Shown: in pieces, positions 1 through 34,531 of the stretch
Layout of the letters: every line of letters starts with the position of its first letter
Numbering within the stretch: the stretch's first letter is position 1
Source: a virus
Length of the DNA stretch: 34,531 nt
Virus record (IMG/VR): IMGVR_UViG_3300027932_000003
Span: 1-34,531 of that record
Reading direction: 5' to 3' (one strand)
Translations under genes and position numbers: made by a program
The notes under the pieces: generated by a model
The model's database searches: none
What the model saw: the letters and a program-made list of their open reading frames with translations, nothing else
What the model was told of the DNA's origin: nothing

Positions 1-50
1 TGTAGTTTTTTTCATTTTCTGCGAAAATTTCACAACTAATGCAAAAAATT

Positions 51-410
51 GAAAATTCCAATTTCTTTCGTTTTTTTCGTTTTTTTCGCAAATTTCCCAA
101 CTTTCGCAATAAATTGGAAATTCCAATTAATTCTACACCTCCAAATAATAATTGGAGCGGTGCAAAAAATTCAAACTTCCAAAATTCCAATTAATCTGTC
201 ATTTTGCGTAAATTGTGCAAAAAATGAGAAAAATTGTAAATTCCTAATTTCCTAAATTTGAAATAATCTATCATTTTCTGCAAAAAAGTTAAAAAATTGG
301 AAATTCCTAAATTCCAAATAATTCTACATTTCCAAATAATTTTTCAACTATGATAAAAAATACTAATTTTCTAAATTCCTAAATTACAATTAATCTGTCA
401 TTTAGTGAAA
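51..410. repeat. Imperfect short tandem direct repeats inside the ITR (unit approx aaattcc(a/t)aatt, plus recurring aattaatctgtcatt)
   Basis: At least 8 copies of the aaattcc-aatt motif seen by eye between about 51 and 395; aattaatctgtcattt occurs at about 190 and 388; mirrored in the right ITR. Confidence 0.5.
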
Positions 411-1289
411 TTTGTAATATAAAATTTGCAAATTCAAACTTTGGAAATTTGTAATAAATGTTAATTTGTGGATATTAATAACTACTAACTATAATATTAT
501 AATTTATAATTTGGAGGGAACCAAACCCACAATTTAAAGTTTTTAGTTACTAAACATATTCATAATTTATTTAATTTCTTAATTCTAGCAAACCAAAACC
601 TCAATTTAAAGTTAGAAAGATACTAAACATATTGTTAATTTGTTATATTTATTCAAATCGTTATGTGTTGTTAGTTTTTTGCGTTTAGTGTTGGAGAAAT
701 TGGAAGTTTAGAAAGAAAAGTTTATATACCAGAAGAAAGCATTTAGTATTGTTAGTGGGCATTATCTTTCTTCTTATTATTATTTTTTTATATATATTAT
801 TATTAACATTTAAATTAGATAATTATATAATTATGAAGTTATATAATTATATAATTAGCTAACTACTAATTAGTAGTTTATAATATAATAATTATAGTTT
901 TGTAGTTCAAGTGTAAAATATAGTTTCTTTTTTTCTTTCAATTCAATAGAAGATTCTGTATACAGTTTGGATTTATATCAGTATTTTATGGTAAAAATTG
1001 TAAGGAGATTTAATAATTTAGAGAATATGGAAACTATCTAGTTATTCAATATAATAATTATATAGTTATGTAGTTAGTAGTTTATAATTAATAAATTATA
1101 GTCAAACCTAAAATAGGTTTTTTTAGGATTTTTCACCGTTAGGAAACAATTTATGTTTGGTGTTATGAGAGAAATTGGAGAGACAGAATTTACACGTTCT
1201 CTATAGAGAGAGGTGGCGATAAGAGTTAAGGAGATAGAGAATGTTTTATATTCGTCATATAATATATGATGATTTGTAGATGATAAAAA

Positions 1290-1478
1290 ATGACAAGAGT
1301 ACATAAATTAACTGCTGAGCAGAAAAAAATTTTAGAAAGAATGCATAATAGAATAGATTATATTATCAAAGCTTACAAGGAGTATTTGAATGCGTTAGCT
1401 GAATTTGATAGAACTGGTGTATTAAAAATTCATGGGAAAGTCATTTATGAAAGAAAATATAATGATCATCAAAAATAA
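1290..1478 (+). CDS. ITR-encoded hypothetical protein (62 aa), left copy
   Basis: ATG-initiated ORF with balanced helical-looking composition; upstream ttttatattcGTCATAt (1241..1260) about 40 nt before the ATG matches the genome-wide promoter pattern; identical copy in right ITR. Confidence 0.5.
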   Translation: MTRVHKLTAEQKKILERMHNRIDYIIKAYKEYLNALAEFDRTGVLKIHGKVIYERKYNDHQK

Positions 1479-1516
1479 CATAATTATAAGTCGAAAAATG
1501 AAGACATGAAAAGGTA

Positions 1517-1536
1517 GAGAAAGATTTAAATATGAG
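1517..1536 (+). promoter_or_regulatory. BRE/TATA promoter (gagaaagaTTTAAATAtgag) inside the ITR, driving 1567..1764
   Basis: Purine-rich stretch plus TTTAAATA box about 40 nt upstream of ATG 1567; same module recurs at about 1937..1954, 3241..3260 and 3968..3986. The mirrored copy (32996..33015) sits about 39 nt upstream of ATG 32966 on the minus strand. Confidence 0.5.
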
Positions 1537-1566
1537 TTTTTACATATATGATATTGTGAATAAAAG

Positions 1567-1764
1567 ATGATGAGCATAAAAACAAAAATAAGTAAAAAAC
1601 AAGCGAAAGAATTAGTTTCGCAGTTTTTGCAAAATTCAAATTATATTTCGTATAAAAGTTCAACTAACTTTTATTATTCATTTACTGATAAAAAAGCTTC
1701 AGTCGATATAAAGATTTATGAATTTGATAAGAAATATTTTTTAGAAATTATCACATTAAGTTAG
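1567..1764 (+). CDS. hypothetical protein (65 aa)
   Basis: ATG ORF preceded by the ITR-embedded TATA module; T-rich tail downstream. Confidence 0.45.
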   Translation: MMSIKTKISKKQAKELVSQFLQNSNYISYKSSTNFYYSFTDKKASVDIKIYEFDKKYFLEIITLS

Positions 1765-1840
1765 TTTTTTAATTTTTTATTTCTATTTCTTATTTTTCTC
1801 ATAATTTGTTATTTTTTATTTTCTGCAATTATGTTAAATT

Positions 1841-1860
1841 TTTTTCAAGTTTGAGATAAT
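1841..1860 (+). repeat. T-tract + palindromic element, copy 1 (tttttCAAGtTTGAGAtaat)
   Basis: Recurring motif 3' of plus-strand genes; see also 2403..2425, 3893..3912, 13608..13629, 17214..17237. Confidence 0.4.
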
Positions 1861-1987
1861 ATTACTAAATATAGAGAAATTGTGTGTTGTATAGTCTAAT
1901 GATAAAAATAACGTAAGATATAAAGGTAAAAGTATAAAGAAAACTTTAAATATGAGAATGAAGATATGTATATTGGTGAAAAGAAAA

Positions 1988-2302
1988 ATGAACACACAAA
2001 AAGATACACAAAAAGAAGTTGAGCAAAAGATAGGCGAAATTTTATATAGGGCAAGACAAGAAGGAGAAGCTTTTTTAGTTACTTTAACATCTGAGCAATT
2101 AAAGAAGTCTGGTTTTGAAGAGGATAATGATTTCTTTAATTTTAGCAATGTAGACATTTATATAATTTATGACGGCGAATACAAAATTAAATATATATTT
2201 GACAATGATCCTAGCAATTTTATGTATGAAAGTAAAATAGAAATTGGTGGGTTAAAGGAGTTCATAGAAGTTATTAAAAAATATCTAGAAGTTTCAGAGT
2301 AA
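1988..2302 (+). CDS. hypothetical protein (about 104 aa)
   Basis: ORF track starts at ATG 1952, which lies inside the TATA box (ctttaaatATGag). The first ATG at the expected 36-43 nt spacing is 1988, so I place the start there; same frame and stop. Confidence 0.5.
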   Translation: MNTQKDTQKEVEQKIGEILYRARQEGEAFLVTLTSEQLKKSGFEEDNDFFNFSNVDIYIIYDGEYKIKYIFDNDPSNFMYESKIEIGGLKEFIEVIKKYLEVSE

Positions 2303-2402
2303 TTTTTTTCTTTTTTTGTTTCAATTTTCCCAGTTACCGTTTTTTTCTCCAAATTTCTATTTCTCCATGACTATTTTCTAAAATTTTCAAGACTATGTAT
2401 AA

Positions 2403-2425
2403 TTTTTCTCAAGATTGAGATAAAA
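2403..2425 (+). repeat. T-tract + palindromic element, copy 2 (tttttcTCAAGATTGAGAtaaaa)
   Basis: TCTCAA-GA-TTGAGA is a perfect inverted repeat with 2-nt spacer, preceded by a T-tract. Confidence 0.4.
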
Positions 2426-2492
2426 ATTCATGACTAACATTTATTGAGAGAAACATAAATATGTCATAAATATAAAAGAAAATCGATATATT

Positions 2493-3017
2493 ATGAATAT
2501 AGTTTTGAGAGAATTGAATAAAGAAAAATTTAATATAAATATCACTGCATGGTTAGATATTGATAATGATATTCAAAGTTGTTATACAAATTTTAAAGAA
2601 ATTACGATAGTTACAATAATTCAAATGATTTCTGAAATTGTAGAAAAAGATGGCTGGGATTTACAATATTTTGAGAAAGATGAAGAAGAAAAATTATTTA
2701 ATGCATTTATGAAAAACTCTAAAATTACAGTACGGCTAAATAAAAAGATAGATGAATTGAATTATGATTTTAAAGAAACTATTGTTGAATTTGATTTTTC
2801 AGAAAGTGAGAAAAAGAAAATTGCAGAAATATATTTGAGTAATATACTTAATGAATATCGTTATTTAAATGACTGTATTTTGGAAAATTTAGCAGACAAA
2901 GATATTAATTCGATTTCAGAAGCTTTAAGTAGTGAAGTTTATCAATTATTAAGTTCTGATGAGATAAAAGCAAAATTTAAGGAAAAGATAGAGAAAATTA
3001 ATACTGAAAAAGTATAG
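2493..3017 (+). CDS. hypothetical acidic protein (174 aa)
   Basis: ATG ORF; promoter cataaatatGTCATAaatataaaag at about 2451..2478. Confidence 0.55.
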   Translation: MNIVLRELNKEKFNINITAWLDIDNDIQSCYTNFKEITIVTIIQMISEIVEKDGWDLQYFEKDEEEKLFNAFMKNSKITVRLNKKIDELNYDFKETIVEFDFSESEKKKIAEIYLSNILNEYRYLNDCILENLADKDINSISEALSSEVYQLLSSDEIKAKFKEKIEKINTEKV

Positions 3018-3032
3018 ATAAGATGTGAAAAT

Positions 3033-3194
3033 ATGGATTTAAATGCTCCATTAGATCCAATATGGCTTTTGGTTATTGTTGGAATTTTTTATGAATTATT
3101 ATTTATCTTTTTCTTATTGGAATTAAGACAGATAATGAAACGAATTGAAGAAGAAGAATTAGTCAGAATGTTAAAAAAGAAATATAAAAATTAA
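3033..3194 (+). CDS. small hypothetical membrane protein (53 aa)
   Basis: Hand-translated: MDLNAPLDPIWLLVIVGIFYELLFIFFLLELRQIMKRIEEEELVRMLKKKYKN; one hydrophobic helix followed by a charged tail; starts 16 nt after the stop of 2493..3017; below the ORF-track size cutoff. Confidence 0.3.
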   Translation: MDLNAPLDPIWLLVIVGIFYELLFIFFLLELRQIMKRIEEEELVRMLKKKYKN

Positions 3195-3293
3195 ATAAAT
3201 TTTCACTAAAAATATGGCGTAAGCTACAAAGATAAAAGTTTAGAGAAAACTTTAAATATAAGTTTAGACATATGTTATATTGAGGTAAGAAGA

Positions 3294-3461
3294 ATGAAAG
3301 AAGTAAAAGTTGGAAATTCGAGATATTATATAAGTTCAAGAGATGATGAGATAAGTGTAATACATGAGTTAGTTCAAAAAGGTTACTCCATAAGTCAAAT
3401 AGCTAGTTTGTTGAATATTTCAGAAAGAAAAATTAAAAAATACTTAGAAGATTGTTGGTAA
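3294..3461 (+). CDS. small helix-turn-helix DNA-binding protein (55 aa)
   Basis: Hand-translated: MKEVKVGNSRYYISSRDDEISVIHELVQKGYSISQIASLLNISERKIKKYLEDCW; GYSISQIASLLNISERKIKKYL is a typical HTH; TATA module at 3241..3260 and gaggt 8 nt upstream of the ATG; missed by the ORF track. Confidence 0.45.
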   Translation: MKEVKVGNSRYYISSRDDEISVIHELVQKGYSISQIASLLNISERKIKKYLEDCW

Positions 3462-3642
3462 GTTATTTCTTTTTTTGATTTTTAATTTTTTCTTTTCTTT
3501 TTATTTTTATGTTTTATTATTTTTAGTTTTAAAATATCAATACAAAATTTTCGATAAATTTTGGAATTGAAAGATATGAATGTAAAAGTTTGAAGAAAAT
3601 TTTATAAAGGGCAAATGACATAATGTAAAATTGGAGGTAAAT

Positions 3643-3843
3643 ATGAATTGTGTAACAATTGAACAAAAAGGCAAATATACGTACATAAAATGTAAAAAAT
3701 GTGGAAATGTGCTAATTACAAATGATCCAGAATTATCGTTAGCTCCAATAAAAAATAAACAATTAATATCAATATCTAGCTGTGAGCATTTTCAAGTTAT
3801 TGAAAATGAAGATACAGTCGAAATTATATCAAAACAAAGTTAA
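3643..3843 (+). CDS. hypothetical protein with Cys-rich putative metal-binding motifs (66 aa)
   Basis: ORF track starts at TTG 3631; ATG 3643 is preceded by ggaggt (Shine-Dalgarno-like) and lies about 40 nt from the TATA at about 3597; contains CKKCG and SSCEH. Confidence 0.45.
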   Translation: MNCVTIEQKGKYTYIKCKKCGNVLITNDPELSLAPIKNKQLISISSCEHFQVIENEDTVEIISKQS

Positions 3844-3892
3844 TTTTTTTCTTTTTTAGTTTTAACTTTCTATTTTCTATTTTTATGTTCCA

Positions 3893-3912
3893 TTTTTCTC
3901 AAGTTTGATATA
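3893..3912 (+). repeat. T-tract + palindromic element, copy 3 (tttttcTCAAGTTTGATAta)
   Basis: Same motif family, one mismatch in the right arm of the palindrome. Confidence 0.35.
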
Positions 3913-4014
3913 TTATTTCTAAACTGGAGGAATTAAAAAAGCGTAGGATAGAAACGTAAAACTGTAGAGAAAACTTTATATATAAGTTTTTGCATATTAG
4001 ATATTAGTGATAAC

Positions 4015-4251
4015 ATGAGTCAAAAAGTTAGGTTAGGCAGAAAAGAAAAAGCAGTTTTAGATTTTTTAAAAGAACATGCAGAAGGCGTTTGGAAGACCGA
4101 TTTAATTAATCATTTTAGCTGGGCTAGTCGTTATGATAATGTTATGAACAAAAGGTTACAACAAATGCAGAAAAAAGGTCTAATAATCATAAAAAGTGAG
4201 ATAAATCCGGAAAGCGGAAGAAGTAAGCAAAGAGTTTATTTAAAACAATAA
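4015..4251 (+). CDS. winged-helix DNA-binding protein (78 aa), paralog of 13704..13928
   Basis: Hand alignment with the 74-aa product of 13704..13928 shows shared R-GxxE, W, NKR, KKGL, NPxxGR and VYL positions; TATA module at 3968..3986. Confidence 0.6.
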   Translation: MSQKVRLGRKEKAVLDFLKEHAEGVWKTDLINHFSWASRYDNVMNKRLQQMQKKGLIIIKSEINPESGRSKQRVYLKQ

Positions 4252-4284
4252 TTTTTTTCTTTAATCTTTTTCTTTTTTTTAGTT

Positions 4285-4476
4285 TTATTTTAATTCTCTA
4301 ATTAAATCTTCTATCTCATAAATAATATCTTCTATTTTTTCAATTTTTTCTTTTTCAAATTCATGTTCTTCATAGTTCTCAATAAGTTTCATACTTTCTT
4401 CTAGTTTTTCTTTTGCATTTTGTAATTCTGTAATTGCAGATTCTAAAGCTGATATTATTTCATTGTAATCTATCAT
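4285..4476 (-). CDS. hypothetical acidic coiled-coil protein (63 aa)
   Basis: ATG ORF with aagaggtg upstream; last gene of a leftward gene string. Confidence 0.45.
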   Translation of the reverse strand: MIDYNEIISALESAITELQNAKEKLEESMKLIENYEEHEFEKEKIEKIEDIIYEIEDLIRELK

Positions 4477-4479
4477 TTT

Positions 4480-4746
4480 TTACACCTCTTTTATTCTTTT
4501 CCAAACCTTTCCAATTGTTACACTTATATCAATTGACATTACAGAAAACCAAATTTCAAAATTTAATAGTTTATTGTTAATTTCTAAATAGCCAGCAATT
4601 TTATTTTTATTTTTTGTATAAAATATTATTCTTGGTTTTTCGTTAAAAATAAAAGCTTTATTTAGTAGATTTAAAATATCTTCTTCTCTCATATTTTCAA
4701 TTTTGTTTTTTGTTTTTTCCATTTGCTCCAAAAATTTTTCACTCAT
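4480..4746 (-). CDS. hypothetical protein (88 aa)
   Basis: ATG ORF; own promoter tttttatatGTCATAtaatac on the minus strand at about 4765..4790. Confidence 0.5.
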   Translation of the reverse strand: MSEKFLEQMEKTKNKIENMREEDILNLLNKAFIFNEKPRIIFYTKNKNKIAGYLEINNKLLNFEIWFSVMSIDISVTIGKVWKRIKEV

Positions 4747-4798
4747 GTTTTCACAATTACTGTTGTATTATATGACATATAAAAAGATTTTTATTTTT

Positions 4799-5416
4799 TC
4801 AGAATAAAGAGCCAAAACATTTCGCTTTAAACTCACAGGCTTTACATAGATAATTATTCGCGCCAGGTATAGTTTTATAATCTTGTAATTTCATAAATTC
4901 TTTAAATTTCTTAATCCAGTCAATTGCTTTTTGCAGATATGTTCCAATTATAGTTTTATTTATTTGGAATTGTTTAACTTCTTTATTTATTCTATTTAAA
5001 TATATGATATAGACATTATCAATTTTATAGTTTTGTTGTTGTAATAAGTAATAGTAAATTGAGACTTGGTAAAGATGATATTCTTTGATATTAAAGTAAT
5101 TACTTGTGATAGTTTTTAGTTCTATAAGATCATTATTGCAAATTAAGTCAATTCTGCCTGATATTTTTAATCCTTCAATTTCGCCTTTTACTTCAACTTC
5201 AGATTTACAGCCTAGTTTTTCGACAAAATAATTTTCTATTCTCTCGTGATGTTGTTCTCCTAGGTCAAGGCTAATTTCATTTACTGCTTTCTCAAACTCA
5301 AATTTTCTACTAAAATAGCTTTTTCTAAAGCAAATTCCAATTTCGCTAGGAAATATTGTATTCTCTGGATATTTCATTTTGAAGCTTTGTTTTACAAATT
5401 CTTCATAATTTGTCAT
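4799..5416 (-). CDS. Cas4-like / RecB-family nuclease (205 aa)
   Basis: GRIDLI (motif II), IELK (motif III), [11 protein letters not shown] (QxxxY) and C-terminal C-x2-C-x5-C ([10 protein letters not shown]) plus an N-terminal Cys; aggtgg upstream of the ATG; follows the ATPase gene, as in the conserved rudivirus SSB-helicase-nuclease operon. Confidence 0.7.
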
Positions 5417-5418
5417 TT

Positions 5419-6726
5419 TTAACCACCTAAATTACTAAATCTCATTAAGTTTATTATTCTATTACAAATTTCTTCATTTTGTACTTTTCCAATTTGTAAA
5501 TCTATGTCTAATGCCTGTAATAGAATTTGAATATCGATACTTTGCTCTTGTCTTCTGGATTCTAAATTTTCGCAATTTACATAGTTATGAATACTATTTA
5601 TCTTCTGTTGAATTAATTCAATTAATGCTTTTAAAATTGAAGGATAAAGAACTCTTGCATTTATAATTTTATCGTAAGTTTTCTTAATTGCTAATTGAAT
5701 AATATGAATTCTATCTAATATTGCAGAAGTGAAAATTTCATAATTTTGTAGATAGTCTTCTAAATCTGGAGTTACTAATTTATTAATTGTATATGCATAT
5801 GGATTTCCAGCGTAAATAATTGGAATACATTTTTGTATAGTTGCTGATTTTGATTCTGTTCCAGCTCCTCTTGTCCAAATACAATTTTCAATTCCAGTTG
5901 ATAGAGTTGAATTTATAGTATTTAGTTCTTTTGTTGAAAAACCATCTTTCCAATTTTGAATTTCATCAAATATCAAACCGTTTGATAGAAATACAGCTCC
6001 ATACATATTGTTTCGAGCATCATATACCAAATTGGCATAAGTTGGAGCTTCCGTGTAATATCTAAAATTGAAAACTTCTTGTAAAATCATGAAAGTTGTA
6101 GTTTTTCCAGTTCCTCTATTAGAAATTTCAATATAATTTATTTGTCTTTTGGTAATTGGAGATTTGAAAAGTGGGAATAGTCTTGGAAGAAAGAGAAATA
6201 TATCATTTATTTCCATTTTAGTCGGGTCATATCCAAAACTTTGCAATAAAAGTGCATAAGTTGAATATTCTGAATTTGCTAATTCAAATAATTCTTTTGC
6301 AATTTCATAATTGTTGGGTGGCTCAATTGAATAAATATCATAAATACGCCAACCTTCTATACCTTTTCTAATTTTGACAAACATGTAACTTGTAATTAAA
6401 TTATAGAAATTTTCAGGATTATCAGCTATAAAATGTGGATCGAAATTTGCAGTAAAACCATTTTGAAATTTTGCTATAACTTCATCATCTTTTACTTTAA
6501 ACTGTATAATTTTAGAGATAAATTTCACTTCATCATTAAAAAGCAAATAAGATTGAAAATATTGTTGATCAATTCCGCGTTTGTAAGCTTTTAAAATTTC
6601 AATTTTCTTCCTTTCTTCAATTTGTTTTCCAGAGAGAATTATATTTAAAACTCTTTCTGTATCTCTTGGATTATAAAAAAAAGAATGAGATTTTATTTTT
6701 TCAAGAAGTTGATTTGAACTACTCAT
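5419..6726 (-). CDS. P-loop ATPase, putative helicase (435 aa)
   Basis: Walker A NRGTGKTT; size and position between the SSB-like and nuclease genes. Confidence 0.7.
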
Positions 6727-6751
6727 AAAAAAAATGATAACTTATGACGTT

Positions 6752-7165
6752 TTAAAATTCGTCTTCAACATTCTTTTTCTCTTTCTTTTTCTGTGTTTTT
6801 TCCTCCTTTTGGCTTGATTTTTGTTTTTCTTCTTCTTCTTCTGTGTCTATTTCTTCTTCTTGAACAGCATTATTATTCCTTGGCGTAAATTTTACATATT
6901 CGTTTAATAAGTCAGCATATTTATTTAAGAATTCTGAAATTAATCTTAAATCTTCAGCATCATTTGCGGTTATTCCAAGTTGTTTTCTAAAATTATTAGC
7001 AGAATGGATAGTCATTGAGTATCTAACTTTTCCGTCTTGTGGTATTGCATTTAACTGTACAACTATTCTTTTTAGACCTTTGATTTTTAAAATTCTACTG
7101 GCTATTTTATTATTTTCTTTAGCTTGTTTACCTAACTCATCTATTATTTCCTTCAAACTTGCCAT
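6752..7165 (-). CDS. putative ssDNA-binding protein with acidic C-terminal tail (137 aa)
   Basis: Acidic tail EEEIDTEEEEE; first gene of the leftward operon; promoter aaatatGTCATAttataag on the minus strand at about 7184..7208. Function inferred from operon context, not from a motif. Confidence 0.5.
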   Translation of the reverse strand: MASLKEIIDELGKQAKENNKIASRILKIKGLKRIVVQLNAIPQDGKVRYSMTIHSANNFRKQLGITANDAEDLRLISEFLNKYADLLNEYVKFTPRNNNAVQEEEIDTEEEEEKQKSSQKEEKTQKKKEKKNVEDEF

Positions 7166-7265
7166 CTTTTTCGCCTTATTAATAACTTATAATATGACAT
7201 ATTTATATATTTATAAAAGTACAAGCCATGATATTTAGAAGTTTAAAAAAAGATGAAAAAAATAT

Positions 7266-7538
7266 TTAAATTAACTTAAAGAATATAGATCTTATTAATT
7301 TAGATACTTTCATATTATATTTATTTGCTAATTCTTCAAGTTTTTGATAATATAATTCATCAATTGTGAAAAAAACACGCTCATCATAAATTTCACTGAT
7401 TTCAATTTCTTTAAATTCTTTTTGAGAATTTAGAATTTTATCTATTTCTTGTTTTATTGTCTCTCTTTTCTCATAAAAAAGATTTTTATACTTTGATGGT
7501 ATACGTAATTCGATATACTTATTTCTTTGCTTTTTCAT
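7266..7538 (-). CDS. hypothetical protein, possible ribbon-helix-helix fold (90 aa)
   Basis: C-terminal half RVFFTIDELYYQKLEELANKYNMKVSKLIRSIF fits a strand-helix-turn-helix (RHH) pattern; divergent from Rep across a shared 70-bp promoter region. Confidence 0.4.
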   Translation of the reverse strand: MKKQRNKYIELRIPSKYKNLFYEKRETIKQEIDKILNSQKEFKEIEISEIYDERVFFTIDELYYQKLEELANKYNMKVSKLIRSIFFKLI

Positions 7539-7581
7539 AATTTTAGATATTTTCAGGCATTATATAAACATGACATATACA

Positions 7582-7593
7582 TTTAAATGTCAG
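7582..7593 (+). promoter_or_regulatory. Rep promoter: TTTAAATGTCAG (TATA followed directly by GTC)
   Basis: TATA box abutting GTC about 20 nt upstream of the Rep start codon. Confidence 0.5.
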
Positions 7594-7609
7594 GTTTTCA
7601 ATTGCATAT

Positions 7610-7954
7610 GTGAACGGTAAAAAAGTTTTTAGCTATCATTTTCTTTATGTTTACACGTATTTTATTACTATTGCTACAAATTATCACTATAATGATACGA
7701 CAAAAATCTATAAAAAATTCAGACAATATATTTATAATCATGATAAAAATTCTCATATTTTTTCAGTAAAAGAATATACAACAAGATTACATGGTCTACA
7801 TTATCATGTTTTAGTTTTCACGAATAAAAGGCTTGACTATTCCAGAGTTCATAAGCAAATGCCAAAACATTCAGATATAAATATTCAATTAGTTCCAAAA
7901 ACAAAAAATGATATAAAAAAAGTTTTAACTTATATGTTAAAAAATCAAAAATAA
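7610..7954 (+). CDS. HUH-superfamily rolling-circle replication initiator Rep (114 aa)
   Basis: LHGLHYHVLVF (HUH motif: H-hydrophobic-H followed by hydrophobics) and VLTYMLK (YxxK, Tyr at residue 108 by my count). The frame has no ATG before residue 84, so the start is GTG at 7610, right at the expected leaderless position. Confidence 0.75.
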   Translation: MNGKKVFSYHFLYVYTYFITIATNYHYNDTTKIYKKFRQYIYNHDKNSHIFSVKEYTTRLHGLHYHVLVFTNKRLDYSRVHKQMPKHSDINIQLVPKTKNDIKKVLTYMLKNQK

Positions 7955-7955
7955 A

Positions 7956-8243
7956 TTACTTAGATTGAGGTTGTTGATTTTGTTCAGCTTTTTTCTGTGC
8001 TAATGCATTTACATCTCTTAATGTATCCATATTCAAGAGTGAATTAATTCCAAGGGTTGTAGTATCTTTAATTGATTCAACTGCTGAAATTGTAGATTTT
8101 GTCATCTGATCTACTGCAATTTGGAATGATTGATTTGCTTGCTTTTGATTGTAGAGATATACTACTTCTCCAACAACATAGCTAGCTATTAGAACTCCCA
8201 TCAGTACTAAAAATCCTTCTAAAGCTGTTTGGCTTAGTGTCAT
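7956..8243 (-). CDS. small membrane protein, N-terminal TM helix plus helical domain (95 aa); PVAP-like candidate
   Basis: One hydrophobic segment (ALEGFLVLMGVLIASYVVGEVVYLY) followed by about 65 polar, helix-prone residues; architecture resembles the roughly 98-aa rudivirus pyramid egress protein. Assignment is tentative. Confidence 0.5.
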   Translation of the reverse strand: MTLSQTALEGFLVLMGVLIASYVVGEVVYLYNQKQANQSFQIAVDQMTKSTISAVESIKDTTTLGINSLLNMDTLRDVNALAQKKAEQNQQPQSK

Positions 8244-8341
8244 TTCAATTTTATTATATGCAAATTACTTAGTAATAAAGTTTATGCAAAAAATCGAAAT
8301 ATATAAATATGTCATAATGTATGTTTATAAAATGAGGAAAA

Positions 8342-8503
8342 ATGATGGAGAAAGTTAAAAAGGAAAGAACAGTTTTCGGTATAAATATAGATAAAGAATT
8401 AAAAAGAAAATTAAAAGTATATTGTGCAAATAATAATATCACGCTAACAGAAGCAATTGAAGAAGCTTTAGAAGAATATTTACAGAAAAGGGGAACTAAA
8501 TGA
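8342..8503 (+). CDS. ribbon-helix-helix (CopG/Arc-like) DNA-binding protein (53 aa)
   Basis: Hand-translated: [53 protein letters not shown]; promoter atataaataTGTCATAat at 8301..8318; missed by the ORF track. Confidence 0.55.
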
Positions 8504-8646
8504 GAGTAATAACGTTTAAAGTTGAAGAAGATCTTTTGCAAAAACTTGATAAATATGCTATGAATCACAAGCTAAACAGATCTGAAGTAATTAGGCAAGC
8601 ATTAATGGAATTCTTGAGACCAAATACTACAACATATGATAGTTAA
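8500..8646 (+). CDS. ribbon-helix-helix DNA-binding protein (48 aa)
   Basis: Hand-translated: [48 protein letters not shown]; textbook RHH pattern; ATG overlaps the stop of the upstream RHH gene (ATGA). Confidence 0.55.
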
Positions 8647-8701
8647 AAATAAATTAATATATCTTTTTTTATTTTTCATTTTTTTACAAATATATTTCTA
8701 G

Positions 8702-8944
8702 TCATTTCTTTCTTTTTAATCTTTCAATTTCTGCTTTAAGTTCATCAATTTCATCATAAATATCTGCAAAGATATCATAAATTACTACATATATAATTGC
8801 AAAAATTCCAGATGCAAAAAATGTTGATATTATAACTATTGGCATATTTTTTACAAGAATTCCTAATGACATGACTATTAAAGCTAAAGACATTAAAGCT
8901 AAAAAAATTAAGAAAACTATTATTTCACGAAATTCTCTTTCCAT
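8702..8944 (-). CDS. two-TM membrane protein with C-terminal coiled-coil tail (80 aa), paralog A
   Basis: Two hydrophobic segments then ELKAEIERLKRKK; own promoter aaataaatttGTCAGaaaacg on the minus strand. Confidence 0.5.
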   Translation of the reverse strand: MEREFREIIVFLIFLALMSLALIVMSLGILVKNMPIVIISTFFASGIFAIIYVVIYDIFADIYDEIDELKAEIERLKRKK

Positions 8945-8956
8945 TTTTTCTCATTT

Positions 8957-9232
8957 TCATTTTTCGTTTTCTGACAAATTTATTTCTTGTTTTCTCTCTC
9001 TTTTTAATCTTTCAATTTCTAGTTCAAGTTTATTAATTCTTGTATCTAAATCATCTATCAAATCTATTATCCAAGTAAAAATTATTGCCAACAAAATTGA
9101 TACAATTGCGGAATATAAAACTATATTTTGTAGATTTTTAGATAAAATTCCTTCAGAAAATATTAAAAGTATATTAAGTATTACAATTGAAAGCATTATA
9201 GAAATATATAACCTAAAAGCTAATTTGCCCAT
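8957..9232 (-). CDS. two-TM membrane protein with C-terminal coiled-coil tail (91 aa), paralog B
   Basis: Same architecture, ending KLELEIERLKRERK; own promoter tatatatttGTCAGataacg on the minus strand. Confidence 0.5.
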   Translation of the reverse strand: MGKLAFRLYISIMLSIVILNILLIFSEGILSKNLQNIVLYSAIVSILLAIIFTWIIDLIDDLDTRINKLELEIERLKRERKQEINLSENEK

Positions 9233-9287
9233 ACTTTGTCATTCTTATTTTTCGTTATCTGACAAATATATAAGTTTCTATTTCAAA

Positions 9288-9434
9288 TTATTTGGAAGAT
9301 TTTTGATTAAGCTCATAATAAGCCTCAATTAACATTTTTCTAAATTCTTCTAAATCTTCTTTACTTTCAATTATCAAAAATTTTTCTCCATCTTTTTCTT
9401 CAATTCTCATATATGAATATTTGTTATTAGACAT
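9288..9434 (-). CDS. small hypothetical protein (48 aa)
   Basis: Hand-translated: MSNNKYSYMRIEEKDGEKFLIIESKEDLEEFRKMLIEAYYELNQKSSK; 32 nt downstream of gene 9467..9766 on the same strand; no separate promoter seen. Confidence 0.25.
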   Translation of the reverse strand: MSNNKYSYMRIEEKDGEKFLIIESKEDLEEFRKMLIEAYYELNQKSSK

Positions 9435-9466
9435 TTAAAAAACTTTACTTTATCCTTAATTCTGAA

Positions 9467-9766
9467 TTAATGTATTTCATTATTAATTTCACCGCAAAAA
9501 ACTACAATATTAAACATATTTCTATTATATCTCCAATTTATTTTAATATATTGTGGATATTTAAAAGTTTTTATTATATATTTTAAAATTCCAGTTCCTT
9601 TTTTCTCATATCTTTGTTTTGTAATATTCATCCTAATTTTTATAGTTATTAAATTTTCATCTTCTAAAACTAAGTAATCGTAAACATTATCAAAGTAACG
9701 TATTTTCAACCAATCGAATAATTGAAGTGTATATTTTTTACATTCTAATTTGATGAATTCGTCCAT
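9467..9766 (-). CDS. hypothetical protein (99 aa)
   Basis: ATG ORF; promoter atttaattGTCAAattatg on the minus strand. Confidence 0.5.
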   Translation of the reverse strand: MDEFIKLECKKYTLQLFDWLKIRYFDNVYDYLVLEDENLITIKIRMNITKQRYEKKGTGILKYIIKTFKYPQYIKINWRYNRNMFNIVVFCGEINNEIH

Positions 9767-10002
9767 GTTTTAATTTTCATAATTTGACAATTAAATAATT
9801 TTTTGTTACTTTACGTATAGTATAATATAGAATATGCGGAATTAGAAATTATAACAAAAATTACAACTCAGCATATATATTATATAATTTATATAGTTTT
9901 TTCTTTAAATGATGACTCAATTTCATCAACTTATATACATTATATTACATATACGACGTGAAAATTTATATTGTAGAAATTAAAATTTATAATTGACCAA
10001 AA

Positions 10003-10407
10003 ATGGCAAAAGGAAGAACACCAAGGTCCTATAGCCAAAGGTATGCAAAATGGTCAGCTAAATTTGCATCATTTTCAAATCCTACCGTAGCATCTACAAT
10101 TTTAAGTAATGTTTCGCCAGTTGCACAGCAAAATTTCCAAACTAATGTACCAAAGTTTACTAGTGTAAATGAACAAGTTTCTAGCGTATTGTCAGAATAT
10201 GGAATTACTGGCCCTAACAGGGCGATTTACCAAGGTTTCGGTCTTAAGGTAGCTAGAGCTTTAAATAGGTTGGGAGGAGGGCCAGCACTTGTTAACATGA
10301 TAAATGGACTAAAAGCATATTATATTTCAGCATTTAATGCTAATCCAACTGTTCTAGATGCAGTGACAAATATAATCACCGGTTCGCCAACTGGATATGT
10401 AAGCTAA
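10003..10407 (+). CDS. major capsid (coat) protein, rudivirus type (134 aa)
   Basis: Length and N-terminus (MAKGRTPRSYSQRYAKW...) match my recollection of the 134-aa SIRV coat protein; isolated monocistronic gene with a 235-bp upstream region and a long T-rich tail (10408..10518). Confidence 0.85.
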   Translation: MAKGRTPRSYSQRYAKWSAKFASFSNPTVASTILSNVSPVAQQNFQTNVPKFTSVNEQVSSVLSEYGITGPNRAIYQGFGLKVARALNRLGGGPALVNMINGLKAYYISAFNANPTVLDAVTNIITGSPTGYVS

Positions 10408-10518
10408 AAAATTATAGAATATCTTTTAAGCTATTTTATTTTTTTAATTTTTCTTTTTCAGAACTTTAGTTCAAATTTAAAATTTAAAAAAATTTACTTT
10501 TAACTTTTTAACTTGAAA

Positions 10519-10707
10519 TTAATCATTATCATCAATTTTTGTTTCTATATACTCATAATTTGTTTTACTTATTCTTTTACAATCACTAATTTTTACATTA
10601 GGATGATGTTTTTTCAAATGTGTAATCATAGCTTTTCTAGTTCTCGTTAAATGTTGACAAATTGGACATTCAAATAAAAAGATACCCATAGTGTTTTTTA
10701 GTGTCAT
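10519..10707 (-). CDS. C2H2 zinc-finger protein (62 aa)
   Basis: CPICQHLTRTRKAMITHLKKHH = C-x2-C-x12-H-x4-H. Confidence 0.6.
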   Translation of the reverse strand: MTLKNTMGIFLFECPICQHLTRTRKAMITHLKKHHPNVKISDCKRISKTNYEYIETKIDDND

Positions 10708-10725
10708 GACGTTTAAAAGCTTAAT

Positions 10726-11733
10726 ATGAAAACCGTAATTTTGACTATGAATTATTCATCTATAAGAAATGTTTCAGAAGATATTGCACAAGTTTTACGA
10801 AAAAATGGTGAAATTGTTACAATTTCAACAAATCCATATTTAATTCCACAATCTGATAAATTAATAATTTTTATGCCATTTCATCCTCCATCTCTAAATC
10901 CATATTTGTATGCATTTAGAGAATTTAAAGGTAAGAAGTATTTTTATACAACTTGTGATGGTTTACCTAATACAAATATTGTAAATCAATATCTATTAGA
11001 AAATATAATATTTATACCAAATTCAAAGTTTACAGCTCAGAATTTACAAGAAGTTGGCTTAAATGTTGAATTGCCAGTTTTCCATGGTATAAATTTTGAA
11101 ATTGTAGAAAAAGCTGAACAATTAGCTATTCAATTGAAACAAAAATTAGATGCTGATTTTCCAAATGTTGTAAAGTTTGGAATTGTTTCAGGTTTAACTA
11201 AAAGAAAAAATATGGATCTTATGATAAGAGTTTTTCAAGAAACAAATACTAAAATTCCAGAATTAGCCAAGAAAATCCATTTCTTTGTAATTTCTCATAA
11301 AGCATTTAAAGATTTTGAAGTTCCTGAAAATGTGCATTTTGTTAGTGAATTTGGACTAAATCCTAGAGAATATATATTTGCATTTTATTCAACTATGGAT
11401 TTTGTAATTGTTCCTTCTGGAACTGAGGGCTTTGGACTTCCAGTTTTAGAAAGCATGGCTATGGGAACTCCAGTAATTCACCAATTAATGCCTCCATTTG
11501 ATGAATTTACATCATGGCAATGGAATTTACTAATTAAATCATCAGAAATTGAAGAATATTACGATAAAACGCATGGGCAAAAATGGAGAATTCATAAATT
11601 TGATATTCATGACATGATAAATGCAATATTAATAGCTTCAGAACTTCAAGATAGAGATGAGAGAAGTCAAAATTTAAGAGAATTAGCAAAAAGATACGAT
11701 ATTAATAATTTATATGTTAGATTTTTAGAGTGA
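10726..11733 (+). CDS. GT-B fold glycosyltransferase (GT4-like) (335 aa)
   Basis: SGTEGFGLPVLESMAMGTPVI contains the E-x7-E motif of retaining GT4 enzymes; immediately downstream of the coat gene region. Confidence 0.8.
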   Translation: MKTVILTMNYSSIRNVSEDIAQVLRKNGEIVTISTNPYLIPQSDKLIIFMPFHPPSLNPYLYAFREFKGKKYFYTTCDGLPNTNIVNQYLLENIIFIPNSKFTAQNLQEVGLNVELPVFHGINFEIVEKAEQLAIQLKQKLDADFPNVVKFGIVSGLTKRKNMDLMIRVFQETNTKIPELAKKIHFFVISHKAFKDFEVPENVHFVSEFGLNPREYIFAFYSTMDFVIVPSGTEGFGLPVLESMAMGTPVIHQLMPPFDEFTSWQWNLLIKSSEIEEYYDKTHGQKWRIHKFDIHDMINAILIASELQDRDERSQNLRELAKRYDINNLYVRFLE

Positions 11734-11796
11734 CTTCAAGAGCTGATTAATCGAAAAATTTATGTATGTCATAATATATATAATTGTTGTGAGAGT

Positions 11797-11922
11797 ATGA
11801 GAGAGATAATAATCGAATGTAAAGATTTTACAAGATTTCATGTAAAAGAAAAGAAAGGTATACAAATTAAAAATATAATACAAATGTGTCAAAGTTACAA
11901 TCTAGAAGTTAAGGTGTATTAA
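11797..11922 (+). CDS. small hypothetical protein (41 aa)
   Basis: Hand-translated: MREIIIECKDFTRFHVKEKKGIQIKNIIQMCQSYNLEVKVY; preceded by tatgtatGTCATAatatatat; ends 3 nt before the next ATG. Weak. Confidence 0.25.
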   Translation: MREIIIECKDFTRFHVKEKKGIQIKNIIQMCQSYNLEVKVY

Positions 11923-11925
11923 AAA

Positions 11926-12225
11926 ATGCCAAAATTTTATTATTGCTATTTATGTAAAACTACACTTGTTGGGAAAAAACAATTTAAAAAGCATGCACAA
12001 ATACACTTTAAAAACAATAGATGTCCATATTGCAATATGAAAACTAAGAATTTGAATATTCATTTAGCATATTATCATCTAGGATATAGAAGAAAAGCAA
12101 TTTTATTAAGAGATTTAGCAATTTTGTGCAAAGAAGCAAATAGTACAAATATTTTGAAAGATGAAAATCTAAAACTTGATAATTACATCAAATTCAATAT
12201 ACAAAGAATGATGAAAAAGTTATAA
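11926..12225 (+). CDS. C2H2 zinc-finger protein (99 aa)
   Basis: CYLCKTTLVGKKQFKKHAQIH = C-x2-C-x12-H-x3-H, plus a second finger-like CPYCNMKTKNLNIHLAYYH. Confidence 0.6.
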   Translation: MPKFYYCYLCKTTLVGKKQFKKHAQIHFKNNRCPYCNMKTKNLNIHLAYYHLGYRRKAILLRDLAILCKEANSTNILKDENLKLDNYIKFNIQRMMKKL

Positions 12226-12249
12226 TTCTTTTTTTAGTTTGTATTTTTT

Positions 12250-12447
12250 TCACTTCTTATTTTCTGAGTTTTTGTTTAGCAAAACTGATATATCTTTGCT
12301 AATTTCTTCAGATATATTTTTAATTATTTCTAAAGCTTCCAATATTTCATCTTCTTTAAGATCTTCATTTTCATTAATTTCGGTAATTAGACCAAGTTGT
12401 AATTCAAGTAAAATCTCAAATTTTATTAAATCTATCTTTTTTATCAT
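12250..12447 (-). CDS. hypothetical acidic helical protein (65 aa)
   Basis: ATG ORF; promoter atatttGTCATAttttaaattt on the minus strand; preferred over the overlapping low-complexity plus-strand ORF 12239..12463. Confidence 0.45.
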   Translation of the reverse strand: MIKKIDLIKFEILLELQLGLITEINENEDLKEDEILEALEIIKNISEEISKDISVLLNKNSENKK

Positions 12448-12484
12448 TTTCTCACGTAGATAGAAATTTAAAATATGACAAATA

Positions 12485-12712
12485 TCAAGTTTTGCCTAAT
12501 CTCATTTTTATTTCTTCTATTTCTTTTTTAAGTTCATTTTGAGAAATCTTTAATTCCTCAATCTGAATTTTCAGATTTTGTAATTCTGAATTTACTATCT
12601 CTTTAACAGCATCTTTCAGAGCTTGTTTTATCTTAAGATAAAGTTGAACAATTGCGAATAATGTAGTTACAAATGTAGAAATTATAGTTAGAATTAAAGT
12701 TATTTCACTCAT
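12485..12712 (-). CDS. membrane-anchored coiled-coil protein (75 aa)
   Basis: N-terminal hydrophobic helix (ITLILTIISTFVTTLFAIVQLYL) then heptad-like ELQNLKIQIEELKISQNELKKEIEEIKMRL; overlaps the upstream gene by 8 nt. Confidence 0.5.
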   Translation of the reverse strand: MSEITLILTIISTFVTTLFAIVQLYLKIKQALKDAVKEIVNSELQNLKIQIEELKISQNELKKEIEEIKMRLGKT

Positions 12713-13088
12713 CTTTTATTCCCTCTAATTGATCTTCTAAATTATCTAAATTTAAATTTTCATCTTCTTTAAATTTTTGGTAAACAGAATCTACTTGTTT
12801 CGCGTAAGGCTGAGGATAAACTACGCGAAAATCTGCGATATCAATTCTACCAGTTTTAGGATCTTTAGCTATTAAAAATTGGAAATAGAAAGTAAATCCG
12901 GGGATATATAAATCTACAATTATGGGCAATTCTGAATTTTTTAAAACAATAATTGAATGTGGTAAATATTTTGATAATCCATAAATTTGACCTTGTAATT
13001 CTAATTCTCTAATTTTATCTATCGCGATTCTAACAGGGCCGAAAATATTCGCGAATTCATCTTTAACTTGCATAATTATATATTTCAT
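12705..13088 (-). CDS. hypothetical protein (127 aa)
   Basis: ATG ORF, first gene of a two-gene leftward unit. Confidence 0.55.
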   Translation of the reverse strand: MKYIIMQVKDEFANIFGPVRIAIDKIRELELQGQIYGLSKYLPHSIIVLKNSELPIIVDLYIPGFTFYFQFLIAKDPKTGRIDIADFRVVYPQPYAKQVDSVYQKFKEDENLNLDNLEDQLEGIKDE

Positions 13089-13175
13089 AAAACAAGAATA
13101 AATAAACTCAAAGCGAATTTGCTATATACATTATATTATGTATATTAGTTTGTTGTTTAATACGTAAAGCATGAG

Positions 13176-13198
13176 CGAAAGATTTATATATTTCGAAA
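13176..13198 (+). promoter_or_regulatory. Inverted-repeat-flanked TATA promoter (CGAAAgATTTATATAtTTCGaaa) for the zinc-finger gene 13223..13576
   Basis: CGAAA / TTTCG inverted repeat brackets the TATA box; identical 23-mer at 13656..13678. Confidence 0.5.
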
Positions 13199-13222
13199 AC
13201 GAATATTATCTTGGTGAAAAGA

Positions 13223-13576
13223 ATGAGAAGTCAAAAAACACAAAACAAAAGCCAAAACAAGTTACTTTTTTGTAAATTATGTTCTTTCGTAGCTACAAGT
13301 TATGAAGAATTAGATCATCATATAAAAATGAGTCATGAAGAATCAGATGATATTTCTGAAGAATTTCAAGTAATTTTTCTAAAGAAAAAAGACTATGAAG
13401 AGTATATGCGTAAAGAATATTTAAGAATTTGTAAAGGAGGAGGATGTATTATTAGACCACAAATTGATATTGAGAATGACAAAGATGAAATAAAACATTT
13501 ATACAAAGAATATTGTTCAACTTGTGAACTTAAGAAATATCTTCTAGCCGAATTAAAAGAAAACGGAAAAATGTGA
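13223..13576 (+). CDS. C2H2 zinc-finger protein (117 aa)
   Basis: ORF track starts at TTG 13211; first ATG is 13223, 37 nt from the TATA. CKLCSFVATSYEELDHHIKMSH = C-x2-C-x12-H-x4-H; additional C-x2-C (CSTC) near the C-terminus. Confidence 0.55.
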   Translation: MRSQKTQNKSQNKLLFCKLCSFVATSYEELDHHIKMSHEESDDISEEFQVIFLKKKDYEEYMRKEYLRICKGGGCIIRPQIDIENDKDEIKHLYKEYCSTCELKKYLLAELKENGKM

Positions 13577-13607
13577 ATTTATTAAGTCTTTATTTTTTTA
13601 TGCCCTA

Positions 13608-13629
13608 TTTTTTTCAAATTTGTATTAAT
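13608..13629 (+). repeat. T-tract + palindromic element, copy 4 (tttttttCAAATTTGtattaat)
   Basis: CAAATTTG palindrome after a T7 run, 3' of 13223..13576. Confidence 0.35.
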
Positions 13630-13655
13630 ATTTCTAATTTTTAACAAACAGAAAA

Positions 13656-13678
13656 CGAAAGATTTATATATTTCGAAA
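13656..13678 (+). promoter_or_regulatory. Inverted-repeat-flanked TATA promoter, second copy, for the winged-helix gene 13704..13928
   Basis: Same 23-mer as 13176..13198; 38 nt from ATG 13704. Confidence 0.5.
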
Positions 13679-13703
13679 GCATATATTATAATGATGAAAG
13701 AGA

Positions 13704-13928
13704 ATGAGGATAGGTAAAGAAGAAGAAAAAATTTTAGAATATCTTCAAAAAAATGGAGATTCAGAGTGGTTAGATAAATTGAAAAGTACTTTTTCTCATA
13801 CTGTTGGATATAAAATAATTGTAAATAAAAGAATAAAGAATCTAGAGAAAAAAGGTCTAGTAAAAATTGTTTGGGAAAAGAATCCACAGACTGGAAGAAA
13901 TAAAAAGAAAGTGTATTTAGTAACTTAA
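13704..13928 (+). CDS. winged-helix DNA-binding protein (74 aa), paralog of 4015..4251
   Basis: See 4015..4251; conserved NKR, KKGL, NPxTGR and VYL positions. Confidence 0.6.
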   Translation: MRIGKEEEKILEYLQKNGDSEWLDKLKSTFSHTVGYKIIVNKRIKNLEKKGLVKIVWEKNPQTGRNKKKVYLVT

Positions 13929-13954
13929 AATGTAAAGAGATATAGGTGAAAAAA

Positions 13955-14170
13955 ATGAGTGTAGAAAAAGTTGAGCAGAAAATAATTGAAATAGCACATG
14001 AATTTGCTCAAAAATATGGAAAAGAAATCTTGGAATTAAGTGAAGATGAACTAATCTCATATCTAACATCATTTTTTAATTATGAAGAATGGTTGATTTT
14101 TAAACATAATGAAATAGAAATGTTAAGATTATTTTTGAAAACAGTAAAAGAAGATTTATCTAAATCTTAA
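13955..14170 (+). CDS. hypothetical protein (71 aa)
   Basis: ORF track starts at GTG 13946; ATG 13955 is preceded by aggtga; likely co-transcribed with 13704..13928. Confidence 0.45.
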   Translation: MSVEKVEQKIIEIAHEFAQKYGKEILELSEDELISYLTSFFNYEEWLIFKHNEIEMLRLFLKTVKEDLSKS

Positions 14171-14355
14171 GTTAATATTTTTAAAATTTTTTTCTTATCA
14201 ATCTTTTTATCAGTTTTGCAAGGTATATAAAATCCTTCATGTAAATCATACGGTTCACCATACCATAATTTTTTATTCAAATTACATGGCTCAGTATTCC
14301 AACCTTTCTTCTTTTTGATTATCATATTCTCAATCTTATTATCTACTCGCCACAT
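14167..14355 (-). CDS. hypothetical basic protein (62 aa)
   Basis: ATG ORF overlapping the 3' end of the large upstream gene by 17 nt; uncertain. Confidence 0.3.
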   Translation of the reverse strand: MWRVDNKIENMIIKKKKGWNTEPCNLNKKLWYGEPYDLHEGFYIPCKTDKKIDKKKILKILT

Positions 14356-15739
14356 TTTTAAAGTTTTTATAGTAGAAAATTGGCTTATATTGTTTAGCTT
14401 TTGTCGATTTTTGAGCTAATTTTATCGAATTTTCAACTTTTGCTTGACCTTGTAATTTCTCTCCAAGTTGTTGAGCAAATTGTAAATCAGCATTTGAAAT
14501 TCCATAAAATGACCATTTTGTCTTCCAATAATTCAAGAAATCAGAATATGATAATGTTCTTTTTCCAGAATTGTAACTATAATTTTGTTGATATGGATAT
14601 CTAGCAATTTCTAGAATTGCTGAAGCTACCATTTTAGCATACCAAATGTTTGAATACTTCTTATTCACAATTTGTTGAACATGTAAGAATTGTTGATATG
14701 TAACTGCATAATTTTCAATTTCTGAGCTATAAGTAATATTTATCCCACCGGGACTTGGATCATAAAGATGTAATTTAAACAAACTCCCAAAAATTGAAAT
14801 TACAGTTTTATCAGCAGTTAAAATTGTTATTAAATCTAATTGTGTAACATTATTAGGATTAAATTCAGGAATTAACATAGCAAAGTCAAGAGGAGTATAA
14901 TCTAATATCATTCCGAAAACATCAGCAAAATTTTGTAAAATCATATTATTCTCAAGTTGAACTTTATAAGTTGGAGAATTTTCAATTTCTGGAGCTAAAA
15001 TACACCTGTCTAACCATCCAACATCAAGGGCAAATCCACTATTAATTATCTCGTTTAAATTGGGAACAAATGAAACTACAAATTTAGCTAAATCTGGAAG
15101 TTGATTATAGTTTAAATTTAATGCATTTAGCAAATCACCAACTCCAGTATTTTGAATATTATTAAGTGAATAATTATCAACATTTGGAATTTGAGTATTT
15201 CCAATTCCTAAAGTTTGTAAGTTAATACTAGTATTTGTAGTTGTTAAGCTATTAAAATATTGTTCTATTTTTTCACATGCTTGATTTCTATTTATAATTG
15301 TATTAGCTGGTTGAAAGACAGAGAGATCAAAATAAGTTTCATCAAAAACGGCTGGTTGATATAAAATTGAGCAAAGATCTACATAATTATCATAAAATTG
15401 TATAAAGTTATTAACAAATTCAAGACCAGAAGTTTGACCATAAATTCCACTTTGACCTAATTGTAGAAAACTAAATGAATTTGTATTTGGATTAAATATT
15501 GAAATTGCTAAATTGTTTAATGATGAAAGTAAAGCTGAAATAATTGTAGCATATGCAATTCCATAATTAGTATTTATACCTGGAGGAATTTGAACATTTT
15601 CAAGTGGAGTTGGAAGAATTGATTCAACTCCAGCGTTAAACATTACAGAAAAAGCTGGAAATGTTTTTCTATTTAGTACTTTTTGATAAAGATGATATTT
15701 CATTTGTGCAATTGATCTTTGTCCTACTTTCCTACCCAT
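14339..15739 (-). CDS. putative minor virion structural protein, N/Q/S/T-rich (about 466 aa)
   Basis: ORF track start 15763 is TTG; first ATG is 15739 with ttttattttGAC about 22 nt upstream; composition and size resemble rudivirus minor structural proteins (from memory). Confidence 0.55.
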   Translation of the reverse strand: MGRKVGQRSIAQMKYHLYQKVLNRKTFPAFSVMFNAGVESILPTPLENVQIPPGINTNYGIAYATIISALLSSLNNLAISIFNPNTNSFSFLQLGQSGIYGQTSGLEFVNNFIQFYDNYVDLCSILYQPAVFDETYFDLSVFQPANTIINRNQACEKIEQYFNSLTTTNTSINLQTLGIGNTQIPNVDNYSLNNIQNTGVGDLLNALNLNYNQLPDLAKFVVSFVPNLNEIINSGFALDVGWLDRCILAPEIENSPTYKVQLENNMILQNFADVFGMILDYTPLDFAMLIPEFNPNNVTQLDLITILTADKTVISIFGSLFKLHLYDPSPGGINITYSSEIENYAVTYQQFLHVQQIVNKKYSNIWYAKMVASAILEIARYPYQQNYSYNSGKRTLSYSDFLNYWKTKWSFYGISNADLQFAQQLGEKLQGQAKVENSIKLAQKSTKAKQYKPIFYYKNFKNVASR

Positions 15740-15873
15740 AATTATTATATTTGTAAAAGTCAAAATAAAAACTTAATTCTAATATACAATATAATGTATA
15801 TCAGTTTTACTCTTTGATCTCATCATATTCAATTCATAAAATATATATTTGTCATAATTTGAGTTACGAATGT

Positions 15874-16332
15874 ATGCAATTACAATTTAGAATAGAAGAA
15901 GCAAAAGATAAAGAATTAATAAAATTTGTAAGAATGTTGATAGATTATTATCATTCTCAAGGAATGCCTTTGGGAGGCGGTGCTGGAAAAAATAGCAGAT
16001 ATTTTATGTATATTGCTAACGACAGTGAGCAAGATTTTATTGTAGCAGTAGCATGGCTCCATGACAATACACCATTTAGATATATAGCTCAAGAATACAA
16101 AATTCCAGATAATAGAAGTTATTTTATTAGAAGAGTTACAAAAACAGTTCCTGGAGATTATGACATTAATTTTCTAATTGATTTAGCTAAGAAATTGAAA
16201 AATGATGGATTTGAAGTACTTTGGACTTTAGGATTTCCAGATCATTCCAACGCTTTATACAAGAAAGCAGGATTTCAAGAAGTTGGGAAAACAAATAGAA
16301 CTGGACATCCAATTTTCATTAAAAAATTATAA
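15874..16332 (+). CDS. hypothetical protein, possible GNAT-like acetyltransferase fold (152 aa)
   Basis: ORF track start 15814 is TTG; ATG 15874 lies about 25 nt after atatatatttGTCATAat. C-terminal NALYKKAGFQEVG resembles GNAT motif B; motif A is not clear. Confidence 0.45.
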   Translation: MQLQFRIEEAKDKELIKFVRMLIDYYHSQGMPLGGGAGKNSRYFMYIANDSEQDFIVAVAWLHDNTPFRYIAQEYKIPDNRSYFIRRVTKTVPGDYDINFLIDLAKKLKNDGFEVLWTLGFPDHSNALYKKAGFQEVGKTNRTGHPIFIKKL

Positions 16333-16608
16333 CTTATGTTTTTTAATCTTATTTGCTATATATACTGATTCTATAATTGAAAGAAGTGTTTCAAGTTGAA
16401 CATCATTATCGATAAGTACTCCAAAAAGATAACCAAAGAAAATAATTAAAGAATCCATACTTATTTTTTCATCTTTGTAGCTTTCTAAAAGATCATAAAA
16501 AGCATATTCTAGATAACTTACTTGTTTTTCTATAATTTTAAGTGAGTTTTCATCTGGATGAAAAGTTTCTTTAAAAACTTCTATTATTTTCTGTAAACCG
16601 GGATCCAT
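16327..16608 (-). CDS. hypothetical protein (93 aa)
   Basis: ATG ORF, convergent with 15874..16332. Confidence 0.5.
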   Translation of the reverse strand: MDPGLQKIIEVFKETFHPDENSLKIIEKQVSYLEYAFYDLLESYKDEKISMDSLIIFFGYLFGVLIDNDVQLETLLSIIESVYIANKIKKHKL

Positions 16609-16680
16609 ATATCATCAATATAAAAATTTTTATATGACAAATTTAAACATATATATGTCATAATTTTTAAGTTTAATTTG

Positions 16681-17064
16681 ATGAATTTTAGACAATCTGG
16701 AAAATATTATGAATATAAGACACTTAATTATCTTGAAAAACATGGCTATAAAGCTATAAGAATTCCAGTTTCTGGAACTGGAAAACAGCCAATTCCAGAT
16801 ATTATAGCAATTAAGGATAATACAATTTTTCCAATTGAAGTTAAATCAACTTCACAAAATTATGTTGTAATTGATAATTTTCAAATTGATAAATTGTTTA
16901 AGTTCTGTGAGATATTCAATTTTTGTAATTGTAAACCGTTAATACTAGTTCATTATAAAAAATATAAAAATGTCATAATATATAATTTGAGTCAAGATGT
17001 CAGAACAAAAGAAAAAATCAAATTTGCCTTCAGAGCTAACAGCAAAACTGTATTTAGCACTTGA
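16681..17064 (+). CDS. Holliday junction resolvase, Hjc-type (127 aa)
   Basis: ORF track start 16678 is TTG; ATG at 16681. RIPVSGTGKQPIPDIIAIKDNTIFPIEVKS shows the SG ... PD-IIA ... EVK nuclease core of archaeal Hjc; promoter atatatatGTCATAattt. Confidence 0.75.
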   Translation: MNFRQSGKYYEYKTLNYLEKHGYKAIRIPVSGTGKQPIPDIIAIKDNTIFPIEVKSTSQNYVVIDNFQIDKLFKFCEIFNFCNCKPLILVHYKKYKNVIIYNLSQDVRTKEKIKFAFRANSKTVFST

Positions 17065-17206
17065 CGATTTAACTATGGCATTAGCTACTTGTGATAGTGA
17101 AGAAATTAGAAAGAGTGAAGTTTTTCAAAAAGCTCTAGAAGTTGTGAAAATTGTAAAAGAAATGAGAAATGCTAAAATAAAATCTGATGAAGAAGAAAAA
17201 GCCTAA
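16997..17206 (+). CDS. hypothetical helical protein (69 aa), overlapping the 3' end of the resolvase gene
   Basis: ATG ORF in another frame overlapping 16681..17064 by 68 nt; plausible composition; uncertain. Confidence 0.3.
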   Translation: MSEQKKKSNLPSELTAKLYLALDDLTMALATCDSEEIRKSEVFQKALEVVKIVKEMRNAKIKSDEEEKA

Positions 17207-17213
17207 ATTTCAA

Positions 17214-17237
17214 TTTTTTTCAAGTTAAAGAGATAAC
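17214..17237 (+). repeat. T-tract + palindromic element, copy 5 (tttttttCAAGTTAAAGAGAtaac)
   Basis: Same motif family, directly after the stop at 17206. Confidence 0.35.
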
Positions 17238-17620
17238 ACATTTGGGTTATATCTTTTTATCTAAAATTTTTTTCTTTATAAATCTCGTTACGCTCTTTCT
17301 TTGCGTAAAATTACGTTAAGAAAAATAAAAATATCGAGAGATAAGAGTTTAAAAAGATTTCTTGTAAATTTACGACTTTAGTTTATATACTCATCATTAC
17401 AATTTGTTACGCAGTAAGCGAAATAAAAGATCATTAGATGAATTGAAAGTACGTGTTTGATTTCAAATTTCAATTTTTCATATCATAAAAAAATCGAAAA
17501 ATAAAAAAGTTTTTACTTCTTCAGTTGAAAACTTCAAAAAAAGGAAGAAGATTTTGACATAAAACAATTTTTACTTTTACAACAACATTTATAATTTTAT
17601 AATATATACATGATAATAAT

Positions 17621-20600
17621 ATGAGTTTCTTATTAAATCTTGGTGACCTAGGTACATTTTTTTCAGATGAGCTAACAGCATTAGAAAATTTTGCAAATTT
17701 CTTAAGCTCTGATTTTATAAACTTTTTTAGTGCAGTAGTTAATGATATTGAAAATGTTGTAAGTTTCATAGGTCAGGCAATTAGTGATATTCCAACTTTT
17801 ATGCAAAAAATTGCTAACAATTTCTTGACGATTTTGCAAAATTTTGTACAAACTGCAATTCCAGTAGTAAGTGGATTTTTAACATTTCTTGAACAACAAA
17901 TTATAAATGTATTTCAAGATTTATCTTCTTTAGCTTCTACATTTATAAACGATGCATATTCATTTTTACAGGGTGTTGTAAATGCATTTGCAAATTTAAT
18001 AAGTACAATAGTTCAAGATTTCTTAAATAATTTTGGTCAAAATATGAAACATATTAGTTCTGCAATTTCTCAACTTACTCAATTTTTAACTCCATTTATT
18101 GCACCAATTACAATTGGTAAATTTTTGCCAGCAATAATAGATAAATTAGCTGAAATTTTGCCAGAAGTTGAAATAGATTTAGCACCTGTTGGTCTAGGCG
18201 GAAAAATTCCAATTAACTTTGGAGAAATTGTAAAAGCGTTTGCTGAAACTGCGGTAGACTTTTTTGATGAAGTTAGACAAGAAATACAAACTACGCTTAA
18301 GGAGTTTATAAAAGAGCCATTTATTTCAGATTTTAAAATTACTGCTAGAGAAATATTTAATGAAATTGGACTTGGAGATTTGCCATTTGCAGATCCTCCA
18401 TTTAGATTAATTGCAAATTGGGTCGGAGCAAGATCATTTTCCGAAATAAAAGACCATCTCAGGGAAACAATTTTATTGACCGGTTTTCCAGCATGGTTTA
18501 CTGATGCTTATCTAGAATCTCCTGCAGATGATTATATACCTAAAAATCCATTATTTAGACCAGTAAATATAAGAGATGTAATTTTAGCGTCTCAATACGG
18601 TTTTCTGAATTTTGATGCAGTTTCGCAATATGCAGAAAATAATTTAATAACTCCAAAAACTGCAAAATTAATGTATCAAAATGAGACTGCTAGACTTTTG
18701 CAAAGAGCAGTTGAGGAAGGCATTCGTCAATTTATAGTCACCCCAGAAAAAGCTTATCAAGAAATAATACAAAATGTCAATTTAGCAGGCAAAGACTTAT
18801 ATTTAAAAGTTTTTACTTTAGAGTATAATTATTCAGTTCAAAGAATTGTCAGACAATTTTTAAGATCACTTTTGTCGAGAGCTTTAACGAATTTTGGAAG
18901 ACCTTACATTGATCTAAAATTCCTAGAATCAACAGTTCAAAAATTATTTAAAGAATTAAATTATCCTGAAGAAGTTCAAAATGTTTTTAACGTTATGATT
19001 GAACAATCTCAAATTGTGTATACTAATCAATTACTTTTAACACAATTAGAACAAATTACCAGATTAGGAATATTTGATGAGAAAAAGATAAAAGCGGATT
19101 TAAAAGCTAATAACTTTAATGAACAAATAGCACTAACAATTTTGAATTATGAACTTCAATATGTACAATTACAACATATTCTAAAAGAGTTTCAGTTCAA
19201 ACTACAAAATTACATTATTAGTTCAAAAGATGCAGAAAAAGAGTTAAAACATCTAGGTTTTGATTCTTCTATAATCTCTGAGATAATTTTTGAATATCAA
19301 ACAGCTCCATTAACAAAATATCAAATTAGTCAAATTGAAAATTTAGCAAAGAAAGGATATTTATCAGTTGATGAAATTAAAAAACAATTAAATTCTCTTA
19401 AAGTAATTAAAGAATTTGAAGACATATTTATCAATTACACAAATCAAGAAATTCAAATATCATCAATTTTGAGTATTGCAAAAGAACAATTGAGAAACTT
19501 CTTGATAGATTTGAAAACTGTAGAAAATGAATTAAAAGCGTTAAAAATTAATGATTATTTAATAAACGAGGTAATTCAAGAAGAATACAATATAAATATT
19601 GCTAAATTACAATTATCATATATAGAAACTTTAGCTAAGAATTTATACTATGATCAAGCTCAATTAGCTGGAGAATTATCTAAAATTTTGAAAGATAAAA
19701 CTGCAATAGATCTTTATACTCAAAAATTCTATTATGAATATGTATTTCCAAAAATAGTTAACTATTACGTAAGTTTAGCAAGACATGGAATAATTGGAAA
19801 TATTAAAAATTTACCAAAAGAAATTGTAGATTATGAAATTAATCCAGAAATCCAAATTTTTCAACTTACAACAGAATTAGAATATATAAAGTCTTTATTA
19901 AAAGATTTACAAATAACTCCAACAAATGCTGAAAATGAGTTAATAAAATTAGGAATGCAAAAAGATATAGCTAATTTGTTTGTACAAACTTATGTACCAA
20001 CATTTTATAGTTTACATACTATAATTGGAAATGTTGTGCAAGGTCAACTTTACAAAGTAGGAAAAATTCCAATTAATTTAGGAAATGCAGAACAACAATT
20101 AAGACAATTAGGAATTCCAGATAATCAAATTAAAGTTTTATTAAACCAATATGCCTCTTCATTTGGCTTAGAAATTTGGAGGAAATTCTTACCTTCACTT
20201 TCTCAAATTGAAACTGCAATAAAATATAACTTTCCAATTAGTCAATTAGTTGAATATTCATTTATACCTTCTGAATTTCTAAATCTTTACACTAATTTAT
20301 ATCAATATGAGCTAATTGGACAATATGTACAATCTCTAAAGACAGAATATGTAGAATTATTAGTTTATGGAGTTCAAAATATACAATTAGAAAGTTTATT
20401 AAAACAATACGGAATAAATGAAACATTATTAGGAGTTTTCAAATTATCAGCTCAAATTAGAAAAATATTAACGGCTTACCAAGAGCTTTACATCACCCCA
20501 TCTAAAGCACTCACAATTAGCGAATATATTAGTAATCCTAATCAATTATTACAAAAAGTATTTAGTGAATTTCAAGTTCCTAGTGATTTACAAAATACTT

Positions 20601-20797
20601 ATCTCGAGTATGCAAGAAATAGGAGATTAAGGACTTACGTAAACGACATAATTTCAACAATCAATTTACTATTTGAAAAGCAGAAAATTGATTTAAATAC
20701 CGCACAATCATATTTGCAACAATTAAAACAATATGGTTTAACTAATGAAGAAATACAATTAATATTGTTAAACTGGCAATTGAGATCTAACTACTAA
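17621..20797 (+). CDS. large virion-associated structural protein, predominantly helical (1058 aa)
   Basis: Single uninterrupted ATG ORF of 3.2 kb; size matches the roughly 1070-aa rudivirus minor structural / terminal fibre protein (from memory). Confidence 0.75.
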   Translation: MSFLLNLGDLGTFFSDELTALENFANFLSSDFINFFSAVVNDIENVVSFIGQAISDIPTFMQKIANNFLTILQNFVQTAIPVVSGFLTFLEQQIINVFQDLSSLASTFINDAYSFLQGVVNAFANLISTIVQDFLNNFGQNMKHISSAISQLTQFLTPFIAPITIGKFLPAIIDKLAEILPEVEIDLAPVGLGGKIPINFGEIVKAFAETAVDFFDEVRQEIQTTLKEFIKEPFISDFKITAREIFNEIGLGDLPFADPPFRLIANWVGARSFSEIKDHLRETILLTGFPAWFTDAYLESPADDYIPKNPLFRPVNIRDVILASQYGFLNFDAVSQYAENNLITPKTAKLMYQNETARLLQRAVEEGIRQFIVTPEKAYQEIIQNVNLAGKDLYLKVFTLEYNYSVQRIVRQFLRSLLSRALTNFGRPYIDLKFLESTVQKLFKELNYPEEVQNVFNVMIEQSQIVYTNQLLLTQLEQITRLGIFDEKKIKADLKANNFNEQIALTILNYELQYVQLQHILKEFQFKLQNYIISSKDAEKELKHLGFDSSIISEIIFEYQTAPLTKYQISQIENLAKKGYLSVDEIKKQLNSLKVIKEFEDIFINYTNQEIQISSILSIAKEQLRNFLIDLKTVENELKALKINDYLINEVIQEEYNINIAKLQLSYIETLAKNLYYDQAQLAGELSKILKDKTAIDLYTQKFYYEYVFPKIVNYYVSLARHGIIGNIKNLPKEIVDYEINPEIQIFQLTTELEYIKSLLKDLQITPTNAENELIKLGMQKDIANLFVQTYVPTFYSLHTIIGNVVQGQLYKVGKIPINLGNAEQQLRQLGIPDNQIKVLLNQYASSFGLEIWRKFLPSLSQIETAIKYNFPISQLVEYSFIPSEFLNLYTNLYQYELIGQYVQSLKTEYVELLVYGVQNIQLESLLKQYGINETLLGVFKLSAQIRKILTAYQELYITPSKALTISEYISNPNQLLQKVFSEFQVPSDLQNTYLEYARNRRLRTYVNDIISTINLLFEKQKIDLNTAQSYLQQLKQYGLTNEEIQLILLNWQLRSNY

Positions 20798-20828
20798 ATA
20801 AATTTGTCATATTTTTTAGTTTTTACAC

Positions 20829-21644
20829 ATGAGCGTTAATTTGTGTCATTATGAGGCAGAAAATATAAGTTATAAAGATTTAGAAAATCTTCAAGGTATG
20901 ATATATTATGAAATAAAATATGATGGTACACATATATGTTTAAAATATGAAAATGAACTAAAAATTAATACTAGAAAAGATATACCTCATGATAAAACAT
21001 TTCAGAATTTGTTTTATCAAGTTCCAAATATTGATGAAATTATAAAATATATAAAAGAACATAACAATTATATAATACATGGGGAACTTATACATAAAAA
21101 GACATCAGCACTACAAATCCATACAAATGAAACTCCAGAATTTATAATTTATGATGTCTTTGACAAAGAGAACAACAGATATTTAAGTCCGCTTGAAGTT
21201 GATAGTGAAATTTACGAATGGTATCCAGAAATTTGTTTAGATTTAGATGATTTACTTGATATTATAACTAAAGAAAAACTTGAGGGCTTAGTAGCTAAAA
21301 TCTATAATCCGAAATTTGCAAATTGTAAAGAAGGCAAAAACTTCAACTTATGCGTTTATAAATACAAACCGTATTTTTCAACTTTAGGAGTAATATTTAA
21401 GCCCGTTAGAAAAGAAATTGATGTTAGACAATTAGCGTTTCTTCTCGGCGAAATAGATAATGATTTAAAGAATAATAAAGATGAATGGTATAATAATCAT
21501 CCAGATTTGCTAAGATTCTTACTAAATAATAAAGATAAAATACTTCAACTTTTGCAAAATAAAAACTTTATACTACAAGTTGAGAAAGAAACACATTTAA
21601 ACATTAAGAAAATTGAAGAATACATTAAAAATTTCAAGAGATAA
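20829..21644 (+). CDS. hypothetical protein (271 aa)
   Basis: ATG ORF; promoter aaataaatttGTCATAtt. Confidence 0.6.
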   Translation: MSVNLCHYEAENISYKDLENLQGMIYYEIKYDGTHICLKYENELKINTRKDIPHDKTFQNLFYQVPNIDEIIKYIKEHNNYIIHGELIHKKTSALQIHTNETPEFIIYDVFDKENNRYLSPLEVDSEIYEWYPEICLDLDDLLDIITKEKLEGLVAKIYNPKFANCKEGKNFNLCVYKYKPYFSTLGVIFKPVRKEIDVRQLAFLLGEIDNDLKNNKDEWYNNHPDLLRFLLNNKDKILQLLQNKNFILQVEKETHLNIKKIEEYIKNFKR

Positions 21645-21725
21645 CAATACTTAGATCAAGTCATATACATAATATTATGTATAAGTTATGTGTACTTATT
21701 TTTGTCAACTCATTAATTTTTTCAT

Positions 21726-23474
21726 ATGAGCTTACCGTACAAAGTGCGTTTTAAATTACCACTTGAATTTCTGACTTTACAAGATTGGAATAACTTTGTC
21801 AAAAATCTGTTGTTCATTAATCAATATGGCCCAGGAAAATTATTACAATATTATCAAAATGGCAATTTTCAAAATCTAAATGATGTAATTGCAAAATATC
21901 TATATGTTTCAGCTTTGAAAGTTATGGGATATAACGTTTTGCATAATTTATCAACACCACAGGCTTATACATTCGGTGAAGGAAATCAACAGCCATTTAA
22001 AACCATGTCAAATAGACCAACTGTTAGTTTTCCATATTCAATACCATTTGAATTTATACAATTTTATCCGATATCTAAATTGCCTAACTATCAATTCCCA
22101 GTTTTTCCAATTTCAAAATTACAAGTTCAATTATCACAAGTTAGTAAACAATTACAATTATTAATTCCCAAACTCATAAGTAAAATTATAACTCCTAACG
22201 GAATTGCAGGTACTCAATTTCAATTTTCTGGAACTGCAACTGTTGAAGATTTAGTAAATAATTATTTAAATCCACAATATTTACAAACTTGGAGAGAAAT
22301 AATAATACAAAATTTAGGCAGTTCTGCAGTTCAAATTAATAATTCGATTTATTTAATGCCTAAAAATTGTTTAAAAATAACTGCAAGTTCTCCATCTGAA
22401 ATTCAATTAACTGCACAAACTCCAACTTTGCTAAGTGAAGAAATTGAATTTGTTGGAACTACTGGAACTCCCATAACTACTTATACAATTACTATAACAA
22501 ATAATCAGGCTAACCCTACTCCGTCACCGTTTCAGCAATTACTAAATTTAAATTTATCATCACTTTTATCAAGTCCTAGTCAATTTTCAAATTTAGAATT
22601 TTGCTTAGACGTTCAATGTAATACGCCTCTTTATGCATATGTTGAAAATTATAGTTCTAATTTATCAACTGTTTATATTTGGATAAATTTACCAACTTCA
22701 ATACCGGCAAACGGTTCATTAACTATCTATATGTTTATCAGAAATACAAATCAATATCCTTATACTGGAATTTCCCCATTAGTTGCACAACAATTATCAT
22801 TAACTGGAAATTATGATAATGGAACTAATGTATTTCCATATTATCAAAGTTTTGCAAATTTATCAGCTTTACCATCTGGTTGGGGATTAGTATATAACTC
22901 AGCTTCTAATTCTTTATTATTTCAAACATATTATTTGGAAATTACAAATGCTAATTTCAATAATGGAATAACACAAAGTTCATCACCAAATCTTGAAAAT
23001 TTAGTAGTTGATTTCCTAGTTCAATTAAATTCATTTAGTGGAACTCGTAGTTCTGTTATTGGAATCGGCTTAGGTCAAGCTAATACAAGATCAACTTATT
23101 TTATTGGCGGTGGCGGTGGGGCAGTTATCGGCAATAATTCAGACGGTGTAGCTTTTGGATATGATAATGTTGGTACAACAAATATACTTTATGAATATGT
23201 TGGCACTAGTAATGTTAATAGTTTCTCAGTATCAACAAGTGCAGTACTTCTCGGTATTGGTTTAGCACCGTCTGAAACATATTTCTATTATAATTATCAA
23301 ATTCAATATAGTTCAATTGATATTCCTGGAACATTTAGTTTGCCTATAACTGTAATTTTCCAATCAACACCTACAGATATGTATTTATATGCAATAAAAA
23401 CAAGAAATTTACCGCCAAACGGGGTAATGCCTTCAAATTCTCAACCGCAAAAGACAATAATTCTAATTACGTGA
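21726..23474 (+). CDS. putative minor structural protein, S/T/N/Q/G-rich (582 aa)
   Basis: ATG ORF; composition with Gly run GGGGGAVIGNNSDG; size class of a rudivirus minor structural protein. Confidence 0.6.
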   Translation: MSLPYKVRFKLPLEFLTLQDWNNFVKNLLFINQYGPGKLLQYYQNGNFQNLNDVIAKYLYVSALKVMGYNVLHNLSTPQAYTFGEGNQQPFKTMSNRPTVSFPYSIPFEFIQFYPISKLPNYQFPVFPISKLQVQLSQVSKQLQLLIPKLISKIITPNGIAGTQFQFSGTATVEDLVNNYLNPQYLQTWREIIIQNLGSSAVQINNSIYLMPKNCLKITASSPSEIQLTAQTPTLLSEEIEFVGTTGTPITTYTITITNNQANPTPSPFQQLLNLNLSSLLSSPSQFSNLEFCLDVQCNTPLYAYVENYSSNLSTVYIWINLPTSIPANGSLTIYMFIRNTNQYPYTGISPLVAQQLSLTGNYDNGTNVFPYYQSFANLSALPSGWGLVYNSASNSLLFQTYYLEITNANFNNGITQSSSPNLENLVVDFLVQLNSFSGTRSSVIGIGLGQANTRSTYFIGGGGGAVIGNNSDGVAFGYDNVGTTNILYEYVGTSNVNSFSVSTSAVLLGIGLAPSETYFYYNYQIQYSSIDIPGTFSLPITVIFQSTPTDMYLYAIKTRNLPPNGVMPSNSQPQKTIILIT

Positions 23475-23481
23475 TGAAAAA

Positions 23482-24456
23482 ATGTCTGGCCCAGTGACTG
23501 TCTCACGAATACCGCAACCATCATTTCCATGCAAAGCAGTCTATAAAATTGCTAATTTATTATCTCCAGTAACTAAATATTCATTAATTTCCTCTTCCTT
23601 ATGGAACGAAATTGTTCAAGATTTATATCTAACTTATAGTGTATTCAAATATATTAACTATTTATCTCAATATCCATATCCAGAATATATACAGCCTGCA
23701 ATTGATGAATTTCTAAACTTTCCTTATCAATTTACGCCTTATTCATTTACGCCTCTATTGATTGCACAAAAAGGAATTCCGTTAACCGCAGATGAATTTA
23801 ATAAACTTATTGATGCAATTACAGAATTAGCGAATAAATCCAATATTAAACTAAAATCACAACTAAATCACGTTCAACGTGATCAAATTGTTAGATCTTC
23901 ACAATTTTCAAATATAATTTATGCGGTAAATCAGTTACTAACTTTCAATCATAATCAGTACTTTCTACTTAGTTGTACAGGTTATGAATTTAGTAATTTA
24001 TTAAGTAAGCAAAATACATTTCTGAATGTGTTAATTGAAAATTTAAAATATAGCATTACTATTCCCTCAAATACTTATATTAAAAACTTCTTAATATATC
24101 AAACTTCAGAACTTATTATTAGTTACGGTTCAATTGCAAACTTAGTAATTAAAATAAATTTTGGAGGAATATTGTTATATAATTATTCATATATAAATTC
24201 AGTAAATATAGAAACTGATAATGACGGAATGCGTTTTACTGGTCATACATCAGCTAATACAATCACTATTCAAACTGAAAATGGAGGTATTTTTTTATAT
24301 GATGATTCATATGTAAACACTTTATATGTAGAAAATAATGTTGCAGGAATATATTTATATAATAATGCGATAATAGAAAATTTAATTTGTAAACAAAATT
24401 CTGGAGGAGTATATGTTTCTGGGAATGCAAAAATTATAAATAATCAATGTGCTTAA
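23482..24456 (+). CDS. hypothetical protein with C-terminal beta-helix-like repeats (324 aa)
   Basis: C-terminal roughly 100 residues carry repeats GGILLYNYSYINSVNIE / GGIFLYDDSYVNTLYVE / AGIYLYNNAIIENLICK / GGVYVSGNAKIINN. Confidence 0.6.
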   Translation: MSGPVTVSRIPQPSFPCKAVYKIANLLSPVTKYSLISSSLWNEIVQDLYLTYSVFKYINYLSQYPYPEYIQPAIDEFLNFPYQFTPYSFTPLLIAQKGIPLTADEFNKLIDAITELANKSNIKLKSQLNHVQRDQIVRSSQFSNIIYAVNQLLTFNHNQYFLLSCTGYEFSNLLSKQNTFLNVLIENLKYSITIPSNTYIKNFLIYQTSELIISYGSIANLVIKINFGGILLYNYSYINSVNIETDNDGMRFTGHTSANTITIQTENGGIFLYDDSYVNTLYVENNVAGIYLYNNAIIENLICKQNSGGVYVSGNAKIINNQCA

Positions 24457-24933
24457 CTATAATTTACAAAATACAAATTCTCTATTATCATCAGTTATAA
24501 AAGTTAGAATTGTTCCATATAATTTTTTCATTAACTCAAAGCGGTTTTCAGTCCAGTCATGAATAGCAATACAATATTGTTTATACTTTTGTAATTCTTC
24601 AATTTTCAGATTCTTTTCACAGCCTTCACAATCCATAACTAAAATGTCAGTGTCAGGATATTGATTTCCAGTCCATTCCCCATTTATCTCAACTTTATCA
24701 CAAATATTAAATTCTTTACAAACTTTTTCCTTAAATCTCTTGTTTAACTCATCACTTTTTTCAAAACCAATTACTTTTTTAGCATTCTTAAGAAGAAAAT
24801 ACAAAGCTGAACTTCCACAATCATTTCCGATTATCGTAATTGTCTTATCTTTTACGTCTAATTTTCCATAAGCTAAATCAAATTCATGCCAATAGCAACA
24901 TTCCAATTTACAAAAATAATCTTTATAATCCAT
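24457..24933 (-). CDS. SAM-dependent methyltransferase, FkbM-like (158 aa)
   Basis: TIIGNDCGSSALYFL ... KKVIGFEKS resembles FkbM-family motif I and the acidic end of beta-2; DILVMDCEGCE further on. Confidence 0.5.
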   Translation of the reverse strand: MDYKDYFCKLECCYWHEFDLAYGKLDVKDKTITIIGNDCGSSALYFLLKNAKKVIGFEKSDELNKRFKEKVCKEFNICDKVEINGEWTGNQYPDTDILVMDCEGCEKNLKIEELQKYKQYCIAIHDWTENRFELMKKLYGTILTFITDDNREFVFCKL

Positions 24934-24953
24934 AACATCACCTAATTAAGAAA

Positions 24954-25883
24954 TTAGGAACTAATAACTTCAAATAATGCATAAACTGTACATTTTCCAG
25001 TTGCCCAGGCATAAATATTTGAAGGATTATTTACATGAATTTCTATTGAATCATTTTGTAAAATCGGGAAGTTATTATATAGATTATTGCCAATATAAAC
25101 GATATAATTACTGAGATTTTGGAGAATTATTCTTACAGTTTCTATGGATGGGCCTGTGTACAAAGGTGAAGGAGTAGTAGAAACATCTAATTGTAGACCT
25201 TCTATAGTTGGTGGACTTAAGTATAAACCAAGTTTATTAATTGTATTTGTCAAACCGACAGTTGCTAAATATACATATGTCAAAGTATAAGCTAAAGAAT
25301 CAGCAACAAAATAAATAGCACTTTGTAACGAAATTCCTAATCTCTTAGCTATTGAATTTATAGTTTCATAAAATGAAATATAGAAATTCTGTAAATCTTC
25401 TTTTATAATTGTCCTAGATTGTTCAATATTTGAAATTAAATAATTAACAACATTATAAATTGTTTCATATAGAGCAATTGTATCTTTCTCTAAAATTGAA
25501 GTGGCAGTCGGAACGGCAACTACAATTTTTTCATAAATTTCTTCTGGTAATTTAACAATTGAATAATAAAGTTGTTGATTTGAGTATAATATTGAATTTA
25601 TTTGTTGATTTGCAGTTGCTATAAAACCTGCAATGTATATTGGATCAAGTTCAGTTAGCACAGGCTGACCAGAAACGTAAACCTCATCATAGAAAAATCC
25701 AGAATCTGCAGTAATTGAATTTGGAACTGTAAGATTACCGTTTTTCAAAATTGAAGTAACTGCATTTCCGCCAGTTTCATAAAGCTGAATTAGCAAAAGT
25801 GATGCAGTATTCCACATTGAAGATGTTAATCTCTGAAACGGTGACGCAAGTAATTCGCTAATTGAAGTATATGTAACGCTCAT
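24954..25883 (-). CDS. hypothetical protein (309 aa)
   Basis: ATG ORF; no motif recognised. Confidence 0.6.
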   Translation of the reverse strand: MSVTYTSISELLASPFQRLTSSMWNTASLLLIQLYETGGNAVTSILKNGNLTVPNSITADSGFFYDEVYVSGQPVLTELDPIYIAGFIATANQQINSILYSNQQLYYSIVKLPEEIYEKIVVAVPTATSILEKDTIALYETIYNVVNYLISNIEQSRTIIKEDLQNFYISFYETINSIAKRLGISLQSAIYFVADSLAYTLTYVYLATVGLTNTINKLGLYLSPPTIEGLQLDVSTTPSPLYTGPSIETVRIILQNLSNYIVYIGNNLYNNFPILQNDSIEIHVNNPSNIYAWATGKCTVYALFEVISS

Positions 25884-26014
25884 ACTATTTTTATCCCATC
25901 ATGACCTAAAAAACTATTCACAACTAATTCATAATATTATGAATATAGCATGTCCTCATTGATCTCATCAGAAACCAAGATAACTAATATTTGTCATAAC
26001 TTGAGAAGAATATT

Positions 26015-26620
26015 ATGAAAATCTTCACATTTGCAGGGTTTACAAAACATCTAAAGGAATTGGATTTTGATTATGTTGTCTTGGATAAAACTTTTAATGA
26101 TATAACTCCCCAGTTAATCGAAAAATTTAGAGATAAGATAATCTGGAATGAAACAAATAGTGATATAAGAGCCATAAGGATAGCTAAACAATTACTAAAA
26201 ATTCTAGAAATAGCAAAAGATCAAGATGATGACATATTTGCTATAGTAGATAGTGATCTAATTGTTCCAAATTTGAGAAATATTGACCCTAACGATAAAA
26301 TTTTAACTTTGTGCTATTGGCTTTATTACGACTGGGCTAATGAAATTAGACCATTTTGTTCAGGAACAAATTACATTTTTAATAAAAAACATATTGTAAT
26401 TTTAGAAACTGCAATAAATGTTTATTTAGAAAAAGAATATTATAAAGAATTTTCAGTGGATATATTTCTACATGACCATATTTTGCATATAAACGTCTTG
26501 AAGTTAGGAACTATCCATTATGTAAAAACTCCAGAGGGAGAGAAAAAAATGGAATTTACATTTGAAAATATAAATCAAGTGTTTAAACATATTCCAGAAT
26601 TTGTTTTAATATCTTGGTGA
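26015..26620 (+). CDS. hypothetical protein with DxD-like motif (201 aa)
   Basis: ATG ORF; promoter tatttGTCATAacttgag; IVDSDLIV could be a DxD nucleotide-sugar motif (weak). Confidence 0.5.
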   Translation: MKIFTFAGFTKHLKELDFDYVVLDKTFNDITPQLIEKFRDKIIWNETNSDIRAIRIAKQLLKILEIAKDQDDDIFAIVDSDLIVPNLRNIDPNDKILTLCYWLYYDWANEIRPFCSGTNYIFNKKHIVILETAINVYLEKEYYKEFSVDIFLHDHILHINVLKLGTIHYVKTPEGEKKMEFTFENINQVFKHIPEFVLISW

Positions 26621-26729
26621 GGTCAAATATGGAGTTCTTTAATTCAGAATTGAGACCGAACCAGTCCAAACTTAAAGTTAAAGACATTAAAATGTCATTT
26701 TTTAAATTTTGAATTAAGGACGTGGTAAA

Positions 26730-27812
26730 ATGAGTGGTGATATTTTATTGCAAACTCCAATTTATTACGTTTATCCACAACATCATGATGTTTCTTTTAA
26801 GTTTGTAGCAAAAGAACATATAAAAATGCTAAAAGAAAAATATACAGTTTACGAAATTCCTGCTTTATCATTTTATCAATTTACTCCTTTCAAATATCCA
26901 ATTTCAATTATTCATCCATTCTTTTATTCAATGTGGCATTGGGGTAACGTTGAATTTTCATTCTTTGAACAATATAGATCTAAAGTTAGTCAAATAATAG
27001 GAGTTGAAGTAGCTGACAGTGATAGAATTTCAGAAAAATTTATAGATTATGCAAATAATTATGCAGATAGACTAATTGGAAATTCTGAATGGACATTAAA
27101 CGCTTTTAAAAATTCTGGACTAAAAATTCCAATTTTTAAAGTTGTTCATAATTTTAATGAGAGATTATTGGCGAAAAATGATGAATTAAAAGTTGATGAA
27201 CAAGTTAAATATATTGAAAAAGTAAAGAAAGAGAAAAATATAAAACTAGTAATGATATCGCTTTGGCATTCTGATTACAGAAAAGGAGCTGATTTATTTC
27301 ACGTAATTGTAAAAGAAATACAAAAAGAAAGAGATGATATTTATTTTCTAGTCAAATCAGGCGGGCCGAGGACAGATTTTCAAGACCTCAAAATGTTTAA
27401 CCTAACAGGAAATACAGATTTTGATAATATCGTAAAAATGTATAGAATTTCTGACTTGTATTTACTAACTTCAAGAGGCGGAAGTTTTGAATTAAACGGT
27501 TTAGAAGCTTTTGTATCAAAAATTCCAGTTGTAGCAACTAAAGGAGGAGCATGGCAAGAGTATTTTCCTTCACAATTGAAAGATTTATTAATTGATAGTT
27601 GTGATTATCCAACAGTTTTACCAGGAAATCCAATTCATATAGGAAAAGGAGTGGAAATGTGCATAAATGACGCTATAGATAAAATATTAGAAGTTTTAGA
27701 TAAATTAGATGAATATAAGGCAAAAATTGAGGAGAACTATAATTTTTGGCTAGAAAATTTTAGTTATGAAACTGTAAAAAAACAATTGTTTAACACATTA
27801 GAAAAATCTTAA
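26730..27812 (+). CDS. putative GT-B glycosyltransferase (360 aa)
   Basis: TSRGGSFELNGLEAFVSKIPVVAT resembles the C-terminal sugar-donor region of GT4 enzymes; aaggacgtggt upstream of the ATG. Confidence 0.55.
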   Translation: MSGDILLQTPIYYVYPQHHDVSFKFVAKEHIKMLKEKYTVYEIPALSFYQFTPFKYPISIIHPFFYSMWHWGNVEFSFFEQYRSKVSQIIGVEVADSDRISEKFIDYANNYADRLIGNSEWTLNAFKNSGLKIPIFKVVHNFNERLLAKNDELKVDEQVKYIEKVKKEKNIKLVMISLWHSDYRKGADLFHVIVKEIQKERDDIYFLVKSGGPRTDFQDLKMFNLTGNTDFDNIVKMYRISDLYLLTSRGGSFELNGLEAFVSKIPVVATKGGAWQEYFPSQLKDLLIDSCDYPTVLPGNPIHIGKGVEMCINDAIDKILEVLDKLDEYKAKIEENYNFWLENFSYETVKKQLFNTLEKS

Positions 27813-27838
27813 ATTGGTCATAAAACTCAAACTGTAAC

Positions 27839-29035
27839 ATGGAATTTAAAAGAAAAAGTTCAGGCATAATAAAAAGTTTTAGCTCATTAGACATTTTTTC
27901 TATAAACCTACTTTACATGGGAATTTTAAGCGGTATAAGTTATCCTCTTTTTGTCTCAAGTCTTCTAAAATCTGTAAATTTACTATTTGCAATTTTGATA
28001 GGTGCAATTTTTGGAATTCCGTTACTTGCAATGTATTATTTACTGACTAAAAAAATTCCGCTTAATGGAGGAGATTATGCGTACATTAGATCTTCATTTT
28101 CTCCAAAATTCTATACAGTTTTTGGAATTTCGCTCTGGTTAATTTATGTATTTTCAGCACCAGTTTTATCAAACCTTGTATTGTTAAATTTCAATATTCC
28201 AATATTCGATAAGTTTTTAATTTCAGAACTATTACTTGGGACTGCGTTACTTAGTGTTAGCAAAAAAACAATTTATGCTTATATTGTTGACGCTATCGCA
28301 ATTTTACAAATAATCGTTTCGCTAATCTTGCCAATTTCAAGTTTCCATTTTCAAATTCAAAATTTTACAATATCCAATACTCTATTATCGGCATTATTAT
28401 TTGATTTATCTATGTTTTTATTTCTAAATGCAATTAGTTACATAGCAGGAGAAACAAAAAACATAAACAAAAATGCGAAAATCGGATATTTTGTAAGTTA
28501 TTTAGTAGTTACAATTTTAGCAGTATTGGACAGTTATTCAAATCTAAATATATTATTTCTACTAATGCCGATATGGTTTATGAGTTATATTTTTGTTACT
28601 TCTATGATTCAGAGTAGACTAGTTCAAAATTTAGCATTTGATAAAATCTTACCTGAAAAATTTGCAAAAATAACGCCTAATGCTTTACTGTTAATCTTTA
28701 TCGCTGATACAATTACAAACGTTTTAGAAAATCTTCTAAATTTTACAATTTCATTTGGTCTTGATGGCCTGTTATTTATTTTCTGGAACTTTATAATTGT
28801 TAGTTTTGCATTTCTGAAATTGACAAATAAAAAACTATTATTTTCAATAGTAATGATTAGTCTAATTTTACAGATCTTCTTATTCTTTTATTTAGGATTA
28901 CAAAATAGCGTATTTTATAATTTTGTAATTGAGGGAAACATACTATATACAATATTAAGAATATTGATAATGCCAATTGTTGGAGGAATTATTTACTTAT
29001 TGAGGAGAAAAGTGATAAATGTTGAATTAAAATGA
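27839..29035 (+). CDS. polytopic membrane protein, possible flippase/transporter (398 aa)
   Basis: At least 10 hydrophobic segments by eye; sits between a glycosyltransferase gene and 29032..29934, overlapping the latter by 4 nt. Confidence 0.6.
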   Translation: MEFKRKSSGIIKSFSSLDIFSINLLYMGILSGISYPLFVSSLLKSVNLLFAILIGAIFGIPLLAMYYLLTKKIPLNGGDYAYIRSSFSPKFYTVFGISLWLIYVFSAPVLSNLVLLNFNIPIFDKFLISELLLGTALLSVSKKTIYAYIVDAIAILQIIVSLILPISSFHFQIQNFTISNTLLSALLFDLSMFLFLNAISYIAGETKNINKNAKIGYFVSYLVVTILAVLDSYSNLNILFLLMPIWFMSYIFVTSMIQSRLVQNLAFDKILPEKFAKITPNALLLIFIADTITNVLENLLNFTISFGLDGLLFIFWNFIIVSFAFLKLTNKKLLFSIVMISLILQIFLFFYLGLQNSVFYNFVIEGNILYTILRILIMPIVGGIIYLLRRKVINVELK

Positions 29036-29934
29036 AATTGATTTTTGGATTAAGTTCAACATTATCATATATTTTAAAAACAAATTTTCCAATTTTAGTT
29101 AATCAACTAAGATTTAAAAGAAAAACATGGAAAAATGAAACATGGATTGATAGTGGCGGATATCAAATTATAATGCATAATCTAAAAATTTCTGTAAATG
29201 ATGTCTTGCAAAAGTATAAAAGTGTTAATGCTTACGCATTTTTTTCGCTTGATATTCCTAGCGTTTTTTCGCCAATTGATAAACGAAACTTTGAATATTT
29301 CGAATATCTATATACGAAAATTGAGTATATAGAAAAGATTATACCAGTTTTACATATTTATTCACTTCAAGATATAGATGAAGCAATTGATTTTTATAAA
29401 CAATACAGTTATTATTTTGCAATTGGTGGTATAATGACTTCTAGCAAAATGAAAGTTTTACAATATACATTTCCATGGGTTTATTATATAAAAAGAAAAG
29501 TTCCATATCTCCATATTTTAGGCATGTCATCTCCATATTTTTTACAAATTTTTAATAATATGCAAAGCATGGATACCGCAATTTGTTCAACAATTTCAAC
29601 ATTTAAAGAAATAATTTGGTTTGATAGTTCTAGGAGATATGTTGGAAATATGAAAACAAAAAGGGAAAGATATAAAATTACAAAAGAAGAAAAAGAACAA
29701 TTATTTGAATTTTTAGACAAACATAACTTTCAATTTAACTATGATTTAAGTAATAGAAATATTCTAGAACTTATAAATGCATATATGTTATTATATAATA
29801 ATTGGAAAATTAAGAATAAATATACAGAATATGCAGAAAAACTTAGAAAAATGGGACTAGATAGTTTGACAAGTGAGTTAATTAGAAATTATAAAATTGC
29901 AAATGAAATATTAAAACAGAAAAGAGAAAAATAG
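29032..29934 (+). CDS. hypothetical protein (300 aa)
   Basis: ATG ORF translationally coupled to the membrane protein gene. Confidence 0.55.
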   Translation: MKLIFGLSSTLSYILKTNFPILVNQLRFKRKTWKNETWIDSGGYQIIMHNLKISVNDVLQKYKSVNAYAFFSLDIPSVFSPIDKRNFEYFEYLYTKIEYIEKIIPVLHIYSLQDIDEAIDFYKQYSYYFAIGGIMTSSKMKVLQYTFPWVYYIKRKVPYLHILGMSSPYFLQIFNNMQSMDTAICSTISTFKEIIWFDSSRRYVGNMKTKRERYKITKEEKEQLFEFLDKHNFQFNYDLSNRNILELINAYMLLYNNWKIKNKYTEYAEKLRKMGLDSLTSELIRNYKIANEILKQKREK

Positions 29935-29948
29935 AAGATAAAAAAATA

Positions 29949-30503
29949 TTAACTTAACAATTTGTCTAATTCTTCATCATAAATTACTTCAACTTTTCCG
30001 TCTTTGACAATTATTTTGCCACTAAGATTTTCGCCGAAATAATGTAGTAACATTCCAAATCCTGTTGTTCTAGTTCTTCCGCTAATTTTGTATTCAATTT
30101 CTGCATTATTGTTACACCAAAGATGTTTCACATAGCCTAATGAGCCTGCAGGAGACATTAGTACGCTAGTTTGCTGACACTCACCAGAATTAATTTTTAC
30201 ACTTACATCTCCTCTAAATCCACTAGGAATTTCGATTAAGTATAATGTCGAATTTGGCTCATATTTTATCACTAAAGTTCCTTTTTCAGTTTGAATCATT
30301 TTGGCATTTGATAATTTTAATGCAATTGAACTAACTGACTCAAATTCTATAAAACTTCCATTCCCATCACTTTTAACAAACCTTCCGCTGATATAAATAA
30401 TTCTGCCTCTTTTTCTGGAACCAATACCAGTAAGATCTAATTGTTTATCTTCAAAATATGGATATTTTCCATCTTTTAAACTAACTGGAACTTTGTAACT
30501 CAC
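29949..30503 (-). CDS. hypothetical protein (184 aa), GTG start
   Basis: No in-frame ATG before residue 69; GTG at 30503 is preceded by gaggtaat; 10 nt after the upstream gene. Confidence 0.5.
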   Translation of the reverse strand: MSYKVPVSLKDGKYPYFEDKQLDLTGIGSRKRGRIIYISGRFVKSDGNGSFIEFESVSSIALKLSNAKMIQTEKGTLVIKYEPNSTLYLIEIPSGFRGDVSVKINSGECQQTSVLMSPAGSLGYVKHLWCNNNAEIEYKISGRTRTTGFGMLLHYFGENLSGKIIVKDGKVEVIYDEELDKLLS

Positions 30504-30513
30504 TTTTATTACC

Positions 30514-31236
30514 TCAATCTGTTTTATTTTTCCTTGGTCTTGGATGTGTAATTAAATAATATTTATTTCCGCTTAACATAACCGAATTTTCACCATGATC
30601 TGGAGATTTAATAACAAATACAGTAGCGTCTTGTGGATGTACTAAAAACGTAGAACCAGGTGTTGAAAATAAATCAGTAGCTAATACAGTATTTGAAAAT
30701 TGTATTTCATGATTATAAATTGTTAAACTACTTACATGATTGAGACTAAGATTTAATTCACCATTTGGCGGTGGAACTTCATAAATTTCTAGATTTCCTT
30801 GATTATATGTCAAATGAAATTCGTATAATTGACCTTTTATGAAATAATCATAAACTTCTATTGAATAATTGCTATAAGAAATTAATAATTCTTTTGAACT
30901 AAGATTTAAAAGTTCTAGTTCTTTTAATATAATGTTTTTCATATCTTCTAAACTTCTTGTAATTTTATTTCTTCTATAGACAGATATTATTGGCGATACT
31001 GGCGTATAATATATTCCTTTTACTTCATCCAATTGATCATCAATATTTCTAAAACATCCATTAAATGTCATACCGCTTCTTGAAACATATTTAGAACAAT
31101 TAATAAAATGATTAGATATTAACGAAATTTTGGTAACTTGACCATTTGTATGTTTCAACATAAAAACGATTGGCAAATATTTAATTTGTTTTAAAATTTT
31201 AACTTCATATTTTTTAACTTGATCTTCTTGAGACAT
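30514..31236 (-). CDS. hypothetical protein (about 240 aa)
   Basis: ORF track start 31248 is GTG; ATG 31236 is preceded by aggtga and by tttaaatttGTCATAtagc. Confidence 0.55.
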   Translation of the reverse strand: MSQEDQVKKYEVKILKQIKYLPIVFMLKHTNGQVTKISLISNHFINCSKYVSRSGMTFNGCFRNIDDQLDEVKGIYYTPVSPIISVYRRNKITRSLEDMKNIILKELELLNLSSKELLISYSNYSIEVYDYFIKGQLYEFHLTYNQGNLEIYEVPPPNGELNLSLNHVSSLTIYNHEIQFSNTVLATDLFSTPGSTFLVHPQDATVFVIKSPDHGENSVMLSGNKYYLITHPRPRKNKTD

Positions 31237-31322
31237 ACGATCTATCACCTGTAAAATATCATATGCTATATGACAAATTTAAAGCATTCGAAAAGTCTCG
31301 ATTTAGAAAAATATAAAAAAAA

Positions 31323-31607
31323 TTATTTTTCATAATATTCTATTGTAATTCTATCAATTGGAAAATCATATCCTGTTATCATCTCTAAAGTTTTCCTAGG
31401 CTCTCTGACTAGTAAGCAAAATAATTCATCAAAATTTTTAACTCCAAAATCTTCATAAATACTACTACTGAAATCTCTAACTTCTCTGTTAATTTCAGTC
31501 TCGATTAAACAATATTTTTGTTCATAATCTGTAATAAAATAACTTTCTTCTTCTGATAAAATAATTCTAAAACCATAGTTATATTTTTCAACTATTATAT
31601 CAACCAT
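31323..31607 (-). CDS. hypothetical protein (94 aa)
   Basis: ATG ORF with aggtgaagg upstream; second gene of a two-gene unit. Confidence 0.5.
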   Translation of the reverse strand: MVDIIVEKYNYGFRIILSEEESYFITDYEQKYCLIETEINREVRDFSSSIYEDFGVKNFDELFCLLVREPRKTLEMITGYDFPIDRITIEYYEK

Positions 31608-31623
31608 TTTTCCTTCACCTCAT

Positions 31624-31920
31624 TTAACAATTAATTGTCCAGTCTCTATTTCCATATTTTTCCTCAAACTCTTGGTATTTTCTTTGTTTTAATAATTTTA
31701 TAATTTTTTTAACTTCTTCTTCTGTAATTTTTAAACAATTCCTTCCATTATAATGGCTAATTGTAATTGTCGGAGTAACTTTGTCACGGTTTACTGTTTC
31801 AACTTGAACATAATATTCGCCATTTTTTTCAACAATATAATAATAATAATCTTCAAACTTAGTTTTTACTTTTTTAGAATAAATTATCTTCCTATCTTCT
31901 TGATTTGAACTTTCGGACAT
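31624..31920 (-). CDS. hypothetical protein (98 aa)
   Basis: ATG ORF; promoter tttttatatttGTCATAaaag then aggtga. Confidence 0.5.
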   Translation of the reverse strand: MSESSNQEDRKIIYSKKVKTKFEDYYYYIVEKNGEYYVQVETVNRDKVTPTITISHYNGRNCLKITEEEVKKIIKLLKQRKYQEFEEKYGNRDWTINC

Positions 31921-32009
31921 TTAACTCATCACCTGTAAATTAACATAACTTTTATGACAAATATAAAAATATCTTAAGCTTTCGATTTATAAAAAAGAAA
32001 AAAATAATA

Positions 32010-32474
32010 TTAATCTTTGATAAATTCGATTCTATAATTTTTCTTCAAAAGATAATATACTTTAAAATAGAAAGGATCAGCGTGACTGACAATAGATTCT
32101 GGTACCATCTTCAGTAAAGCAATGATATCTTCTGGAACATTATATTCATTAGAATAGTAAATGATTACTTTATTTTCTTTGCCTTCAAATCTATGCCAGA
32201 AATACGCTCTTTTGTAATATATGATATAATTATGAAACCCATTATTCCACTCATCATATGCTATATACTTTATATTATCATCATTAACAAAAATTACAGA
32301 ACTAATATATCGATCATTTACAACATTTCTTAATTTTTCAAATAGATATTCCTTAAGCTCCTTATAATTTGCTTTTTGTATTTCATTCCATAACTGAATA
32401 ATTTCATATCTCAAAATCTCTAATTGATTAATTATTTGATTTATTTTTTCTAATTGTTGATCAAATCTATTCAT
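32010..32474 (-). CDS. hypothetical protein (about 154 aa)
   Basis: ORF track start 32480 is GTG; ATG 32474 follows ttttaaatttGTCATAatac. Confidence 0.5.
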   Translation of the reverse strand: MNRFDQQLEKINQIINQLEILRYEIIQLWNEIQKANYKELKEYLFEKLRNVVNDRYISSVIFVNDDNIKYIAYDEWNNGFHNYIIYYKRAYFWHRFEGKENKVIIYYSNEYNVPEDIIALLKMVPESIVSHADPFYFKVYYLLKKNYRIEFIKD

Positions 32475-32651
32475 TTTCACTTCTCACCAAATCAATTCAC
32501 GTATTATGACAAATTTAAAAATGTCTTTACTTTTCGATTTGCAAACTTTCTAAAATATTAGTAATTTTATTTAAAGCCTGAGAAAAATTAAGCATGGAGA
32601 AAGAAAACAAAAAACAAAAAAATAAAAAATAAAGAATACGAAAGAAAAAAA

Positions 32652-32966
32652 TTAGTATATATTCCAAATCAATAAAGCAATTAACTTCAATATTTCTTCA
32701 CGCGTACCTTCAATTACTTTTTCATTATCAAAACTCTGACTGACCTTATACAATTGTGCAATCTTCTGCAAAATTTTAATAACGTCTAAATCTTGTGGAT
32801 TTAAGTACTGATAATAAACTTCATTTTCACCATGTTTTATCTTTATAACTAATTTGTTATACTCTATATGCTTACCTTGCACTTGTTCTAACTGAATTAA
32901 AAAATTAACATTAACTTGTTGTTCCAATACCTCTTTCATTTGACTTTGACTTTTTTCTTGACTCAT
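32652..32966 (-). CDS. hypothetical protein (about 104 aa), diverged paralog of 1567..1764
   Basis: Driven by the right-ITR copy of the promoter; ATG 32966 is 39 nt from the mirrored TATA (ATG 32978 is also possible); product shares KE(L/V), VYYQY / FYYSF and DxxIKI segments with the left-end 65-aa protein. Confidence 0.45.
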   Translation of the reverse strand: MSQEKSQSQMKEVLEQQVNVNFLIQLEQVQGKHIEYNKLVIKIKHGENEVYYQYLNPQDLDVIKILQKIAQLYKVSQSFDNEKVIEGTREEILKLIALLIWNIY

Positions 32967-32992
32967 CTTTTTCACCATTATCTATTATCTCT

Positions 32993-34531
32993 AAACTCAT
33001 ATTTAAATCTTTCTCTACCTTTTCATGTCTTCATTTTTCGACTTATAATTATGTTATTTTTGATGATCATTATATTTTCTTTCATAAATGACTTTCCCAT
33101 GAATTTTTAATACACCAGTTCTATCAAATTCAGCTAACGCATTCAAATACTCCTTGTAAGCTTTGATAATATAATCTATTCTATTATGCATTCTTTCTAA
33201 AATTTTTTTCTGCTCAGCAGTTAATTTATGTACTCTTGTCATTTTTTATCATCTACAAATCATCATATATTATATGACGAATATAAAACATTCTCTATCT
33301 CCTTAACTCTTATCGCCACCTCTCTCTATAGAGAACGTGTAAATTCTGTCTCTCCAATTTCTCTCATAACACCAAACATAAATTGTTTCCTAACGGTGAA
33401 AAATCCTAAAAAAACCTATTTTAGGTTTGACTATAATTTATTAATTATAAACTACTAACTACATAACTATATAATTATTATATTGAATAACTAGATAGTT
33501 TCCATATTCTCTAAATTATTAAATCTCCTTACAATTTTTACCATAAAATACTGATATAAATCCAAACTGTATACAGAATCTTCTATTGAATTGAAAGAAA
33601 AAAAGAAACTATATTTTACACTTGAACTACAAAACTATAATTATTATATTATAAACTACTAATTAGTAGTTAGCTAATTATATAATTATATAACTTCATA
33701 ATTATATAATTATCTAATTTAAATGTTAATAATAATATATATAAAAAAATAATAATAAGAAGAAAGATAATGCCCACTAACAATACTAAATGCTTTCTTC
33801 TGGTATATAAACTTTTCTTTCTAAACTTCCAATTTCTCCAACACTAAACGCAAAAAACTAACAACACATAACGATTTGAATAAATATAACAAATTAACAA
33901 TATGTTTAGTATCTTTCTAACTTTAAATTGAGGTTTTGGTTTGCTAGAATTAAGAAATTAAATAAATTATGAATATGTTTAGTAACTAAAAACTTTAAAT
34001 TGTGGGTTTGGTTCCCTCCAAATTATAAATTATAATATTATAGTTAGTAGTTATTAATATCCACAAATTAACATTTATTACAAATTTCCAAAGTTTGAAT
34101 TTGCAAATTTTATATTACAAATTTCACTAAATGACAGATTAATTGTAATTTAGGAATTTAGAAAATTAGTATTTTTTATCATAGTTGAAAAATTATTTGG
34201 AAATGTAGAATTATTTGGAATTTAGGAATTTCCAATTTTTTAACTTTTTTGCAGAAAATGATAGATTATTTCAAATTTAGGAAATTAGGAATTTACAATT
34301 TTTCTCATTTTTTGCACAATTTACGCAAAATGACAGATTAATTGGAATTTTGGAAGTTTGAATTTTTTGCACCGCTCCAATTATTATTTGGAGGTGTAGA
34401 ATTAATTGGAATTTCCAATTTATTGCGAAAGTTGGGAAATTTGCGAAAAAAACGAAAAAAACGAAAGAAATTGGAATTTTCAATTTTTTGCATTAGTTGT
34501 GAAATTTTCGCAGAAAATGAAAAAAACTACA
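32993..34531. repeat. Right inverted terminal repeat (ITR)
   Basis: Mirror copy of 1..1539; the window ends with the reverse complement of its first bases. Confidence 0.85.
33054..33242 (-). CDS. ITR-encoded hypothetical protein (62 aa), right copy
   Basis: Identical translation to 1290..1478; mirrored promoter. Confidence 0.5.
   Translation of the reverse strand: MTRVHKLTAEQKKILERMHNRIDYIIKAYKEYLNALAEFDRTGVLKIHGKVIYERKYNDHQK

Follow-up and report, generated by a model that had tools for sequence, protein, structure and literature searches.

Genome ends and inverted terminal repeats

The window, by which we mean the whole 34,531-nt stretch analysed here (IMG/VR record IMGVR_UViG_3300027932_000003), is bounded by exact inverted terminal repeats (ITRs) at 1–1539 and 32993–34531, each the reverse complement of the other. 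In an ungapped comparison with its own reverse complement, 1539/1539 bases match from the ends, the first mismatch falls at 1540, and 100-nt blocks past 1600 show 24–41% identity, which is background for DNA of 25% GC; in BLASTN the alignment runs on to 1570 in degraded form (99.4%), an effect of the promoter that the two flanking genes have in common. An earlier sequence-only reading had proposed a perfect 1539-bp ITR, and this comparison bears it out, with identity dropping to background directly after. The right copy is matched by the independent contigs L016–L021, L049 and L051 at 99.97–100%.

The core ITR (1–1238) is non-coding. At its terminus a 65-nt unit occurs twice in tandem (5–128; TRF period 65, 1.9 copies), a stretch which aligns to bases 4–130 of the SIRV2 record, followed by the rudivirus terminal motif AATTTAGGAATTTAGGAATTT at 238–258 (minus strand, one mismatch; mirror copy at 34274–34294, plus strand) and again at 365–385 (minus strand, two mismatches; mirror copy at 34147–34167, plus strand). 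These four matches to the 21-nt motif, two per ITR, compare with 0.05 expected, and the motif is described as common to the termini of all Rudiviridae (PMC7156643). Nowhere in the genome is the DNA more conserved than in the terminal 500 bp, the presumed replication origin and resolution region: bin 1–500 shows 96–100% identity to all 8 usarudivirus references against a genome average of 82–87%.

In alignment, the SIRV2 and SIRV4 records begin at the same base as the window. The metagenome contig L016 is 100% identical to the window from 34531 to 28624 and then has a 46-nt turn-around, an imperfect palindrome lying beyond the window end, with 103 nt of perfect fold-back. This read-through implies that the window stops 23 nt short of the full hairpin turn at either terminus, so the genome, which had been called complete, is complete in all but its tips. 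The SIRV7, 8, 9 and 10 records show the relatives' turn-around; in all of these and in L016 the mismatches lie at most 23 nt from the axis, and DNA folding of the turn-around gives -19.9 kcal/mol (z -6.3). The ends are probably covalently closed, judging from fold-back read-through in other assemblies and from SIRV1/2 rather than from the window itself.

The inner 301 bp of the ITR (1239–1539) forms a promoter-bounded gene cassette present on both arms, which makes the ITR of this genotype 1539 bp instead of ~1238 bp. The cassette proper (1239–1505, plus strand) holds a 62-aa ORF at 1290–1478 (mirror ORF at 33054–33242, minus strand) whose product is 98% identical to its SIRV10 homologue and matched no Pfam family. 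The boundary alignment places a shared promoter, GTAGAGAAAGATTTAAATATGAGTTT, at the inner end of the ITR (1506–1539), from where it drives, on either arm, the unique gene nearest to the repeat. The GTAGAGAAAGATTTAAATATGAGTTT motif also lies upstream of 1567, 3294, 4015 and 32978, and promoters of this kind have been described for early and anti-defence genes (PMC11065993).

Gene content

The left-arm variable region (1567–4251, plus strand) encodes proteins of 65 aa (1567–1764), 104 aa (1988–2302; 116 aa with a start at 1952), 174 aa (2493–3017) and 53 aa (3033–3194), a 55-aa HTH protein (3294–3461) homologous to SIRV2 ORF83a/gp1, which is Aca8 (PMC11065993), and proteins of 70 aa (3631–3843; homologues in 0 of 8 reference genomes) and 78 aa (4015–4251). 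On the minus strand follow a 63-aa gene (4285–4476) and an 88-aa homologue of SIRV2 ORF84a (4480–4746).

Next comes a minus-strand operon encoding a Cas4-like PD-(D/E)XK nuclease (4799–5416; SIRV2 ORF207/gp19 homologue, 66%; PF12705 3e-9, PF01930 1.5e-6), an AAA-type ATPase (5419–6726; ORF436/gp18 homologue, 79%; PF13337 9e-15) and a ssDNA-binding protein (SSB; 6752–7165; ORF131b/gp17 homologue, 73%; PF21017 1e-54). A conserved 90-aa gene (7266–7538, minus strand) is 94% identical to SIRV10 and 56% to a SIRV2 region that is unannotated. The HUH Rep gene (7610–7954, plus strand, GTG start) encodes a homologue of SIRV2 ORF119c/gp16 (PF21578 5e-47; PDB 2X3G 1e-48) in which the catalytic residues, H64-Y-H66 of the HYH motif and Y108, are invariant. 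The egress-pyramid protein P98 (7956–8243, minus strand) is 64% identical to SIRV2 ORF98, and its relatives are annotated 'pyramid forming protein'. Two plus-strand ribbon-helix-helix regulators, 56B-like (8342–8503; PF21432 5e-14) and CopG-like (8500–8646; PF01402 2e-7), precede four small minus-strand genes (8702–8944, 8957–9232, 9288–9434 and 9467–9766), the last a homologue of SIRV2 ORF103c.

The 134-aa major capsid protein (MCP; 10003–10407, plus strand) matches PF12193 over its full length (1e-75) and PDB 3J9X (2e-72), and is 99% identical to that of SIRV9 and 90% to SIRV2 ORF134. Beyond it lie a 62-aa homologue of SIRV2 ORF55 (10519–10707, minus strand), a GT4 glycosyltransferase (10726–11733, plus strand; ORF335 homologue, 76%; PF00534 and PF13692 at 8e-12) and a run of small genes: 11797–11922 and 11926–12225 on the plus strand; 12250–12447, 12485–12712 (ORF84c homologue) and 12705–13088 (ORF110 homologue) on the minus strand; 13211–13576 (weak C2H2 zinc-finger-like match), 13704–13928 (weak wHTH-like match, just 43% to relatives) and 13946–14170 on the plus strand; and 14167–14355 on the minus strand. 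A homologue (14339–15763, minus strand, 75%) of SIRV2 ORF488, a minor virion protein, is followed by an ORF154 homologue (15814–16332, plus strand), a 93-aa gene (16327–16608, minus strand), the Holliday-junction resolvase Hjc/Hjr (16678–17064, plus strand; ORF121 homologue, 72%; PF01870 2e-18) and an ORF69 homologue that is 100% identical to SIRV9 (16997–17206, plus strand).

On the plus strand, a 1058-aa protein (17621–20797) is 73% identical to SIRV2 ORF1070, the terminal-fibre protein, and a 582-aa DUF2341 protein (21726–23474; PF10102; phrog_7548) is homologous to ORF564, a minor structural protein. The ORF564 homologue is among the most divergent shared genes, at just 63% to SIRV8, and DNA at 22856–23411 within it has no match in any reference. 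The adjoining ORF309 homologue (23482–24456, plus strand; 324 aa, 55% to SIRV4) is 187–228 aa shorter than the 511–552-aa versions in SIRV4, 7, 8, 9 and 10 and aligns only to positions 235–475 of 511 in phrog_10791. Between the ORF1070 and ORF564 homologues, a 271-aa ATP-dependent RNA-ligase-like nucleotidyltransferase (20829–21644, plus strand; PF09414 2e-11) is found in usarudiviruses only. It has motif I (K30-Y-D-G) and invariant residues G85-E86, E152-G153, K157 and K178, and its AF2 model (pLDDT 86.6) gives archaeal RNA ligases 2VUG and 5D1O as top Foldseek matches (E 1e-8), from which we predict an active enzyme. The gene is annotated as hypothetical in the records checked.

Next come a homologue of SIRV2 ORF158a (24457–24933, minus strand; annotated SAM methyltransferase in relatives), an ORF269 homologue (24954–25883, minus strand) and, on the plus strand, an ORF176 homologue (26015–26620), a second GT4 glycosyltransferase (26730–27812; ORF356 homologue) and amino-acid-permease-like and tRNA-guanine-transglycosylase (TGT)-like genes (27839–29934; ORF399 and ORF310 homologues). 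The right-arm variable region (29949–32978, minus strand) encodes proteins of 184 aa (29949–30503), 244 aa (30514–31248; 40% to SIRV2 ORF249/gp48, which is AcrIIIB1), 94 aa (31323–31607; isolate V3 being the sole carrier found), 98 aa (31624–31920; 0 matches in 50,697 virus records), 156 aa (32010–32480) and 108 aa (32652–32978). A promoter, AAATCGA..TTT(A/T)A(A/T)ATTTGTCATA, is common to the sites ahead of 31248, 31920 and 32480.

Classification and alternative readings

We assign the window, with a probability of roughly 0.93, to an uncultivated rod-shaped virus of hot-spring archaea (family Rudiviridae, genus Usarudivirus; Yellowstone-type Sulfolobus islandicus rod-shaped virus, SIRV) assembled from a metagenome and complete apart from 23 nt of hairpin turn at either tip. 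Sequence searches returned rudiviruses of the Yellowstone SIRV group as best throughout: SIRV8 matches bases 1–25000 at 89% over 85%, and SIRV1/2 at ~77% over just 15–22%. Every SIRV core gene has a counterpart: the window holds 30 SIRV2 homologues arranged in the Yellowstone gene order, and 30 is the number of SIRV core genes (PMC5454432). The genes named in the sequence-only reading were all recovered at the sizes and positions it gave: coat protein, Rep, Hjc, the SSB/ATPase/Cas4-like operon and two GT4 enzymes have Pfam, PDB or homology support, and its large structural genes proved to be homologues of SIRV2 ORF1070, ORF564 and ORF488. Contigs from other samples that are 100% identical to the window span 1535–4561, 11726–25876 and 28624–34531. 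Its host, the form of its virion and its place of origin are putative, taken solely from its relatives.

Lipothrixviruses also have ITRs and have several genes in common with rudiviruses (bioRxiv 2021.11.18.469202), which raises the thought of another linear ITR replicon: one of these viruses, a linear plasmid or an integrated element. We regard this as extremely improbable, given a single SIRV2-type coat gene, a Rep restricted to Rudiviridae, the rudivirus terminal motif, 0 integrase and 0 tRNA genes in the window, and collinearity with usarudiviruses along its entire length. That the window is a mere strain of SIRV8 or SIRV9 is also improbable, if less so: SIRV8, 9 and 10 match its terminal 500 bp at 99–100%, and identity reaches 93–99% for many core proteins, but whole-genome average nucleotide identity (ANI) is only 86–87% over 0.87–0.91, the ORF564 and ORF309 homologues are just 63% and 55% identical (the divergent protein reaching at most 75% in IMG/VR over comparable length, with higher values for the N-terminal third alone), and 1362 bp has no match in any reference. 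Identity to every sequenced relative compared is 82–87% over 84–91% of the genome (ANI/aligned fraction: SIRV8 87.3/0.90, SIRV9 86.8/0.91; other clusters 82–84%; SIRV2 73.7/0.61), whereas the three known Yellowstone clusters show 89–96% within each, and by this measure the window is a fourth Yellowstone lineage at species level. The comparison took in 8 of 11 Yellowstone genomes, SIRV5, 6 and 11 entering by megablast alone (86–87%), and no record of at least 90% was found among 50,697 virus genomes. The suggestion of a distinct genotype thus holds on identity, but not on the short left and long right arms first offered as its reason; this gene order is published for all Yellowstone SIRVs (PMC5454432), was also observed here in reference records, and is a genus trait. 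The genome adds a new lineage, at species level, to a well-known type of virus, and is a useful reference rather than a surprise.

A further alternative concerns the ITR, which could be partly an assembly product, the right-arm path having been copied onto a true left arm without the 62-aa cassette; the real ITR would then be ~1238 bp plus the 34-bp shared promoter. Contigs L046, L047 and L053 (99.2–99.9% identical) are consistent with this in joining 1238 straight to 1506, L045 likewise lacks the left-arm cassette, L052 has a 75-aa gene in its place, and no independent contig shown has the 62-aa cassette beside the left-arm 65-aa gene. Yet the sequence common to the two contexts (1506–1539) is just 34 nt, shorter than the k-mers (ENA contigs k141), so the 1505/1540 junction should need real read support. 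Contig L054, from another sample, breaks at 1535; a break is expected there if unique sequence runs into a long repeat, but not into one of 34 nt, which gives indirect support for the left copy of the inner 301 bp, and the exact 1602-bp ITR of SIRV2 also has a gene inside. We consider an assembly product unlikely and favour a genuine 1539-bp repeat. Its inner boundary is plastic, the left slot being empty or filled by another gene in 99.9%-identical environmental variants; in closely related variants the ITR is 1–1238 alone.

Proposed genome replication and arm plasticity

By analogy with SIRV1/2 biochemistry (PMC5062984, PMC3157427, bioRxiv 2021.11.18.469202), the dsDNA genome, covalently closed at both ends, would be nicked by the HUH Rep (7610–7954) in the terminal part of the ITR, priming synthesis by strand displacement. 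Concatemers joined head-to-head and tail-to-tail would have palindromes of two ITRs at their junctions, and these could extrude as four-way junctions for cleavage by Hjc (16678–17064), after which a ligase would seal the nicked hairpins; displaced strands may be processed by the SSB, ATPase and Cas4-like nuclease. The 134-aa coat protein would then wrap around the DNA to form a rod, with fibres of the ORF1070 homologue as caps, and release would proceed through P98 pyramids opening in the host envelope. Both arms probably hold small cassettes of early or anti-defence genes, every one downstream of a conserved promoter at which recombination may shift it.

Comparison with known systems

The closest systems are SIRV8, 9 and 10 (NC_034623, NC_034620, NC_034625; Norris Geyser Basin, Yellowstone), which have in common with the window the gene order end to end, 30 core genes, the RNA-ligase-like gene, and near-identical MCP (99%) and Hjc (97%). 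They differ in whole-genome identity, in the ORF564 homologue, in an ORF309 homologue of 511 aa rather than 324 aa, and in arm cassettes, the window's 98-aa, 94-aa and 70-aa genes being absent from them; their records are partial or have artificial fold-back ends, whereas the window has both ITR copies.

The experimental model Icerudivirus SIRV2 (NC_004086) resembles the window in its homologous terminal start base, exact ITR, terminal tandem unit and 21-nt motif, and its replication, structural and egress genes are all homologous at 64–90% aa identity, with lower values for the ORF564 (47%) and ORF309 (42%) homologues. However, ANI is 74% over 0.61, the permease/TGT module lies on the right arm in the window and the left arm in SIRV2, P98 lies on opposite arms, the window has just one copy of the Aca8 homologue, which lies outside the ITR, and a ligase-like gene is absent from SIRV2. 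Conversely, the window lacks homologues of SIRV2 ORF158b and ORF114 (AcrIII-1) and gave no AcrID1-family match; ORF158b, annotated as dCTP deaminase in its record, is presumably a dUTPase.

Poxvirus-type linear genomes likewise have ITRs, variable end genes, central core genes and concatemers resolved by a Holliday-junction resolvase (PMC3157427, PMC5454432). Their hairpins are incompletely base-paired and flip/flop, and the 46-nt turn-around described here was found in both orientations across different records. Their proteins are unrelated, and the window system would initiate by a HUH Rep nick; the likeness is thus an analogy of mechanism only, not of membership.

A fourth Yellowstone-type lineage

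A megablast search of 50,697 virus records returned only rudiviruses as matches to the window, in agreement with the sequence-only reading, whose overall call of a rudivirus-like genome we judge to be correct. The best matches were the Yellowstone isolates SIRV8, SIRV9 and SIRV10, at 88–89% identity over 79–85% of bases 1–25000; the Icelandic SIRV1/2 matched at ~77% over 15–22%, and other rudivirus genera gave only short matches of 72–76%. By local BLASTN, average nucleotide identity (ANI, in %) and aligned fraction were 87.3 and 0.90 for SIRV8, 86.8 and 0.91 for SIRV9, 86.1 and 0.87 for SIRV10, ~84 and 0.86 for SIRV4 and SIRV7, ~82.5 and 0.86 for isolates V3, V60 and V65, and 73.7 and 0.61 for SIRV2. 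The product of the two values is 69–79% for eight usarudiviruses versus 45% for SIRV2, placing the window in the similarity cluster of Usarudivirus, a genus defined for SIRV4–11 by Gegenees-type nucleotide clustering (bioRxiv 2020.01.16.907410). The three known Yellowstone clusters are 89–96% identical internally and 82–86% identical between clusters, and since the ANI of the window falls below the within-cluster range, it constitutes a fourth Yellowstone-type lineage, nearest to the Norris Geyser Basin cluster.

In ICTV practice, a genome is placed in an existing species at ≥95% genome-wide nucleotide identity to a member. With SIRV8 as its closest relative and SIRV5, SIRV6 and SIRV11 at 86–87% by megablast, the window belongs to no existing species and, by nucleotide identity under this line, would be a new species-level member of Usarudivirus; the suspicion that it was a distinct genotype was thus well founded. 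An exact 50-mer from a divergent region had no match in IMG/VR DNA, and an IMG/VR scan with the 582-aa protein found nothing closer than relatives at ≤75% over comparable length and already known isolates. Pieces that match the window exactly or almost exactly were present in 10 or more JGI, ENA and Logan samples, with 100%-identical pieces spanning 1535–4561, 11726–25876 and 28624–34531, and this recurrence across samples indicates a genotype that is recurrent in nature. A literature search with the sample accessions returned no match.

Core genes and their order

We counted 56 genes, which together take up 82% of the window, and detected no tRNA gene and no Rfam family in the window. Thirty SIRV2 genes have a homologue here, as many as there are core genes in the published SIRV set (PMC5454432). 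Every gene named from the sequence alone was found. The 134-aa major capsid protein (MCP, 10003–10407) matches PF12193 (1.2e-75, 134/134 positions) and PDB 3J9X (2e-72), and is the only ORF in the window for an SIRV2-type four-helix-bundle MCP. The HUH initiator Rep (7610–7954; PF21578, 5e-47; PDB 2X3G, 1e-48) retains H64-Y-H66 and the catalytic Tyr, Y108, and belongs to a family confined to Rudiviridae (bioRxiv 2021.11.18.469202). The Holliday-junction resolvase Hjc lies at 16678–17064 and the operon for SSB, the ATPase and the Cas4-like nuclease occupies the minus strand from 7165 to 4799; two GT4 glycosyltransferase genes and homologues of SIRV2 ORF1070, ORF564 and ORF488 are also present. 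Product names in the RefSeq records of relatives look misleading (L001, SIRV8; L003, SIRV9; L005, SIRV10; L008, SIRV7; and L009), the homologue of Aca8/gp1, a helix-turn-helix (HTH) protein, being called ‘terminase small subunit’ and the gp18 ATPase ‘protease’, and Hjc is unannotated in SIRV8 and SIRV9 though the gene is there (97% to the window Hjc by tblastn).

In comparison with SIRV2, the permease/TGT pair (TGT, tRNA-guanine-transglycosylase-like) and the egress-pyramid protein P98 have changed arms: the pair, on the left in SIRV2, is on the right here, and P98 is on the left instead of the right. Left of MCP come P98, Rep and the SSB operon, an arrangement found, together with the right-arm permease/TGT pair, in SIRV4, 7, 8, 9 and 10 but not in SIRV2. 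This Yellowstone-type placing of the non-central core genes follows a published rearrangement (PMC5454432). The short left and long right arm noted from sequence alone is a genus trait common to all Yellowstone SIRVs and not particular to this genome.

The ORF564 and ORF309 homologues (21726–24456, plus strand) are among the most divergent shared genes, with 63% and 55% amino acid identity to the best relative, and the DNA at 22856–23411 matches nothing in the reference genomes. The ORF309 homologue lacks the N-terminal 190–230 aa of the usarudiviruses checked, and a 384-aa version is found in the variant contig L012. The divergence of these two genes may be related to host range.

Terminal repeats and probable hairpin tips

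In an ungapped comparison of the window with its own reverse complement, 1539 of 1539 bases inward from the ends are identical (1–1539 against 32993–34531) and position 1540 is the first mismatch. From 1600 on, identity per 100 nt is 24–41%, the background level for DNA of 25.4% G+C; a degraded match reaches 1570 by BLASTN. The inverted terminal repeat (ITR) is thus real and exact, as had been claimed, and at 34,531 bp the window fits the linear dsDNA with long ITRs and the 25–35 kb size range of Rudiviridae (PMC5062984). The terminal 500 bp (1–500 and 34032–34531) are non-coding and 96–100% identical across all usarudivirus lineages compared; with a genome average of 82–87% and 81–92% in the capsid gene region, they are the best-conserved DNA of the genome, a pattern indicative of strong constraint or of homogenisation at the end where replication and resolution would take place. 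The terminal part of the ITR contains a 65-nt unit twice, and each ITR carries two copies, with 1 and 2 mismatches (0.05 expected by chance), of AATTTAGGAATTTAGGAATTT, the 21-nt terminal motif conserved in Rudiviridae (PMC7156643).

In alignments, base 1 of the window (TGTAGTTTTTTTCAT...) falls opposite base 1 in the records of SIRV2 and SIRV4, base 53 in that of SIRV8 and base 29 in that of V60. The RefSeq records of SIRV7 (L008), SIRV9 (L003) and SIRV10 (L005) continue at one end for 46 nt beyond the window-equivalent end and then fold back perfectly for 270–500 nt, a read-through that is an assembly feature and not genome sequence; the SIRV8 record has the same 46 nt followed by 6 nt of fold-back. 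The same turn-around occurs at the start (L016:1–169) of the 33,146-bp JGI contig Ga0208549_100159 (3300027933), which is 100% identical to the window from 34531 to 28624 and continues into GTTCCCTAATTAAGCCTTTGCAATTGCAGAATATTAACTAGGTATT and then 103 nt of perfect fold-back, a pattern compatible with the covalently closed hairpin termini typical of Rudiviridae, or else with a junction in a replicative concatemer. The 46 nt form an imperfect palindrome around the axis between TGCAA and TTGCA, with all arm-to-arm mismatches within 23 nt of the axis (offsets 6, 8–10, 15, 20, 22 and 23), and their predicted fold as DNA is a hairpin interrupted by internal bubbles (−19.9 kcal/mol, z −6.3). They are found in both orientations in different records, as would be expected of flip/flop hairpins.

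From this turn-around we infer that the window is short of 23 nt at each tip and that the full strand is ~34,577 nt; SIRV2, for comparison, was published at 35,498 bp versus a 35,450-bp record, or 24 nt per end (PMC5062984). A likely reason for the missing tips is that assemblies halt once the sequence is no longer perfectly symmetrical and the two hairpin forms begin to differ. The description of the window as a complete genome accordingly needs adjusting: both ITRs are present, but the genome is near-complete, the absent tips being supplied by the L016 read-through.

A variable cassette at the inner ITR boundary

Inside the ITR, a cassette with a 62-aa gene (1239–1505) is followed by a promoter (1506–1539; GTAGAGAAAGATTTAAATATGAGTTT) that both arms have in front of their first unique gene; the TATA-like box of this promoter lies 8 nt before the end of the ITR. 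In the left arm of three metagenome contigs that are 99.2–99.9% identical (L046, L047 and L053), 1238 is joined straight to 1506, leaving the slot empty, and in a 96.8% relative (L052) the left-arm slot holds another gene of 75 aa. The right-arm cassette is present in every contig seen. The slot is thus variable, and the inner boundary of the ITR is set by the presence of the same cassette on both arms. Slot breakpoints fall within copies of the promoter conserved in the arms, suggesting a promoter-mediated cassette exchange that would also fix ITR length.

Among the contigs listed, none directly joins the cassette to left-arm sequence, and for this reason we leave a small probability on the inner 301 bp of the left ITR being an assembly product. 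Contig L054 nevertheless begins at 1535, where a long repeat boundary predicts a start, and we consider the assembly explanation quite unlikely.

The arm genes are preceded by two classes of conserved promoter, in keeping with the regulatory motif of early and anti-defence genes that has been described in SIRVs (PMC11065993). The arms carry an Aca8 homologue, a single-copy HTH protein gene outside the ITR (3294–3461), and an AcrIIIB1 homologue (30514–31248; 40% to SIRV2 gp48), whose promoter class is common to a 98-aa gene and a 156-aa gene. The 98-aa gene (31624–31920, minus strand) has no match in virus records or protein families, its only relatives being 13 metagenomic clusters; the adjoining 94-aa gene (31323–31607, minus strand) was found only in isolate V3. 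By association and context only, the 98-aa, 94-aa and 156-aa genes are anti-defence candidates. Searches with the variable arm genes in Pfam, NCBIfam and PHROGs pointed to no function, and no AcrID1-family match was found.

A usarudivirus RNA-ligase-like gene

Between the two largest structural-protein genes lies a gene for a 271-aa ATP-dependent RNA-ligase-like protein (20829–21644, plus strand; PF09414), which among the 50,697 virus records is confined to usarudiviruses and is absent from SIRV1/2. The protein has a KxDG motif I (K30-Y-D-G), and the candidate residues of motifs III, IV and V (GE, EG..K, K.K) do not vary among 21 homologues. Its AF2 model (pLDDT 86.6) best matches the archaeal ATP-dependent RNA ligases 2VUG and 5D1O (E 1e-8, TM about 0.5), a match from fold search alone, as a PDB sequence search found nothing. 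Usarudivirus records label the gene hypothetical, its UniRef name is RNA-ligase-domain protein, and we found no discussion of it in the literature searched.

Extrapolating from work on SIRV1/2, Rep would nick near the terminus and prime strand displacement (PMC5062984; bioRxiv 2021.11.18.469202), and Hjc would resolve the four-way junctions of ITRs in concatemers, leaving nicked hairpins in need of sealing by a ligase (PMC3157427). We speculate that the predicted active ligase peculiar to usarudiviruses could seal these hairpins, or could serve as an RNA-repair counter-defence against host RNases, and that, separately, the copying of promoter-bounded cassettes between arms shifts the inner ITR boundary, a proposal to which we give roughly one chance in five. 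If true, the ligase would be the missing hairpin sealer and the replication cycle would be host-independent at the sealing step.

Comparison with known rudiviruses

Of nine usarudivirus records inspected, only the window has both ITR copies intact together with a start at the SIRV2 reference base. None of the other eight, five labelled partial and three ‘complete genome’, has an intact ITR pair, and several contain artificial fold-backs. The window and L016 together give a full end-to-end model of the fourth lineage, a reference useful in taxonomy, in CRISPR-spacer mapping and in work on the evolution of rudivirus ends and arm cassettes. It leaves the known picture of how rudiviruses work unchanged: the window is an ordinary but clean object, a near-complete genome that belongs to a known genus and has an ITR with a plastic boundary.

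Follow-up and report, generated by a model that had tools for sequence, protein, structure and literature searches.

Conserved boxes, local duplications and a variable palindrome in the ITR of a Yellowstone-type Sulfolobus rod-shaped virus

Rudivirus genomes are linear, of ~25-36 kb, and end in a long perfect ITR. The ITRs of the viruses SIRV1 and SIRV2 were reportedly described by Peng et al. 2001 and by Vestergaard et al. 2005 and 2008, together with a conserved rudiviral terminal motif, AATTTAGGAATTTAGGAATTT; the terminal 21-mer AAATTCCTAAATTCCTAAATT is likewise said to be presented as a family-defining motif by Vestergaard et al. 2008. To our knowledge, rudiviral cis-acting replication DNA is unmapped beyond the nick at the tip; CRISPR-based editing of SIRV2 exists. 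Telomeres of poxviruses combine a mismatched flip/flop hairpin with an adjacent concatemer resolution sequence and with tandem-repeat blocks in the ITR, the repeats being reportedly dispensable for resolution. Origins served by HUH Rep proteins carry iterated Rep-binding sites next to the nick site, as exemplified by the Rep-binding element and trs of the AAV ITR and by the iterons of geminiviruses and circoviruses.

Judged from its sequence, the window, i.e. the whole stretch of 34,531 bp that was analysed, is a complete Sulfolobus islandicus rod-shaped virus (SIRV) genome of the Yellowstone type with a Usarudivirus ITR at its ends. The rudivirus ITR postulated in the original prediction was recovered as a repeat of 1539 bp with perfect reverse-complement identity (1-1539 versus 32993-34531), and the identity of the two copies over this length points to efficient homogenisation. 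The classified relatives are closely similar, with 85-89% nucleotide identity of the core genome to SIRV4-11 versus 96.3-99.6% identity of positions 1-480 to all Yellowstone SIRV records. A rudiviral Rep and an Hjc-type resolvase, both predicted previously, are encoded and recognised by Pfam (Table 1). The repeats at 51-1103 belong to a non-coding end region that is typical of Sulfolobus rod-shaped viruses and largely conserved among them. We hold, with slightly better than even confidence, that this non-coding body of the ITR is made of conserved cis-acting modules multiplied by local duplication and not of cutting sites. The small ITR reading frames (e.g. 49-255, 68 aa) were considered as genes and rejected; indels of 19, 12, 9 and 8 nt fall inside them in the Iceland/USA alignment, and the non-triplet indels relative to Icelandic SIRV1/2/3 rule out coding. 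Pfam gave no match for ORF62 (1290-1478) or for the first unique ORF.

Table 1. Features of the left ITR and the two encoded DNA-processing proteins.
Feature	Position	Strand	Remarks
Left ITR	1..1539	none	mirror copy 32993-34531; without ~23-nt half of hairpin tip
Two 65-bp terminal-unit copies	5..128	+	GTTTTTTTC boxes 5-13, 70-78, 79-87; TRF period 65, 83%
TTTTTTTCG 9-bp tandem	62-88	+	TRF period 9 x3
Five further degenerate units, 56-72 bp	118..443	+	AAATTCC octamer mini-array, then AATTCTACA or AATCTGTCATTT box; single orientation
16-mer box AATTAATCTGTCATTT, copy 1	189..204	+	copy 2 at 388-403; degenerate third at 261-276
Rudiviral terminal 21-mer AAATTCCTAAATTCCTAAATT, 1-mismatch copy	238..258	+	sequence match
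Composite 31-mer AAATTCCTAAATTACAATTAATCTGTCATTT	373..403	+	octamers + 16-mer box copy 2
72-bp tandem repeat	495..652	+	TRF: 2.2 copies, 75% matches, score 174
BRE/TATA-like element GAAAGAAAAG-TTTATATA	711..728	+	pointing inward
Inverted repeat AGAAGAAAG (731-739) / CTTTCTTCT (766-774)	731..774	none	26-nt loop with conserved TAGTG
Extremely AT-rich spacer	775..870	none	8-bp AATTATAT periodicity (TRF period 8, 813-857)
X1, outer copy of ~55-60-bp block	840..898	+	ends in TTAGTAGTTTATAAT..ATAA.TTATAGT
18-bp perfect palindrome AACTACTAATTAGTAGTT	861..878	none	mirrored at 33654-33671
~150-bp X1-X2 segment	899..1049	+	presence/absence polymorphism
X2, inner ancestral copy	1050..1102	+	TATA-like TTTATAAT at 1081-1088
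Rep, HUH replication initiator	7610..7954	+	Pfam PF21578 117-like_vir E 5e-47; PF23343 REP_ORF2-G2P E 8e-8
Holliday junction resolvase, Hjc family	16678..17064	+	Pfam PF01870 Hjc, E 2e-18

The ITRs of Icelandic SIRVs are ~68-70% identical to that of the window overall, and SIRV1 and SIRV2 (Icerudivirus) are built in the same manner: a long perfect ITR, a T7CA box at the end followed by T7CG 9-mers, AAATTCC octamers with AATT(A/T)TTCTGTCATTT boxes, two TACTAAACATATT units, a BRE/TATA plus inverted-repeat module and an X block, which is single there. The Icelandic viruses differ in one more T7CG 9-mer (three versus two in the window) and an extra octamer unit, in the absence of both the 204-bp X duplication and the 18-bp palindrome, and in exact conservation of the 21-mer, which has one mismatch in the window.

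Assemblies of SIRV5/6/8/9/10/11 read through the turn of the genome end as ...AAAAAAACTACA, 46 nt and TGTAGTTTTTTT, the last corresponding to window positions 1-12, and the metagenome contig L057 begins with TAGGTATT followed by window position 1. These sequences place the hairpin apex, the site of the concatemer junction, ~23 nt outside position 1. According to the read-through assemblies, the genome end turns within an imperfect palindrome of 46 nt. The tip is absent from the window; in the relatives 15 of its 23 positions are paired, and it occurs in both orientations. The architecture resembles that of poxviruses in the linear duplex with presumably closed ends, the imperfectly paired tip in both orientations, the T-run box adjoining it, the tandem-repeat sets further in and the resolution by a Holliday-junction resolvase. 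In contrast to poxviruses, initiation proceeds by an HUH Rep nick and not by a primase, the units are far shorter and fewer, and sequence homology is absent. With other HUH-Rep replicons the rudiviruses share the HUH Rep, a hairpin-associated nick site and adjoining short direct repeats in one orientation. However, the Rep of rudiviruses is reduced to an HUH domain of 114 aa and is not known to possess a domain for duplex binding, and the array extends over ~400 bp instead of ~20-40 bp; any binding of Rep to the octamers would be hypothetical.

All repeats named in the original prediction were found at the coordinates given there. Its short imperfect direct repeats of the terminal 400 bp emerged as a nested array of ~450 bp in one orientation, with ~63-bp units in which AAATTCC octamers are combined with the box AATTAATCTGTCATTT. 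The 8-bp AAATTCC(T) element forms four mini-arrays (166-190, 237-258, 301-319 and 363-385), which are nested within units 56-72 bp long (at 5-128, TRF period 65 with 83% matches), and these within a 127-bp super-repeat (164-283 versus 291-410, 70%). AAATTCC is found at 53, 118, 182, 238, 301, 309 and 373 and never on the opposite strand; its frequency in the unique part of the genome would predict 0.17 copies for 1-410, where seven are present (Poisson P ~7e-10). An exact ITR repeat of 17 nt was matched by 0.3% of dinucleotide-preserving ITR shuffles. In a genome scan, exact copies of the 16-mer were confined to the ITRs, and 12 matches versus 4.95 expected were obtained at <=3 mismatches. The extreme end is marked by T7CA in SIRV1/2/3, ARV1 and ARV3. 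In the Icelandic SIRVs, the first ~150 nt of each record hold four T7C(A/G) boxes; the window has three (at 6, 71 and 80) and a further, degenerate one, and two boxes (71-88) fall inside 51-1103. The box GTTTTTTTC occurs eight times in the window (1.8 expected), six times within the two ITR ends.

Several of these boxes extend well beyond the Yellowstone viruses. The 21-mer is exact in six other rudiviruses (SIRV1/2/3, SRV, SBRV1 and ARV1), and the 16-mer is exact in SRV, SBRV1 and ARV1 and has one mismatch in SIRV1/2/3. The 31-mer is identical to positions 109-139 of the Italian virus ARV1, with <=2 mismatches in SIRV1/2/3, SRV, SBRV1 and the metagenome contig L047. Together with the 13-mer TACTAAACATATT, the 21-mer and 16-mer are common to up to five genera. 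The octamer is amplified to at least 10 tandem copies in SRV, SBRV1 and L047. The AAATTCC/16-mer motif is not universal in the family, since ARV3 and SMRV1 are devoid of both boxes and carry other repeats instead. Among 11 relatives, identity per 50-bp bin declines inward from 94-99.8% (1-450) to 86-93% (451-800) and 76% (801-900). Besides purifying selection, a recent exchange or homogenisation of ends could partly account for the near-identity of the outer 450 bp in the co-circulating Yellowstone viruses.

The duplicated ~40-bp element of the original prediction corresponds to the core of the 72-bp tandem. Each copy contains AACCAAAMCC, a TATA-like TTTAAA and the 13-mer TACTAAACATATT (548-560 and 621-633), a box kept in three genera in one to three copies and exact in SBRV1 too. 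The 72-bp unit is present once in SIRV11 and SIRV3, twice in most relatives and three times in L047. Elsewhere in the genome the 13-mer shows no enrichment, and neither it nor the 16-mer has extra copies at gene promoters, so their interpretation as general operators was rejected. The gene promoters of the virus consist of TATA and GTCAT[A/G], positioned 22-38 nt before an ATG at 19 of the 24 GTCAT[A/G] sites; the GTC element is attributed to Kessler et al. 2004 in PMC5569661. The 16-mer boxes also combine a TATA-like sequence with GTC, in the form GTCATTT, which is the form of the ITR boxes. As none of the five GTCATTT sites genome-wide precedes an ORF, a promoter function of the ITR boxes is doubtful.

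The BRE/TATA-like element at 711-728 is kept in the USA and Iceland SIRVs, SRV and SBRV1 and resembles the BRE/TATA of the ITR-edge promoter GAGAAAGATTTAAATA, but GTC is absent and no ORF follows. Behind it, the arms of the inverted repeat form seven different yet complementary pairs across four genera, as counted from sequence anchors. Their covariation score is 0.229 versus 0.094 +/- 0.024, with 0 of 500 shuffles as high; this formal count scored the SRV and SBRV1 rows as broken, MAFFT having left both stems out of register. Folded as DNA at 37 C, the hairpin reaches a mere -4.4 kcal/mol and is thus weak (z -1.6 to -2.1), and a symmetric protein-binding site at 731-774 would give the same covariation pattern. 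A T7 run follows at 783-789.

It is rather unlikely, in our estimate, that the modules are mainly transcription units, in which inward early promoters would produce short non-coding RNAs or long leaders and the inverted repeat with its T-run would act as a terminator or small-RNA hairpin. This reading gains from the TATA-like sequence adjoining each conserved box, from the virus-specific TATA+GTC signature of the 16-mer, from the excellent BRE/TATA match at 711-728 with T-runs behind it, and from the covarying 731-774 stem. X2 points in the same direction with its TATA-like TTTATAAT and a conserved AAATAG ~27 nt downstream; this block is kept as TAGTAGTTATTAAT.. in SIRV1/2/3 and as TTAGTAGATTATAAT in SRV. 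However, no conserved ORF comes after the modules, GTCATTT sites elsewhere in the genome are not gene-associated, and an Rfam scan of 1-1700 at a permissive threshold yielded no family, only three chance-level matches (E 1-5). Furthermore, the stem alone is too weak at 78 C, and the start site predicted for 711-728 lies in the loop, so that an RNA initiated there would lack the left arm.

The predicted palindrome at 861-878 and the predicted repeated block are both present. The palindrome is only weakly above chance, since a palindrome of equal or greater length occurs in 3% of shuffles (P~0.03; longest 26 bp). It is intact in the window and in three of the 11 aligned Yellowstone relatives (SIRV8/9/10) and absent from the Icelandic viruses compared; its right half, TTAGTAGTT, is widely kept. 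As a hairpin it reaches -3.9 kcal/mol at 37 C (z -1.2), and the virus grows near 78 C. We read the palindrome as a chance product of its AT-rich surroundings, a spacer of the TTAG/CTAA type. Non-conservation in related genomes, which the original prediction had named as evidence against itself, applies to the palindrome and not to most other elements, which are conserved.

The repeated block TAGTAGTTTATAAT lies at 871 and 1075, its exact part being the 15-mer TTAGTAGTTTATAAT at 870 and 1074. Taken alone the 15-mer is marginal (repeats of >=14 nt arise in 9% of shuffles); the alignment of X1 and X2 over 55-60 bp (840-898 versus 1050-1102) scores 52 versus 25 +/- 3.5 in shuffles. X is present twice because ~204 bp, i.e. 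an X copy and ~150 bp, were inserted. This indel polymorphism is bounded by the X repeats (TAGTAGTTTATAAT blocks): the 899-1049 segment occurs, besides the window, only in SIRV10, SIRV4 and SIRV11, and a single X block is found in eight other Yellowstone genomes and in the Icelandic SIRVs. Copy numbers of the 72-bp unit, the T7CG 9-mer and the octamer also vary among relatives. This variation, like the identity of the two ITR copies, agrees with repeats that are functionless debris of replication slippage and unequal recombination at genome ends, kept similar by frequent terminus exchange, and the 801-900 spacer and the palindrome behave so. As an explanation of the repeats in general we regard it as unlikely: specific boxes are (near-)identical in genera found in the USA, Iceland, Italy, the Azores and Japan, although hardly any other DNA of these genomes can be aligned, and the orientation of the array is strictly uniform. 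Moreover, selection on the outer array is supported by its identity among the Yellowstone viruses, which exceeds that of the core genes, by a module order colinear with Icelandic SIRV1/2/3, and thus between two genera, over ~900 bp, and by boxes that are absent from the rest of the genome.

The AT-rich spacer is the least conserved part of the ITR, with a GC content of 8-14% per 50-nt bin; the 100 nt 3' of the inverted repeat have 9% GC versus 22% for the ITR. A low-GC stretch after the inverted repeat is also present in SIRV2/3/5 and SRV, and in SMRV1 (29% versus 48%), and the 711-789 element followed by an AT-rich stretch is conserved in four genera. Conceivably, although we judge it quite unlikely, the 711-870 module allows replication to start within the ITR a second time and independently of Rep. 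The AT-rich stretch would then be opened, and synthesis primed, by a short transcript from the promoter or by a hairpin that a protein stabilises. If true, the module would provide the start of the strand-coupled replication seen at SIRV2 dimer ends, or the priming of displaced single strands.

As summarised in bioRxiv 10.1101/2021.11.18.469202 and PMC5062984, Oke et al. 2011 found that Rep nicks single-stranded DNA when given an oligonucleotide of the genome terminus; the former reports four sites sharing a 4-nt motif. The SIRV2 resolvase cuts four-way junctions only, and neither duplex nor hairpin nor bulged DNA (PMC3157427); since it is structure-specific, a sequence signal is unnecessary. 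The tip is far from the 16-mer, the 72-bp units, the palindrome and the X blocks, all of which are internal duplex, and the sole local palindrome is weak and not conserved, the junction being centred beyond position 1. The T7C boxes at 6, 71 and 80 would fit the reported Rep sites in number and place; within 51-1103 only the TTTTTTTCG 9-mers plausibly remain as candidate Rep nick sites. Although Rep and Hjc are both encoded in the window and T7C(A/G) boxes are present (four in SIRV1/2/3, three and a degenerate one here), whose match to the Rep sites is our own reckoning and not a published mapping, the original view of repeats and palindrome as Rep nick sites or Hjc resolution sites is very unlikely and mostly unsupported, because nicking was demonstrated on terminus oligonucleotides and not on internal ITR, Hjr is inactive on duplex or hairpin DNA (PMC3157427), the junction centre is outside the window, the palindrome is unconserved, near chance and weak relative to growth near 78 C, and the X blocks mark an indel.

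Starting from the observed anatomy, significance tests, conservation pattern, copy-number variation and covariation, we return to conserved, locally duplicated modules as the preferred reading and outline how they might operate, whereby protein binding, promoter activity and a replication role are what we infer from the sequence. The outer 450 bp, in which the terminal unit recurs in about seven degenerate versions, all with AAATTCC(T) octamers and a AATTAATCTGTCATTT-type box, would form a putative platform for sequence-specific protein docking next to the hairpin origin that depends on Rep, in analogy to the iterated sites flanking the nick site of other HUH-Rep replicons. Against specific docking, the ITR-encoded gp1 of SIRV2 binds DNA without sequence specificity (PMC5537682). 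Further in, the 72-bp tandem with its TACTAAACATATT box may serve as a duplicated promoter-like module, to be followed by the BRE/TATA-like element with a predicted start site inside the covarying inverted repeat, the very AT-rich spacer and the promoter-like block X, present twice. Modules would still be gained and lost via local tandem duplication and recombination between copies. Rep would act at the terminal hairpin, perhaps with the T7C boxes of the first ~90 nt among its sites. The resolvase would act where two genome ends join head to head and a four-way junction is extruded, the centre of the join lying outside the window.

The comparison narrows a 'repeat-rich ITR' to defined boxes kept across continents, namely the T7C 9-mers, the 31-nt octamer/16-mer composite, TACTAAACATATT and the promoter plus inverted-repeat module followed by an AT-rich tail. 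By the same comparison, two features can be ignored: the palindrome and the duplication of the X block. The idea that the terminal boxes mimic Sulfolobus CRISPR repeats, and might thereby recruit a repeat-binding protein, was dropped: the repeat sequence used gave no exact match in the genome contigs, and a gapped form of it gave scattered single chance matches in unrelated bacteria only. Viral contigs scanned with the promoter pattern and the 16-mer produced mostly chance matches in AT-rich phage contigs, and about half a dozen additional rudivirus-like ends (L028, L047, L054, L057, L224 and L238).

The 34,531-bp window, whose ends are perfect reverse complements of each other over 1539 bp, represents a linear rudivirus genome in full or nearly so. 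Closest to it among the records are SIRV4-11 and the isolates V3, V60 and V65, Sulfolobus islandicus rod-shaped viruses from Yellowstone (genus Usarudivirus), which share 85–89% identity in the core genome and include no identical record. The rudiviral inverted terminal repeat (ITR) postulated in the original prediction is borne out, and the Rep gene is real, as it matches Pfam 117-like_vir and REP_ORF2-G2P; a Hjc-family resolvase is also encoded. It is known that the ITRs of rudiviruses are rich in repeats and have a conserved terminal motif, so that the ITR of the window belongs to a known kind. The detailed breakdown is of modest use: it sorts the boxes into family-wide, whole-unit-variable and accidental ones, and it brings out a covarying, promoter-embedded inverted repeat.

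Re-inspection confirmed all predicted repeat coordinates and revealed a nested construction, in which four AAATTCC(T) octamer mini-arrays lie within 56–72 bp units (TRF period 65 at 5–128) that in turn build up a 127-bp super-repeat (164–283 versus 291–410). The predicted 40-bp duplicated element belongs to a 72-bp tandem, of which it forms the core, and the tagtagtttataat block is likewise the core of a 55–60-bp repeat, termed X. The one-strand AAATTCC array has a chance probability of P~7e-10, the exact 17-nt repeat is reached in 0.3% of dinucleotide-preserving shuffles, and the X alignment scores 52 versus 25 +/- 3.5 for shuffles; the 18-bp palindrome is equalled or exceeded in 3% of shuffles, the sequence being very AT-rich. 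At the extreme record end of SRV (L003 1-150) and SBRV1 (L016 1-110), and likewise in the metagenome contigs L047 and L054 (20-140), the octamer AAATTCCT is amplified to at least 10 head-to-tail copies, with an inverted copy here and there, whereas the window contains it only as 2–3-copy mini-arrays.

Conservation was assessed by ITR alignments of the window with 11 Yellowstone genomes and with the Icelandic SIRV1, SIRV2 and SIRV3, and by motif scans of SRV (Azores), SBRV1 (Japan), ARV1 and ARV3 (Italy), SMRV1 (Mexico) and several metagenome contigs. Most repeats are kept in relatives, so that non-conservation, named beforehand as evidence against the prediction, does not apply to these. Among the Yellowstone viruses the terminal 450 bp are 94–99.8% identical per 50-bp bin, and positions 1–480 reach 96.3–99.6% identity to every record, far above the core genes. 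Positions 1–890 are colinear throughout with the Icelandic viruses at ~68–70% identity, and coding is excluded there because the indels are not multiples of three. Exact copies of the 16-mer AATTAATCTGTCATTT occur in SRV, SBRV1 and ARV1, and copies with one mismatch in SIRV1/2/3; the 31-nt composite AAATTCCTAAATTACAATTAATCTGTCATTT (373–403) is identical in ARV1. The 21-mer AAATTCCTAAATTCCTAAATT, reported to be the family-wide rudiviral terminal motif, occurs exactly in six other rudiviruses and with one mismatch in the window (238–258). The 72-bp unit retains TACTAAACATATT in the USA, Iceland and Japan lineages and is present once in SIRV11 and SIRV3, twice in most genomes and three times in contig L047. 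Another ITR repeat, ACTTTCAGTC(N)AACCGAT-like and preceded by T-runs, is found in SBRV1 (L016 530-600), SRV (L003 830-900) and SMRV1 (L074 440-560) and was not seen in the ITR of the window.

The original prediction regarded the repeats at 51–1103 as candidate nicking or resolution sites. With the genome terminus as a single-stranded oligonucleotide, Rep was reported to nick at four sites that have a 4-nt motif in common, and Rep-dependent initiation in vivo to occur at the termini (PMC5062984; bioRxiv 10.1101/2021.11.18.469202). The SIRV2 resolvase is described as cleaving four-way junctions only, leaving duplex, hairpin, bulged and three-way DNA uncut, and as converting an extruded junction into nicked hairpin ends (PMC3157427). 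The hairpin tip itself lies beyond positions 1 and 34531 and is not contained in the window. It is crossed in the assemblies of SIRV5, 6, 8, 9, 10 and 11, which read ...AAAAAAACTACA-(46 nt)-TGTAGTTTTTTT, with TGTAGTTTTTTT corresponding to window 1–12; a closely related metagenome contig (L057) begins eight bases upstream of position 1. The 46-nt tip has GCAATTGC at its centre and forms an imperfect palindrome in which 15 of 23 positions pair; it is oriented one way in SIRV5/6/8/10 and the other in SIRV9/11, and its SIRV3 equivalent comprises 54 nt. A mismatched tip of this kind, occurring either way round, resembles poxvirus telomeres with their flip/flop form. Given the terminal action of Rep, the junction specificity of the resolvase and the absence of the tip, the resolution centre is placed outside 51–1103 and outside the window. 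Within 51–1103, only the TTTTTTTCG 9-mers at 62–88 could be Rep sites. T7C(A/G) boxes near the record end number exactly four in the Icelandic viruses and three plus one degenerate in the window, and we infer that they may correspond to the four reported nick sites. Rudiviral ITR and repeat conservation stand, but the listed repeats are most likely not the sites of nicking or resolution, which leaves the central point of the prediction unsupported.

Uniform orientation, strict conservation, confinement to the ends and ~63-bp spacing rather point to the outer array as a putative protein-docking platform beside the origin, and the same features argue against cleavage sites and against ordinary promoters. 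In other HUH-Rep replicons iterated binding sites adjoin the nick site, to which the putative rudiviral array may be likened. The ITR-encoded SIRV2 gp1 was described as binding DNA without sequence specificity (PMC5537682). Most gene promoters of the window carry a TATA element directly followed by GTCAT(A/G), located 22–38 nt before the start codon in 19 of 24 such sites. This pattern carries the GTC element, reported as virus-specific for SIRV1 and SIRV2 (PMC5569661, citing Kessler et al. 2004), over to a Yellowstone virus with a 5–6-nt consensus. The ITR 16-mer combines a TATA-like stretch with GTC, but in the form GTCATTT; none of the five GTCATTT sites of the whole genome precedes an ORF, and no exact copy of the 16-mer exists in the genome outside the ITRs.

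The inner ITR modules look promoter-like, each showing a TATA-like sequence beside a conserved box. In the module at 711–789, an excellent BRE/TATA match, GAAAGAAAAG-TTTATATA, precedes an inverted repeat, whose loop motif coincides with the predicted start site. The whole module is kept in the USA and Iceland SIRVs, SRV and SBRV1. Arm sequences vary by lineage with complementarity retained, as seen in seven arm pairs from four rudivirus genera. When sequence anchors set the arms, pairing is found in 72 of the 77 inner cells, versus 45–54 with the partner slid; the formal covariation score, from a count including two rows (SRV, SBRV1) out of register, is 0.229 versus 0.094 +/- 0.024 (reached by none of 500 shuffles). 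Hairpin stability is low (-4.4 kcal/mol, DNA, 37 °C), and the fold alone would not hold at ~78 °C. Quasi-palindrome correction in strand-displacement replication, a symmetric site for a protein and a structure stabilised by protein are thus equally possible. The following ~100 bp (775–870) exceed the rest of the ITR in AT content in every genus examined (SIRV2, SIRV3, SIRV5, SRV, SMRV1), with GC contents of 9% versus 22% for the ITR (SIRVs, SRV) and 29% versus 48% (GC-rich SMRV1). Their composition is conserved and their sequence is not, as would be expected of a DNA-unwinding element or of a zone in which transcription stops. With low probability, the module is a candidate start of strand-coupled replication or of displaced-strand priming.

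Positions of ITR, promoter and gene features in the window, and records covering the tip
Feature	Position	Strand	Remark
Outer unit starts	53, 118, 182, 238, 301, 373		
72-bp tandem	495-652		
BRE/TATA match	711-728		
Inverted repeat arms	731-739 / 766-774		26-nt loop with conserved TAGTG
Arm pairs			AGAAGAAAG/CTTTCTTCT; AGGAGAAAG/CTTTCTCCT; AAGAACC/GGTTCTT; AGAACC/GGTTCT; AGAAGG/CCTTCT; GCAAGC/GCTTGC; GCGAAGC/GCTTCGC
T7 run	783-789		after inverted repeat
Module mirror copy	33743-33821		
X blocks	840-898, 1050-1102		outer, inner
Boxes in 1103-1215			AAATAGGTTTTTTTA, TTTCACCGTTAGGAAACAATTTAT, AAATTGGAGAGACAGA
Palindrome TCTCTATAGAGA	1199-1210		DNA fold z -2.4
ORF/promoter stretch	1222-1539		mirror 32993-33310
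62-aa ORF	1290-1478		GTCAT at 1254
TTTAAATA promoter	1525-1532		
Rep gene	7610-7954		
Hjc-family resolvase	16678-17064		
GTCAT(A/G) sites, examples	2463, 8311, 15851, 16657, 16972, 20806, 25993, 27817	+	
GTCAT(A/G) sites, examples	32510, 31958, 16638, 7574, 7198, 6748, 4776	-	
Tip region in database records	L004 263-332, L005 1-64, L007, L008, L009, L011, L015 1-80, L057 1-8		

The 18-bp palindrome lies at the inner edge of the AT-rich spacer, where the ITR is least conserved (76% identity for 801–900). Apart from the window, only SIRV8, 9 and 10 have it in complete form, and it is missing from the Icelandic viruses. The ~204-bp segment bounded by the two TAGTAGTTTATAAT (X) blocks is restricted to the window, SIRV10, SIRV4 and SIRV11. 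Since only one X block is present in the remaining eight Yellowstone genomes and in the Icelandic outgroup, the duplication is a polymorphism by insertion/deletion between direct repeats; the ancestral copy is the inner one. Further inwards, the ITR carries a 62-aa ORF with its own TATA+GTCAT promoter, which is common only to the window and SIRV7 among the aligned relatives and gave no match in a Pfam search. The ITR stops at 1539 directly after the TTTAAATA promoter, so that one promoter serves two different first unique genes, one per end. Every Yellowstone SIRV keeps the block at 1103–1215, which adjoins the inner border of 51–1103, and the Icelandic SIRVs keep part of it.

Follow-up and report, generated by a model that had tools for sequence, protein, structure and literature searches.

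A TATA-linked GTCA element marks the main class of promoters in a Yellowstone-type rudivirus

In the complete linear rudivirus genome analysed here (34,531 nt, IMGVR_UViG_3300027932_000003; hereafter the window), 28 of the 55 unique genes are preceded by a TATA-like box adjoining GTCA, with the C of GTC located 18–35 nt 5' of the start codon. This promoter signature is real and far above chance, and TGTCA(T/A)A is very probably a promoter-proximal cis element, in fixed register with the TATA box, of the main class of SIRV-type transcription units. The virus shares about 90% nucleotide identity with the Yellowstone viruses SIRV8/SIRV9 and, for the major capsid protein, 99% identity was obtained; none of the records searched is identical to this Yellowstone-type usarudivirus.

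The signature is the already known "GTC" element of SIRV1 and SIRV2, a virus-specific promoter element. According to Kessler et al. (2004, J Bacteriol 186:7745), as relayed in PMC5569661 and PMC1635249 and cited by a 2017 review, GTC lies directly 3' of the TATA box in most promoters of the S. islandicus rod-shaped virus; the original prediction was right in treating such an element as a described SIRV promoter feature. The present analysis adds the gene-by-gene conservation of GTC between this virus and SIRV1/2, its mutual exclusion with the published early/anti-defence promoter class, its lack at capsid, egress and tail-fibre promoters, its lack of enrichment in other Sulfolobus viruses, and the retention of GT at orthologous promoters of other rudivirus genera, where the next 4–5 nt change.

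Enrichment and geometry of the element

TGTCATA occurs 17 times in the window versus 6.7 ± 2.3 times in shuffles, and 15 of these occurrences lie on the sense strand no more than 60 nt before a gene, which amounts to a 147-fold excess in density. De novo k-mer enrichment in these upstream regions ranks TGTCA first (23 regions versus 3.0 expected, Bonferroni p 3e-12), followed by GTCATA (18 versus 1.1) and TGTCATA (15 versus 0.7), the Shine-Dalgarno sequence GGTGA coming only afterwards. When a TATA-like box plus GTCA is sought 15–45 nt from the start, 2.6 cases are expected at random positions, 2.3 at internal in-frame ATGs and 1.9 ± 1.4 (maximum 9) in shuffled upstream regions, i.e. 2–3 by chance against 28 observed (binomial P ~1e-22).

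More than 15 gene starts had been predicted to carry the motif; the true number is higher, with 28 unique promoters, or 29 if the inverted-terminal-repeat duplicate is counted. All 17 sites cited (8 plus, 9 minus) display a W-rich box adjoining GTC 5' of an ORF start, but their sequence is not always TGTCATA: it is CGTCATA at 1241-1260, TGTCAGG at 7582-7593, TGTCAGA near 8960 and 9260 and TGTCAAA near 9790, and the site announced near 31280 is located at 31269-31275. The promoters are listed below, d being the distance in nucleotides between the C of GTC and the start codon.

1245..1260, plus: TTTATATTC GTCATAT; gene 1290-1478 in the inverted terminal repeat, homologue of SIRV8 gp05 (ADG.17, viral antitoxin), d=33 to ATG
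33272..33287, minus: right-terminal-repeat (inverted) counterpart of site 1245-1260; gene 33054-33242
2454..2469, plus: CATAAATAT GTCATAA; gene 2493-3017, d=27
4770..4785, minus: TTTTTATAT GTCATAT; unit 4480-4746 / 4285-4476, d=27
6742..6757, minus: TTTTAAAAC GTCATAA; ATPase-nuclease unit (5419-6726, 4799-5416), d=19
7192..7207, minus: TATAAATAT GTCATAT; gene 6752-7165, SIRV2 ORF131b homologue, d=30
7568..7583, minus: AATGTATAT GTCATGT; gene 7266-7538, weak ribbon-helix-helix match, d=33
7580..7595, plus: CATTTAAAT GTCAGGT; gene 7610-7954 (Rep, 117-like_vir), d=18
8302..8317, plus: TATAAATAT GTCATAA; SvtR-aCcr1 unit (8345-8503, 8500-8646), d=31
8969..8984, minus: AATAAATTT GTCAGAA; gene 8702-8944, d=28
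9257..9272, minus: TATATATTT GTCAGAT; gene 8957-9232, d=28
9782..9797, minus: TATTTAATT GTCAAAT; gene 9467-9766, d=19
10704..10719, minus: CTTTTAAAC GTCATGA; C2H2 zinc-finger gene, start revised to 10689, d=18
10694..10709, plus: TTTTTTAGT GTCATGA; glycosyltransferase gene, start revised to 10726, d=20
11759..11774, plus: TTTATGTAT GTCATAA; gene 11797-11922, d=26
12473..12488, minus: TTGATATTT GTCATAT; gene 12250-12447, d=29
15842..15857, plus: TATATATTT GTCATAA; gene 15874-16332, SIRV2 ORF154 homologue, d=20
16632..16647, minus: TTTAAATTT GTCATAT; gene 16327-16608, d=27
16648..16663, plus: CATATATAT GTCATAA; Holliday-junction resolvase gene 16678-17064, d=18
16963..16978, plus: TATAAAAAT GTCATAA; gene 16997-17206, d=22, site within the 3' end of the resolvase ORF
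20797..20812, plus: AATAAATTT GTCATAT; gene 20829-21644, d=20
21695..21710, plus: CTTATTTTT GTCAACT; gene 21726-23474, SIRV2 ORF564 homologue, d=19; preceded by a palindrome, 21665-21682
25899..25914, minus: GTTTTTTAG GTCATGA; unit 24954-25883 / 24457-24933, d=19
25984..25999, plus: CTAATATTT GTCATAA; gene 26015-26620, d=19
26685..26700, plus: CATTAAAAT GTCATTT; glycosyltransferase gene 26730-27812, d=33 to ATG 26730
27808..27823, plus: CTTAAATTG GTCATAA; permease / tRNA-transglycosylase unit (27839-29035, 29032-29934), d=19
31268..31283, minus: TTTAAATTT GTCATAT; gene 30514-31236, AcrIIIB1 homologue, d=35, GGTGA Shine-Dalgarno
31952..31967, minus: TTTATATTT GTCATAA; gene 31624-31920, d=35, GGTGA Shine-Dalgarno
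32504..32519, minus: TTTAAATTT GTCATAA; gene 32010-32474, d=33

The register is fixed: a TATA octamer, T, GTCA, T or A, then A. The element is asymmetric, present in a single copy and strand-specific, found in sense orientation only; it has no inverted partner except at diverging promoters, and no repeat or dyad was found within the site, a single asymmetric 6-7-mer. Sites 7568..7583 (minus) and 7580..7595 (plus) are back to back, 10704..10719 (minus) and 10694..10709 (plus) have the palindrome GTCATGAC (10703-10710) in common, and the TATA boxes of 16632..16647 (minus) and 16648..16663 (plus) adjoin. In back-to-back pairs, the TATA box of the partner occupies the position of the upstream TFB-recognition element.

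The distance d is bimodal, with 12 sites at 18–22 nt and 16 at 26–35 nt. The mode of the former, 19–20 nt to ATG, is compatible with leaderless mRNAs, whereas among the latter 16, five have an AGGTG/GGTGA Shine-Dalgarno match, two a GAGG/AGGCG purine run and nine neither. The annotation of the SSV1 record places box A 22–25 nt from mapped starts, in agreement with the GTC-to-ATG mode. Judging from start-codon spacing, the element would thus lie at about -22 to -17 relative to the transcription start. As had been anticipated, this spacing helps to choose gene starts: it selects 10726 (335 aa, as SIRV2 ORF335), 26730 and 10689 (a 56-aa zinc-finger protein, as SIRV2 ORF55, whose promoter also has d=18).

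That the motif could be a functionless by-product of promoter duplication or local base composition is strongly disfavoured and highly improbable. Some promoters are indeed paralogous (8702/8957, the trio 30514/31624/32010 and the two terminal-repeat copies), but at least 24 sites have unrelated flanks and the enrichment stands against four different nulls. Furthermore, orientation is strictly sense, the four bases G, T, C and A never change, in contrast to the positions next to them, and Icerudivirus orthologues keep GTC at unchanged spacing although their flanks have diverged.

Gene classes and distribution among viruses

The GTC gene set includes replication genes, regulators, glycosyl- and methyltransferases and several accessory genes; GTC is absent from capsid, egress and tail-fibre promoters. 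Another regulatory sequence, that of rudivirus early/anti-defence genes, has been described, with Aca8 proposed as its controller (Bhoobalan-Chitty et al. 2024, PMC11065993). It occurs in the window at 1516-1536, 1936-1956, 3242-3262, 3966-3986 and 32996-33016. None of the 11 SIRV2 genes published as carrying the early/anti-defence motif has GTC, versus 22 of the 43 remaining genes (Fisher p 0.0016). Between this virus and its SIRV2 orthologues, GTC is kept in 13 of 19 cases and its absence in 10 of 11 (p 0.002). Early promoters always have G at -6 and A at -3 of the TFB-recognition element; of the 28 promoters in the GTC class, 9 have this G and 20 this A. The proposal that genes without GTC form a separate class is supported by the SIRV2 counts and by the left-arm cassette, whose genes are orthologous to SIRV8 genes listed as high-confidence early/anti-defence-motif genes. 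In these sequence comparisons, GTC distinguishes the main gene set from the coat gene and from the early anti-defence class.

A TATA-like box followed by GTC precedes 33–50% of the genes in seven SIRV genomes. The same arrangement is found in 2/68 genes of SIFV (host S. islandicus), 3/51 of SMV1, 3/28 of SSV1 and 2/31 of STIV, i.e. without GTC enrichment in these other Sulfolobus viruses, and in 4/36 genes of SSRV1 (host Saccharolobus solfataricus), which lacks GTCATA; the host-chromosome control for GTC covered 20 kb only. The small share of such genes in other Sulfolobus viruses points to an element that is probably not imposed by the host. GTCATA is carried by Usarudivirus, Icerudivirus and about 30 IMG/VR rudivirus contigs. 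The rudivirus assignment holds, given the ~90% identity to SIRV8/9, but the GTCATA form marks SIRV-type lineages and not all Rudiviridae.

In other rudivirus genera, GTCATA is replaced at orthologous promoters by other tails (GTAAGATT, GTATTC, GTCCAC). SBRV1 has GTAAGA(TT) (13 versus 1.5 expected, Bonferroni p 7e-6), SRV has GTA/GTATTC (16 versus 5.2) and ARV1 has GTCCAC. At the orthologous promoters of the ATPase, ORF131 homologue, SvtR and ORF335 genes, the TATA box, GT and spacing are constant whereas the tail differs; for example, the ATPase-nuclease promoters of SIRVs, SRV and SBRV1 all have TTTTAAAC plus GT at d=19, with genus-specific tails. Such tail switching around a constant GT argues for a lineage-specific reader.

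Candidate readers of the element

We tentatively favour a lineage-specific, positive and probably viral factor as reader, on the basis of these comparisons. Transcription would start about 20–23 nt 3' of GTC, placing the element between the TATA box and the melting region, where it would be read while the TATA box is occupied by TBP and TFB. The reader, most probably virus-encoded and produced from early host-type promoters, would help or orient the assembly of the pre-initiation complex on promoters with a weak upstream TFB-recognition element or, as in back-to-back arrangements, with no physical room for one. In this way, host RNA polymerase would be redirected from the early genes to most of the genome. 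Compared with SSV1 T6, SIRV1 promoter 56 gave weak transcription when only TBP, TFB and RNA polymerase were supplied; its SIRV2 orthologue carries GTC. The authors of that study suggested virus-specific factors. No report of GTC mutagenesis was found in the accessible literature.

None of the viral candidates tracks the motif perfectly. Four GTCATA-bearing contigs lack the C2H2 zinc-finger gene beside the capsid gene, and gp21/aCcr1 binds AGTATTA instead. SIRV1 Gp1, the short Aca8-type form, did not bind DNA in vitro; with full-length SIRV2 Gp1, binding to a specific probe was seen only above 10 uM and in higher-order complexes.

Archaeal proteins bound directly 3' of the TATA box usually repress, which counts against a positive reader. 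GTC could accordingly be the operator of a global viral or host repressor that keeps the main genes down during part of the cycle; among the viral products are several small proteins of the ribbon-helix-helix, helix-turn-helix and zinc-finger types, and SvtR is a repressor of its own promoter, which carries GTC in both SIRV1 and SIRV2. This is nevertheless improbable: a single asymmetric 6-7-mer is unlike the operators of dimeric ribbon-helix-helix/helix-turn-helix repressors, the ORF1070 promoter, the best SvtR target, lacks GTC here and in SIRV1/2, and a site found in ~70% of transcription units across genera in the same TATA register is less economically explained by repression than by a positive core element.

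A host accessory factor (a Sta1-like winged-helix protein or a TFB paralogue such as TFB2), which the virus lineage would have evolved to recruit, seems somewhat unlikely, although the improvement of promoter 56 transcription by uninfected S. islandicus extract favours it. Promoters 56, 134 and 399, unlike SSV1 T6, pulled down host Sta1, which leaves a footprint on the core promoter and raises transcription under limiting TBP or TFB. The Sta1 consensus ATNT-N8-WNAT overlaps GTCA at 10 of 28 sites versus 4.9 expected, but the pattern behind this twofold excess is very degenerate and the DNA is AT-rich. However, this consensus does not include GTC, and Sta1 also binds promoter 134, that of the capsid gene, which is GTC-less in the SIRV1 sequence. 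Moreover, other viruses of the same hosts do not use the element, tails differ between genera at orthologous promoters and SSRV1, from a Saccharolobus host, lacks GTCATA.

Finally, TFB itself might contact GTC, adding affinity or polarity without any extra protein. In eukaryotes, the BREd (consensus RTDKKKK, at -23 to -17) is read within the TBP-TFIIB-DNA complex; to our knowledge, no archaeal equivalent is established. Like GTC, it is asymmetric, lies directly 3' of the TATA box and starts with a purine and T. A direct TFB contact would account for the fixed register, for the constancy of GT across genera with different hosts and for an upstream TFB-recognition element that is weaker in the GTC class or blocked by a partner TATA box. 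It remains unlikely, since GTCATA agrees with only ~3 of 7 BREd positions, promoter 56 is weak with TBP, TFB and polymerase alone, and the distribution among viruses, without enrichment in other Sulfolobus viruses, opposes a general TFB preference. One conserved TFB is also hard to reconcile with tail switching, and the strongest host-type promoters, those of the early viral class, said to have the TATA box and BRE of highly expressed host genes, carry GAGTTT at this position.

Comparison with known systems

The same scan that detected the element here finds it in SIRV2 (22 genes) and SIRV1; this virus differs as carrier, being a Yellowstone-type usarudivirus, and its conserved core exceeds three bases (T-GTCA-T/A-A). 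The early/anti-defence sequence (PMC11065993) is likewise virus-specific, conserved around the TATA box and defines a gene class. It differs by its gene set, mutually exclusive with that of GTC, by GAGTTT/AAGTTT instead of GTCATA after the TATA box and by a strong purine-rich TFB-recognition element. In phages, promoter-class signatures such as the T4 MotA boxes are read by phage-encoded specificity factors; we know of no rudiviral one. Although T4 relies on bacterial sigma-factor machinery and the analogy is one of logic only, both systems combine early host-type promoters with a virus-specific mark on the bulk of the genome.

The GTC element in a SIRV-type genome

The window, 34,531 bp long with a G+C content of 25%, carries a perfect inverted terminal repeat of 1,539 bp (1-1539 and 32993-34531) and is a complete linear genome. 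It belongs to a SIRV-type rudivirus: its core displays ~90% nucleotide identity to SIRV8 and SIRV9, Yellowstone viruses of the genus Usarudivirus, and the major capsid proteins of the window and of SIRV8/SIRV9 share 99% identity. These viruses are its closest relatives in the phage collection, in which no record identical to the window was found. ORFs combined with homology to the SIRV8 annotation led to a model of 56 genes, 55 of them unique. Gene 7266-7538, a weak ribbon-helix-helix match, has a 56% identical homologue (tblastn) in both SIRV2 (9477-9722) and SIRV1 (6057-6302), in stretches without a CDS annotation in RefSeq, flanked by the Rep and ORF131 genes. Classical C-x2-C-x12-H-x3-4-H zinc-finger signatures are found in three ORFs, 10519-10689 (-), 11926-12225 (+) and 13223-13576 (+).

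As the original prediction had pointed out, SIRV promoters are known to have a GTC just after the TATA box. Indeed, a 2017 review citing Kessler et al. (2004, J Bacteriol 186:7745) reports it in most promoters of SIRV1 and SIRV2, where it has been proposed to be a virus-specific cis element. The signature, solid and already described, is therefore rediscovered here in a new SIRV-type genome. The claim that more than 15 gene starts of the window carry it was borne out, since 28 unique genes qualify, and in every example originally put forward GTC directly follows a W-rich box and an ORF begins downstream. The motif discovery proposed as a check gave the same answer: an unbiased k-mer search over the 55 upstream regions ranks TGTCA, GTCATA and TGTCATA highest (Bonferroni p 3e-12 to 6e-14), followed by GGTGA, the Shine-Dalgarno sequence. 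TGTCATA occurs 17 times in the window versus 6.7 +/- 2.3 times in shuffles, and 15 of these 17 copies fall, in sense orientation, in the 60 nt that precede a gene, where their density is 147-fold in excess. When a site is defined as at least 6/8 A/T followed by a GTCA whose C precedes the start by 15-45 nt, 28/55 unique genes are positive versus 2.6 for random positions, 2.3 for internal ATGs and 1.9 +/- 1.4 for shuffles (P about 1e-22); a GTC devoid of any function has a negligible probability. About 13 of the GTC-less genes are internal to operons (same-strand gap of 32 nt or less) and, once these are set aside, about two thirds of the transcription units possess the element. It is present in the majority of the promoter regions of the window.

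At the 28 unique sites so defined, GTCA is invariant and the eight bases preceding GTC include at least six A/T. Among the 26 aligned sites, the base directly before GTC is a T in 23, and GTCA is followed by T in 20 and then by A in 21. As the consensus directly before GTCA reads tTatATtT, the TATA octamer was set at -9 to -2 from the G, with T at -1, and it is preceded by a moderately purine-rich stretch (purine content 0.69). In the TFB-recognition element, A is found at -3 in 20/28 promoters and G at -6 in just 9/28. The GTC promoters thus have the BRE and TATA box of an archaeal core promoter, whose octamer is expected some 27 nt ahead of the transcription start, a distance that we infer here. 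The element is single-copy and strand-specific, an inverted TGAC partner being found in three divergent promoter pairs only. Half of a dyad operator is ruled out, since inverted partners are confined to diverging promoters, and that GTC serves as a repressor operator is very unlikely.

The distance between the C and the start codon is bimodal, with a mode at 19-20 nt and a second group at 26-35 nt. The former is compatible with leaderless mRNAs and fits the box A-to-start distances of SSV1, whose record annotation places mapped starts 22-25 nt past box A; by this ruler, the G of GTC would lie at about -22. Among the 16 genes of the second group, five have an AGGTG/GGTGA Shine-Dalgarno match, two a GAGG/AGGCG purine run and nine neither. 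The motif is useful in annotation, where it reliably marks the beginning of transcription units in SIRV-type genomes. The suggestion that it would help to choose gene starts was also upheld, as its use corrects three or more start codons of the window.

Start codons favoured by motif spacing and SIRV2 comparison, which differ from those implied by the SIRV8 annotation
10726, glycosyltransferase, 335 aa
10689, zinc-finger protein, 56 aa
26730, glycosyltransferase, 360 aa

Promoter classes and arrangements

The motif sets apart three classes of promoters: early/anti-defence, main GTC and structural genes. The left-arm cassette (genes 1567, 1988, 3294 and 4015, designated by window coordinate) and gene 32652 are devoid of GTC and have in common AGAGAAA-N2-TTTAAATA-T-GAG.

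Early-class promoters upstream of terminal cassette genes
1516-1536 (+)
1936-1956 (+)
3242-3262 (+)
3966-3986 (+)
32996-33016 (-)

Over these five sites, the consensus is A(G/A)AGAAA-N2-TTTA(A/T)ATA-T-(G/A)AG, the G at -6 and the A at -3 being invariant and GTC being absent. This consensus agrees with the published early/anti-defence regulatory sequence (Bhoobalan-Chitty et al. 2024, PMC11065993), which associates a strong BRE and TTTAWATA with conserved flanks common to terminal genes. In GTC promoters, by contrast with this sequence, neither G at -6 nor A at -3 is invariant, and the GAGTTT tail is missing. The SIRV8 orthologues of the left-arm cassette and of gene 32652 are high-confidence members of the published class, and gene 3294-3461, which encodes an Aca8 homologue, belongs to the early class. 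The SIRV8 orthologues of the GTC-positive terminal genes 1290, 30514 and 32010 are found solely in the published low-probability sheet. In SIRV2, GTC precedes 0/11 of the published early/anti-defence-motif genes versus 22/43 of the others (p 0.0016). Together with the orthology, this supports the proposal that GTC-less genes constitute a separate regulatory class.

The structural genes without GTC are those of the capsid, the egress pyramid and ORF1070, and two more of the structural module. An 18-bp AT palindrome, ATACATWATATWATGTAT, lies upstream of several promoters of this module, whether GTC-positive or not, with six matches in the window versus 0.83 expected.

Sites of the 18-bp AT palindrome and their flanking genes
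9875-9892, additional match
9935-9952, gene 10003
13126-13143, genes 12705/13223
15782-15799, genes 14339/15874
21665-21682, gene 21726
25927-25944, genes 24954/26015

The five sites listed with genes are intergenic and stand some 40-75 nt ahead of one flanking gene or of both. The palindrome, which is conserved in SIRV1 and SIRV2, may be the operator of a late-gene regulator.

The divergent promoters of the window include the following three pairs.

7568-7595, TATA boxes abutting or overlapping
16632-16663, TATA boxes abutting or overlapping
10694-10719, GTC promoters interleaved on the perfect palindrome GTCATGAC (10703-10710)

In the first two, the boxes are too close for a normal upstream TFB-recognition element to fit. 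In the third, which is kept in SIRV8, SIRV9, SIRV5 and isolate V3, each TATA box is placed outside GTCATGAC, on the side of the other gene, so that mutual exclusion of the two pre-initiation complexes is expected.

Some promoters are repeated. Upstream of right-arm genes 30514, 31624 and 32010 lies a common, longer module (31236-31300, 31920-31985 and 32474-32540, all on the minus strand), which consists of AAATCGA...TTTAAATTT-GTCATA followed by TTTACAGGTGA (30514, 31624) or ATTTGGTGA (32010); its sequence suggests a promoter duplicated along with its leader. An identical 23-nt module, CGAAAGATTTATATATTTCGAAA, is found at 13176-13198 (+) and 13656-13678 (+), upstream of genes 13223-13576 and 13704-13928, its TATA box lying between the inverted repeat CGAAA/TTTCG.

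Variation of the post-TATA motif among rudiviruses

Using a single ORF caller and a single motif definition, GTC was found upstream of 33-50% of the genes of five usarudiviruses, SIRV1 and SIRV2, and it is the top post-TATA trinucleotide in 7/7 of these SIRV-type genomes (p 1e-10 to 1e-18). GTCATA also occurs in some 30 rudivirus contigs from metagenomes, whose capsid identity goes as low as 81%, and the GTC status is kept gene by gene between the window and SIRV2/SIRV1 (Fisher p 0.002). No enrichment was detected in SIFV, which infects S. islandicus, or in SMV1, SSV1 and STIV. For the host control, an aCcr1 homologue was used as bait on genome contigs; the loci retrieved were mostly from Bathyarchaeia/Nitrososphaeria, and the sole Sulfolobales chromosomal stretch, a 20-kb Stygiolobus locus too small to speak firmly for host promoters, displays no enrichment (1 match in 24 genes).

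Other rudiviruses possess motifs with the same spacing: TTAAATAT-GTAAGATT in SBRV1, GTA/GTATTC in SRV, GTCCAC in ARV1 and a weaker TTAAAAAT-GTA in the hoswirudiviruses SSRV1, MRV1 and ARV3. These last three, which have the weakest post-TATA signal, are each annotated with a TFB homologue. Orthologous promoters of different genera agree in their TATA box, GT and spacing and differ in the tail, which is switched to the motif of the genus. The literature search on lineage-specific tails returned just one review sentence, on the SIRV element. Tail switching offers a modestly new comparative angle on the reader of GTC, and a direct experimental handle on it.

Candidate readers of the element

The geometry of GTC says that it is a core promoter element, and its distribution says that its reader is lineage-specific. 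The reading that we tentatively prefer, at slightly below even probability, is that a positive, lineage-specific and probably virus-encoded factor would read GTC, acting beside TBP and TFB. If viral, this reader would illustrate the way in which a virus that encodes no RNA polymerase reprograms a eukaryote-like transcription machinery. Two decades after the description of the element, the accessible literature names no GTC-reading protein, and none of the candidates examined here was established.

A 56-aa C2H2 zinc-finger protein (10519-10689, SIRV2 ORF55 family) was considered because it is confined to GTCATA genera among complete genomes. Its gene is the neighbour of the capsid gene in almost every rudivirus contig of the GTCATA type and is missing from SRV, SBRV1, ARV1, SSRV1 and SMRV1. 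Four metagenomic contigs that bear GTCATA also lack it at the syntenic position, so that the protein is only a candidate. Further candidates in the window are the products of 7266-7538, 8345-8503 (SvtR), 3294-3461 (Aca8) and 9467-9766. Three viral regulators were considered for their known DNA binding: gp21/aCcr1, which binds AGTATTA; Gp1, which shows no DNA binding in vitro for SIRV1 and, as full-length SIRV2 protein, forms only higher-order complexes above 10 uM; and SvtR, whose targets include a GTC-less promoter.

A host factor recruited by the virus could also read GTC, a possibility that we regard as rather unlikely. When only TBP, TFB and polymerase are supplied, SIRV1 promoters, for example promoter 56, are often weak; an extract of uninfected host improves transcription from promoter 56, and Sta1, a host protein, binds to promoters 56, 134 and 399 (Kessler 2006). 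The motif scan finds GTC in the SIRV2 orthologues of both promoter 56 and promoter 399. The overlap of the Sta1 consensus with GTCA is just twofold, on a degenerate pattern.

A putative direct contact of TFB with GTC, of the eukaryotic BREd type, is improbable. The position fits, but GTCATAW departs from the RTDKKKK consensus, with only G, T and one K matching; the GTA variants of SRV and SBRV1 agree at one position more.

Beyond the preferred factor beside TBP and TFB, a broader and quite speculative proposal, with perhaps a modest chance of being right, is that rudiviruses use a post-TATA code. This code would combine a conserved GT with a 4-5-nt tail (GTCATA in the SIRV type, GTAAGATT in SBRV1, GTATTC in SRV, GTCCAC in ARV1) and would co-evolve with a specificity factor, viral or acting via TFB, that would move the host polymerase away from early promoters of the host type and on to the main set of viral genes. 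If true, it would be the first promoter-specificity switch comparable to those of sigma factors or MotA described for an archaeal virus.

Follow-up and report, generated by a model that had tools for sequence, protein, structure and literature searches.

How does a promoter carried on the inverted terminal repeat (ITR) of a linear viral genome come to precede one gene at the left end of that genome and quite another at the right end? This question is raised by the window, which is the whole 34,531-nucleotide stretch of viral DNA analyzed here. In it, the ITR is perfect over 1539 nt (1..1539 is complementary to 34531..32993) and mismatch begins at 1540, the edge lying 27 nt from the ATG on the left (1567) and 26 nt from that on the right (32966). 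The first-pass annotation had described the left promoter as part of the repeat, with the coding sequence outside it, and had placed a mirrored promoter upstream of the minus-strand gene 32652..32966. Both descriptions are correct, coordinates included, with a TFB recognition element (BRE) and TATA box at 33016-33000 on the right and a different gene at each end. It had further proposed that an ancestrally longer ITR diverged in its inner part into two paralogous genes, a history that is not sustained by the comparisons discussed below. Instead, the reading favored here, with a probability of about 0.75, is that the ITR edge falls within a regulatory cassette that drives two unrelated genes and that the repeat was recently expanded by end-to-end copying, the two together explaining the arrangement.

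Judged from its sequence, the window is a usarudivirus genome, complete or near-complete. Its first 6 kb match the Yellowstone Sulfolobus islandicus rod-shaped viruses (genus Usarudivirus), of which SIRV8 and SIRV10 are the closest (~89% identity over ~81% of the query), and the nucleotide search with these 6 kb found no identical record. The gene order is that of SIRV8, SIRV9, and SIRV10, and the G+C content is 25%. The right 8.6 kb (34531..25894) are 100% identical to an IMG/VR contig (L012), and the ITR core matches the terminal repeats of SIRV4, SIRV8, SIRV9, SIRV10, SIRV11, V3, V60, and V65. The features discussed here are collected in Table 1.

Table 1. Coordinates of the terminal features of the window
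Feature	Position	Strand	Remarks
Left ITR	1..1539	.	Perfect copy of 34531..32993
Right ITR	32993..34531	.	From end comparison
ITR core	1..1238, mirror 33294..34531	.	Part that is also ITR in relatives
ITR extension	1239..1539, mirror 33293..32993	+	Promoter, ADG.17 gene, and BRE/TATA half of next cassette
BRE AGAGAAAGA (1516-1524) and TATA box TTTAAATA (1525-1532), left terminal cassette	1516..1532	+	Inside ITR; fits published early-gene consensus
Mirrored BRE and TATA box, right terminal cassette	33000..33016	-	Inside ITR
Left-specific cassette half	1540..1566	+	Palindrome CATATATG at 1543-1550; Shine-Dalgarno-like GTGA at 1556-1559
Right-specific cassette half	32967..32992	-	GATAAT twice; Shine-Dalgarno-like GGTGA at 32976-32972
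ADG.17, Phd-like viral antitoxin gene (62 aa), left copy	1290..1478	+	98% identical to SIRV10 gp47
ADG.17 gene, right copy	33054..33242	-	ITR mirror
ADG.10-family gene (65 aa)	1567..1764	+	Predicted β-α-β4 fold; family from PMC11065993 supplement
ADG.01-family gene (104 aa)	32652..32966	-	SSV1 A100-like predicted fold
Internal cassette TATA box	1945..1952	+	Predicted to drive gene 1988..2302 (104 aa, phrog_15508)
Internal cassette TATA box	3251..3258	+	Predicted to drive Aca8 homolog 3294..3461
Internal cassette TATA box TTTATAAA	3601..3608	+	5′ of 66-aa ORF ending at 3843
Internal cassette TATA box TTTATATA	3975..3982	+	5′ of gene 4015..4251

The regulatory cassette at the repeat edge

At both ends of the window, a purine-rich BRE lies directly 5′ of a TTTAWATA TATA box, as in the regulatory cassette of rudiviral anti-defense genes (ADGs). 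By this layout, 1516-1566 and 33016-32967 each represent a copy of the regulatory cassette of rudiviral early genes, in which the BRE and TATA box are followed by a conserved initiator/operator region, a GGTGA-type ribosome-binding site, and the ATG, the whole spanning ~50 nt. Six cassettes are present in the window, all of them at most 4.1 kb from an end; they share one consensus through the ribosome-binding site and are followed by ORFs of 55-104 aa. The internal TATA boxes at 1945 and 3251 were found with the strict pattern, and those at 3601 and 3975 were added with TTTAWAWA. Across ten rudivirus genomes, 71 cassettes (56 of them distinct) were collected, each followed by an ORF of at least 40 aa, with the consensus AGAGAAAacTTTAaATAt.AGttTttacATAt..tatAtTggtga and a TATA-to-ATG distance of 38-45 nt. 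A search of positions 1..4000 against Rfam returned no RNA family.

Small single genes at the ends of rudiviral genomes have been described as preceded by a conserved regulatory sequence that combines a strong BRE with a TTTAWATA promoter, both among the early genes of SIRV2 and in rudiviruses that carry Aca8, SIRV4-11 and V3/V60/V65 among them (PMC11065993). From this element, Bhoobalan-Chitty et al. 2024 predicted ADGs, which in rudiviruses are found at both genome ends; the known SIRV2 examples are expressed immediately post-infection (PMC11065993). SIRV2 is the only virus for which this timing has been shown: transcription of its cassette genes begins at once upon infection and is followed by repression, with Aca8 (SIRV2 gp01) as the probable repressor (PMC11065993). 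The window virus, which is not included in the genome set of that study, likewise has the BRE/TTTAWATA element with conserved flanks, small terminal genes, members of the ADG.01, ADG.10, and ADG.17/vAT families, and an Aca8 homolog. The promoter and the three gene families were thus already known as predicted early or anti-defense units, and the element is ordinary for a rudivirus.

By extension from the literature, the ITR-borne BRE and TATA box would be bound by TBP and TFB, and transcription would start ~25 nt downstream of the TATA box, in unique DNA, at approximately 1553-1557 for the left gene and 32975-32979 for the right one. The expected products would be short-leader monocistronic early mRNAs, with ADG.10 expressed from the left end and ADG.01 from the right. 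Each small terminal gene is a unit of its own, made up of a cassette, an ORF, and a T-rich terminator. Later, both genes are probably repressed by the Aca8 homolog of the window, a single-copy, internal gene that has its own cassette upstream and whose product matches PDB 2X48 (E=1.3e-15). Promoter activity, start sites, and Aca8 control are thus inferred for this virus from work on SIRV2. The two ends have the BRE and TATA box in common and differ in the initiator/operator half, with the CATATATG palindrome on one side and the GATAAT repeats on the other; speculatively, they may have the same promoter strength and yet be regulated differently.

Repeat edges and breakpoints in other rudiviruses

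In each of the ten genomes examined, which belong to two genera, the inner ITR edge is located inside a cassette wherever it can be read (in the window and in SIRV4, SIRV8, SIRV9, SIRV10, SIRV11, V60, V3, and SIRV2, among these), most of the relatives being “partial genome” records with truncated ends, whose edges are read from incomplete repeats. The position within the cassette varies. The window, SIRV8, and V60 have the edge just 3′ of the TATA box, and SIRV4 and SIRV11 have it at the ribosome-binding site or ATG; it is inside the TATA box in SIRV9, SIRV10, and V3, where an edge located just 5′ of two similar cassettes would also read as inside. The perfect repeat of SIRV2 (Icerudivirus) stops at 1602, at the ribosome-binding site of a cassette. 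There are approximately seven distinct junction types, and the chance that all of them would fall in cassettes is ~0.3^7 = 2e-4, a rough estimate rather than a formal test, in which edges are confined to intergenic DNA and cassettes are taken as about one third of it.

SIRV2 offers a close parallel. Its ITR carries gp01/gp54 (Aca8, ORF83a/b), the sole SIRV2 protein encoded twice (PMC5537682). As in the window, the ITR encloses, and thereby duplicates, a small early gene together with its promoter, and it ends in the cassette of the next gene, with unrelated genes beyond it. By contrast, the duplicated gene is ADG.17 in the window and Aca8 in SIRV2, and the edge is past the TATA box but short of the predicted transcription start in the former and at the ribosome-binding site in the latter. 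In SIRV8, left positions 1311-1542 equal right positions 36493-36262 and overlap the 3′ end of gp01, where the record is truncated; ADG.10 appears to have been captured into the SIRV8 ITR. In all, three apparent captures are seen: ADG.17 in the window virus, ADG.10 in SIRV8, and Aca8 in SIRV2.

Cassettes are also where other inter-genome breakpoints of the terminal regions are located. The gene following ADG.17 is one of four different ones in different viruses, and the leader GAGATAATAGATAAT is found 5′ of ADG.10 in V3 and 5′ of ADG.01 in the window and SIRV10. The right-specific leader of the window also precedes the ortholog SIRV10 gp46, there outside the SIRV10 ITR. In addition, SIRV2M has undergone the spontaneous near-terminal deletions Δ1491-5474 and Δ32426-33939 (PMC6315595), whose endpoints are within a ~55-nt direct repeat of intergenic regulatory DNA, one copy of it inside the ITR. 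Rearrangement endpoints thus lie in repeated intergenic regulatory DNA in both cases, although the SIRV2M events are direct-repeat deletions located ~40-90 nt 5′ of the TATA box, while that in the window is an inverted duplication with its joint inside the core cassette.

We propose that the ITR stops in the middle of a cassette because cassettes are the main blocks of homology in variable terminal DNA, so that exchange starts and stops there. Extended to the Rudiviridae as a whole, the odds are slightly better than even that the inner ITR boundary is set by recombination within cassettes, with the ITR serving as a movable platform that repeatedly captures, duplicates, and swaps anti-defense units between ends, and with the cassette acting as both promoter and recombination site and speeding their turnover. 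Alternatively, the edge might be set by selection, if each ITR needs a strong early promoter directed from the outside inward, whatever gene comes after it. Such a requirement would fit the cassette found at the ITR edge of every rudivirus examined, as well as the location of anti-defense genes at both ends and the immediate expression of those known in SIRV2. Nevertheless, the edge varies from the TATA box to just after it to the ribosome-binding site, a pattern expected of crossovers, and the inter-genome breakpoints elsewhere in the terminal regions are likewise in cassettes, which makes it improbable that selection rather than recombination sets the edge. The two explanations of the edge are not mutually exclusive.

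In the study that described the regulatory sequence, a term search found no mention of inverted terminal repeats or recombination (PMC11065993), so the cassette is not related there to the boundary or the growth of the ITR, and a term search of the SIRV4-11 genome paper found no mention of ITRs or promoters. Within the literature searched, neither the consistent location of ITR edges in cassettes nor the capture of an ITR expansion at the population level appears to have been described.

Probable growth of the terminal repeat

The core and the extension of the window ITR have different distributions among relatives. Positions 1-1212/1244 match the terminal repeats of all of them, and positions 1244-1532 are single-copy and non-ITR in SIRV8 (2460-2748), SIRV9 (1413-1701), SIRV10 (31364-31039), V3, and V65. 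Among the genomes compared, the window is the only one with two copies of ADG.17. At the right end, the adjacency of ADG.17 and ADG.01 is common to SIRV10, in one continuous alignment of 785 nt, and at the left end of SIRV8 and V3 the ITR core is followed directly by ADG.10. Upstream of ADG.17, the window resembles the ITR core through GGAGATAGA and then has the promoter and leader of the gene itself, as in SIRV8, SIRV9, and SIRV10.

Metagenome contigs, which supply the strongest evidence for growth, provide a view of the same site without the extension. The ADG.17 unit is missing from the left end in contigs L014-L017, and in three of them, each from a different sample (L015, L016, and L017), window sequence up to 1238 (97.9-100% identity) is joined directly to 1506 onward (99.7%). 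The junction, GGAGATAGA-AAGATAAAAAGAT-AGAGAAAGATTTAAATATAAG-TTTTTACATATATG, is the SIRV8 arrangement, and the ADG.10 protein of these empty-site contigs, which are short left-end pieces without a phased right end, is identical to that of the window. Their junction string GATAGAAAGATAAAAAGATAGAG is present in SIRV8 and absent from the window; consequently, L015-L017 cannot be deletion derivatives of a window-type genome. Moreover, the left cassette of the window reads TATGAG, as does the right-end copy of the ITR, where the empty-site contigs read TATAAG, so that the inner crossover is bounded by that position and 1540 and lies within AGTTT (1535-1539). From these comparisons, the inner 301 nt (1239-1539) are most likely a recent expansion of the ITR, that is, growth rather than decay.

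In the proposed course of events, a right-end segment with the promoter, ADG.17, and the BRE/TATA half of the next cassette would have been copied onto the left end, with one crossover in the ITR core and the other within the AGTTT of the cassette 5′ of ADG.10. As an outcome, the ITR would have grown from ~1238 to 1539 nt and ADG.17 would have been duplicated. The anatomy suggests inter-terminal recombination or copy-choice during hairpin-primed strand-displacement replication, with gene conversion, break-induced copying, and template switching as candidates for the molecular route.

The left extension might instead have been produced during assembly, if the 24-nt identical cassette half led to a mis-join or if the ITR was copied during genome finishing. 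The joint is within repeated sequence, where assemblers tend to err, several contigs join ADG.10 directly to the ITR core, and a search of IMG/VR returned no match to the left-junction string of the window. An artefact is nevertheless very unlikely, as this string is present in one independent JGI metagenome contig, Ga0074075_12207 (L013), which carries the expanded left junction with 98.65% identity over 1.78 kb, in the order ITR core, ADG.17, cassette, ADG.10, and cassette, and differs from the window at 1.35% of positions; L013 and L012 each span one end, and the two-end phasing of the extension is that of the window assembly. Furthermore, the same kind of edge is found in nine other genomes, including the complete record of SIRV2, with its perfect 1602-nt terminal repeat.

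A recent expansion by end-to-end copying has a counterpart in poxviruses, whose genomes, like those of rudiviruses, are linear dsDNA closed by hairpins, with variable genes for host interaction at the termini. Poxvirus ITRs expand and contract by terminal transposition or recombination, in which unique sequence from one end is copied across to the other and its genes are duplicated. What such copying would leave is found here as well: the extension is single-copy in relatives and an inverted duplicate in the window, and the empty-site variants are not deletion derivatives. However, the two groups differ in realm and replication machinery, and in the window the homology at the crossover is a ~50-nt promoter cassette common to many genes. 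Near-identical population variants most likely capture an ITR expansion of ~300 nt that duplicates a viral antitoxin gene. If this expansion and the location of ITR edges in cassettes are general, they would offer a specific route by which anti-defense genes at the ends of archaeal linear viruses are quickly gained, lost, or changed in dosage, and a parallel to the dynamics of poxvirus ITRs.

The genes beyond the repeat

The relatives of the 104-aa, 65-aa, and 62-aa proteins are listed in the supplement of PMC11065993 as ADG.01, ADG.10, and ADG.17, respectively. ADG.17, which includes SIRV10 gp47 (listed as ADG.17/vAT), is a Phd-like viral antitoxin shown to inhibit the host Phd-Doc system, while ADG.10 and ADG.01 are predicted anti-defense genes, assigned through their association with the promoter; listed ADG.01 members are SIRV10 gp46, SIRV8 gp58, SIRV4 gp01, and fusellovirus homologs (PMC11065993). 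The ADG.10 protein of the window is 52-58% identical to SIRV8 gp01, SIRV9 gp58, and SIRV4 gp02, with E values of 7e-15 to 2e-14 in the full phage collection and 1e-18 to 2e-19 among nine local genomes, and it matches phrog_22437 (E=2.6e-25). The ADG.01 protein is 75% identical to SIRV10 gp46 (E=7e-43) and has fusellovirus matches of 44-46% (tblastn). An additional in-frame ATG for the latter, at 32978, is unlikely to be the start because it sits within the GGTGA ribosome-binding site. For all three proteins, Pfam, PADLOC, and PDB sequence searches gave nothing above threshold. Two antisense ORFs, 1422..1577 and 1526..1663, were set aside as chance ORFs of AT-rich DNA because they run opposite to the cassette and to the genes for ADG.17 and ADG.10.

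Although the two terminal genes had been taken for diverged paralogs, alignment of their products gave no significant similarity. In BLASTP, the 65-aa and 104-aa proteins match with E=1.3 (5/22 identities), and hhalign of the family profiles returned probabilities of 0.25% and 0.21%, the first run with profiles built from relatives and the second with a 36-member alignment for the 104-aa family. The proteins also belong to separate PHROGs, 22437 and 4746. The short motifs that had been cited as shared (FYYSF/VYYQY and VDIKI/LDVIKI) are attributable to chance, as they are unconserved within their families; for instance, relatives of the 104-aa protein have EISFTY or EINFSY in place of the “YY” of VYYQY. 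The folds predicted by AlphaFold2 differ as well. The 65-aa protein is modeled as β-α-β-β-β-β (pLDDT 94.1), and the 104-aa protein as a disordered N-terminus followed by β-β-β-α-α (pLDDT 87.6). The latter model has the three-stranded sheet and two subsequent helices of SSV1 A100 (PDB 4LID), which it matches with E=7e-5 and 9e-4 and TM 0.66-0.86, in agreement with the tblastn matches in fuselloviruses. The ADG.10 model has no significant match in the PDB by Foldseek, where the best E value is 0.2, to RnlA-domain-like hits, and the two models have no strong PDB match in common. As compared by sequence, profile, and predicted structure, the two products are unrelated and not paralogs. Both families coexist in the window, SIRV4, SIRV8, SIRV9, V3, and V65, counted as six of the nine usarudivirus genomes compared, and in SIRV4 they are tandem neighbors at the same end.

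The similarity of about 70% that had been noted past the ITR edge is real, but it is not specific to the two ends. The left and right leaders (27 and 26 nt) are 74% identical with gaps and 52% without, and both are 61-71% identical to the internal cassette leaders at 1945 and 3251. Furthermore, the left leader resembles the one at the ITR gene at 1290 (81%) more than it does the right leader, which in turn has a better match (78%) in front of an unrelated gene at 13704. For the leaders of 49 other window genes, which are not preceded by cassettes, mean identity is 56% +/- 9%, and 1.7% of such pairs reach 74%. Past the ATGs, ungapped identity is 36-38% (measured over 100-200 nt beyond the edge), as compared with ~31% expected from the 25% GC composition. 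The conserved part of the cassette extends across the stretch directly beyond the ITR edge, which suffices to account for the residual similarity; on this evidence, the latter is the conserved 3′ half of the cassette rather than a decayed repeat.

The least probable account, which the data leave with hardly any room, is that a longer ancestral ITR held one gene per end and that its inner part diverged into paralogs with ~30 nt of residual similarity: the gapped identity of the leaders, the near-equal distances from ATG to edge, and the SIRV8 repeat, by which ITRs covering ADG.10 appear to exist, are in its favor, but protein similarity is absent at the sequence and profile levels and the predicted folds differ, nucleotide identity is at background right after the ATG with no gradual decay through the coding regions, internal cassettes have equal leader similarity, the two families occur together in most of the usarudiviruses compared, even in tandem, and the inner 301 nt are, by the comparative and population data, a recent addition rather than an ancestral remnant.

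As a control for diverged paralogs, SIRV2 ORF119a/b was considered and rejected, since no similarity is left after trimming to the likely true ATGs. The annotated pair has a weak match (E=0.004) that is lost without a 10-residue N-terminal extension lying largely inside the ITR. For “ORFxxxa/b” pairs at rudiviral ends, of which ORF119a/b is an example, paralogy should thus not be presumed.

Gene content of the termini

The gene for a Phd-like viral antitoxin, ADG.17, is found in both copies of the inverted terminal repeat (ITR) in the window virus only, while the carriers SIRV8, SIRV9, SIRV10, V3 and V65 have a single copy. When metagenome contigs are compared with window positions 1239..1505, the ADG.17 unit is missing from the left end in L014, L015, L016 and L017, which are near-identical variants from several samples. 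Another contig, L013, does contain the unit and has an additional ~290 nt after window position 2329. From these empty-site contigs, as against L013 with both the unit and the extra sequence, it follows that the gene content of the termini is polymorphic within the population.

Outer repeats and extreme terminus

Rudiviral termini are typically built from short dispersed and tandem repeats, and the outer ITR of the window (1..700 and its mirror) is made up of such repeats, with examples listed in the table. An IMG/VR contig matching the right end of the window (L012, positions 1-8) runs 8 nt (TAGGTATT) past the terminal base 34531, so the outermost end of the genome, or a hairpin there, may be missing from the window.

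Promoters and intergenic elements

A second promoter class is observed in the window, in which TTTTAAATTT or TTTTTATATTT is followed without a gap by GTCATA. These promoters lie upstream of several right-end genes and are also the native promoter type for ADG.17. They resemble a motif described in promoters of SIRV1 and SIRV2, a GTC placed after the TATA box. In addition, a conserved intergenic element, TTTTTTCAAGTTTGTGATA..TTGAAAATATAGAGA, sits upstream of early-gene promoter/leader cassettes, and the spontaneous deletions published for SIRV2M (PMC6315595) have their endpoints inside copies of this element.

Terminal genes in relatives

In the SIRV8 record, comparison of 1311-1542 with 36493-36262 at the opposite end suggests that the gene ADG.10 (gp01) seems to lie within the ITR, and the right end of this record stops inside the second copy. 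In SIRV2, both ORF119a and ORF119b are annotated as starting in the cassette leader, largely within the ITR, and the true ATGs are likely at 1614 and 33837. Read from these positions, the two proteins are unrelated though named alike. The homolog of Aca8 is internal and single-copy in the window, whereas in SIRV2 Aca8 is located within the ITR. Relatives of this homolog are labelled 'terminase small subunit' in RefSeq, which looks like a misannotation.

Coordinates of terminal genes, promoters and repeats in the window and in SIRV2
Feature	Genome	Position (strand)	Remarks
ADG.17	Window	1290..1478 (+); 33054..33242 (-)	
TTTCGTTTTTT units	Window	62-100	Outer-ITR repeat
AAATTCC(T/A)AA units	Window	280-400	Outer-ITR repeat
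~42-nt repeat	Window	500-541; 572-613	Outer-ITR repeat
TTTTTTCAAGTTTGTGATA..TTGAAAATATAGAGA element	Window	1845-1885; 2395-2425	
TTTTTTCAAGTTTGTGATA..TTGAAAATATAGAGA element	SIRV2	~1440-1530; ~5425-5515	
Second-class promoters	Window	Upstream of 31248, 31920, 32480 (-); 1245..1262 (+)	
244-aa ORF	Window	30514..31248 (-)	40% identity to SIRV2 gp48 (anti-CRISPR AcrIIIB1), E=2.7e-50
Aca8/SIRV1 gp1 homolog, 55-aa ORF	Window	3294..3461 (+)	PDB 2X48, E=1.3e-15
ORF119a	SIRV2	1584..1943	As annotated
ORF119b	SIRV2	33508..33867	As annotated

Follow-up and report, generated by a model that had tools for sequence, protein, structure and literature searches.

A 42-nucleotide element with an invariant T run at gene 3' ends in viruses of Sulfolobales

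The recurring T-run motif of the genome analysed here is genuine, and constitutes a single 42-base gene-end signal in Sulfolobales viruses, with the consensus TTTATSnnTAATTTTTYTCAnnTTTnnnATAnTAnTTCTA. The window, by which we mean the whole stretch of 34,531 nucleotides, is a complete 34.5-kb rudivirus genome with 89% identity to SIRV8 and inverted terminal repeats of 1,556 bp. Judging from sequence and gene context, the element probably (about 0.65) signals where a transcription unit ends at its 3' side, in the form of an extended archaeal oligo-T terminator used by the rudiviruses, the lipothrixviruses and the large tailed spindle viruses (ATV and ATSV-like) of Sulfolobales.

Copies were scored with a 42-nt weight matrix trained on other genomes, from which the window was excluded. 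This leave-window-out matrix revealed six window copies with at least 20 bits, while 200 first-order Markov shuffles gave a mean count of 0 at that threshold and a top score of 19.1. Across 17 rudivirus genomes, 108 copies reached 20 bits, versus 0 in the shuffled genomes, and the same consensus is recovered independently in five clades. The 21-nt consensus TTTTTYTCAAGWTTGAGATAA is likewise more frequent in the window than its expectation of 0.11, with three matches at up to three mismatches (1839, 2403 and 3893). The initial annotation had listed five plus-strand sites with a T tract followed by a palindrome. All five sites are present, as is the perfect palindrome TCTCAAGATTGAGA at 2407-2420; however, only the sites at 1841, 2403, 3893 and 13608 belong to one family, whereas that at 17214 falls outside it. 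The T7 run of the latter, which is kept at the same position in the other usarudiviruses, may be a plain oligo-T terminator. The list was also incomplete, as two minus-strand copies and one decayed copy had been overlooked (Table 1).

Table 1. Positions of the element copies and neighbouring features in the window; scores are those of the 42-nt matrix.
Feature	Position	Strand	Sequence	Score (bits)	Context
Tail rich in T and poor in G, containing several T runs	1765..1827	+			From stop codon to copy 1; similar tails at 2303-2391 and 3844-3881
Element copy 1	1828..1869	+	ATTATGTTAAATTTTTTTCAAGTTTGAGATAATATTACTAAA	36.6	63 nt past stop of ORF 1567-1764, at end of T-rich tail
Early/anti-defence-type promoter of next gene	1911..1975	+	BRE + TTTAAATA		Conserved; repeat family D1, cf. 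published motif GAAATAGAAAGKTTTATATA (PMC11065993); separate module from the element
Paralogous promoters	1491, 3217, 3567, 3941				Repeat family D1
Element copy 2	2392..2433	+	ACTATGTATAATTTTTCTCAAGATTGAGATAAAAATTCATGA	35.6	89 nt past stop of ORF 1988-2302; holds the perfect palindrome
Aca8-like 55-aa HTH gene	3294..3461	+			HTH_7, E=3.8e-6; phrog_7067
Decayed copy, T run broken	3506..3547	+		14.3	3' of the Aca8-like gene
Element copy 3	3882..3923	+	TTTATGTTCCATTTTTCTCAAGTTTGATATATTATTTCTAAA	41.6	38 nt past stop of ORF 3643-3843
Element copy 4	13597..13638	+	TTTATGCCCTATTTTTTTCAAATTTGTATTAATATTTCTAAT	39.6	Genome core; 20 nt past stop of C2H2 zinc-finger ORF 13211-13576
Fifth site of the initial annotation	17214..17237	+	T7 run	-17.2	8 nt past stop of ORF 16997-17206; outside the 42-nt family
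Element copy 6, weaker	29901..29942	-		22.6	6 nt past stop of minus-strand ORF 29949-30503
Element copy 5	32557..32598	-		32.3	Right arm; 53 nt past stop of minus-strand ORF 32652-32978

Copy 4, whose upstream ORF was assigned as a C2H2 zinc-finger gene by Pfam, has orthologs in SIRV5/6/7/8/9/V60. Copy 6 has orthologs in SIRV9 and SIRV10; on the plus strand, the convergent ORF 29032-29934 extends into it with its 3' end, and it is followed by no co-oriented gene. The decayed copy also has orthologous decayed copies, in SIRV4/5/6/11.

The T run forms the core of the element. Five T's are invariant in all 75 non-redundant copies and are followed by a pyrimidine and then by T (74/75), and the resulting TTTTTYT occupies element positions 12-18 on the coding strand. 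Conserved blocks flank it on both sides: TTTAT(C/G) and TAA upstream, and downstream a CA next to the T run and ATAnTAnTTCTA at a distance of 11 nt. When the members of 57 ortholog-like pairs are compared, conserved positions mismatch at a rate of 0.054, against 0.146 in the flanks and 0.278 at the variable positions; the conserved blocks change more slowly than the flanking DNA. The fastest change between orthologs is at positions 21-28. The palindrome of the initial annotation is the most variable segment and not the conserved part. Its description as a short inverted repeat suits a minority of the family, since at least five of the six complementary pairs are formed in only 14 of the 75 copies, and positions 17 and 28 display neither covariation nor compensatory change. 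The bare palindrome TCAAGNTTGA, with 17 matches versus 18.7 expected, is not enriched and was rejected as the motif. RNA folding gave minimum free energies of -1.7 to -7.5 kcal/mol at 37 C, with z scores of -0.30 to +1.03 relative to shuffles, and the Rfam covariance models had no match at the gathering score in the whole window. An RNA hairpin or structured RNA was therefore rejected. A mini-ORF of seven codons (ATG xxx AAT TTT TCT CAA xTT TGA), readable in many copies, was also discarded, because about half of the copies have ATC and not ATG (position 6: C 36, G 34). In base composition, the DNA upstream of the 75 copies is 53-61% T with G at about 6%, and that downstream is 43-47% A; the element holds the last run of at least five T's, where the T-rich tail switches to the A-rich promoter zone.

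The position of the element follows the preceding gene. A co-oriented ORF stop lies within 150 nt upstream of 118 of 120 copies, at a median of 54 nt, compared with 40 of 120 when the element is flipped; the ORFs in this and the corresponding start-distance count are mechanical calls, not curated genes. Each of the 13 copies in AFV9, SIFV and ATV is found 6-69 nt past an annotated co-oriented stop. All five sites initially reported do lie after a stop codon, at 75, 101, 50, 32 and 8 nt, while the accompanying distance of 85-115 nt to the next promoter fits only copy 1 (where TTTAAATA at 1944 is about 103 nt away) and not copies 2-4 (about 50, 81 and 55 nt). Copies on the left arm are on the plus strand and those on the right arm on the minus strand, yet it is the gene and not the arm that sets the orientation (e.g. 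SIRV8 35783+), and face-to-face pairs occur between convergent genes (AFV9 7102+/7216-, L054 5197+/5287-). In the terminal gene arrays, almost all copies are also followed by a start codon after 59-118 nt, so that position discriminates between hypotheses only in an informative minority. Copies without a downstream promoter or gene are found at SIRV2 4922 (gp08 and gp09 are convergent), window 29942 and ARV2 2388. Early promoters without the element also occur (SIRV2 gp01 and gp05; window 1491 and 3217), and the spacing between the element and the next TATA box ranges from 11 to 146 nt. The element is independent of any downstream promoter. The copy at SIRV2 5452 lies between divergent genes and precedes gp10, with no co-oriented upstream gene, an arrangement that does not suit a terminator; this copy may be a relic of an inverted gp09 cassette.

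The 120 copies are carried by 20 full genomes, comprising rudiviruses, the lipothrixviruses AFV9 and SIFV, and ATV; one more copy is present in an AFV2 fragment, and others in ATSV-like contigs. The number per genome ranges from 1 to 14 (ARV2, 11; AFV9, 5; SIFV, 4; ATV, 4; SIRV1-3, 9-14 each; SRV and SBRV1, 1 each). No element was found in SSV1 or STIV, and the PLSDB plasmids gave no meaningful match. Among species-representative genomes, a stringent pattern had 27 matches, none of them in a Sulfolobales chromosome; it recovers only 40% of the known copies, which leaves room for weak or rare host copies. On this count, and at this sensitivity, a host-type signal was rejected. The lack of chromosomal matches to the stringent pattern would be odd for a terminator if only the host machinery reads the signal. 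The element, which three families of Sulfolobales viruses share, is kept 3' of homologous genes across virus families, as in ATV gp03 and ARV1 gp15 (36% amino-acid identity) and in the homologs ATV gp29, ARV2 gp05 and ARV1 gp36 (53-58% identity). The 561-aa helicase gene of AFV9 and its SIFV homolog both carry it at the 3' end, as does the L054 helicase gene.

The proposal of a terminator signal in the initial annotation is favoured by context, namely the invariant TTTTTYT, the location past co-oriented stops, the independence from promoters and the likeness to SSV1 terminators. Given its position and T run, transcripts would be expected to end at the element. In the mechanism that we propose, the host RNA polymerase would exit the gene, traverse the T-rich tail with its weaker T runs and then meet the invariant heptamer, where the weak rU:dA hybrid would release the transcript, with no part played by an RNA hairpin. 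The conserved flanks may raise the efficiency of termination. Our preferred guess is that the downstream block would serve as a binding site or a rigid piece of DNA at which the polymerase stalls while its active site lies over the T run, and stall and release together would resemble the pause-and-release arrangement of a eukaryotic RNA polymerase I terminator. As a side effect, the shared element is located at the joints of terminal gene cassette exchange. A bolder version, which we regard as possible but doubtful, is a virus-specific, factor-dependent terminator and insulator, in which a U-tract release site is combined with the ATAnTAnTTCTA site for a putative stalling protein of host or virus, and which also provides a common joint for exchanging anti-defence cassettes between unrelated viruses. 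As to the length of the element, a plain T run should suffice for termination in archaea, and the known mechanism leaves the conservation over 42 nt unexplained, a point that weighs against a terminator.

The alternative offered initially, an operator for a small DNA-binding protein, would make the element a regulatory site far upstream of the next promoter, either an operator or an activating site, bound by Aca8, an RHH or wHTH protein or Sta1 and controlling early anti-defence genes. A co-oriented ORF start indeed lies within 150 nt downstream of 106 of the 120 copies, and in SIRV1-3 the element leads directly into a conserved GGTTGAAAA block and then an early promoter. The SIRV2 5452 copy, with gp10 after it and no co-oriented gene before it, would also suit an operator, as would the 17 copy pairs in which the 3' part of the element moves with the downstream gene, and a precedent exists in SvtR, which acts at about 80 nt upstream of a TATA box (PMC5569661). 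We nevertheless consider this reading unlikely, in view of the unfixed TATA-box spacing, the element-free early promoters and the copies that lie upstream of several promoter types or of none (the convergent pairs, SIRV2 4922 and window 29942). An inverted repeat conserved across copies, as expected for a dimeric-regulator operator, is not observed. Phyletic patterns disagree as well: an Aca8 homolog (E<1e-3) is absent from ARV2, AFV9, ATV and SIFV, which hold 4-11 copies each, while SRV and SBRV1 possess Aca8 and a single copy each, and the wHTH paralogs are absent from SIRV1-3. Since neither Aca8 nor the wHTH proteins co-occur with the element, both were rejected as its binders. The window gene at 3294-3461 is homologous to SIRV2 gp01/gp54, named aca8 in PMC11065993, and for its product the early promoters, and not the element, are the candidate targets of repression. 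With up to two mismatches allowed, the SvtR consensus ATnnTTCAAnAnnnnnAAAATG, as quoted in a review, coincides with no element of the window, SIRV1 or SIRV2, and an SvtR site was rejected accordingly; the Sta1 consensus ATNT-N8-WNAT is too degenerate to discriminate. Nor is the element part of the published anti-defence promoter motif, as it contains no TTTAWATA and the 20-nt motif does not overlap it.

The joints between cassettes suggest another role, in which the element is kept mainly for homologous recombination, as a boundary for shuffling terminal (anti-defence) genes between arms or co-infecting viruses, or is a small self-propagating repeat, with termination incidental. Similarity does break within the element, with 17 pairs sharing only the downstream flank and three only the upstream flank; the same cassette is found on opposite arms (SIRV8 2382+, left; SIRV10 31442-, right), and the inverted gp09 cassette of SIRV2 is flanked by two copies. 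The occurrence of the element in unrelated virus families and the variable positions that outpace the flanks in change also fit. However, recombination does not need the fixed orientation relative to the upstream gene, and the element is also located 3' of core genes at orthologous positions (the AFV9/SIFV/L054 helicase gene and the zinc-finger gene 13211-13576). Constraint acts position by position in three blocks, which indicates a signal that is recognised and not homology alone, and neither terminal repeats nor target-site duplications accompany the element. We consider this explanation quite improbable. A protein-binding or DNA-shape signal apart from transcription, for instance in packaging, nucleoprotein phasing or replication, seems very improbable. 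The T clusters near positions 3, 15, 24 and 35, about 10.7 nt apart, could bend DNA, and the majority of its carriers belong to the Ligamenvirales, an order of filamentous viruses, but the orientation tracks single genes and not arms or replication direction, the copies are limited to gene 3' ends, their number varies widely, and ATV and ATSV-like viruses, with another virion type, carry them too. We give almost no credence to an antisense promoter, in which GAGAAAAA followed by an AT-rich box on the opposite strand would produce RNAs antisense to the upstream gene. The purine-rich GAGAAAAA opens the reverse complement and resembles the early-promoter BRE TAGAGAAAAC, but it is the mere complement of the T run, and the box that would follow, TTATSNATAAA, is centred on a C or G and agrees with TTTAWATA in two of eight positions. 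The antisense promoter was rejected for want of a TATA-like box, and the literature examined holds no evidence of such transcripts.

According to a review (PMC7289017), few steps of archaeal gene expression are as poorly understood as transcription termination. Given that the sole accepted archaeal termination signal is a bare U-tract, a constrained 42-nt motif at gene ends offers a concrete handle, usable as bait for a termination or roadblock factor and as a defined terminator part in Sulfolobus genetics. The element also marks the 3' edge of single-gene cassettes with anti-CRISPR and other anti-defence genes, and from this location it could complement the published promoter-based search for anti-defence genes and help to trace cassette movement between viruses. 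If it is merely a strong T-run terminator copied along with genes, the finding is an ordinary one.

Reiter, Palm and Zillig reportedly described TTTTTYT as a termination signal of Sulfolobus in 1988. The mapped termination sites of SSV1, annotated in NC_001338, lie just past runs of five to seven T's (TTTTTTCTC, TTTTTTT and TTTTTCT), yet these terminators score below 0 with our matrix. A literature search on TTTTTYT and TTTTTCTCA returned nothing relevant. U-tract termination without hairpins is established in archaea (PMC7289017), and the element agrees with such oligo-T terminators in its coding-strand run of at least five T's soon after a co-oriented stop, its lack of need for a hairpin and the T runs that often come in series. 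It differs from them in that the T run is embedded in 42 nt with three more conserved blocks, and in the absence of stringent-pattern copies from Sulfolobales chromosomes. A bacterial Rho-independent terminator likewise has an inverted repeat near a T run after the gene; however, the element lacks the stable G+C-rich hairpin followed by a U-tract, since its T run precedes the repeat, whose AT-rich stems are no more stable than shuffles and are neither conserved nor compensated by paired changes. The early/anti-defence regulatory sequence with its putative repressor Aca8 was described by Bhoobalan-Chitty et al. 2024 (PMC11065993), and its SIRV2 motif GAAATAGAAAGKTTTATATA is a BRE/TATA core promoter that lies no more than 100 bp from the start codon. 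Both modules are conserved, non-coding and adjacent to fast-evolving genes in the same terminal single-gene cassettes of the same genomes, with a similar spread over Rudiviridae, Lipothrixviridae and Bicaudaviridae, but the element lies upstream of the motif as part of the preceding gene's 3' end, and is found without such promoters and in viruses without Aca8. The SvtR (RHH) and Sta1 (wHTH) sites on SIRV1 promoters are also imperfect inverted repeats of AT-rich sequence between rudivirus genes, although the SvtR consensus has no match at the elements. Eukaryotic RNA polymerase I terminators combine a T-rich release element with a roadblock site for Reb1/TTF-I downstream of it. The element resembles them in having a T-rich release site and, about one helical turn further downstream, a conserved block, an analogy of working only, which implies no homology and in which the binding protein of the element is hypothetical. 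By that analogy, a protein bound at the downstream block would halt the polymerase at the point where its active site covers the T run.

All five plus-strand sites of the recurring element lie at the positions given in the initial annotation, and an alignment of the intergenic regions revealed a shared block longer than the T-tract and palindrome described there. Scanning of related genomes defined a 42-nt family, TTTATSnnTAATTTTTYTCAnnTTTnnnATAnTAnTTCTA, to which four of the five sites belong (the plus-strand copies in the table). The fifth, at 17214, does not share the motif; with a score of -17 bits, it consists simply of a T7 run downstream of a stop codon. Using a weight matrix built from other genomes only and a cut-off of at least 20 bits, we found six members in the window, four on the plus strand and two on the minus strand, while 200 shuffles of the window gave no hit at this score. 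A 21-nt consensus, allowing up to 3 mismatches, matched three of the five sites in the window (0.11 matches expected). The bare palindrome is not enriched in the window, and the proposed spacing of 85-115 nt to the next promoter is true of copy 1 only. No description of the extended element was found in the literature searched, key papers lying outside that search.

Coordinates of element copies, tandem element pairs and GTAAAAGTTTAGAGAAAACTTTAAATATAAG promoters; scores are from the matrix built from other genomes
Feature	Sequence	Start or span	Strand	Remark
Element copy	window	1828	+	at least 20 bits
Element copy	window	2392	+	at least 20 bits
Element copy	window	3882	+	at least 20 bits
Element copy	window	13597	+	at least 20 bits
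Element copy	window	32557	-	at least 20 bits
Element copy	window	29901	-	at least 20 bits
Decayed element copy	window	3506		same matrix
Tandem pair	SIRV2 (L006)	30651-30769		77 nt apart
Tandem pair	SIRV1 (L010)	27485-27603		77 nt apart
Tandem pair	SIRV1 (L010)	28445-28563		77 nt apart
Tandem pair	SIRV3 (L011)	29028-29146		77 nt apart
Paralogous promoter	window	1491-1555		GTAAAAGTTTAGAGAAAACTTTAAATATAAG
Paralogous promoter	window	1911-1975		GTAAAAGTTTAGAGAAAACTTTAAATATAAG
Paralogous promoter	window	3217-3281		GTAAAAGTTTAGAGAAAACTTTAAATATAAG
Paralogous promoter	window	3567-3631		GTAAAAGTTTAGAGAAAACTTTAAATATAAG
Paralogous promoter	window	3941-4005		GTAAAAGTTTAGAGAAAACTTTAAATATAAG

The window (34,531 bp, G+C 25%) matches Sulfolobus islandicus rod-shaped virus 8 (SIRV8) at 89% identity across 91% of the window's first 12 kb, and in its major capsid protein it shares 99% identity with SIRV8, 9 and 10. 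It ends in perfect inverted terminal repeats of 1,556 bp (1-1556 and 32976-34531), which include the first gene (1290-1478; second copy 33054-33242). This makes the window a linear genome, complete or nearly so, of a Yellowstone-type rudivirus (genus Usarudivirus). Two further IMG/VR contigs, L018 and L019, carry element copies with scores identical to those of the window, and are the same virus or a near-identical one. The first 460 nt of the window contain many short direct repeats of the GGAAATTCCAA type.

Among rudiviruses, 108 copies were detected in 17 genomes and none in their shuffled versions. SIRV2 has 14 copies, SIRV3, ARV2 and SIRV9 have 11 each, SIRV8 10, SIRV1 9, ARV1 2, and SRV and SBRV1 one each. 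Scanning IMG/VR for an exact pattern, and following this up, also located the element outside this family, in AFV9 (5 copies), SIFV (4), AFV2 (1 in the fragment examined), ATV (4 within the first 50 kb) and ATSV-like contigs (2 each), while SSV1 and STIV have no matrix match of at least 15 bits. The exact pattern, which detects 40% of known copies, had no match in the Sulfolobales chromosomes among species-representative genomes, and PLSDB plasmids gave matches at chance level only. Contigs of G+C 0.22-0.29 in five bacterial assemblies bear element series with matrix scores identical to those of SIRV3: Planomonospora alba JCM 9373 (L081/L085; NZ_BAAAUT010000071, 31,951 bp), Streptomyces gamaensis (L068/L079/L083), Aquimarina litoralis JCM 15974 (L064/L071), Colwellia asteriadis JCM 15608 (L066) and Paenochrobactrum glaciei JCM 15115 (L076). 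These contigs look like contaminating rudivirus DNA.

The element lies at gene ends. In the 20 full genomes, 118 of the 120 copies have a co-oriented ORF, as called mechanically, that stops within 150 nt upstream (median 54 nt), compared with 40 of 120 in the flipped-element control. All 13 copies in AFV9, SIFV and ATV lie 6-69 nt past annotated co-oriented stops. Helicase genes are among those ending in this way, in AFV9 as well as in SIFV; in L054, a betalipothrixvirus-like contig, the element follows an ORF of 563 codons at the corresponding position. Convergent genes carry elements in face-to-face pairs. The 70 nt upstream of the element are 53-61% T and about 6% G, with several T runs; the downstream sequence is A-rich and T runs of at least 5 are almost gone, so that the tail's final T run falls within the element.

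In the left arm of SIRV2, the element follows gp01, 02, 03, 05, 07 and 08, the last although the next gene is convergent. It is absent between abutting genes (gp04/05, gp10/11 and gp11/12) and upstream of the first gene, and the gp06/07 spacer holds a variant about 3 nt shorter. The one exception, copy 5452, lies between the divergent gp09 and gp10; gp09 has its own decayed element and looks like an inverted cassette. Separately, tandem elements exactly 77 nt apart occur after AcrIIIB1-type genes, the first copy 5 nt past the stop.

Seventeen pairs of copies share the downstream but not the upstream flank and three pairs show the reverse, the similarity switching inside the element. A given cassette may sit on one arm in one virus and on the opposite arm in another, and homologous genes retain the element across virus families, as in ATV gp03 and ARV1 gp15 (36% amino-acid identity) or ATV gp29, ARV2 gp05 and ARV1 gp36 (53-58%). 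From these observations, the element reads as travelling with and bounding transcription units, with recombination a consequence rather than a selected function.

The same consensus was obtained independently from five clades. All 75 non-redundant copies have T5 at positions 12-16; Y and then T come next, and C19 and A20 are each kept in 73 of 75. The other conserved blocks are TTTAT plus C/G (1-6), TAA (9-11), TT (23-24) and ATAnTAnTTCTA (29-40). Across 57 ortholog-like pairs, which are not mutually independent, difference rates were 0.054 at conserved positions, 0.146 in flanks and 0.278 at variable positions. Only 14 of the 75 copies show 5 or more of the 6 complementary pairs in the palindrome of the initial annotation (positions 16-21 paired with 24-29); its right arm falls within the fastest-changing stretch of these ortholog-like pairs, and there is no covariation of positions 17 and 28 among the 75 copies. 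It so happens that the palindromes of the window are unusually well formed for the family. RNA folds of five window copies were no more stable than shuffled sequence, and Rfam gave no match for the element. The 5' block (positions 2-11) is often a short palindrome of its own, TTAT-SS-ATAA (for example, TTATCGATAA at SIRV2 4922 and ATGCAT at SIRV7 2065). Complementarity between its two centre positions is seen in 29 of 75 copies, where about 18 would be expected, which is weak evidence because the copies are related.

The element had also been proposed as an operator for a small DNA-binding protein. Such a role is not supported for Aca8, the wHTH paralogs or SvtR. Aca8 homologs occur in all SIRVs, SRV and SBRV1, and none was found in ARV2, AFV9, SIFV or ATV. 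SIRV1-3 lack the wHTH paralogs of the window (4015-4251 and 13704-13928), and the SvtR consensus, as quoted in PMC5569661, overlaps no element. The published early/anti-defence motif (PMC11065993) is a 20-nt BRE/TATA core of which the element is not part, and the distance from element to TATA box varies from 11 to 146 nt.

Several observations concern the promoters themselves. The element-TATA distances cluster at 11, 24, 37, 51, 61, 75 and 90 nt (SIRV2 (L006) 1510-1583 and other spacers) and the spacers are built of purine-rich, AGAGAGATAAAAAG-like units of about 12-14 nt, so unit copy number seems to differ between promoters. The five GTAAAAGTTTAGAGAAAACTTTAAATATAAG promoters of the window precede small left-arm genes, the Aca8-like gene included, and correspond to the early/anti-defence regulatory sequence that has been published. 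A near-palindromic promoter-like sequence, CGAAAGATTTATATATTTCGAAA, occurs twice, at 13160-13185 ahead of the zinc-finger gene (13211-13576) and at 13655-13680 ahead of the wHTH gene (13704-13928), and may be their shared operator. The two wHTH paralogs are 36-37% identical, both phrog_9113, and that of 13704-13928 matches the winged-helix family HTH_24; an element copy precedes each gene, and their promoter types differ. The 414-nt non-coding region at 17207-17620, upstream of a 1,058-aa tail-fibre-type gene, holds short inverted repeats such as TTACGC...GCGTAA; the SIRV1 homolog has a promoter region that is the main SvtR target.

The best-supported reading of the sequence is that the element is a putative gene-end terminator module, with the T run as its probable working core. 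Reiter et al. in 1988 reportedly gave TTTTTYT as the Sulfolobus terminator consensus. The general view is that polymerases of archaea stop at U-tracts with no hairpin involved, and often do so at a series of sites (PMC7289017). The termination sites mapped in SSV1, as given in its RefSeq record, agree with both: five of five lie a few nucleotides past a T5-7 run (TTTTTTCTC, TTTTTTT three times, and TTTTTCT), and the ends start 3-7 nt past the end of the run and reach up to about 20 nt from its start. If the element behaved likewise, the RNA would end in the variable spacer, at positions ~18-30, and the conserved downstream block would then occupy the duplex immediately in front of the polymerase. 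From this predicted placement, it is proposed that the block may stall the polymerase over the T run, alone or via a bound protein. The mapped SSV1 terminators differ from the element in giving no match to the extended 42-nt matrix, but resemble it in their T5-7 run.

Follow-up and report, generated by a model that had tools for sequence, protein, structure and literature searches.

Two winged-helix genes in a rudivirus genome

The stretch of DNA analyzed here (34,531 nt; hereafter the window) is a near-complete Usarudivirus-like genome of a rod-shaped archaeal virus, an SIRV-like rudivirus, and its DNA is ~88% identical to that of SIRV8/9. Two ORFs confirmed within it encode the paralogs A (78 aa) and B (74 aa). 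The contexts assigned to them in the initial annotation hold: A is the last plus-strand gene of the left arm, and B lies downstream of a C2H2 zinc-finger gene. The left-arm features are as follows.

3294..3461, + strand: 55-aa HTH protein, an Aca8 homolog, with its own promoter at 3217..3281 of the same family as the A promoter
3941..4005, + strand: promoter of A, a member of a 65-nt left-arm promoter family (D1), with an Aca8-type early regulatory sequence
4015..4251, + strand: paralog A, a minimal winged-helix protein of 78 aa, orthologous to SIRV8 gp11, SIRV4 gp03, and SIRV5 gp03 (phrog_9113; "ADG.02")

The mid-genome features are as follows.

13176..13219, + strand: promoter module copy 1, driving the C2H2 zinc-finger gene, with a BRE/TATA core and the palindrome TTTCGAAA between TATA box and start
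13223..13576, + strand: gene for a C2H2 zinc-finger protein of 117 aa (counted from ATG 13223), orthologous to SIRV8 gp35 ("ADG.04"; phrog_18124)
13656..13699, + strand: promoter module copy 2, driving B, orthologous to the module driving the 71-aa gene in SIRV8 (gp36) and SIRV5 (gp30)
13704..13928, + strand: paralog B, a minimal winged-helix protein of 74 aa, whose separate lineage is known only from rudivirus contigs of metagenomes
13929..13954, + strand: remnant of a third module copy, with the outer flanks GTAAAGAG ... GGTGAAAAAAATG kept
13955..14170, + strand: 71-aa gene (phrog_21593), ortholog of SIRV8 gp36 and SIRV5 gp30, its own promoter lost

An Rfam scan of the whole window gave no match, and a scan for sigma-70 promoters and terminators was disregarded as inapplicable to an archaeal virus.

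Homology and divergence of A and B

The proposal that A and B are related over their whole length was borne out by pairwise alignment. BLASTP aligned them without gaps at 27/72 identical and 52/72 similar positions (E 5e-19), and their Smith-Waterman score of 154 compares with 27.2 +/- 5.1 in 5000 shuffles (maximum 55; z = 24.8). Of the window ORFs with 50 aa or more, each matches only the other, with runner-up scores of 40-44. The phrog_9113 profile recognizes both A (6.4e-42, residues 1-78) and B (1.1e-18, residues 1-72), which places them in one family. Aligned together, 12 B-type and 17 A-type proteins show 18 invariant columns and zero internal gaps. Y36, K42, R43, and the wing motif are common to both types, and type-specific residue switches, fixed within the B lineage, occur in the turn and helix 3 (H32W, T33A, K37D, I44L) and in the wing (K68Q, K69R). 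Both proteins are basic, with pI values of 10.2 and 9.9.

The term "duplicated", which had been applied to this pair, does not fit if it means that B is a recent copy of A. B is only ~41% identical to every A-type protein, compared with 78% within the B type; it has diversified on its own, and a neighbor-joining tree, weakly resolved with its ~74 columns, groups it outside the clade of A and A', a further family copy found in tandem in SIRV4/5 and in the right arm of SIRV8. A recent intragenomic duplication was ruled out on the basis of this identity and the tree, and B is an old separate lineage. It differs further from the known A-type members in its mid-genome position and promoter class and in its absence from every sequenced or cultured SIRV isolate. 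Sixteen clusters from many samples contain intact B-type proteins, all of exactly 74 aa and 77-100% identical.

A is the conserved member of the pair. Its orthologs are found in all SIRV4-11 genomes, 67-83% identical to it and sharing its left-arm location and early-type promoter. The family is conserved across all North American SIRVs. Both A and B are under purifying selection, with dN/dS of 0.12-0.22 (0.13-0.19 for the B type, at dS 0.6-0.8).

The family is small and was encountered only in viruses. A profile search of 1.84 billion representative proteins found just 22 clusters, and all 20 of the 20 IMG/VR loci with a family member are rudivirus-like. No cellular relative was found by a pattern-plus-tblastn search of 185,579 genomes, one per species, a search that could miss very distant relatives. 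The family HMM, run in six frames at E up to 10, detected no homolog in SIRV2. ORF98 of ARV1, named "putative transcriptional regulator", is a member. SIRV5 gp57 ("ADG.03"), considered as a possible second wHTH family, fails the family profile and looks unrelated; the apparently identical "MarR" remark on ADG.03 in the supplement text is probably a table artefact. Orthologs of A have been catalogued as "ADG.02, putative transcriptional regulator" (Bhoobalan-Chitty et al. 2024, PMC11065993), and the pair described here is a real, fairly ordinary extension of that already catalogued family (phrog_9113/ADG.02).

Predicted structure and structural relatives

AlphaFold models of A (pLDDT 86.4) and B (pLDDT 91.7) share the topology H1-b1-H2-H3-b2-b3, the canonical winged helix, with helix 3 as recognition helix and a beta-hairpin wing in both. 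The B model superimposes on the BFVD model of the SIRV11 A ortholog with a TM score of 0.95 and an rmsd of 0.9. Foldseek matches at a probability of ~1.0 are mostly wHTH domains, and the top PDB matches are DNA-bound MarR, MftR, and MepR, PadR/LmrR, Lrs14/AbfR2, and Stf76. For Stf76 the TM scores are 0.69-0.71 by query length and 0.68-0.69 by target length, with an rmsd of 1.7-1.8.

Structure prediction supports the earlier expectation of a "MarR/PadR type" for the wHTH core only. The DNA-binding core of MarR and PadR repressors (H1-H3 and the beta-wing) does resemble A and B and provides the top structural matches, complexes with DNA among them. In contrast to those repressors, A and B are half the length: at 74-78 aa, compared with ~140 aa for MarR, they are the wHTH core alone, and their models lack the N- and C-terminal dimerization helices of MarR and the C-terminal helix of PadR. 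Their sequences also miss the Pfam thresholds. Neither matched MarR or MarR_2, and MarR_2 was reached by just 2 of 29 family members, at E 1e-3. The PadR family, with a gathering score of 27 bits, gave 16.2 bits for B and no match for A. Matches to curated HTH families were marginal, HTH_24 extending across 15 residues only.

In size, the closest solved analogue of the modeled proteins is the minimal wHTH protein Stf76 of pSSVx. Like A and B, Stf76 (76 aa; PDB 2mlg; TM ~0.7) and ORF80 of pRN1, regulators from Sulfolobus plasmids, are bare, basic wHTH proteins of mobile elements of the Sulfolobales. Stf76/ORF80 lack dimerization helices, are monomers in solution, and bind DNA 2:1 at sites in their own promoter (PMC4027180). 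The likeness does not extend to sequence: no similarity is detectable, and E-x-N-P-E-[TS]-G-R-x-K is a wing motif peculiar to the rudiviral proteins. When A, B, and the family profile were searched against PDB sequences (E up to 10), all matches were insignificant and 2mlg was not among them. Binding to the own promoter has been demonstrated for Stf76 only; the corresponding elements of A and B are candidate inverted repeats in their promoters, known from the sequence.

The left-arm promoter of A

A forms a monocistronic unit, having a promoter to itself and a T-rich stretch downstream of its stop codon. Family D1 has five high-scoring copies in the window, one of which drives the Aca8 homolog. 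The A promoter scores 56 bits on the D1 matrix, a partly circular value given that A's own site is among the five from which the matrix was built. On the same overfitted matrix the B promoter has the BRE/TATA core in common, and its flanks score negative. The TATA box of the A promoter (3975..3982) lies inside the inverted repeat AAAACTT-N7-AAGTTTT (3970..3990). This repeat, in its shorter form AAAACT-N9-AGTTTT, shares positions with both BRE and TATA box and could simply reflect promoter sequence.

Transcription control in rudiviruses is, to our knowledge, known from few proteins only, namely SvtR, host Sta1, and the putative Aca8. Aca8 (SIRV2 gp01/gp54), a putative anti-CRISPR-associated regulator, is a small HTH protein encoded in the genome arms and expressed early, and the promoter of its homolog here is of the same family as that of A, with an inverted repeat about the TATA box in both. 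It is nevertheless a different gene: Aca8 belongs to an unrelated sequence family of 55-aa proteins, and A and B are not homologs of it. An Aca regulator is by definition encoded in one operon with a validated acr gene, or adjoining it, and represses its promoter; the neighbors of A have no known Acr function.

A mid-genome hot spot with portable promoter modules

B lies in a variable hot spot between genes for 127-aa and 474-aa proteins. A copy of one portable promoter module stands before each of three genes there, namely the zinc-finger gene, B, and the 71-aa gene, which occur in at least five orders. ATG 13223, rather than TTG 13211, is the most likely start of the zinc-finger gene, to judge from its SIRV8 ortholog (MRSQKTQ...); its C-x2-C...H-x3-H motif is visible, and its Pfam zf-C2H2 matches are under the gathering score (best E 4.7e-5). 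That this gene and B share a promoter module, as proposed in the initial annotation, is confirmed by CGAAAGATTTATATATTTCGAAA, which occurs exactly twice in the window (13176..13198 and 13656..13678) with 0 occurrences expected by chance. The repeat (family D20) reaches 44 nt at 86% identity, beyond the 23-nt exact part. The palindrome TTTCGAAA alone, with two copies for 1.9 expected, is not above chance, and only the full 23-nt repeat is significant.

In SIRV8 and SIRV5 the zinc-finger gene is followed directly by the 71-aa gene, and SIRV4 is without both, so a B ortholog at the syntenic spot of cultured SIRVs was rejected. In the present genome B has taken over the module from which the 71-aa gene is driven in SIRV8/SIRV5. 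The third module copy has lost its 36-nt BRE/TATA core relative to the contigs L011, L012, L002, and L005, and 13929..13954 contains no T-tract. Owing to this deletion of the next promoter core, B and 13955..14170 are probably in one transcript. Another contig, L004, carries a truncated B adjoining a truncated zinc-finger gene, which suggests that B is dispensable, and a 5' fragment of B is present in L013 and L014.

These rearrangements document promoter-module-mediated gene shuffling at base resolution in a rudivirus hot spot. We propose that recombination between module copies would reorder, insert, and delete the hot-spot genes, with B as an accessory cassette. Such shuffling may help explain why early and anti-defence genes have near-identical regulatory sequences despite unrelated coding sequences.

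The promoter modules and palindromic elements had also been named as candidate binding targets. We considered binding of B to the palindrome CGAAA-N10-TTTCG/TTTCGAAA of its own or the zinc-finger promoter, and rejected it as unsupported. The palindrome is intact upstream of the zinc-finger gene of SIRV8, which is without B, and the contigs L002, L005, L006, and L004, all of which carry B, have TCTCT or TTTAG in its place; thus B is not tied to it. The module copies of SIRV8 and SIRV5 are unchanged, though both viruses lack B. Together these observations lead us to read the shared module as co-regulation of B with the zinc-finger gene, not as regulation by B.

Possible functions of A and B

We favor, as the more probable account overall, that A and B are anciently diverged members of a virus-only family of minimal wHTH proteins, B being a cassette, and that they act as early modulators with different sites. 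The family would comprise basic minimal winged-helix DNA-binding proteins of 74-82 aa. Its conserved copy A would be expressed from the Aca8-type early left-arm promoter with the Aca8 homolog and other small arm genes, and the accessory B, in the hot spot, would be transcribed with the 71-aa gene. By analogy with Stf76/ORF80, each protein would bind DNA sequence-specifically through helix 3 and the wing E-x-N-P-E-[TS]-G-R-x-K, probably as a dimer assembled on DNA. That the type switches cluster at the turn and in the opening turn of the recognition helix suggests that A and B recognize different sites. Both may then modulate transcription from viral or host promoters early in infection, most likely by repression, where the early timing is extrapolated from SIRV2 transcriptomics via promoter similarity.

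A broader and more speculative view, to which we give a modest chance, takes the promoter modules of ~60 nt to be portable recombination joints of an integrase-free, integron-like hot spot, at which rudiviruses would put together, rearrange, and swap cassettes of one gene each. A, A', and B would be one among the cargo families that diversify there, reprogramming host (defence) transcription early, and not viral housekeeping regulators.

It is also conceivable, if rather unlikely, that A, A', and B are anti-defence effectors, DNA binders delivered early to silence or decoy host defence loci (e.g., cas or toxin-antitoxin promoters), their lineage diversity reflecting an arms race. The A family is listed as predicted anti-defence ADG.02 and the zinc-finger gene adjacent to B as ADG.04. 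Copy number, lineage, and position vary among close relatives, as seen for A' and for B in its hot spot, and A is only 74% identical to its SIRV8 copy at the protein level, compared with ~88% for the surrounding DNA. The ADG label (ADG, predicted anti-defence gene) is based on promoter similarity only, however, the listing criterion being a virus-specific early-type (Aca8-type) regulatory sequence before the gene, and the same paper expects regulators among the HTH proteins of this set (PMC11065993). The lack of a host homolog among the cellular genomes searched and the low dN/dS, a sign of purifying selection with no arms-race signature, also argue against this role.

The initial annotation suggested that the paralogs may control separate gene sets, for example early versus late. 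Spelled out, A would control the early left-arm genes and B the late or structural genes mid-genome, each through the module shared with its neighbors. Archaeal repressors usually bind between TATA box and start, which is where the two promoter classes differ, and A- and B-type proteins have different residues in the recognition helix. An early-versus-late division is nonetheless improbable. Both promoter classes carry the same strong BRE/TATA core GAAAGATTTAWATAT, and the SIRV8 zinc-finger module was itself scored as early/anti-defence-type (ADG.04) by the authors' own matrix (PMC11065993), so that both paralogs look early. In this genome the B-class module drives the zinc-finger gene and B (with the 71-aa gene) only, and no structural genes, and it persists unchanged in SIRV8 and SIRV5 without B. 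The absence of B from all cultured isolates indicates that it is no required late switch.

That absence, with the truncated and fragmentary copies of B in three contigs, could also mark B as a redundant, decaying duplicate: a dispensable passenger of the recombination hot spot whose function would be no different from that of A. We consider this very unlikely given its constant 74-aa length across 16 clusters, its low dN/dS, and its fixed type-specific residues.

Z-alpha domains are recognized by an Asn and a Tyr conserved in helix 3 and by Pro-Pro-x-Trp in their wing. Least likely of all is that A and B bind no classical operator and instead mimic a general transcription-factor winged helix (TFE-alpha/TFIIE-like) or bind unusual DNA conformations (Z-alpha-like). 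The fold matches include the winged helices of TFE-alpha, TFIIE, and RPC39, JGI names one A-type protein "transcription initiation factor IIE alpha subunit", and the family profile weakly matches the tandem Z-alpha-like protein P0088 (E 2.7e-4). But these matches are no better than those to dozens of ordinary repressors, no zinc-ribbon partner domain is present, and the Z-alpha Tyr and Trp are not conserved: at the Tyr position of helix 3, A has Q and B has K, and E-x-N-P-E-T-G-R, the wing, is without Trp at the equivalent place.

Returning to the favored view of A and B as diverged early modulators, the two would form a clean natural pair of putative specificity variants with switches at the start of the recognition helix. 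The accessory nature of the mid-genome copy means that natural variants with and without B already exist for comparison.

Two winged-helix genes in a rudivirus genome

The window is a rudivirus genome, as its coat protein, Cas4-like nuclease, ATPase and glycosyltransferase genes make clear. Between 3500 and 14500 megablast gave 88% identity to SIRV8/9, with 90-92% of the query covered, and 84-87% identity to other Yellowstone SIRVs (genus Usarudivirus). Inverted repeats link both ends of the window (repeat families D3, D5-D7), and this inverted terminal repetition indicates that it is close to a complete linear genome, in which "left arm" is a meaningful term. The genes under study and the neighbors of the second are:

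4015..4251, plus strand: A, 78 aa, left arm
13223..13576, plus strand: C2H2 zinc-finger gene, neighbor of B
13704..13928, plus strand: B, 74 aa, mid-genome
13955..14170, plus strand: 71-aa gene

The open reading frames of A and B were found at the coordinates claimed in the initial annotation, and the similarity on which it based their paralogy is confirmed as real and statistically solid. Pairwise BLASTP alignment gave 27/72 identities, 52/72 positives, no gaps and an E-value of 5e-19, and the local alignment score was 154 versus 27 +/- 5 in 5000 shuffles (z = 24.8). Twelve B-type and 17 A-type sequences align without gaps, with 18 columns invariant. A score comparison with all window ORFs of at least 50 aa found none further that resembles A or B.

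AlphaFold2 models built on the family alignment (pLDDT 91.7 for B, 86.4 for A) both have the canonical winged-helix order H1-b1-H2-H3-b2-b3, as had been proposed. The top PDB matches to these models were DNA-bound MarR, MftR and MepR; PadR/LmrR; the Sulfolobus Lrs14 protein AbfR2; TFE-alpha; and Stf76. Only Stf76 (76 aa, from the Sulfolobus plasmid-virus pSSVx) is of similar size, with a TM-score of ~0.7 by both lengths and an rmsd of 1.7-1.8. Among predicted viral structures, the B model fits the SIRV11 ortholog of A with a TM-score of 0.95 and an rmsd of 0.9. The further designation "MarR/PadR type" is correct for the wHTH core but not beyond it, since MarR is twice as long and has dimerisation helices that A and B lack, and at the sequence level both fall outside MarR and PadR by the family thresholds. 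B has an HTH_24 match over 15 residues and a sub-threshold PadR match, while sequence-level family models gave no HTH_24, MarR or PadR match for A. PDB sequence searches with A, B or the family profile returned nothing significant.

Distribution and lineages of the family

A (6e-42) and B (1e-18) are both matched by phrog_9113, a PHROG without an assigned function. Among 1.84 billion representative proteins, the family profile recovered no more than 22 clusters (E up to 1e-3); a pattern-plus-tblastn scan of bacteria and archaea (185,579 species, one genome each), which could miss very distant relatives, found none, and the IMG/VR loci with a family member were rudivirus-like in 20 of 20 cases. 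SIRV2 yielded no family member; ARV1 contributes a distant one, ORF98 ("putative transcriptional regulator"). Every SIRV4-11 genome, as well as isolates V3, V60 and V65, has an ortholog of A (67-83% identical) at the matching place in its left arm. Bhoobalan-Chitty et al. 2024 (PMC11065993) list these orthologs, together with ARV1 gp38, as "ADG.02, putative transcriptional regulator (MarR...)" in their supplement and do not discuss them in the main text.

A third sublineage, A', is ~50% identical to A. It is A's tandem neighbor in SIRV4 and SIRV5, and a right-arm gene in SIRV8:

SIRV8 (L008) 32954..33199: gp54
SIRV4 (L009) 2911..3189: gp04
SIRV5 (L024) 3088..3366: gp04

The two A' genes looked up in the published ADG tables, SIRV4 gp04 and SIRV8 gp54, are absent from them. 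The presence of A' in these three genomes indicates that a second copy is common in Usarudivirus and that neither its lineage nor its place is constant. B-type proteins are invariably 74 aa, with mutual identity of 77-100%, and are known from metagenomic contigs only, all with rudiviral neighbors. B is ~41% identical to A-type proteins, and an NJ tree of weak resolution separates it from the A/A' clade. A had been catalogued before, and B adds a new lineage to the family.

A and its SIRV8 ortholog (L008 5075..5323) have 74% protein identity and a dS of ~2, against ~88% DNA identity in the flanking genome. This excess divergence suggests either allele replacement by recombination or faster evolution.

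Promoters and timing

The promoter of A is a member of a 65-nt family with five high-scoring copies:

1491..1555: copy
1911..1975: copy
3217..3281: copy driving a 55-aa HTH gene
3941..4005: copy driving A
32993..33017, minus strand: copy in the right arm

The 55-aa HTH protein (3294..3461, plus strand) shares 55% identity with SIRV2 ORF83a/gp01 over the latter's C-terminal 53 residues, which makes it the Aca8 homolog; SIRV8 gp09 is listed as Aca8 (PMC11065993). Because the same promoter family drives this gene, A would belong to an Aca8-type early set. RefSeq names the SIRV8 ortholog of the 55-aa protein "terminase small subunit", a label that is almost certainly wrong. Within the 65-nt family, an inverted repeat around the TATA box, AAAACT-N9-AGTTTT, occurs only in the copies before the Aca8 homolog and A, and it is likewise confined to these two genes in SIRV8 and SIRV4. 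At A's promoter it overlaps core promoter elements.

That B shares the promoter of the zinc-finger gene proved correct: the 23-nt sequence CGAAAGATTTATATATTTCGAAA occurs exactly twice, upstream of each gene, with 0 occurrences expected by chance, and the likeness reaches 44 nt at 86% (repeat family D20; copies of this module at 13176..13219 and 13656..13699). The shared module speaks for co-regulation of B with the zinc-finger gene rather than for regulation of that gene by B. B's promoter has the BRE/TATA core GAAAGATTTAWATAT in common with A's 65-nt family; the two differ in the stretch from TATA box to start, which in B's promoter carries the palindrome TTTCGAAA. The module before the SIRV8 zinc-finger ortholog is accepted as an early-type sequence, ADG.04 (PMC11065993). 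On promoter evidence, both A and B look early.

Three promoters that otherwise differ, those of A and B among them, have a conserved T-rich element of ~50 nt, TTATGyyCyATTTTTyTCAArTTTGwATwwATATTwCTAA, 20-60 nt upstream. It may serve as a terminator with some further role, or as an antisense promoter:

Window: 1829..1879, 3883..3933, 13598..13648
SIRV8 (L008): ~15040..15090
SIRV5 (L024): ~13590..13640

A cassette hot spot bounded by promoter modules

The most interesting by-product of the analysis is a module-bounded cassette hot spot around B. We compared the window with L002-L006, L011-L023, SIRV8 (L008), SIRV4 (L009) and SIRV5 (L024), and the order or presence of B, its zinc-finger neighbor and the 71-aa gene took at least seven forms.

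Gene arrangements at the locus of B in the compared rudivirus loci
Zinc-finger gene, 71-aa gene: SIRV8, SIRV5
Zinc-finger gene, B, 71-aa gene: window and at least 8 other contigs from several samples
Zinc-finger gene, B, full module, 71-aa gene: L011, L012
B, 71-aa gene, zinc-finger gene absent: L015
B (behind an unrelated promoter), then zinc-finger gene: L002, L003, L005, L006
5' fragment of B, module, intact B: L013, L014
Neither zinc-finger gene nor B: SIRV4

The interval (12705..15763), bounded by minus-strand genes of 127 and 474 aa, is a recombination hot spot with breakpoints inside promoter-module copies. Given these varied arrangements around it, the module appears to behave as a portable promoter and cassette-exchange joint.

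In SIRV8 and SIRV5 the order is zinc-finger gene, intergenic region, module copy and an ortholog of the window's 71-aa gene. The window is collinear with them to the start codon, after which come B and a 26-nt junction. In sequence the junction corresponds to a third module copy reduced to its outer flanks, GTAAAGAG ... GGTGAAAAAAATG, and is without the 36-nt BRE/TATA core relative to L011, L012, L002 and L005; in L011 and L012 a full module separates B from the 71-aa gene. A and the zinc-finger gene each have a T-tract downstream, and none follows B. Because B has no T-tract and the next module core is missing, B and the 71-aa gene probably form one transcript.

The 5' fragment of B (…RIGKEEEKILEYF…) at ~1795..1835 of L013 and ~1700..1740 of L014 lies directly upstream of the module and an intact, more divergent B, and is the footprint of an earlier cassette exchange. 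At 325..756 of L004, B is reduced to 50 aa (TTG start) by a frameshift or truncation, and the zinc-finger gene after it to 48 aa by truncation, which suggests that the two can be lost together.

Likely function

A and B are basic (pI 9.9-10.2). Their invariant residues include, in B numbering, Y36, K42 and R43 in helix 3 and E58, N60, G64 and K67 in the wing. Type-specific switches fall in the H2-H3 turn and first turn of helix 3 (H32W, T33A, K37D, I44L) and in the wing (K68Q, K69R). Equivalent winged-helix positions usually read bases, and differing site specificity of A and B would be the most economical inference from switches placed there.

The closest experimentally studied analogue is Stf76/ORF80, a bare wHTH. 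Monomeric in solution, it binds DNA at a ratio of 2:1, and its own promoter contains repeated sites for it, one of them at -14 to -28 (PMC4027180). This likeness and the switch positions favor A and B as early-expressed, sequence-specific transcriptional modulators that would dimerise on DNA. The palindrome of B's promoter was considered as a target of B and rejected as unsupported, since its occurrence does not track that of B.

Alternatively, A and B could be host-directed anti-defence effectors; ADG.02 is predicted to be early/anti-defence from upstream regulatory sequence (PMC11065993). The initial annotation had suggested a possible temporal switch, with duplicated regulators controlling early versus late genes, a model left unsupported by promoter evidence that places both paralogs early. 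A decaying duplicate is a further alternative, against which the purifying selection on both genes (dN/dS 0.12-0.22) counts. A general-factor or Z-alpha-like binder is the remaining reading; neither A nor B conserves the Tyr and Trp of the Z-alpha signature.

Other observations

P0088, a metagenomic protein of 141 aa with two Z-alpha-like repeats (…NRCLYxMLNKGLV…PPxWQY), matches the family profile weakly (E 2.7e-4), and the likeness is found only in helix 3 and the glycine turn after it. The 34.5-kb window contains three separate genes for C2H2 zinc-finger proteins, one of which, of 99 aa, has two fingers:

10519..10707, minus strand: C2H2 zinc-finger gene
11926..12225, plus strand: C2H2 zinc-finger gene
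13223..13576, plus strand: B's neighbor

Small membrane proteins with a C-terminal coiled coil are encoded by tandem paralogs at 8702..8944 and 8957..9232 (both minus strand), which share an 85-nt DNA repeat at 82% identity. A third gene, 12485..12712 (minus strand), encodes a C-terminal segment resembling their products.

Follow-up and report, generated by a model that had tools for sequence, protein, structure and literature searches.

A probable ssDNA-processing module in a complete SIRV-like rudivirus genome: an SSB-like protein, a BrxL/MCM-like AAA+ ATPase and a Cas4-like nuclease

Three adjacent leftwards-transcribed genes in the genome described here probably form the conserved ssDNA-processing set of the rudiviruses, orthologous to SIRV2 gp17-gp18-gp19, and we extend the same degree of confidence to this assignment together with the mechanism and the expression model set out below. 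The functions given to the proteins are predicted by transfer from orthologues at 66–79% identity. The module is already known, being a textbook rudiviral core module characterised in SIRV2, so that the novelty implied in the original prediction is not borne out, and the practical value lies in correct annotation of the core ssDNA-binding, annealing and nuclease genes. The window, by which we mean the whole stretch of DNA that was analysed (34,531 bp), is a complete linear rudivirus genome with perfect ITRs of 1,556 bp and shares ~89% nucleotide identity with SIRV8; the contig, of metagenomic origin, represents a complete SIRV-like rudivirus of Yellowstone type.

Identity and conservation of the three genes

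The genes of the module are as follows.

6752 to 7165, minus strand: non-canonical ssDNA-binding protein (SSB) gene, 137 aa, orthologue of SIRV2 gp17 and SIRV1 ORF131
5419 to 6726, minus strand: AAA+ ATPase gene, 435 aa, orthologue of SIRV2 gp18
4799 to 5416, minus strand: Cas4-family PD-(D/E)xK nuclease gene, 205 aa, orthologue of SIRV2 gp19

The ORF list places 25 nt between the SSB and ATPase genes (6727–6751) and 2 nt between the ATPase and nuclease genes (5417–5418), in agreement with the gaps originally described for three adjacent minus-strand genes. Full-length BLASTP comparison with SIRV2 gives amino acid identities of 73% to gp17, 79% to gp18 and 66% to gp19 (E 4e-70 to 0), and the proteins match PHROG families 7201, 6542 and 1706 (E about 6e-63 to 8e-246). 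Profile searches, proposed at the outset as a check on the three proteins, matched Pfam families above their gathering thresholds. The genes are under strong purifying selection, with dN/dS of 0.08–0.17 against SIRV8 and SIRV2, and orthologues are present in 40 rudivirus records; the low dN/dS, the Pfam matches and this wide distribution indicate that the three genes are real and are not chance ORFs. Several plus-strand ORFs of 41–53 aa within the region have neither a promoter-like element nor a family match, and are taken as chance also because the frames opposite to them are under strong purifying selection. An Rfam search over the whole window returned no family at the gathering threshold, so that no structured RNA accounts for the region.

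Several patterns emerge from comparison with other rudiviruses. First, the same-strand order of SSB, ATPase and nuclease genes is syntenic with SIRV8, SIRV2, SIRV3, SIRV1 and SBRV1, and the order RHH-SSB-ATPase-Cas4 is kept across Usa-, Ice- and Japarudivirus. Secondly, adjacency of the ATPase and nuclease genes is invariant in all genera sampled, and is the only invariant pairing of the module. Thirdly, an RHH gene (7266–7538) lies directly upstream of the SSB gene, as in SIRV8 and SBRV1, and a Rep gene (7610–7954) is close to the module.

Promoter-like elements and expression

The elements that bear on expression of the module, all on the minus strand, are as follows.

7194 to 7218, minus strand: SSB promoter-like element, with a TATA box ttttataaatatataaat, rich in A/T, and then the GTC typical of rudiviruses (7198–7196)
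6744 to 6757, minus strand: internal promoter-like element, with TATA-like TTTTAAAA (6757–6750) followed by cGTCAT
6727 to 6734, minus strand: T8 tract, after the SSB stop codon and ahead of the ATPase ATG
5423 to 5428, minus strand: Shine-Dalgarno-like aggtgg, with its GGTG core at 5424–5427, 7 nt before the nuclease ATG (5416)
4772 to 4785, minus strand: T5 run and, after it, the TATA+GTC promoter-like element belonging to the following unit, at the 3′ boundary of the module

A single promoter had originally been placed upstream of 7165, and the TATA+GTC element at 7218–7194 is indeed found there; the single-promoter picture is incomplete, however, with a second element at 6744–6757. In the SSB element the G of GTC lies 33 nt from the ATG, a spacing that implies a short leader, and the element is kept in SIRV8, SIRV2, SIRV1 and SIRV3. 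A GTC element of the SIRV1/2 promoters is described in PMC5569661, which cites Kessler 2004 for it. The motif W7-N-GTCAT occurs 22 times in the window against 6.8 expected, with 19 of the matches 22–38 nt before an ORF start, and 46 nt of the SSB promoter-like region are repeated in inverted orientation at 8297–8342.

The internal TATA-like box overlaps the SSB stop codon (6754–6752), and its centre and the G of GTC are respectively ~27 nt and 22 nt upstream of the ATPase ATG, a leaderless-type spacing; spacings of 22–25 nt are common to six other promoter-like sites in the window, including those before the ATGs at 25883, 26015 and 27839. All 11 rudiviruses compared, among them SRV, in which the preceding gene is on the opposite strand, and viruses with intergenic gaps of 100–190 nt, have a TATA-like box equally far from the ATPase ATG. 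We infer from these sequence features, in a genome of 75% A+T, that the internal element is a promoter. The T8 tract lies within a spacer whose exact length of 25 nt, together with a tract of T8–T9, is conserved in SIRV8, SIRV2, SIRV1 and SIRV3. By what is generally known of oligo-T termination in archaea, the tract may attenuate or terminate the SSB transcript, and it may also be the stretch that melts at the internal promoter.

The aggtgg noted earlier before the nuclease ATG is present within the final codons of the ATPase gene, and most of the 11 rudiviruses have GGTG, GGAGG or GGCGG at the corresponding site; the next transcription unit likewise has gaggtg ahead of its second gene (ATG 4476). 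This Shine-Dalgarno-like sequence suggests that the nuclease is translated from a polycistronic mRNA. The next unit consists of a gp20 homologue (4480–4746) and a 63-aa ORF (4285–4476), and the gp20-gp21 promoter of SIRV2 is treated as separate and is bound by gp21 (PMC9976892). The 63-aa ORF was considered as the counterpart of SIRV2 gp21 (aCcr1) and was ruled out, the gp21 homologue being located at 8500–8646.

In the expression model that we favor, the SSB gene would be transcribed from its own TATA+GTC promoter, the ATPase-nuclease pair would probably also be transcribed from the second promoter at the SSB stop codon to give a leaderless ATPase mRNA, and the nuclease would be translated through the GGTG Shine-Dalgarno site. 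The conserved element at the SSB stop codon suggests separate expression of the SSB and of the ATPase-nuclease pair, with the SSB probably at the higher level.

The SSB-like protein and the proposed mechanism

The SSB-like label given to the 137-aa protein holds up well: it matches Pfam PF21017 (E 1.2e-54), it is the counterpart of SIRV2 gp17 at the identity given above, and its residues 1–96 match the solved SIRV1 ORF131 structure (PDB 2X5G/2X5H/2X5T; E about 1e-50). NCBIfam contained no match to it. The folded N-domain corresponds to aa 1–96 (nt 6878–7165) and is followed by a charged tail (aa 97–137; 15 acidic and 9 basic residues) that terminates ...VEDEF and is presumed to be disordered. 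The dN/dS of this gene is 0.08–0.13. Accounts of Guo et al. 2015 in PMC5062984 and PMC7826561 cite SIRV2 gp17 as a non-canonical ssDNA-binding protein by experiment, and SIRV2 gp18 is summarised in the same two sources as having ssDNA annealing activity.

We propose the following mechanism for the module. Replication would begin with nicking of the genome by Rep, and strand displacement would generate long ssDNA and multimeric 'brush-like' intermediates, in keeping with the description of rudiviral replication as strand displacement with ssDNA-rich intermediates (PMC5062984). The displaced strands would be coated by SSB, which would recruit the ATPase ring; complementary strands would be annealed or remodelled by the ATPase, and the nuclease would resect 5′ ends or trim ssDNA flaps. 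The three proteins would together make up a recombination system of exonuclease, annealase and SSB, analogous to lambda Red or RecET; it would restart replication and help to resolve the intermediates into unit genomes. Guo and colleagues are said to have found in 2015 that gp17 binds gp18 via its C-terminal tail and that gp18 binds gp19. A role in recombination or genome maturation is proposed for the SIRV2 proteins in the summaries of Guo et al. 2015 in PMC5062984, PMC7826561 and PMC8093625, and the similar role suggested in the original prediction agrees with that proposal; we found no in vivo genetic support for such a role in the literature.

The AAA+ ATPase

The ATPase has an N-terminal domain (~aa 1–190) followed by an AAA+ core, and the protein ends after the AAA+ lid. 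The label of P-loop ATPase is well founded, with a Walker A motif GTGKTT (aa 205–210; nt 6097–6114), a Walker B motif IFDEIQ (aa 252–257; nt 5956–5973), a sensor-1 YAGNP (aa 305–309, containing N308) and an arginine finger LDRIH (aa 337–341; nt 5704–5718) in an AAA+ domain of BrxL/MCM fold; these motifs are invariant or nearly so among 24 homologues and align to BrxL. The original prediction had looked to Walker B and helicase motifs in this protein, of which Walker B is present and an SF1/SF2 helicase match in Pfam is absent. A single-sequence phmmer search against PDB found nothing meaningful, and the relationship came from a fold search, in which the nearest solved folds are BrxL and MCM.

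Although the protein carries BrxL_N and BrxL-type AAA+ ATPase domains, it is a distant BrxL homologue and is neither BrxL nor a protease. Its scores for the NCBIfam BrxL families, 53 and 28 bits, fall far short of the equivalog cut-offs of 329 and 628, it ends after the lid at 435 aa, and there are no BREX genes anywhere in the window, all of which argue that it is not BrxL. A Lon protease domain is absent, and the RefSeq product name 'protease' is therefore misleading. The SRV orthologue is annotated as a 'putative Holliday junction helicase'. Strict conservation of the AAA+ motifs stands in contrast to classical annealases, which work without ATP. The role of this conserved ATPase site merits re-examination, given that BrxL and MCM are the nearest folds.

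It is possible, though we think it doubtful, that the ATPase is not a passive annealase and is instead the motor of a viral replisome or branch-migration machine, a hexameric DNA-encircling ring like BrxL or MCM; the ring would unwind or translocate viral DNA, the SSB would stabilise the displaced strand, and the nuclease would trim 5′ flaps in the manner of Dna2. BrxL is an ATP-dependent ring with DNA in its pore, and its resemblance to MCM was noted by its authors (PMC10164562). The invariance of Walker A, Walker B, sensor-1 and the arginine finger in the 24 homologues is consistent with such a motor, as are the name given to the SRV orthologue and the fusion of a distant relative, P0137, to a GINS51 C-terminal domain. 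Three conserved loops of the AAA+ core (234–248, 280–300 and 309–319) have pLDDT values under 50 in the AF2 model, and the poor modelling in a monomer of the most conserved loops (235–246 and 280–300) is what might be expected of pore loops. However, what is published for gp18 is annealing of ssDNA, with no helicase activity reported in the accounts of it that we found in the literature; similarity to an AAA+ or MCM-like fold does not by itself establish unwinding, BrxL itself is not known to be a helicase, and rudiviruses probably recruit replication factors from the host.

A related proposal, which we advance tentatively and consider rather unlikely, is that the conserved unit is not the operon of three genes but a two-gene cassette of ATPase and Cas4-like nuclease with its own leaderless promoter, in which the ATPase is a protease-less ring translocase of the BrxL/MCM type, driven by ATP on viral replication intermediates; it might, for instance, power branch migration or unwinding while coupled to an Fe-S nuclease that resembles Dna2. 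If this were true, rudiviruses would carry an MCM-like motor of their own, and a viral replication and recombination ATPase would be evolutionarily tied to the antiviral BREX factor BrxL. The 'protease' misnomer and the internal promoter-like element are otherwise small points that leave the overall picture unchanged.

The Cas4-like nuclease

The RecB motifs and C-x2-C-x5-C cluster originally described for the 205-aa protein are all present. Motif II is G87-R-I-D90 (D90 at nt 5147–5149) and motif III comprises D96, E99 and K101 (E99-L-K101), followed by Q117..Y121; the cysteines are C29 (nt 5330–5332) and C191-x2-C194-x5-C200 (nt 4817–4846). The catalytic residues and the four cysteines are invariant in 11 rudiviruses, and the RecB catalytic residues, on which the original prediction depended, are intact and align to 4IC1. 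The cysteine pattern agrees with the arrangement described for Cas4 and gp19 (PMC3466216), and Fe-S ligation is predicted. The Pfam families Cas_Cas4 (28.8 bits, cut-off 22.7; E 1.5e-6) and PDDEXK_1 (37.6 bits, cut-off 22; E 3e-9) are matched above threshold; the PADLOC Cas4 models (E 2.4e-14, residues 28–200) and PHROG 1706 (E 6e-63) are matched too. A single-sequence phmmer search against PDB found nothing meaningful and NCBIfam gave no match, and the link to Cas4 needed a family profile, which matches Cas4 SSO0001 (4IC1) with E 5e-7 and aligns the Cys, GRxD, ExK and Q..Y positions.

A CRISPR-like array search of the complete viral genome turned up only ITR repeats, and there are no cas genes in the window. 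In the absence of an array or cas neighbors the protein belongs with the 'viral/solo Cas4-like' group (bioRxiv 10.1101/486738), and the proper label is thus 'Cas4-like', as originally given, and not 'Cas4'. The SIRV2 orthologue gp19 is a Mg-dependent, ssDNA-specific nuclease, inactive as the motif II Asp mutant D89A (PMC3158340), and in published work is both a 5′→3′ exonuclease on ssDNA (PMC3466216) and an ssDNA endonuclease with reported activity on ssDNA circles.

Whether a rudiviral Cas4-like enzyme interferes with CRISPR adaptation is a question already posed in the literature, where overexpression of the fusellovirus SSV2 Cas4, the only enzyme put to experiment, brought the acquisition of spacers by S. 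islandicus down to less than 1% (bioRxiv 10.1101/486738). The nuclease described here could similarly be a candidate counter-defence protein that competes with or corrupts host Cas4/Csa1-Cas1-Cas2 adaptation and leads to few or defective spacers; profile and motifs mark it as a genuine member of the Cas4 family, and Sulfolobus hosts have very active CRISPR systems. We nonetheless consider this unlikely as its main role. The spacer experiment concerned the SSV2 protein and not a rudiviral enzyme, and the window contains no cas or CRISPR element. Moreover, known rudiviral anti-CRISPRs are small accessory genes, e.g. acrID1, represented by SIRV2 gp03 and gp29 (PMC6315595), whereas the nuclease is a core gene, fixed beside the ATPase, linked to SSB and Rep, and with a reported binding of gp18, a pattern more in keeping with DNA metabolism than with an accessory gene for anti-defence. 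More improbable still is that the nuclease degrades the host chromosome in lytic infection by cutting ssDNA gaps, as for T4 endonuclease IV and with the SSB and ATPase only loosely connected (a model from Gardner et al. 2011; PMC3158340), for although gp19 cleaves ssDNA with little sequence specificity and SIRV2 infection degrades host DNA, the gap-making partner nuclease was not identified (PMC3158340), the annealing activity is left unexplained, and the family-wide ATPase-nuclease coupling and reported gp18-gp19 interaction point to a dedicated complex on viral intermediates.

Comparison with known systems

The closest counterparts of the module are those of other rudiviruses. SIRV2 gp17-gp18-gp19 (ORF131b-ORF436-ORF207; 131, 436 and 207 aa) has the same order, strands and sizes as the genes here (137, 435 and 205 aa), and SIRV1 ORF131-ORF440-gp12 is likewise a counterpart; in Guo et al. 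2015 this set is the 'conserved archaeal viral operon', and its gp19 was characterised by Gardner et al. 2011. The ATPase has up to 96% amino acid identity to those of SIRV8, SIRV9 and SIRV10, and the 25-nt SSB-ATPase spacer, the motifs and the promoter signatures are shared with SIRV2 and SIRV1. There are a few differences. A 2-nt gap divides the ATPase and nuclease genes in this genome and in SIRV8, whereas in SIRV1, SIRV2 and SIRV3 the two genes share 7 nt; the tail of the SSB has 6 aa more than in SIRV2 and SIRV1; and the gp20 homologue is followed by a 63-aa coiled-coil ORF, whereas in SIRV2 it is followed by gp21.

The nuclease shares with the CRISPR Cas4 (SSO0001, 4IC1; PF01930) a RecB-type PD-(D/E)xK core with GRxD, ExK and Q..Y motifs, and also the pattern of an N-terminal Cys and C-terminal C-x2-C-x5-C that forms the 4-Cys Fe-S 'staple' of Cas4, from which a similar staple is predicted here; ssDNA 5′→3′ exonuclease activity is common to Cas4 and the orthologue gp19 (PMC3466216). 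The sequence similarity is remote (the family profile reaches only E 5e-7), and unlike CRISPR Cas4 the nuclease is encoded by a virus beside an AAA+ ATPase and is unlinked to cas1, cas2 or a CRISPR array; gp19 differs further in its reported endonuclease activity on ssDNA circles. BrxL of the BREX systems (PDB 8EMC; PF13337/PF20442; TIGR02688) is 668 aa long with a C-terminal Lon-protease-like domain, whereas the ATPase here is 435 aa and lacks it, is viral, has no BREX partners, and is found in a replication and recombination setting, with an orthologue that is published as annealing ssDNA.

Lambda Red Exo/Beta and RecET provide a functional analogy, in that a PD-(D/E)xK 5′→3′ nuclease, an annealing protein and an SSB are found side by side; the three rudiviral proteins are reported to be in physical contact in the accounts given in PMC8093625 and PMC5062984. 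The components are nevertheless different. The rudiviral annealase belongs to the AAA+ ATPases and has no relationship to the Red-beta/RecT, ERF, Sak and Sak4 families, the rudiviral SSB lacks the OB fold, unlike that of phage recombination modules, and the rudiviral nuclease, with its predicted Fe-S cluster, acts on ssDNA, whereas the exonuclease of the phage modules acts at dsDNA ends.

Genome setting

The 34,531-bp window has a G+C content of ∼25% and carries perfect inverted terminal repeats of 1,556 bp (1–1556 and 32976–34531). Its closest relative is Sulfolobus islandicus rod-shaped virus 8 (SIRV8, Yellowstone), which aligns to 85% of the first 25 kb at 89% nucleotide identity, and the remaining matches of those 25 kb are all to Rudiviridae. 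The perfect repeats and exclusively rudiviral matches thus identify it as a complete linear SIRV-like (Usarudivirus-type) rudivirus genome. Direct repeats spaced ∼55–73 nt apart lie within the terminal repeats (e.g. 156–403, 500–653), and the ATPase described below is 100% identical to proteins on hot-spring metagenome contigs.

The SSB, ATPase and nuclease genes

Genes of the module
6752–7165, minus strand: SSB gene, 137-aa ORF
5419–6726, minus strand: ATPase gene, 435-aa ORF
4799–5416, minus strand: nuclease gene, 205-aa ORF

The ORF list matches exactly the predicted arrangement of three neighboring minus-strand genes with gaps of 25 and 2 nt, and the predicted aggtgg is seen at 5423–5428, 7 nt before the nuclease ATG. 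All three have dN/dS values of 0.08–0.17 (compared with SIRV8 and SIRV2) and the region is present in 40 rudivirus records, so that these ORFs are real genes. The region aligns to SIRV2gp17 (ORF131b), gp18 (ORF436) and gp19 (ORF207), with full-length protein identities of 73%, 79% and 66% respectively, and the aligned SIRV3 genes are annotated as 'ssDNA binding protein', 'ATPase, ssDNA annealing activity' and 'Cas4-like protein, endonuclease and 5′-3′ exonuclease'. The three genes represent the rudiviral gp17-gp18-gp19 module and show every feature that defines it at the sequence level; as the module and its biochemistry are already published, the finding is already known.

The SSB-like assignment is borne out by the identity to gp17 and by a match to Pfam PF21017 (E 1e-54). 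Residues 1–96 match the SIRV1 ORF131 crystal structures (2X5G, 2X5H and 2X5T; E ∼1e-50), and residues 97–137 form a charged tail with 15 acidic and 9 basic residues, ending VEDEF. The C-terminal (D/E)E(F/L) is retained even in distant rudiviruses, as seen by translating the sequence upstream of the next gene. The disordered gp17 C-terminus reportedly binds gp18, which in turn is said to bind gp19.

Among the rudiviruses compared, invariant adjacency is limited to the ATPase–nuclease pair. The Hoswirudivirus genomes SSRV1, ARV3 and MRV1 have an extra 84–90-aa gene between SSB and ATPase, and the SSB homologue is displaced in two others:

SRV 5390–5806, plus strand: SSB homologue, on the strand opposite to the ATPase gene
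ARV1 5198–5602, minus strand: SSB homologue, three small genes from the ATPase gene

A homologue of the SIRV2 gp16 HUH replication initiator (Rep; 7610–7954, plus strand) lies ∼450 bp from the module, sharing 70% identity and containing the motif HYHVLVF. [quoted passage not shown] Together with the module these form a compact replication neighborhood.

Promoters and expression

According to PMC5569661, citing Kessler 2004, rudiviral promoters have a GTC element just 3′ of the TATA box. The window has 22 copies of the corresponding pattern W7-N-GTCAT, threefold over expectation (6.8 ± 2.6; none of 100 shuffles reached 22), and 19 of these sites are 22–38 nt upstream of a same-strand ORF start (G of GTC to A of ATG). 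Two spacing classes can be distinguished, 22–25 nt (leaderless type) and 30–38 nt (short-leader type), which may separate leaderless from short-leader mRNAs.

Examples of W7-N-GTCAT sites
2455–2467
4772–4784, minus strand: third promoter-like element, after a T5 run 3′ of the nuclease stop
6744–6756, minus strand: ATPase promoter-like element, 22 nt to the ATPase ATG, overlapping the SSB stop
7194–7206, minus strand: SSB promoter-like element, 33 nt to the SSB ATG
8303–8315
16634–16661
20798–20810
25901–25913
25985–25997
27809–27821

The original prediction placed a single promoter upstream of the ATG at 7165; an element with an A/T-rich box and GTC is indeed present there, but it is not the only one, a second being at 6744–6756. 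The TATA-like TTTTAAAA of this second element is centered ∼27 nt from the ATPase ATG, and SIRV8, SIRV2, SIRV1 and SIRV3 share the element together with a spacer of exactly 25 nt and a T8–T9 tract. SBRV1, SRV, ARV1, SSRV1, ARV3 and MRV1 also have a TATA-like box equally far from the ATPase ATG; the upstream context in these six is 100–190 nt of non-coding DNA, other small genes, or an opposite-strand gene (SRV). Because the box is conserved despite this varied context, and SSB is elsewhere in SRV and ARV1, we infer an internal promoter, such that the ATPase–nuclease pair very probably has one to itself. Half of TTTTAAAA consists of the final SSB codon and stop (TTT TAA, 6752–6757), at the same site in SIRV8, SIRV2, SIRV1 and SIRV3, so that the same bases are constrained both by the promoter and by the conserved Phe that ends the SSB tail. 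Most of the rudiviruses compared have GGTG, GGAGG or GGCGG ahead of the nuclease ATG, and such Shine-Dalgarno-like elements are typical of internal genes in Sulfolobus operons.

The element at 4772–4784 would drive the gp20 homologue (4480–4746) and fix the 3′ boundary of the module. For SIRV2, PMC9976892 treats the promoters of gp17 and of gp20–gp21 as two distinct 'middle-late' promoters, and gp21 binds both. The slot of gp21, the RHH cell-cycle regulator aCcr1, is held here by a 63-aa ORF (4285–4476, minus strand) that is highly charged and coiled-coil-like (PHROG 12444). A gp21 homologue (54% identity over 35 aa) is at 8500–8646 on the plus strand, overlapping the end of an SvtR-like RHH gene (8342–8503, plus strand). 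A 46-nt inverted repeat (7167–7212 and 8297–8342, 80% match) gives SSB and this SvtR-like gene nearly the same promoter/leader sequence (AAATATATAAATATGTCATA...), which suggests that a common factor co-regulates them.

Proposed roles

As cited in PMC5062984, PMC7826561 and PMC8093625, Guo et al. 2015 report ssDNA binding by gp17, ssDNA annealing by gp18 and ssDNA cleavage by the nuclease gp19, and propose that the operon serves recombination, genome maturation or both. Replication of SIRV2 is by strand displacement and re-initiates repeatedly, which yields brush-like multimers that are rich in ssDNA and reach ∼34 genome units (PMC5062984). The best-supported reading is that the module would act as an exonuclease, annealase and SSB system for recombination or processing of replication intermediates.

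The original prediction of a P-loop ATPase holds, with GTGKTT (205–210) and IFDEIQ (252–257) both present, in an AAA+ BrxL/MCM-like fold rather than a classical helicase. In an AlphaFold2 model based on 24 homologues (pLDDT 78, pTM 0.83), confidence is high for the N-terminal domain and low for AAA+ core loops 234–248, 280–300 and 309–319. A ring translocase or helicase is a possibility given this fold and the invariant catalytic motifs, and the annealase reading leaves the contribution of ATP hydrolysis unexplained. Consistent with a translocase or helicase is P0137, a 575-aa distant relative in which a Gins51_C domain (E 7e-6) lies C-terminal to the BrxL-type ATPase domain; the fusion hints at a physical link of the family to the archaeal CMG/GINS replication machinery.

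Two further roles are possible for the nuclease: degradation of the host chromosome (Gardner 2011) and interference with CRISPR adaptation, an effect demonstrated only for SSV2 Cas4 (bioRxiv 10.1101/486738). Neither suits a core gene of fixed linkage as well as recombination and processing do. Overall, the original observation is confirmed and its interpretation supported, with the second promoter and the AAA+ BrxL/MCM-like fold as two refinements.

Relationship to Cas4 and BrxL

The nuclease passes the Pfam thresholds for both PDDEXK_1 and Cas_Cas4, and PADLOC Cas4 models match residues 28–200 (E 2e-14). The predicted RecB motifs and cysteine cluster are present (C29, G-R-I-D90, D96/E99/K101, Q117..Y121 and C191-x2-C194-x5-C200), and across 11 aligned rudiviral orthologues neither the four cysteines nor any RecB motif residue varies. 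A profile of this alignment matches the Cas4 structure SSO0001 (4IC1; E 5e-7), and the N-terminal Cys, His, GRxD, ExK and Q..Y of the two line up. Gardner et al. (PMC3158340) showed that SIRV2 gp19 is a nuclease specific for ssDNA and dependent on Mg, and that its activity is lost when the motif II Asp is changed to Ala; their mutagenic primer places this residue in GRID, corresponding to D90 here. By profile and motifs the nuclease thus belongs to the Cas4 family and shares these with CRISPR-associated Cas4, but the window contains no cas gene and no CRISPR array, and 'Cas4-like' is therefore the proper term. The RefSeq name 'CRISPR/Cas system associated' is a carry-over from profile names in a virus without a CRISPR-Cas system.

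The ATPase matches BrxL_ATPase (PF13337, 9e-15). An exhaustive profile search (1.84 billion representatives, E≤1e-3) shows its family to be small, with only 110 proteins, most of them 400–470 aa and aligned over nearly their full length; true BrxL proteins surface only at E 1e-6 to 6e-4. As the ATPase stops after its AAA+ lid, the RefSeq 'protease' name (NC_034623, NC_004086 etc.), also a carry-over from profile names, and the older 'Lon protease' label (PMC4124505) are misleading. Unlike BrxL it lacks the Lon protease domain, and it scores far under the cut-off of the NCBIfam BrxL models (53 versus 329 bits); it is not BrxL itself but a distant homologue without the protease.
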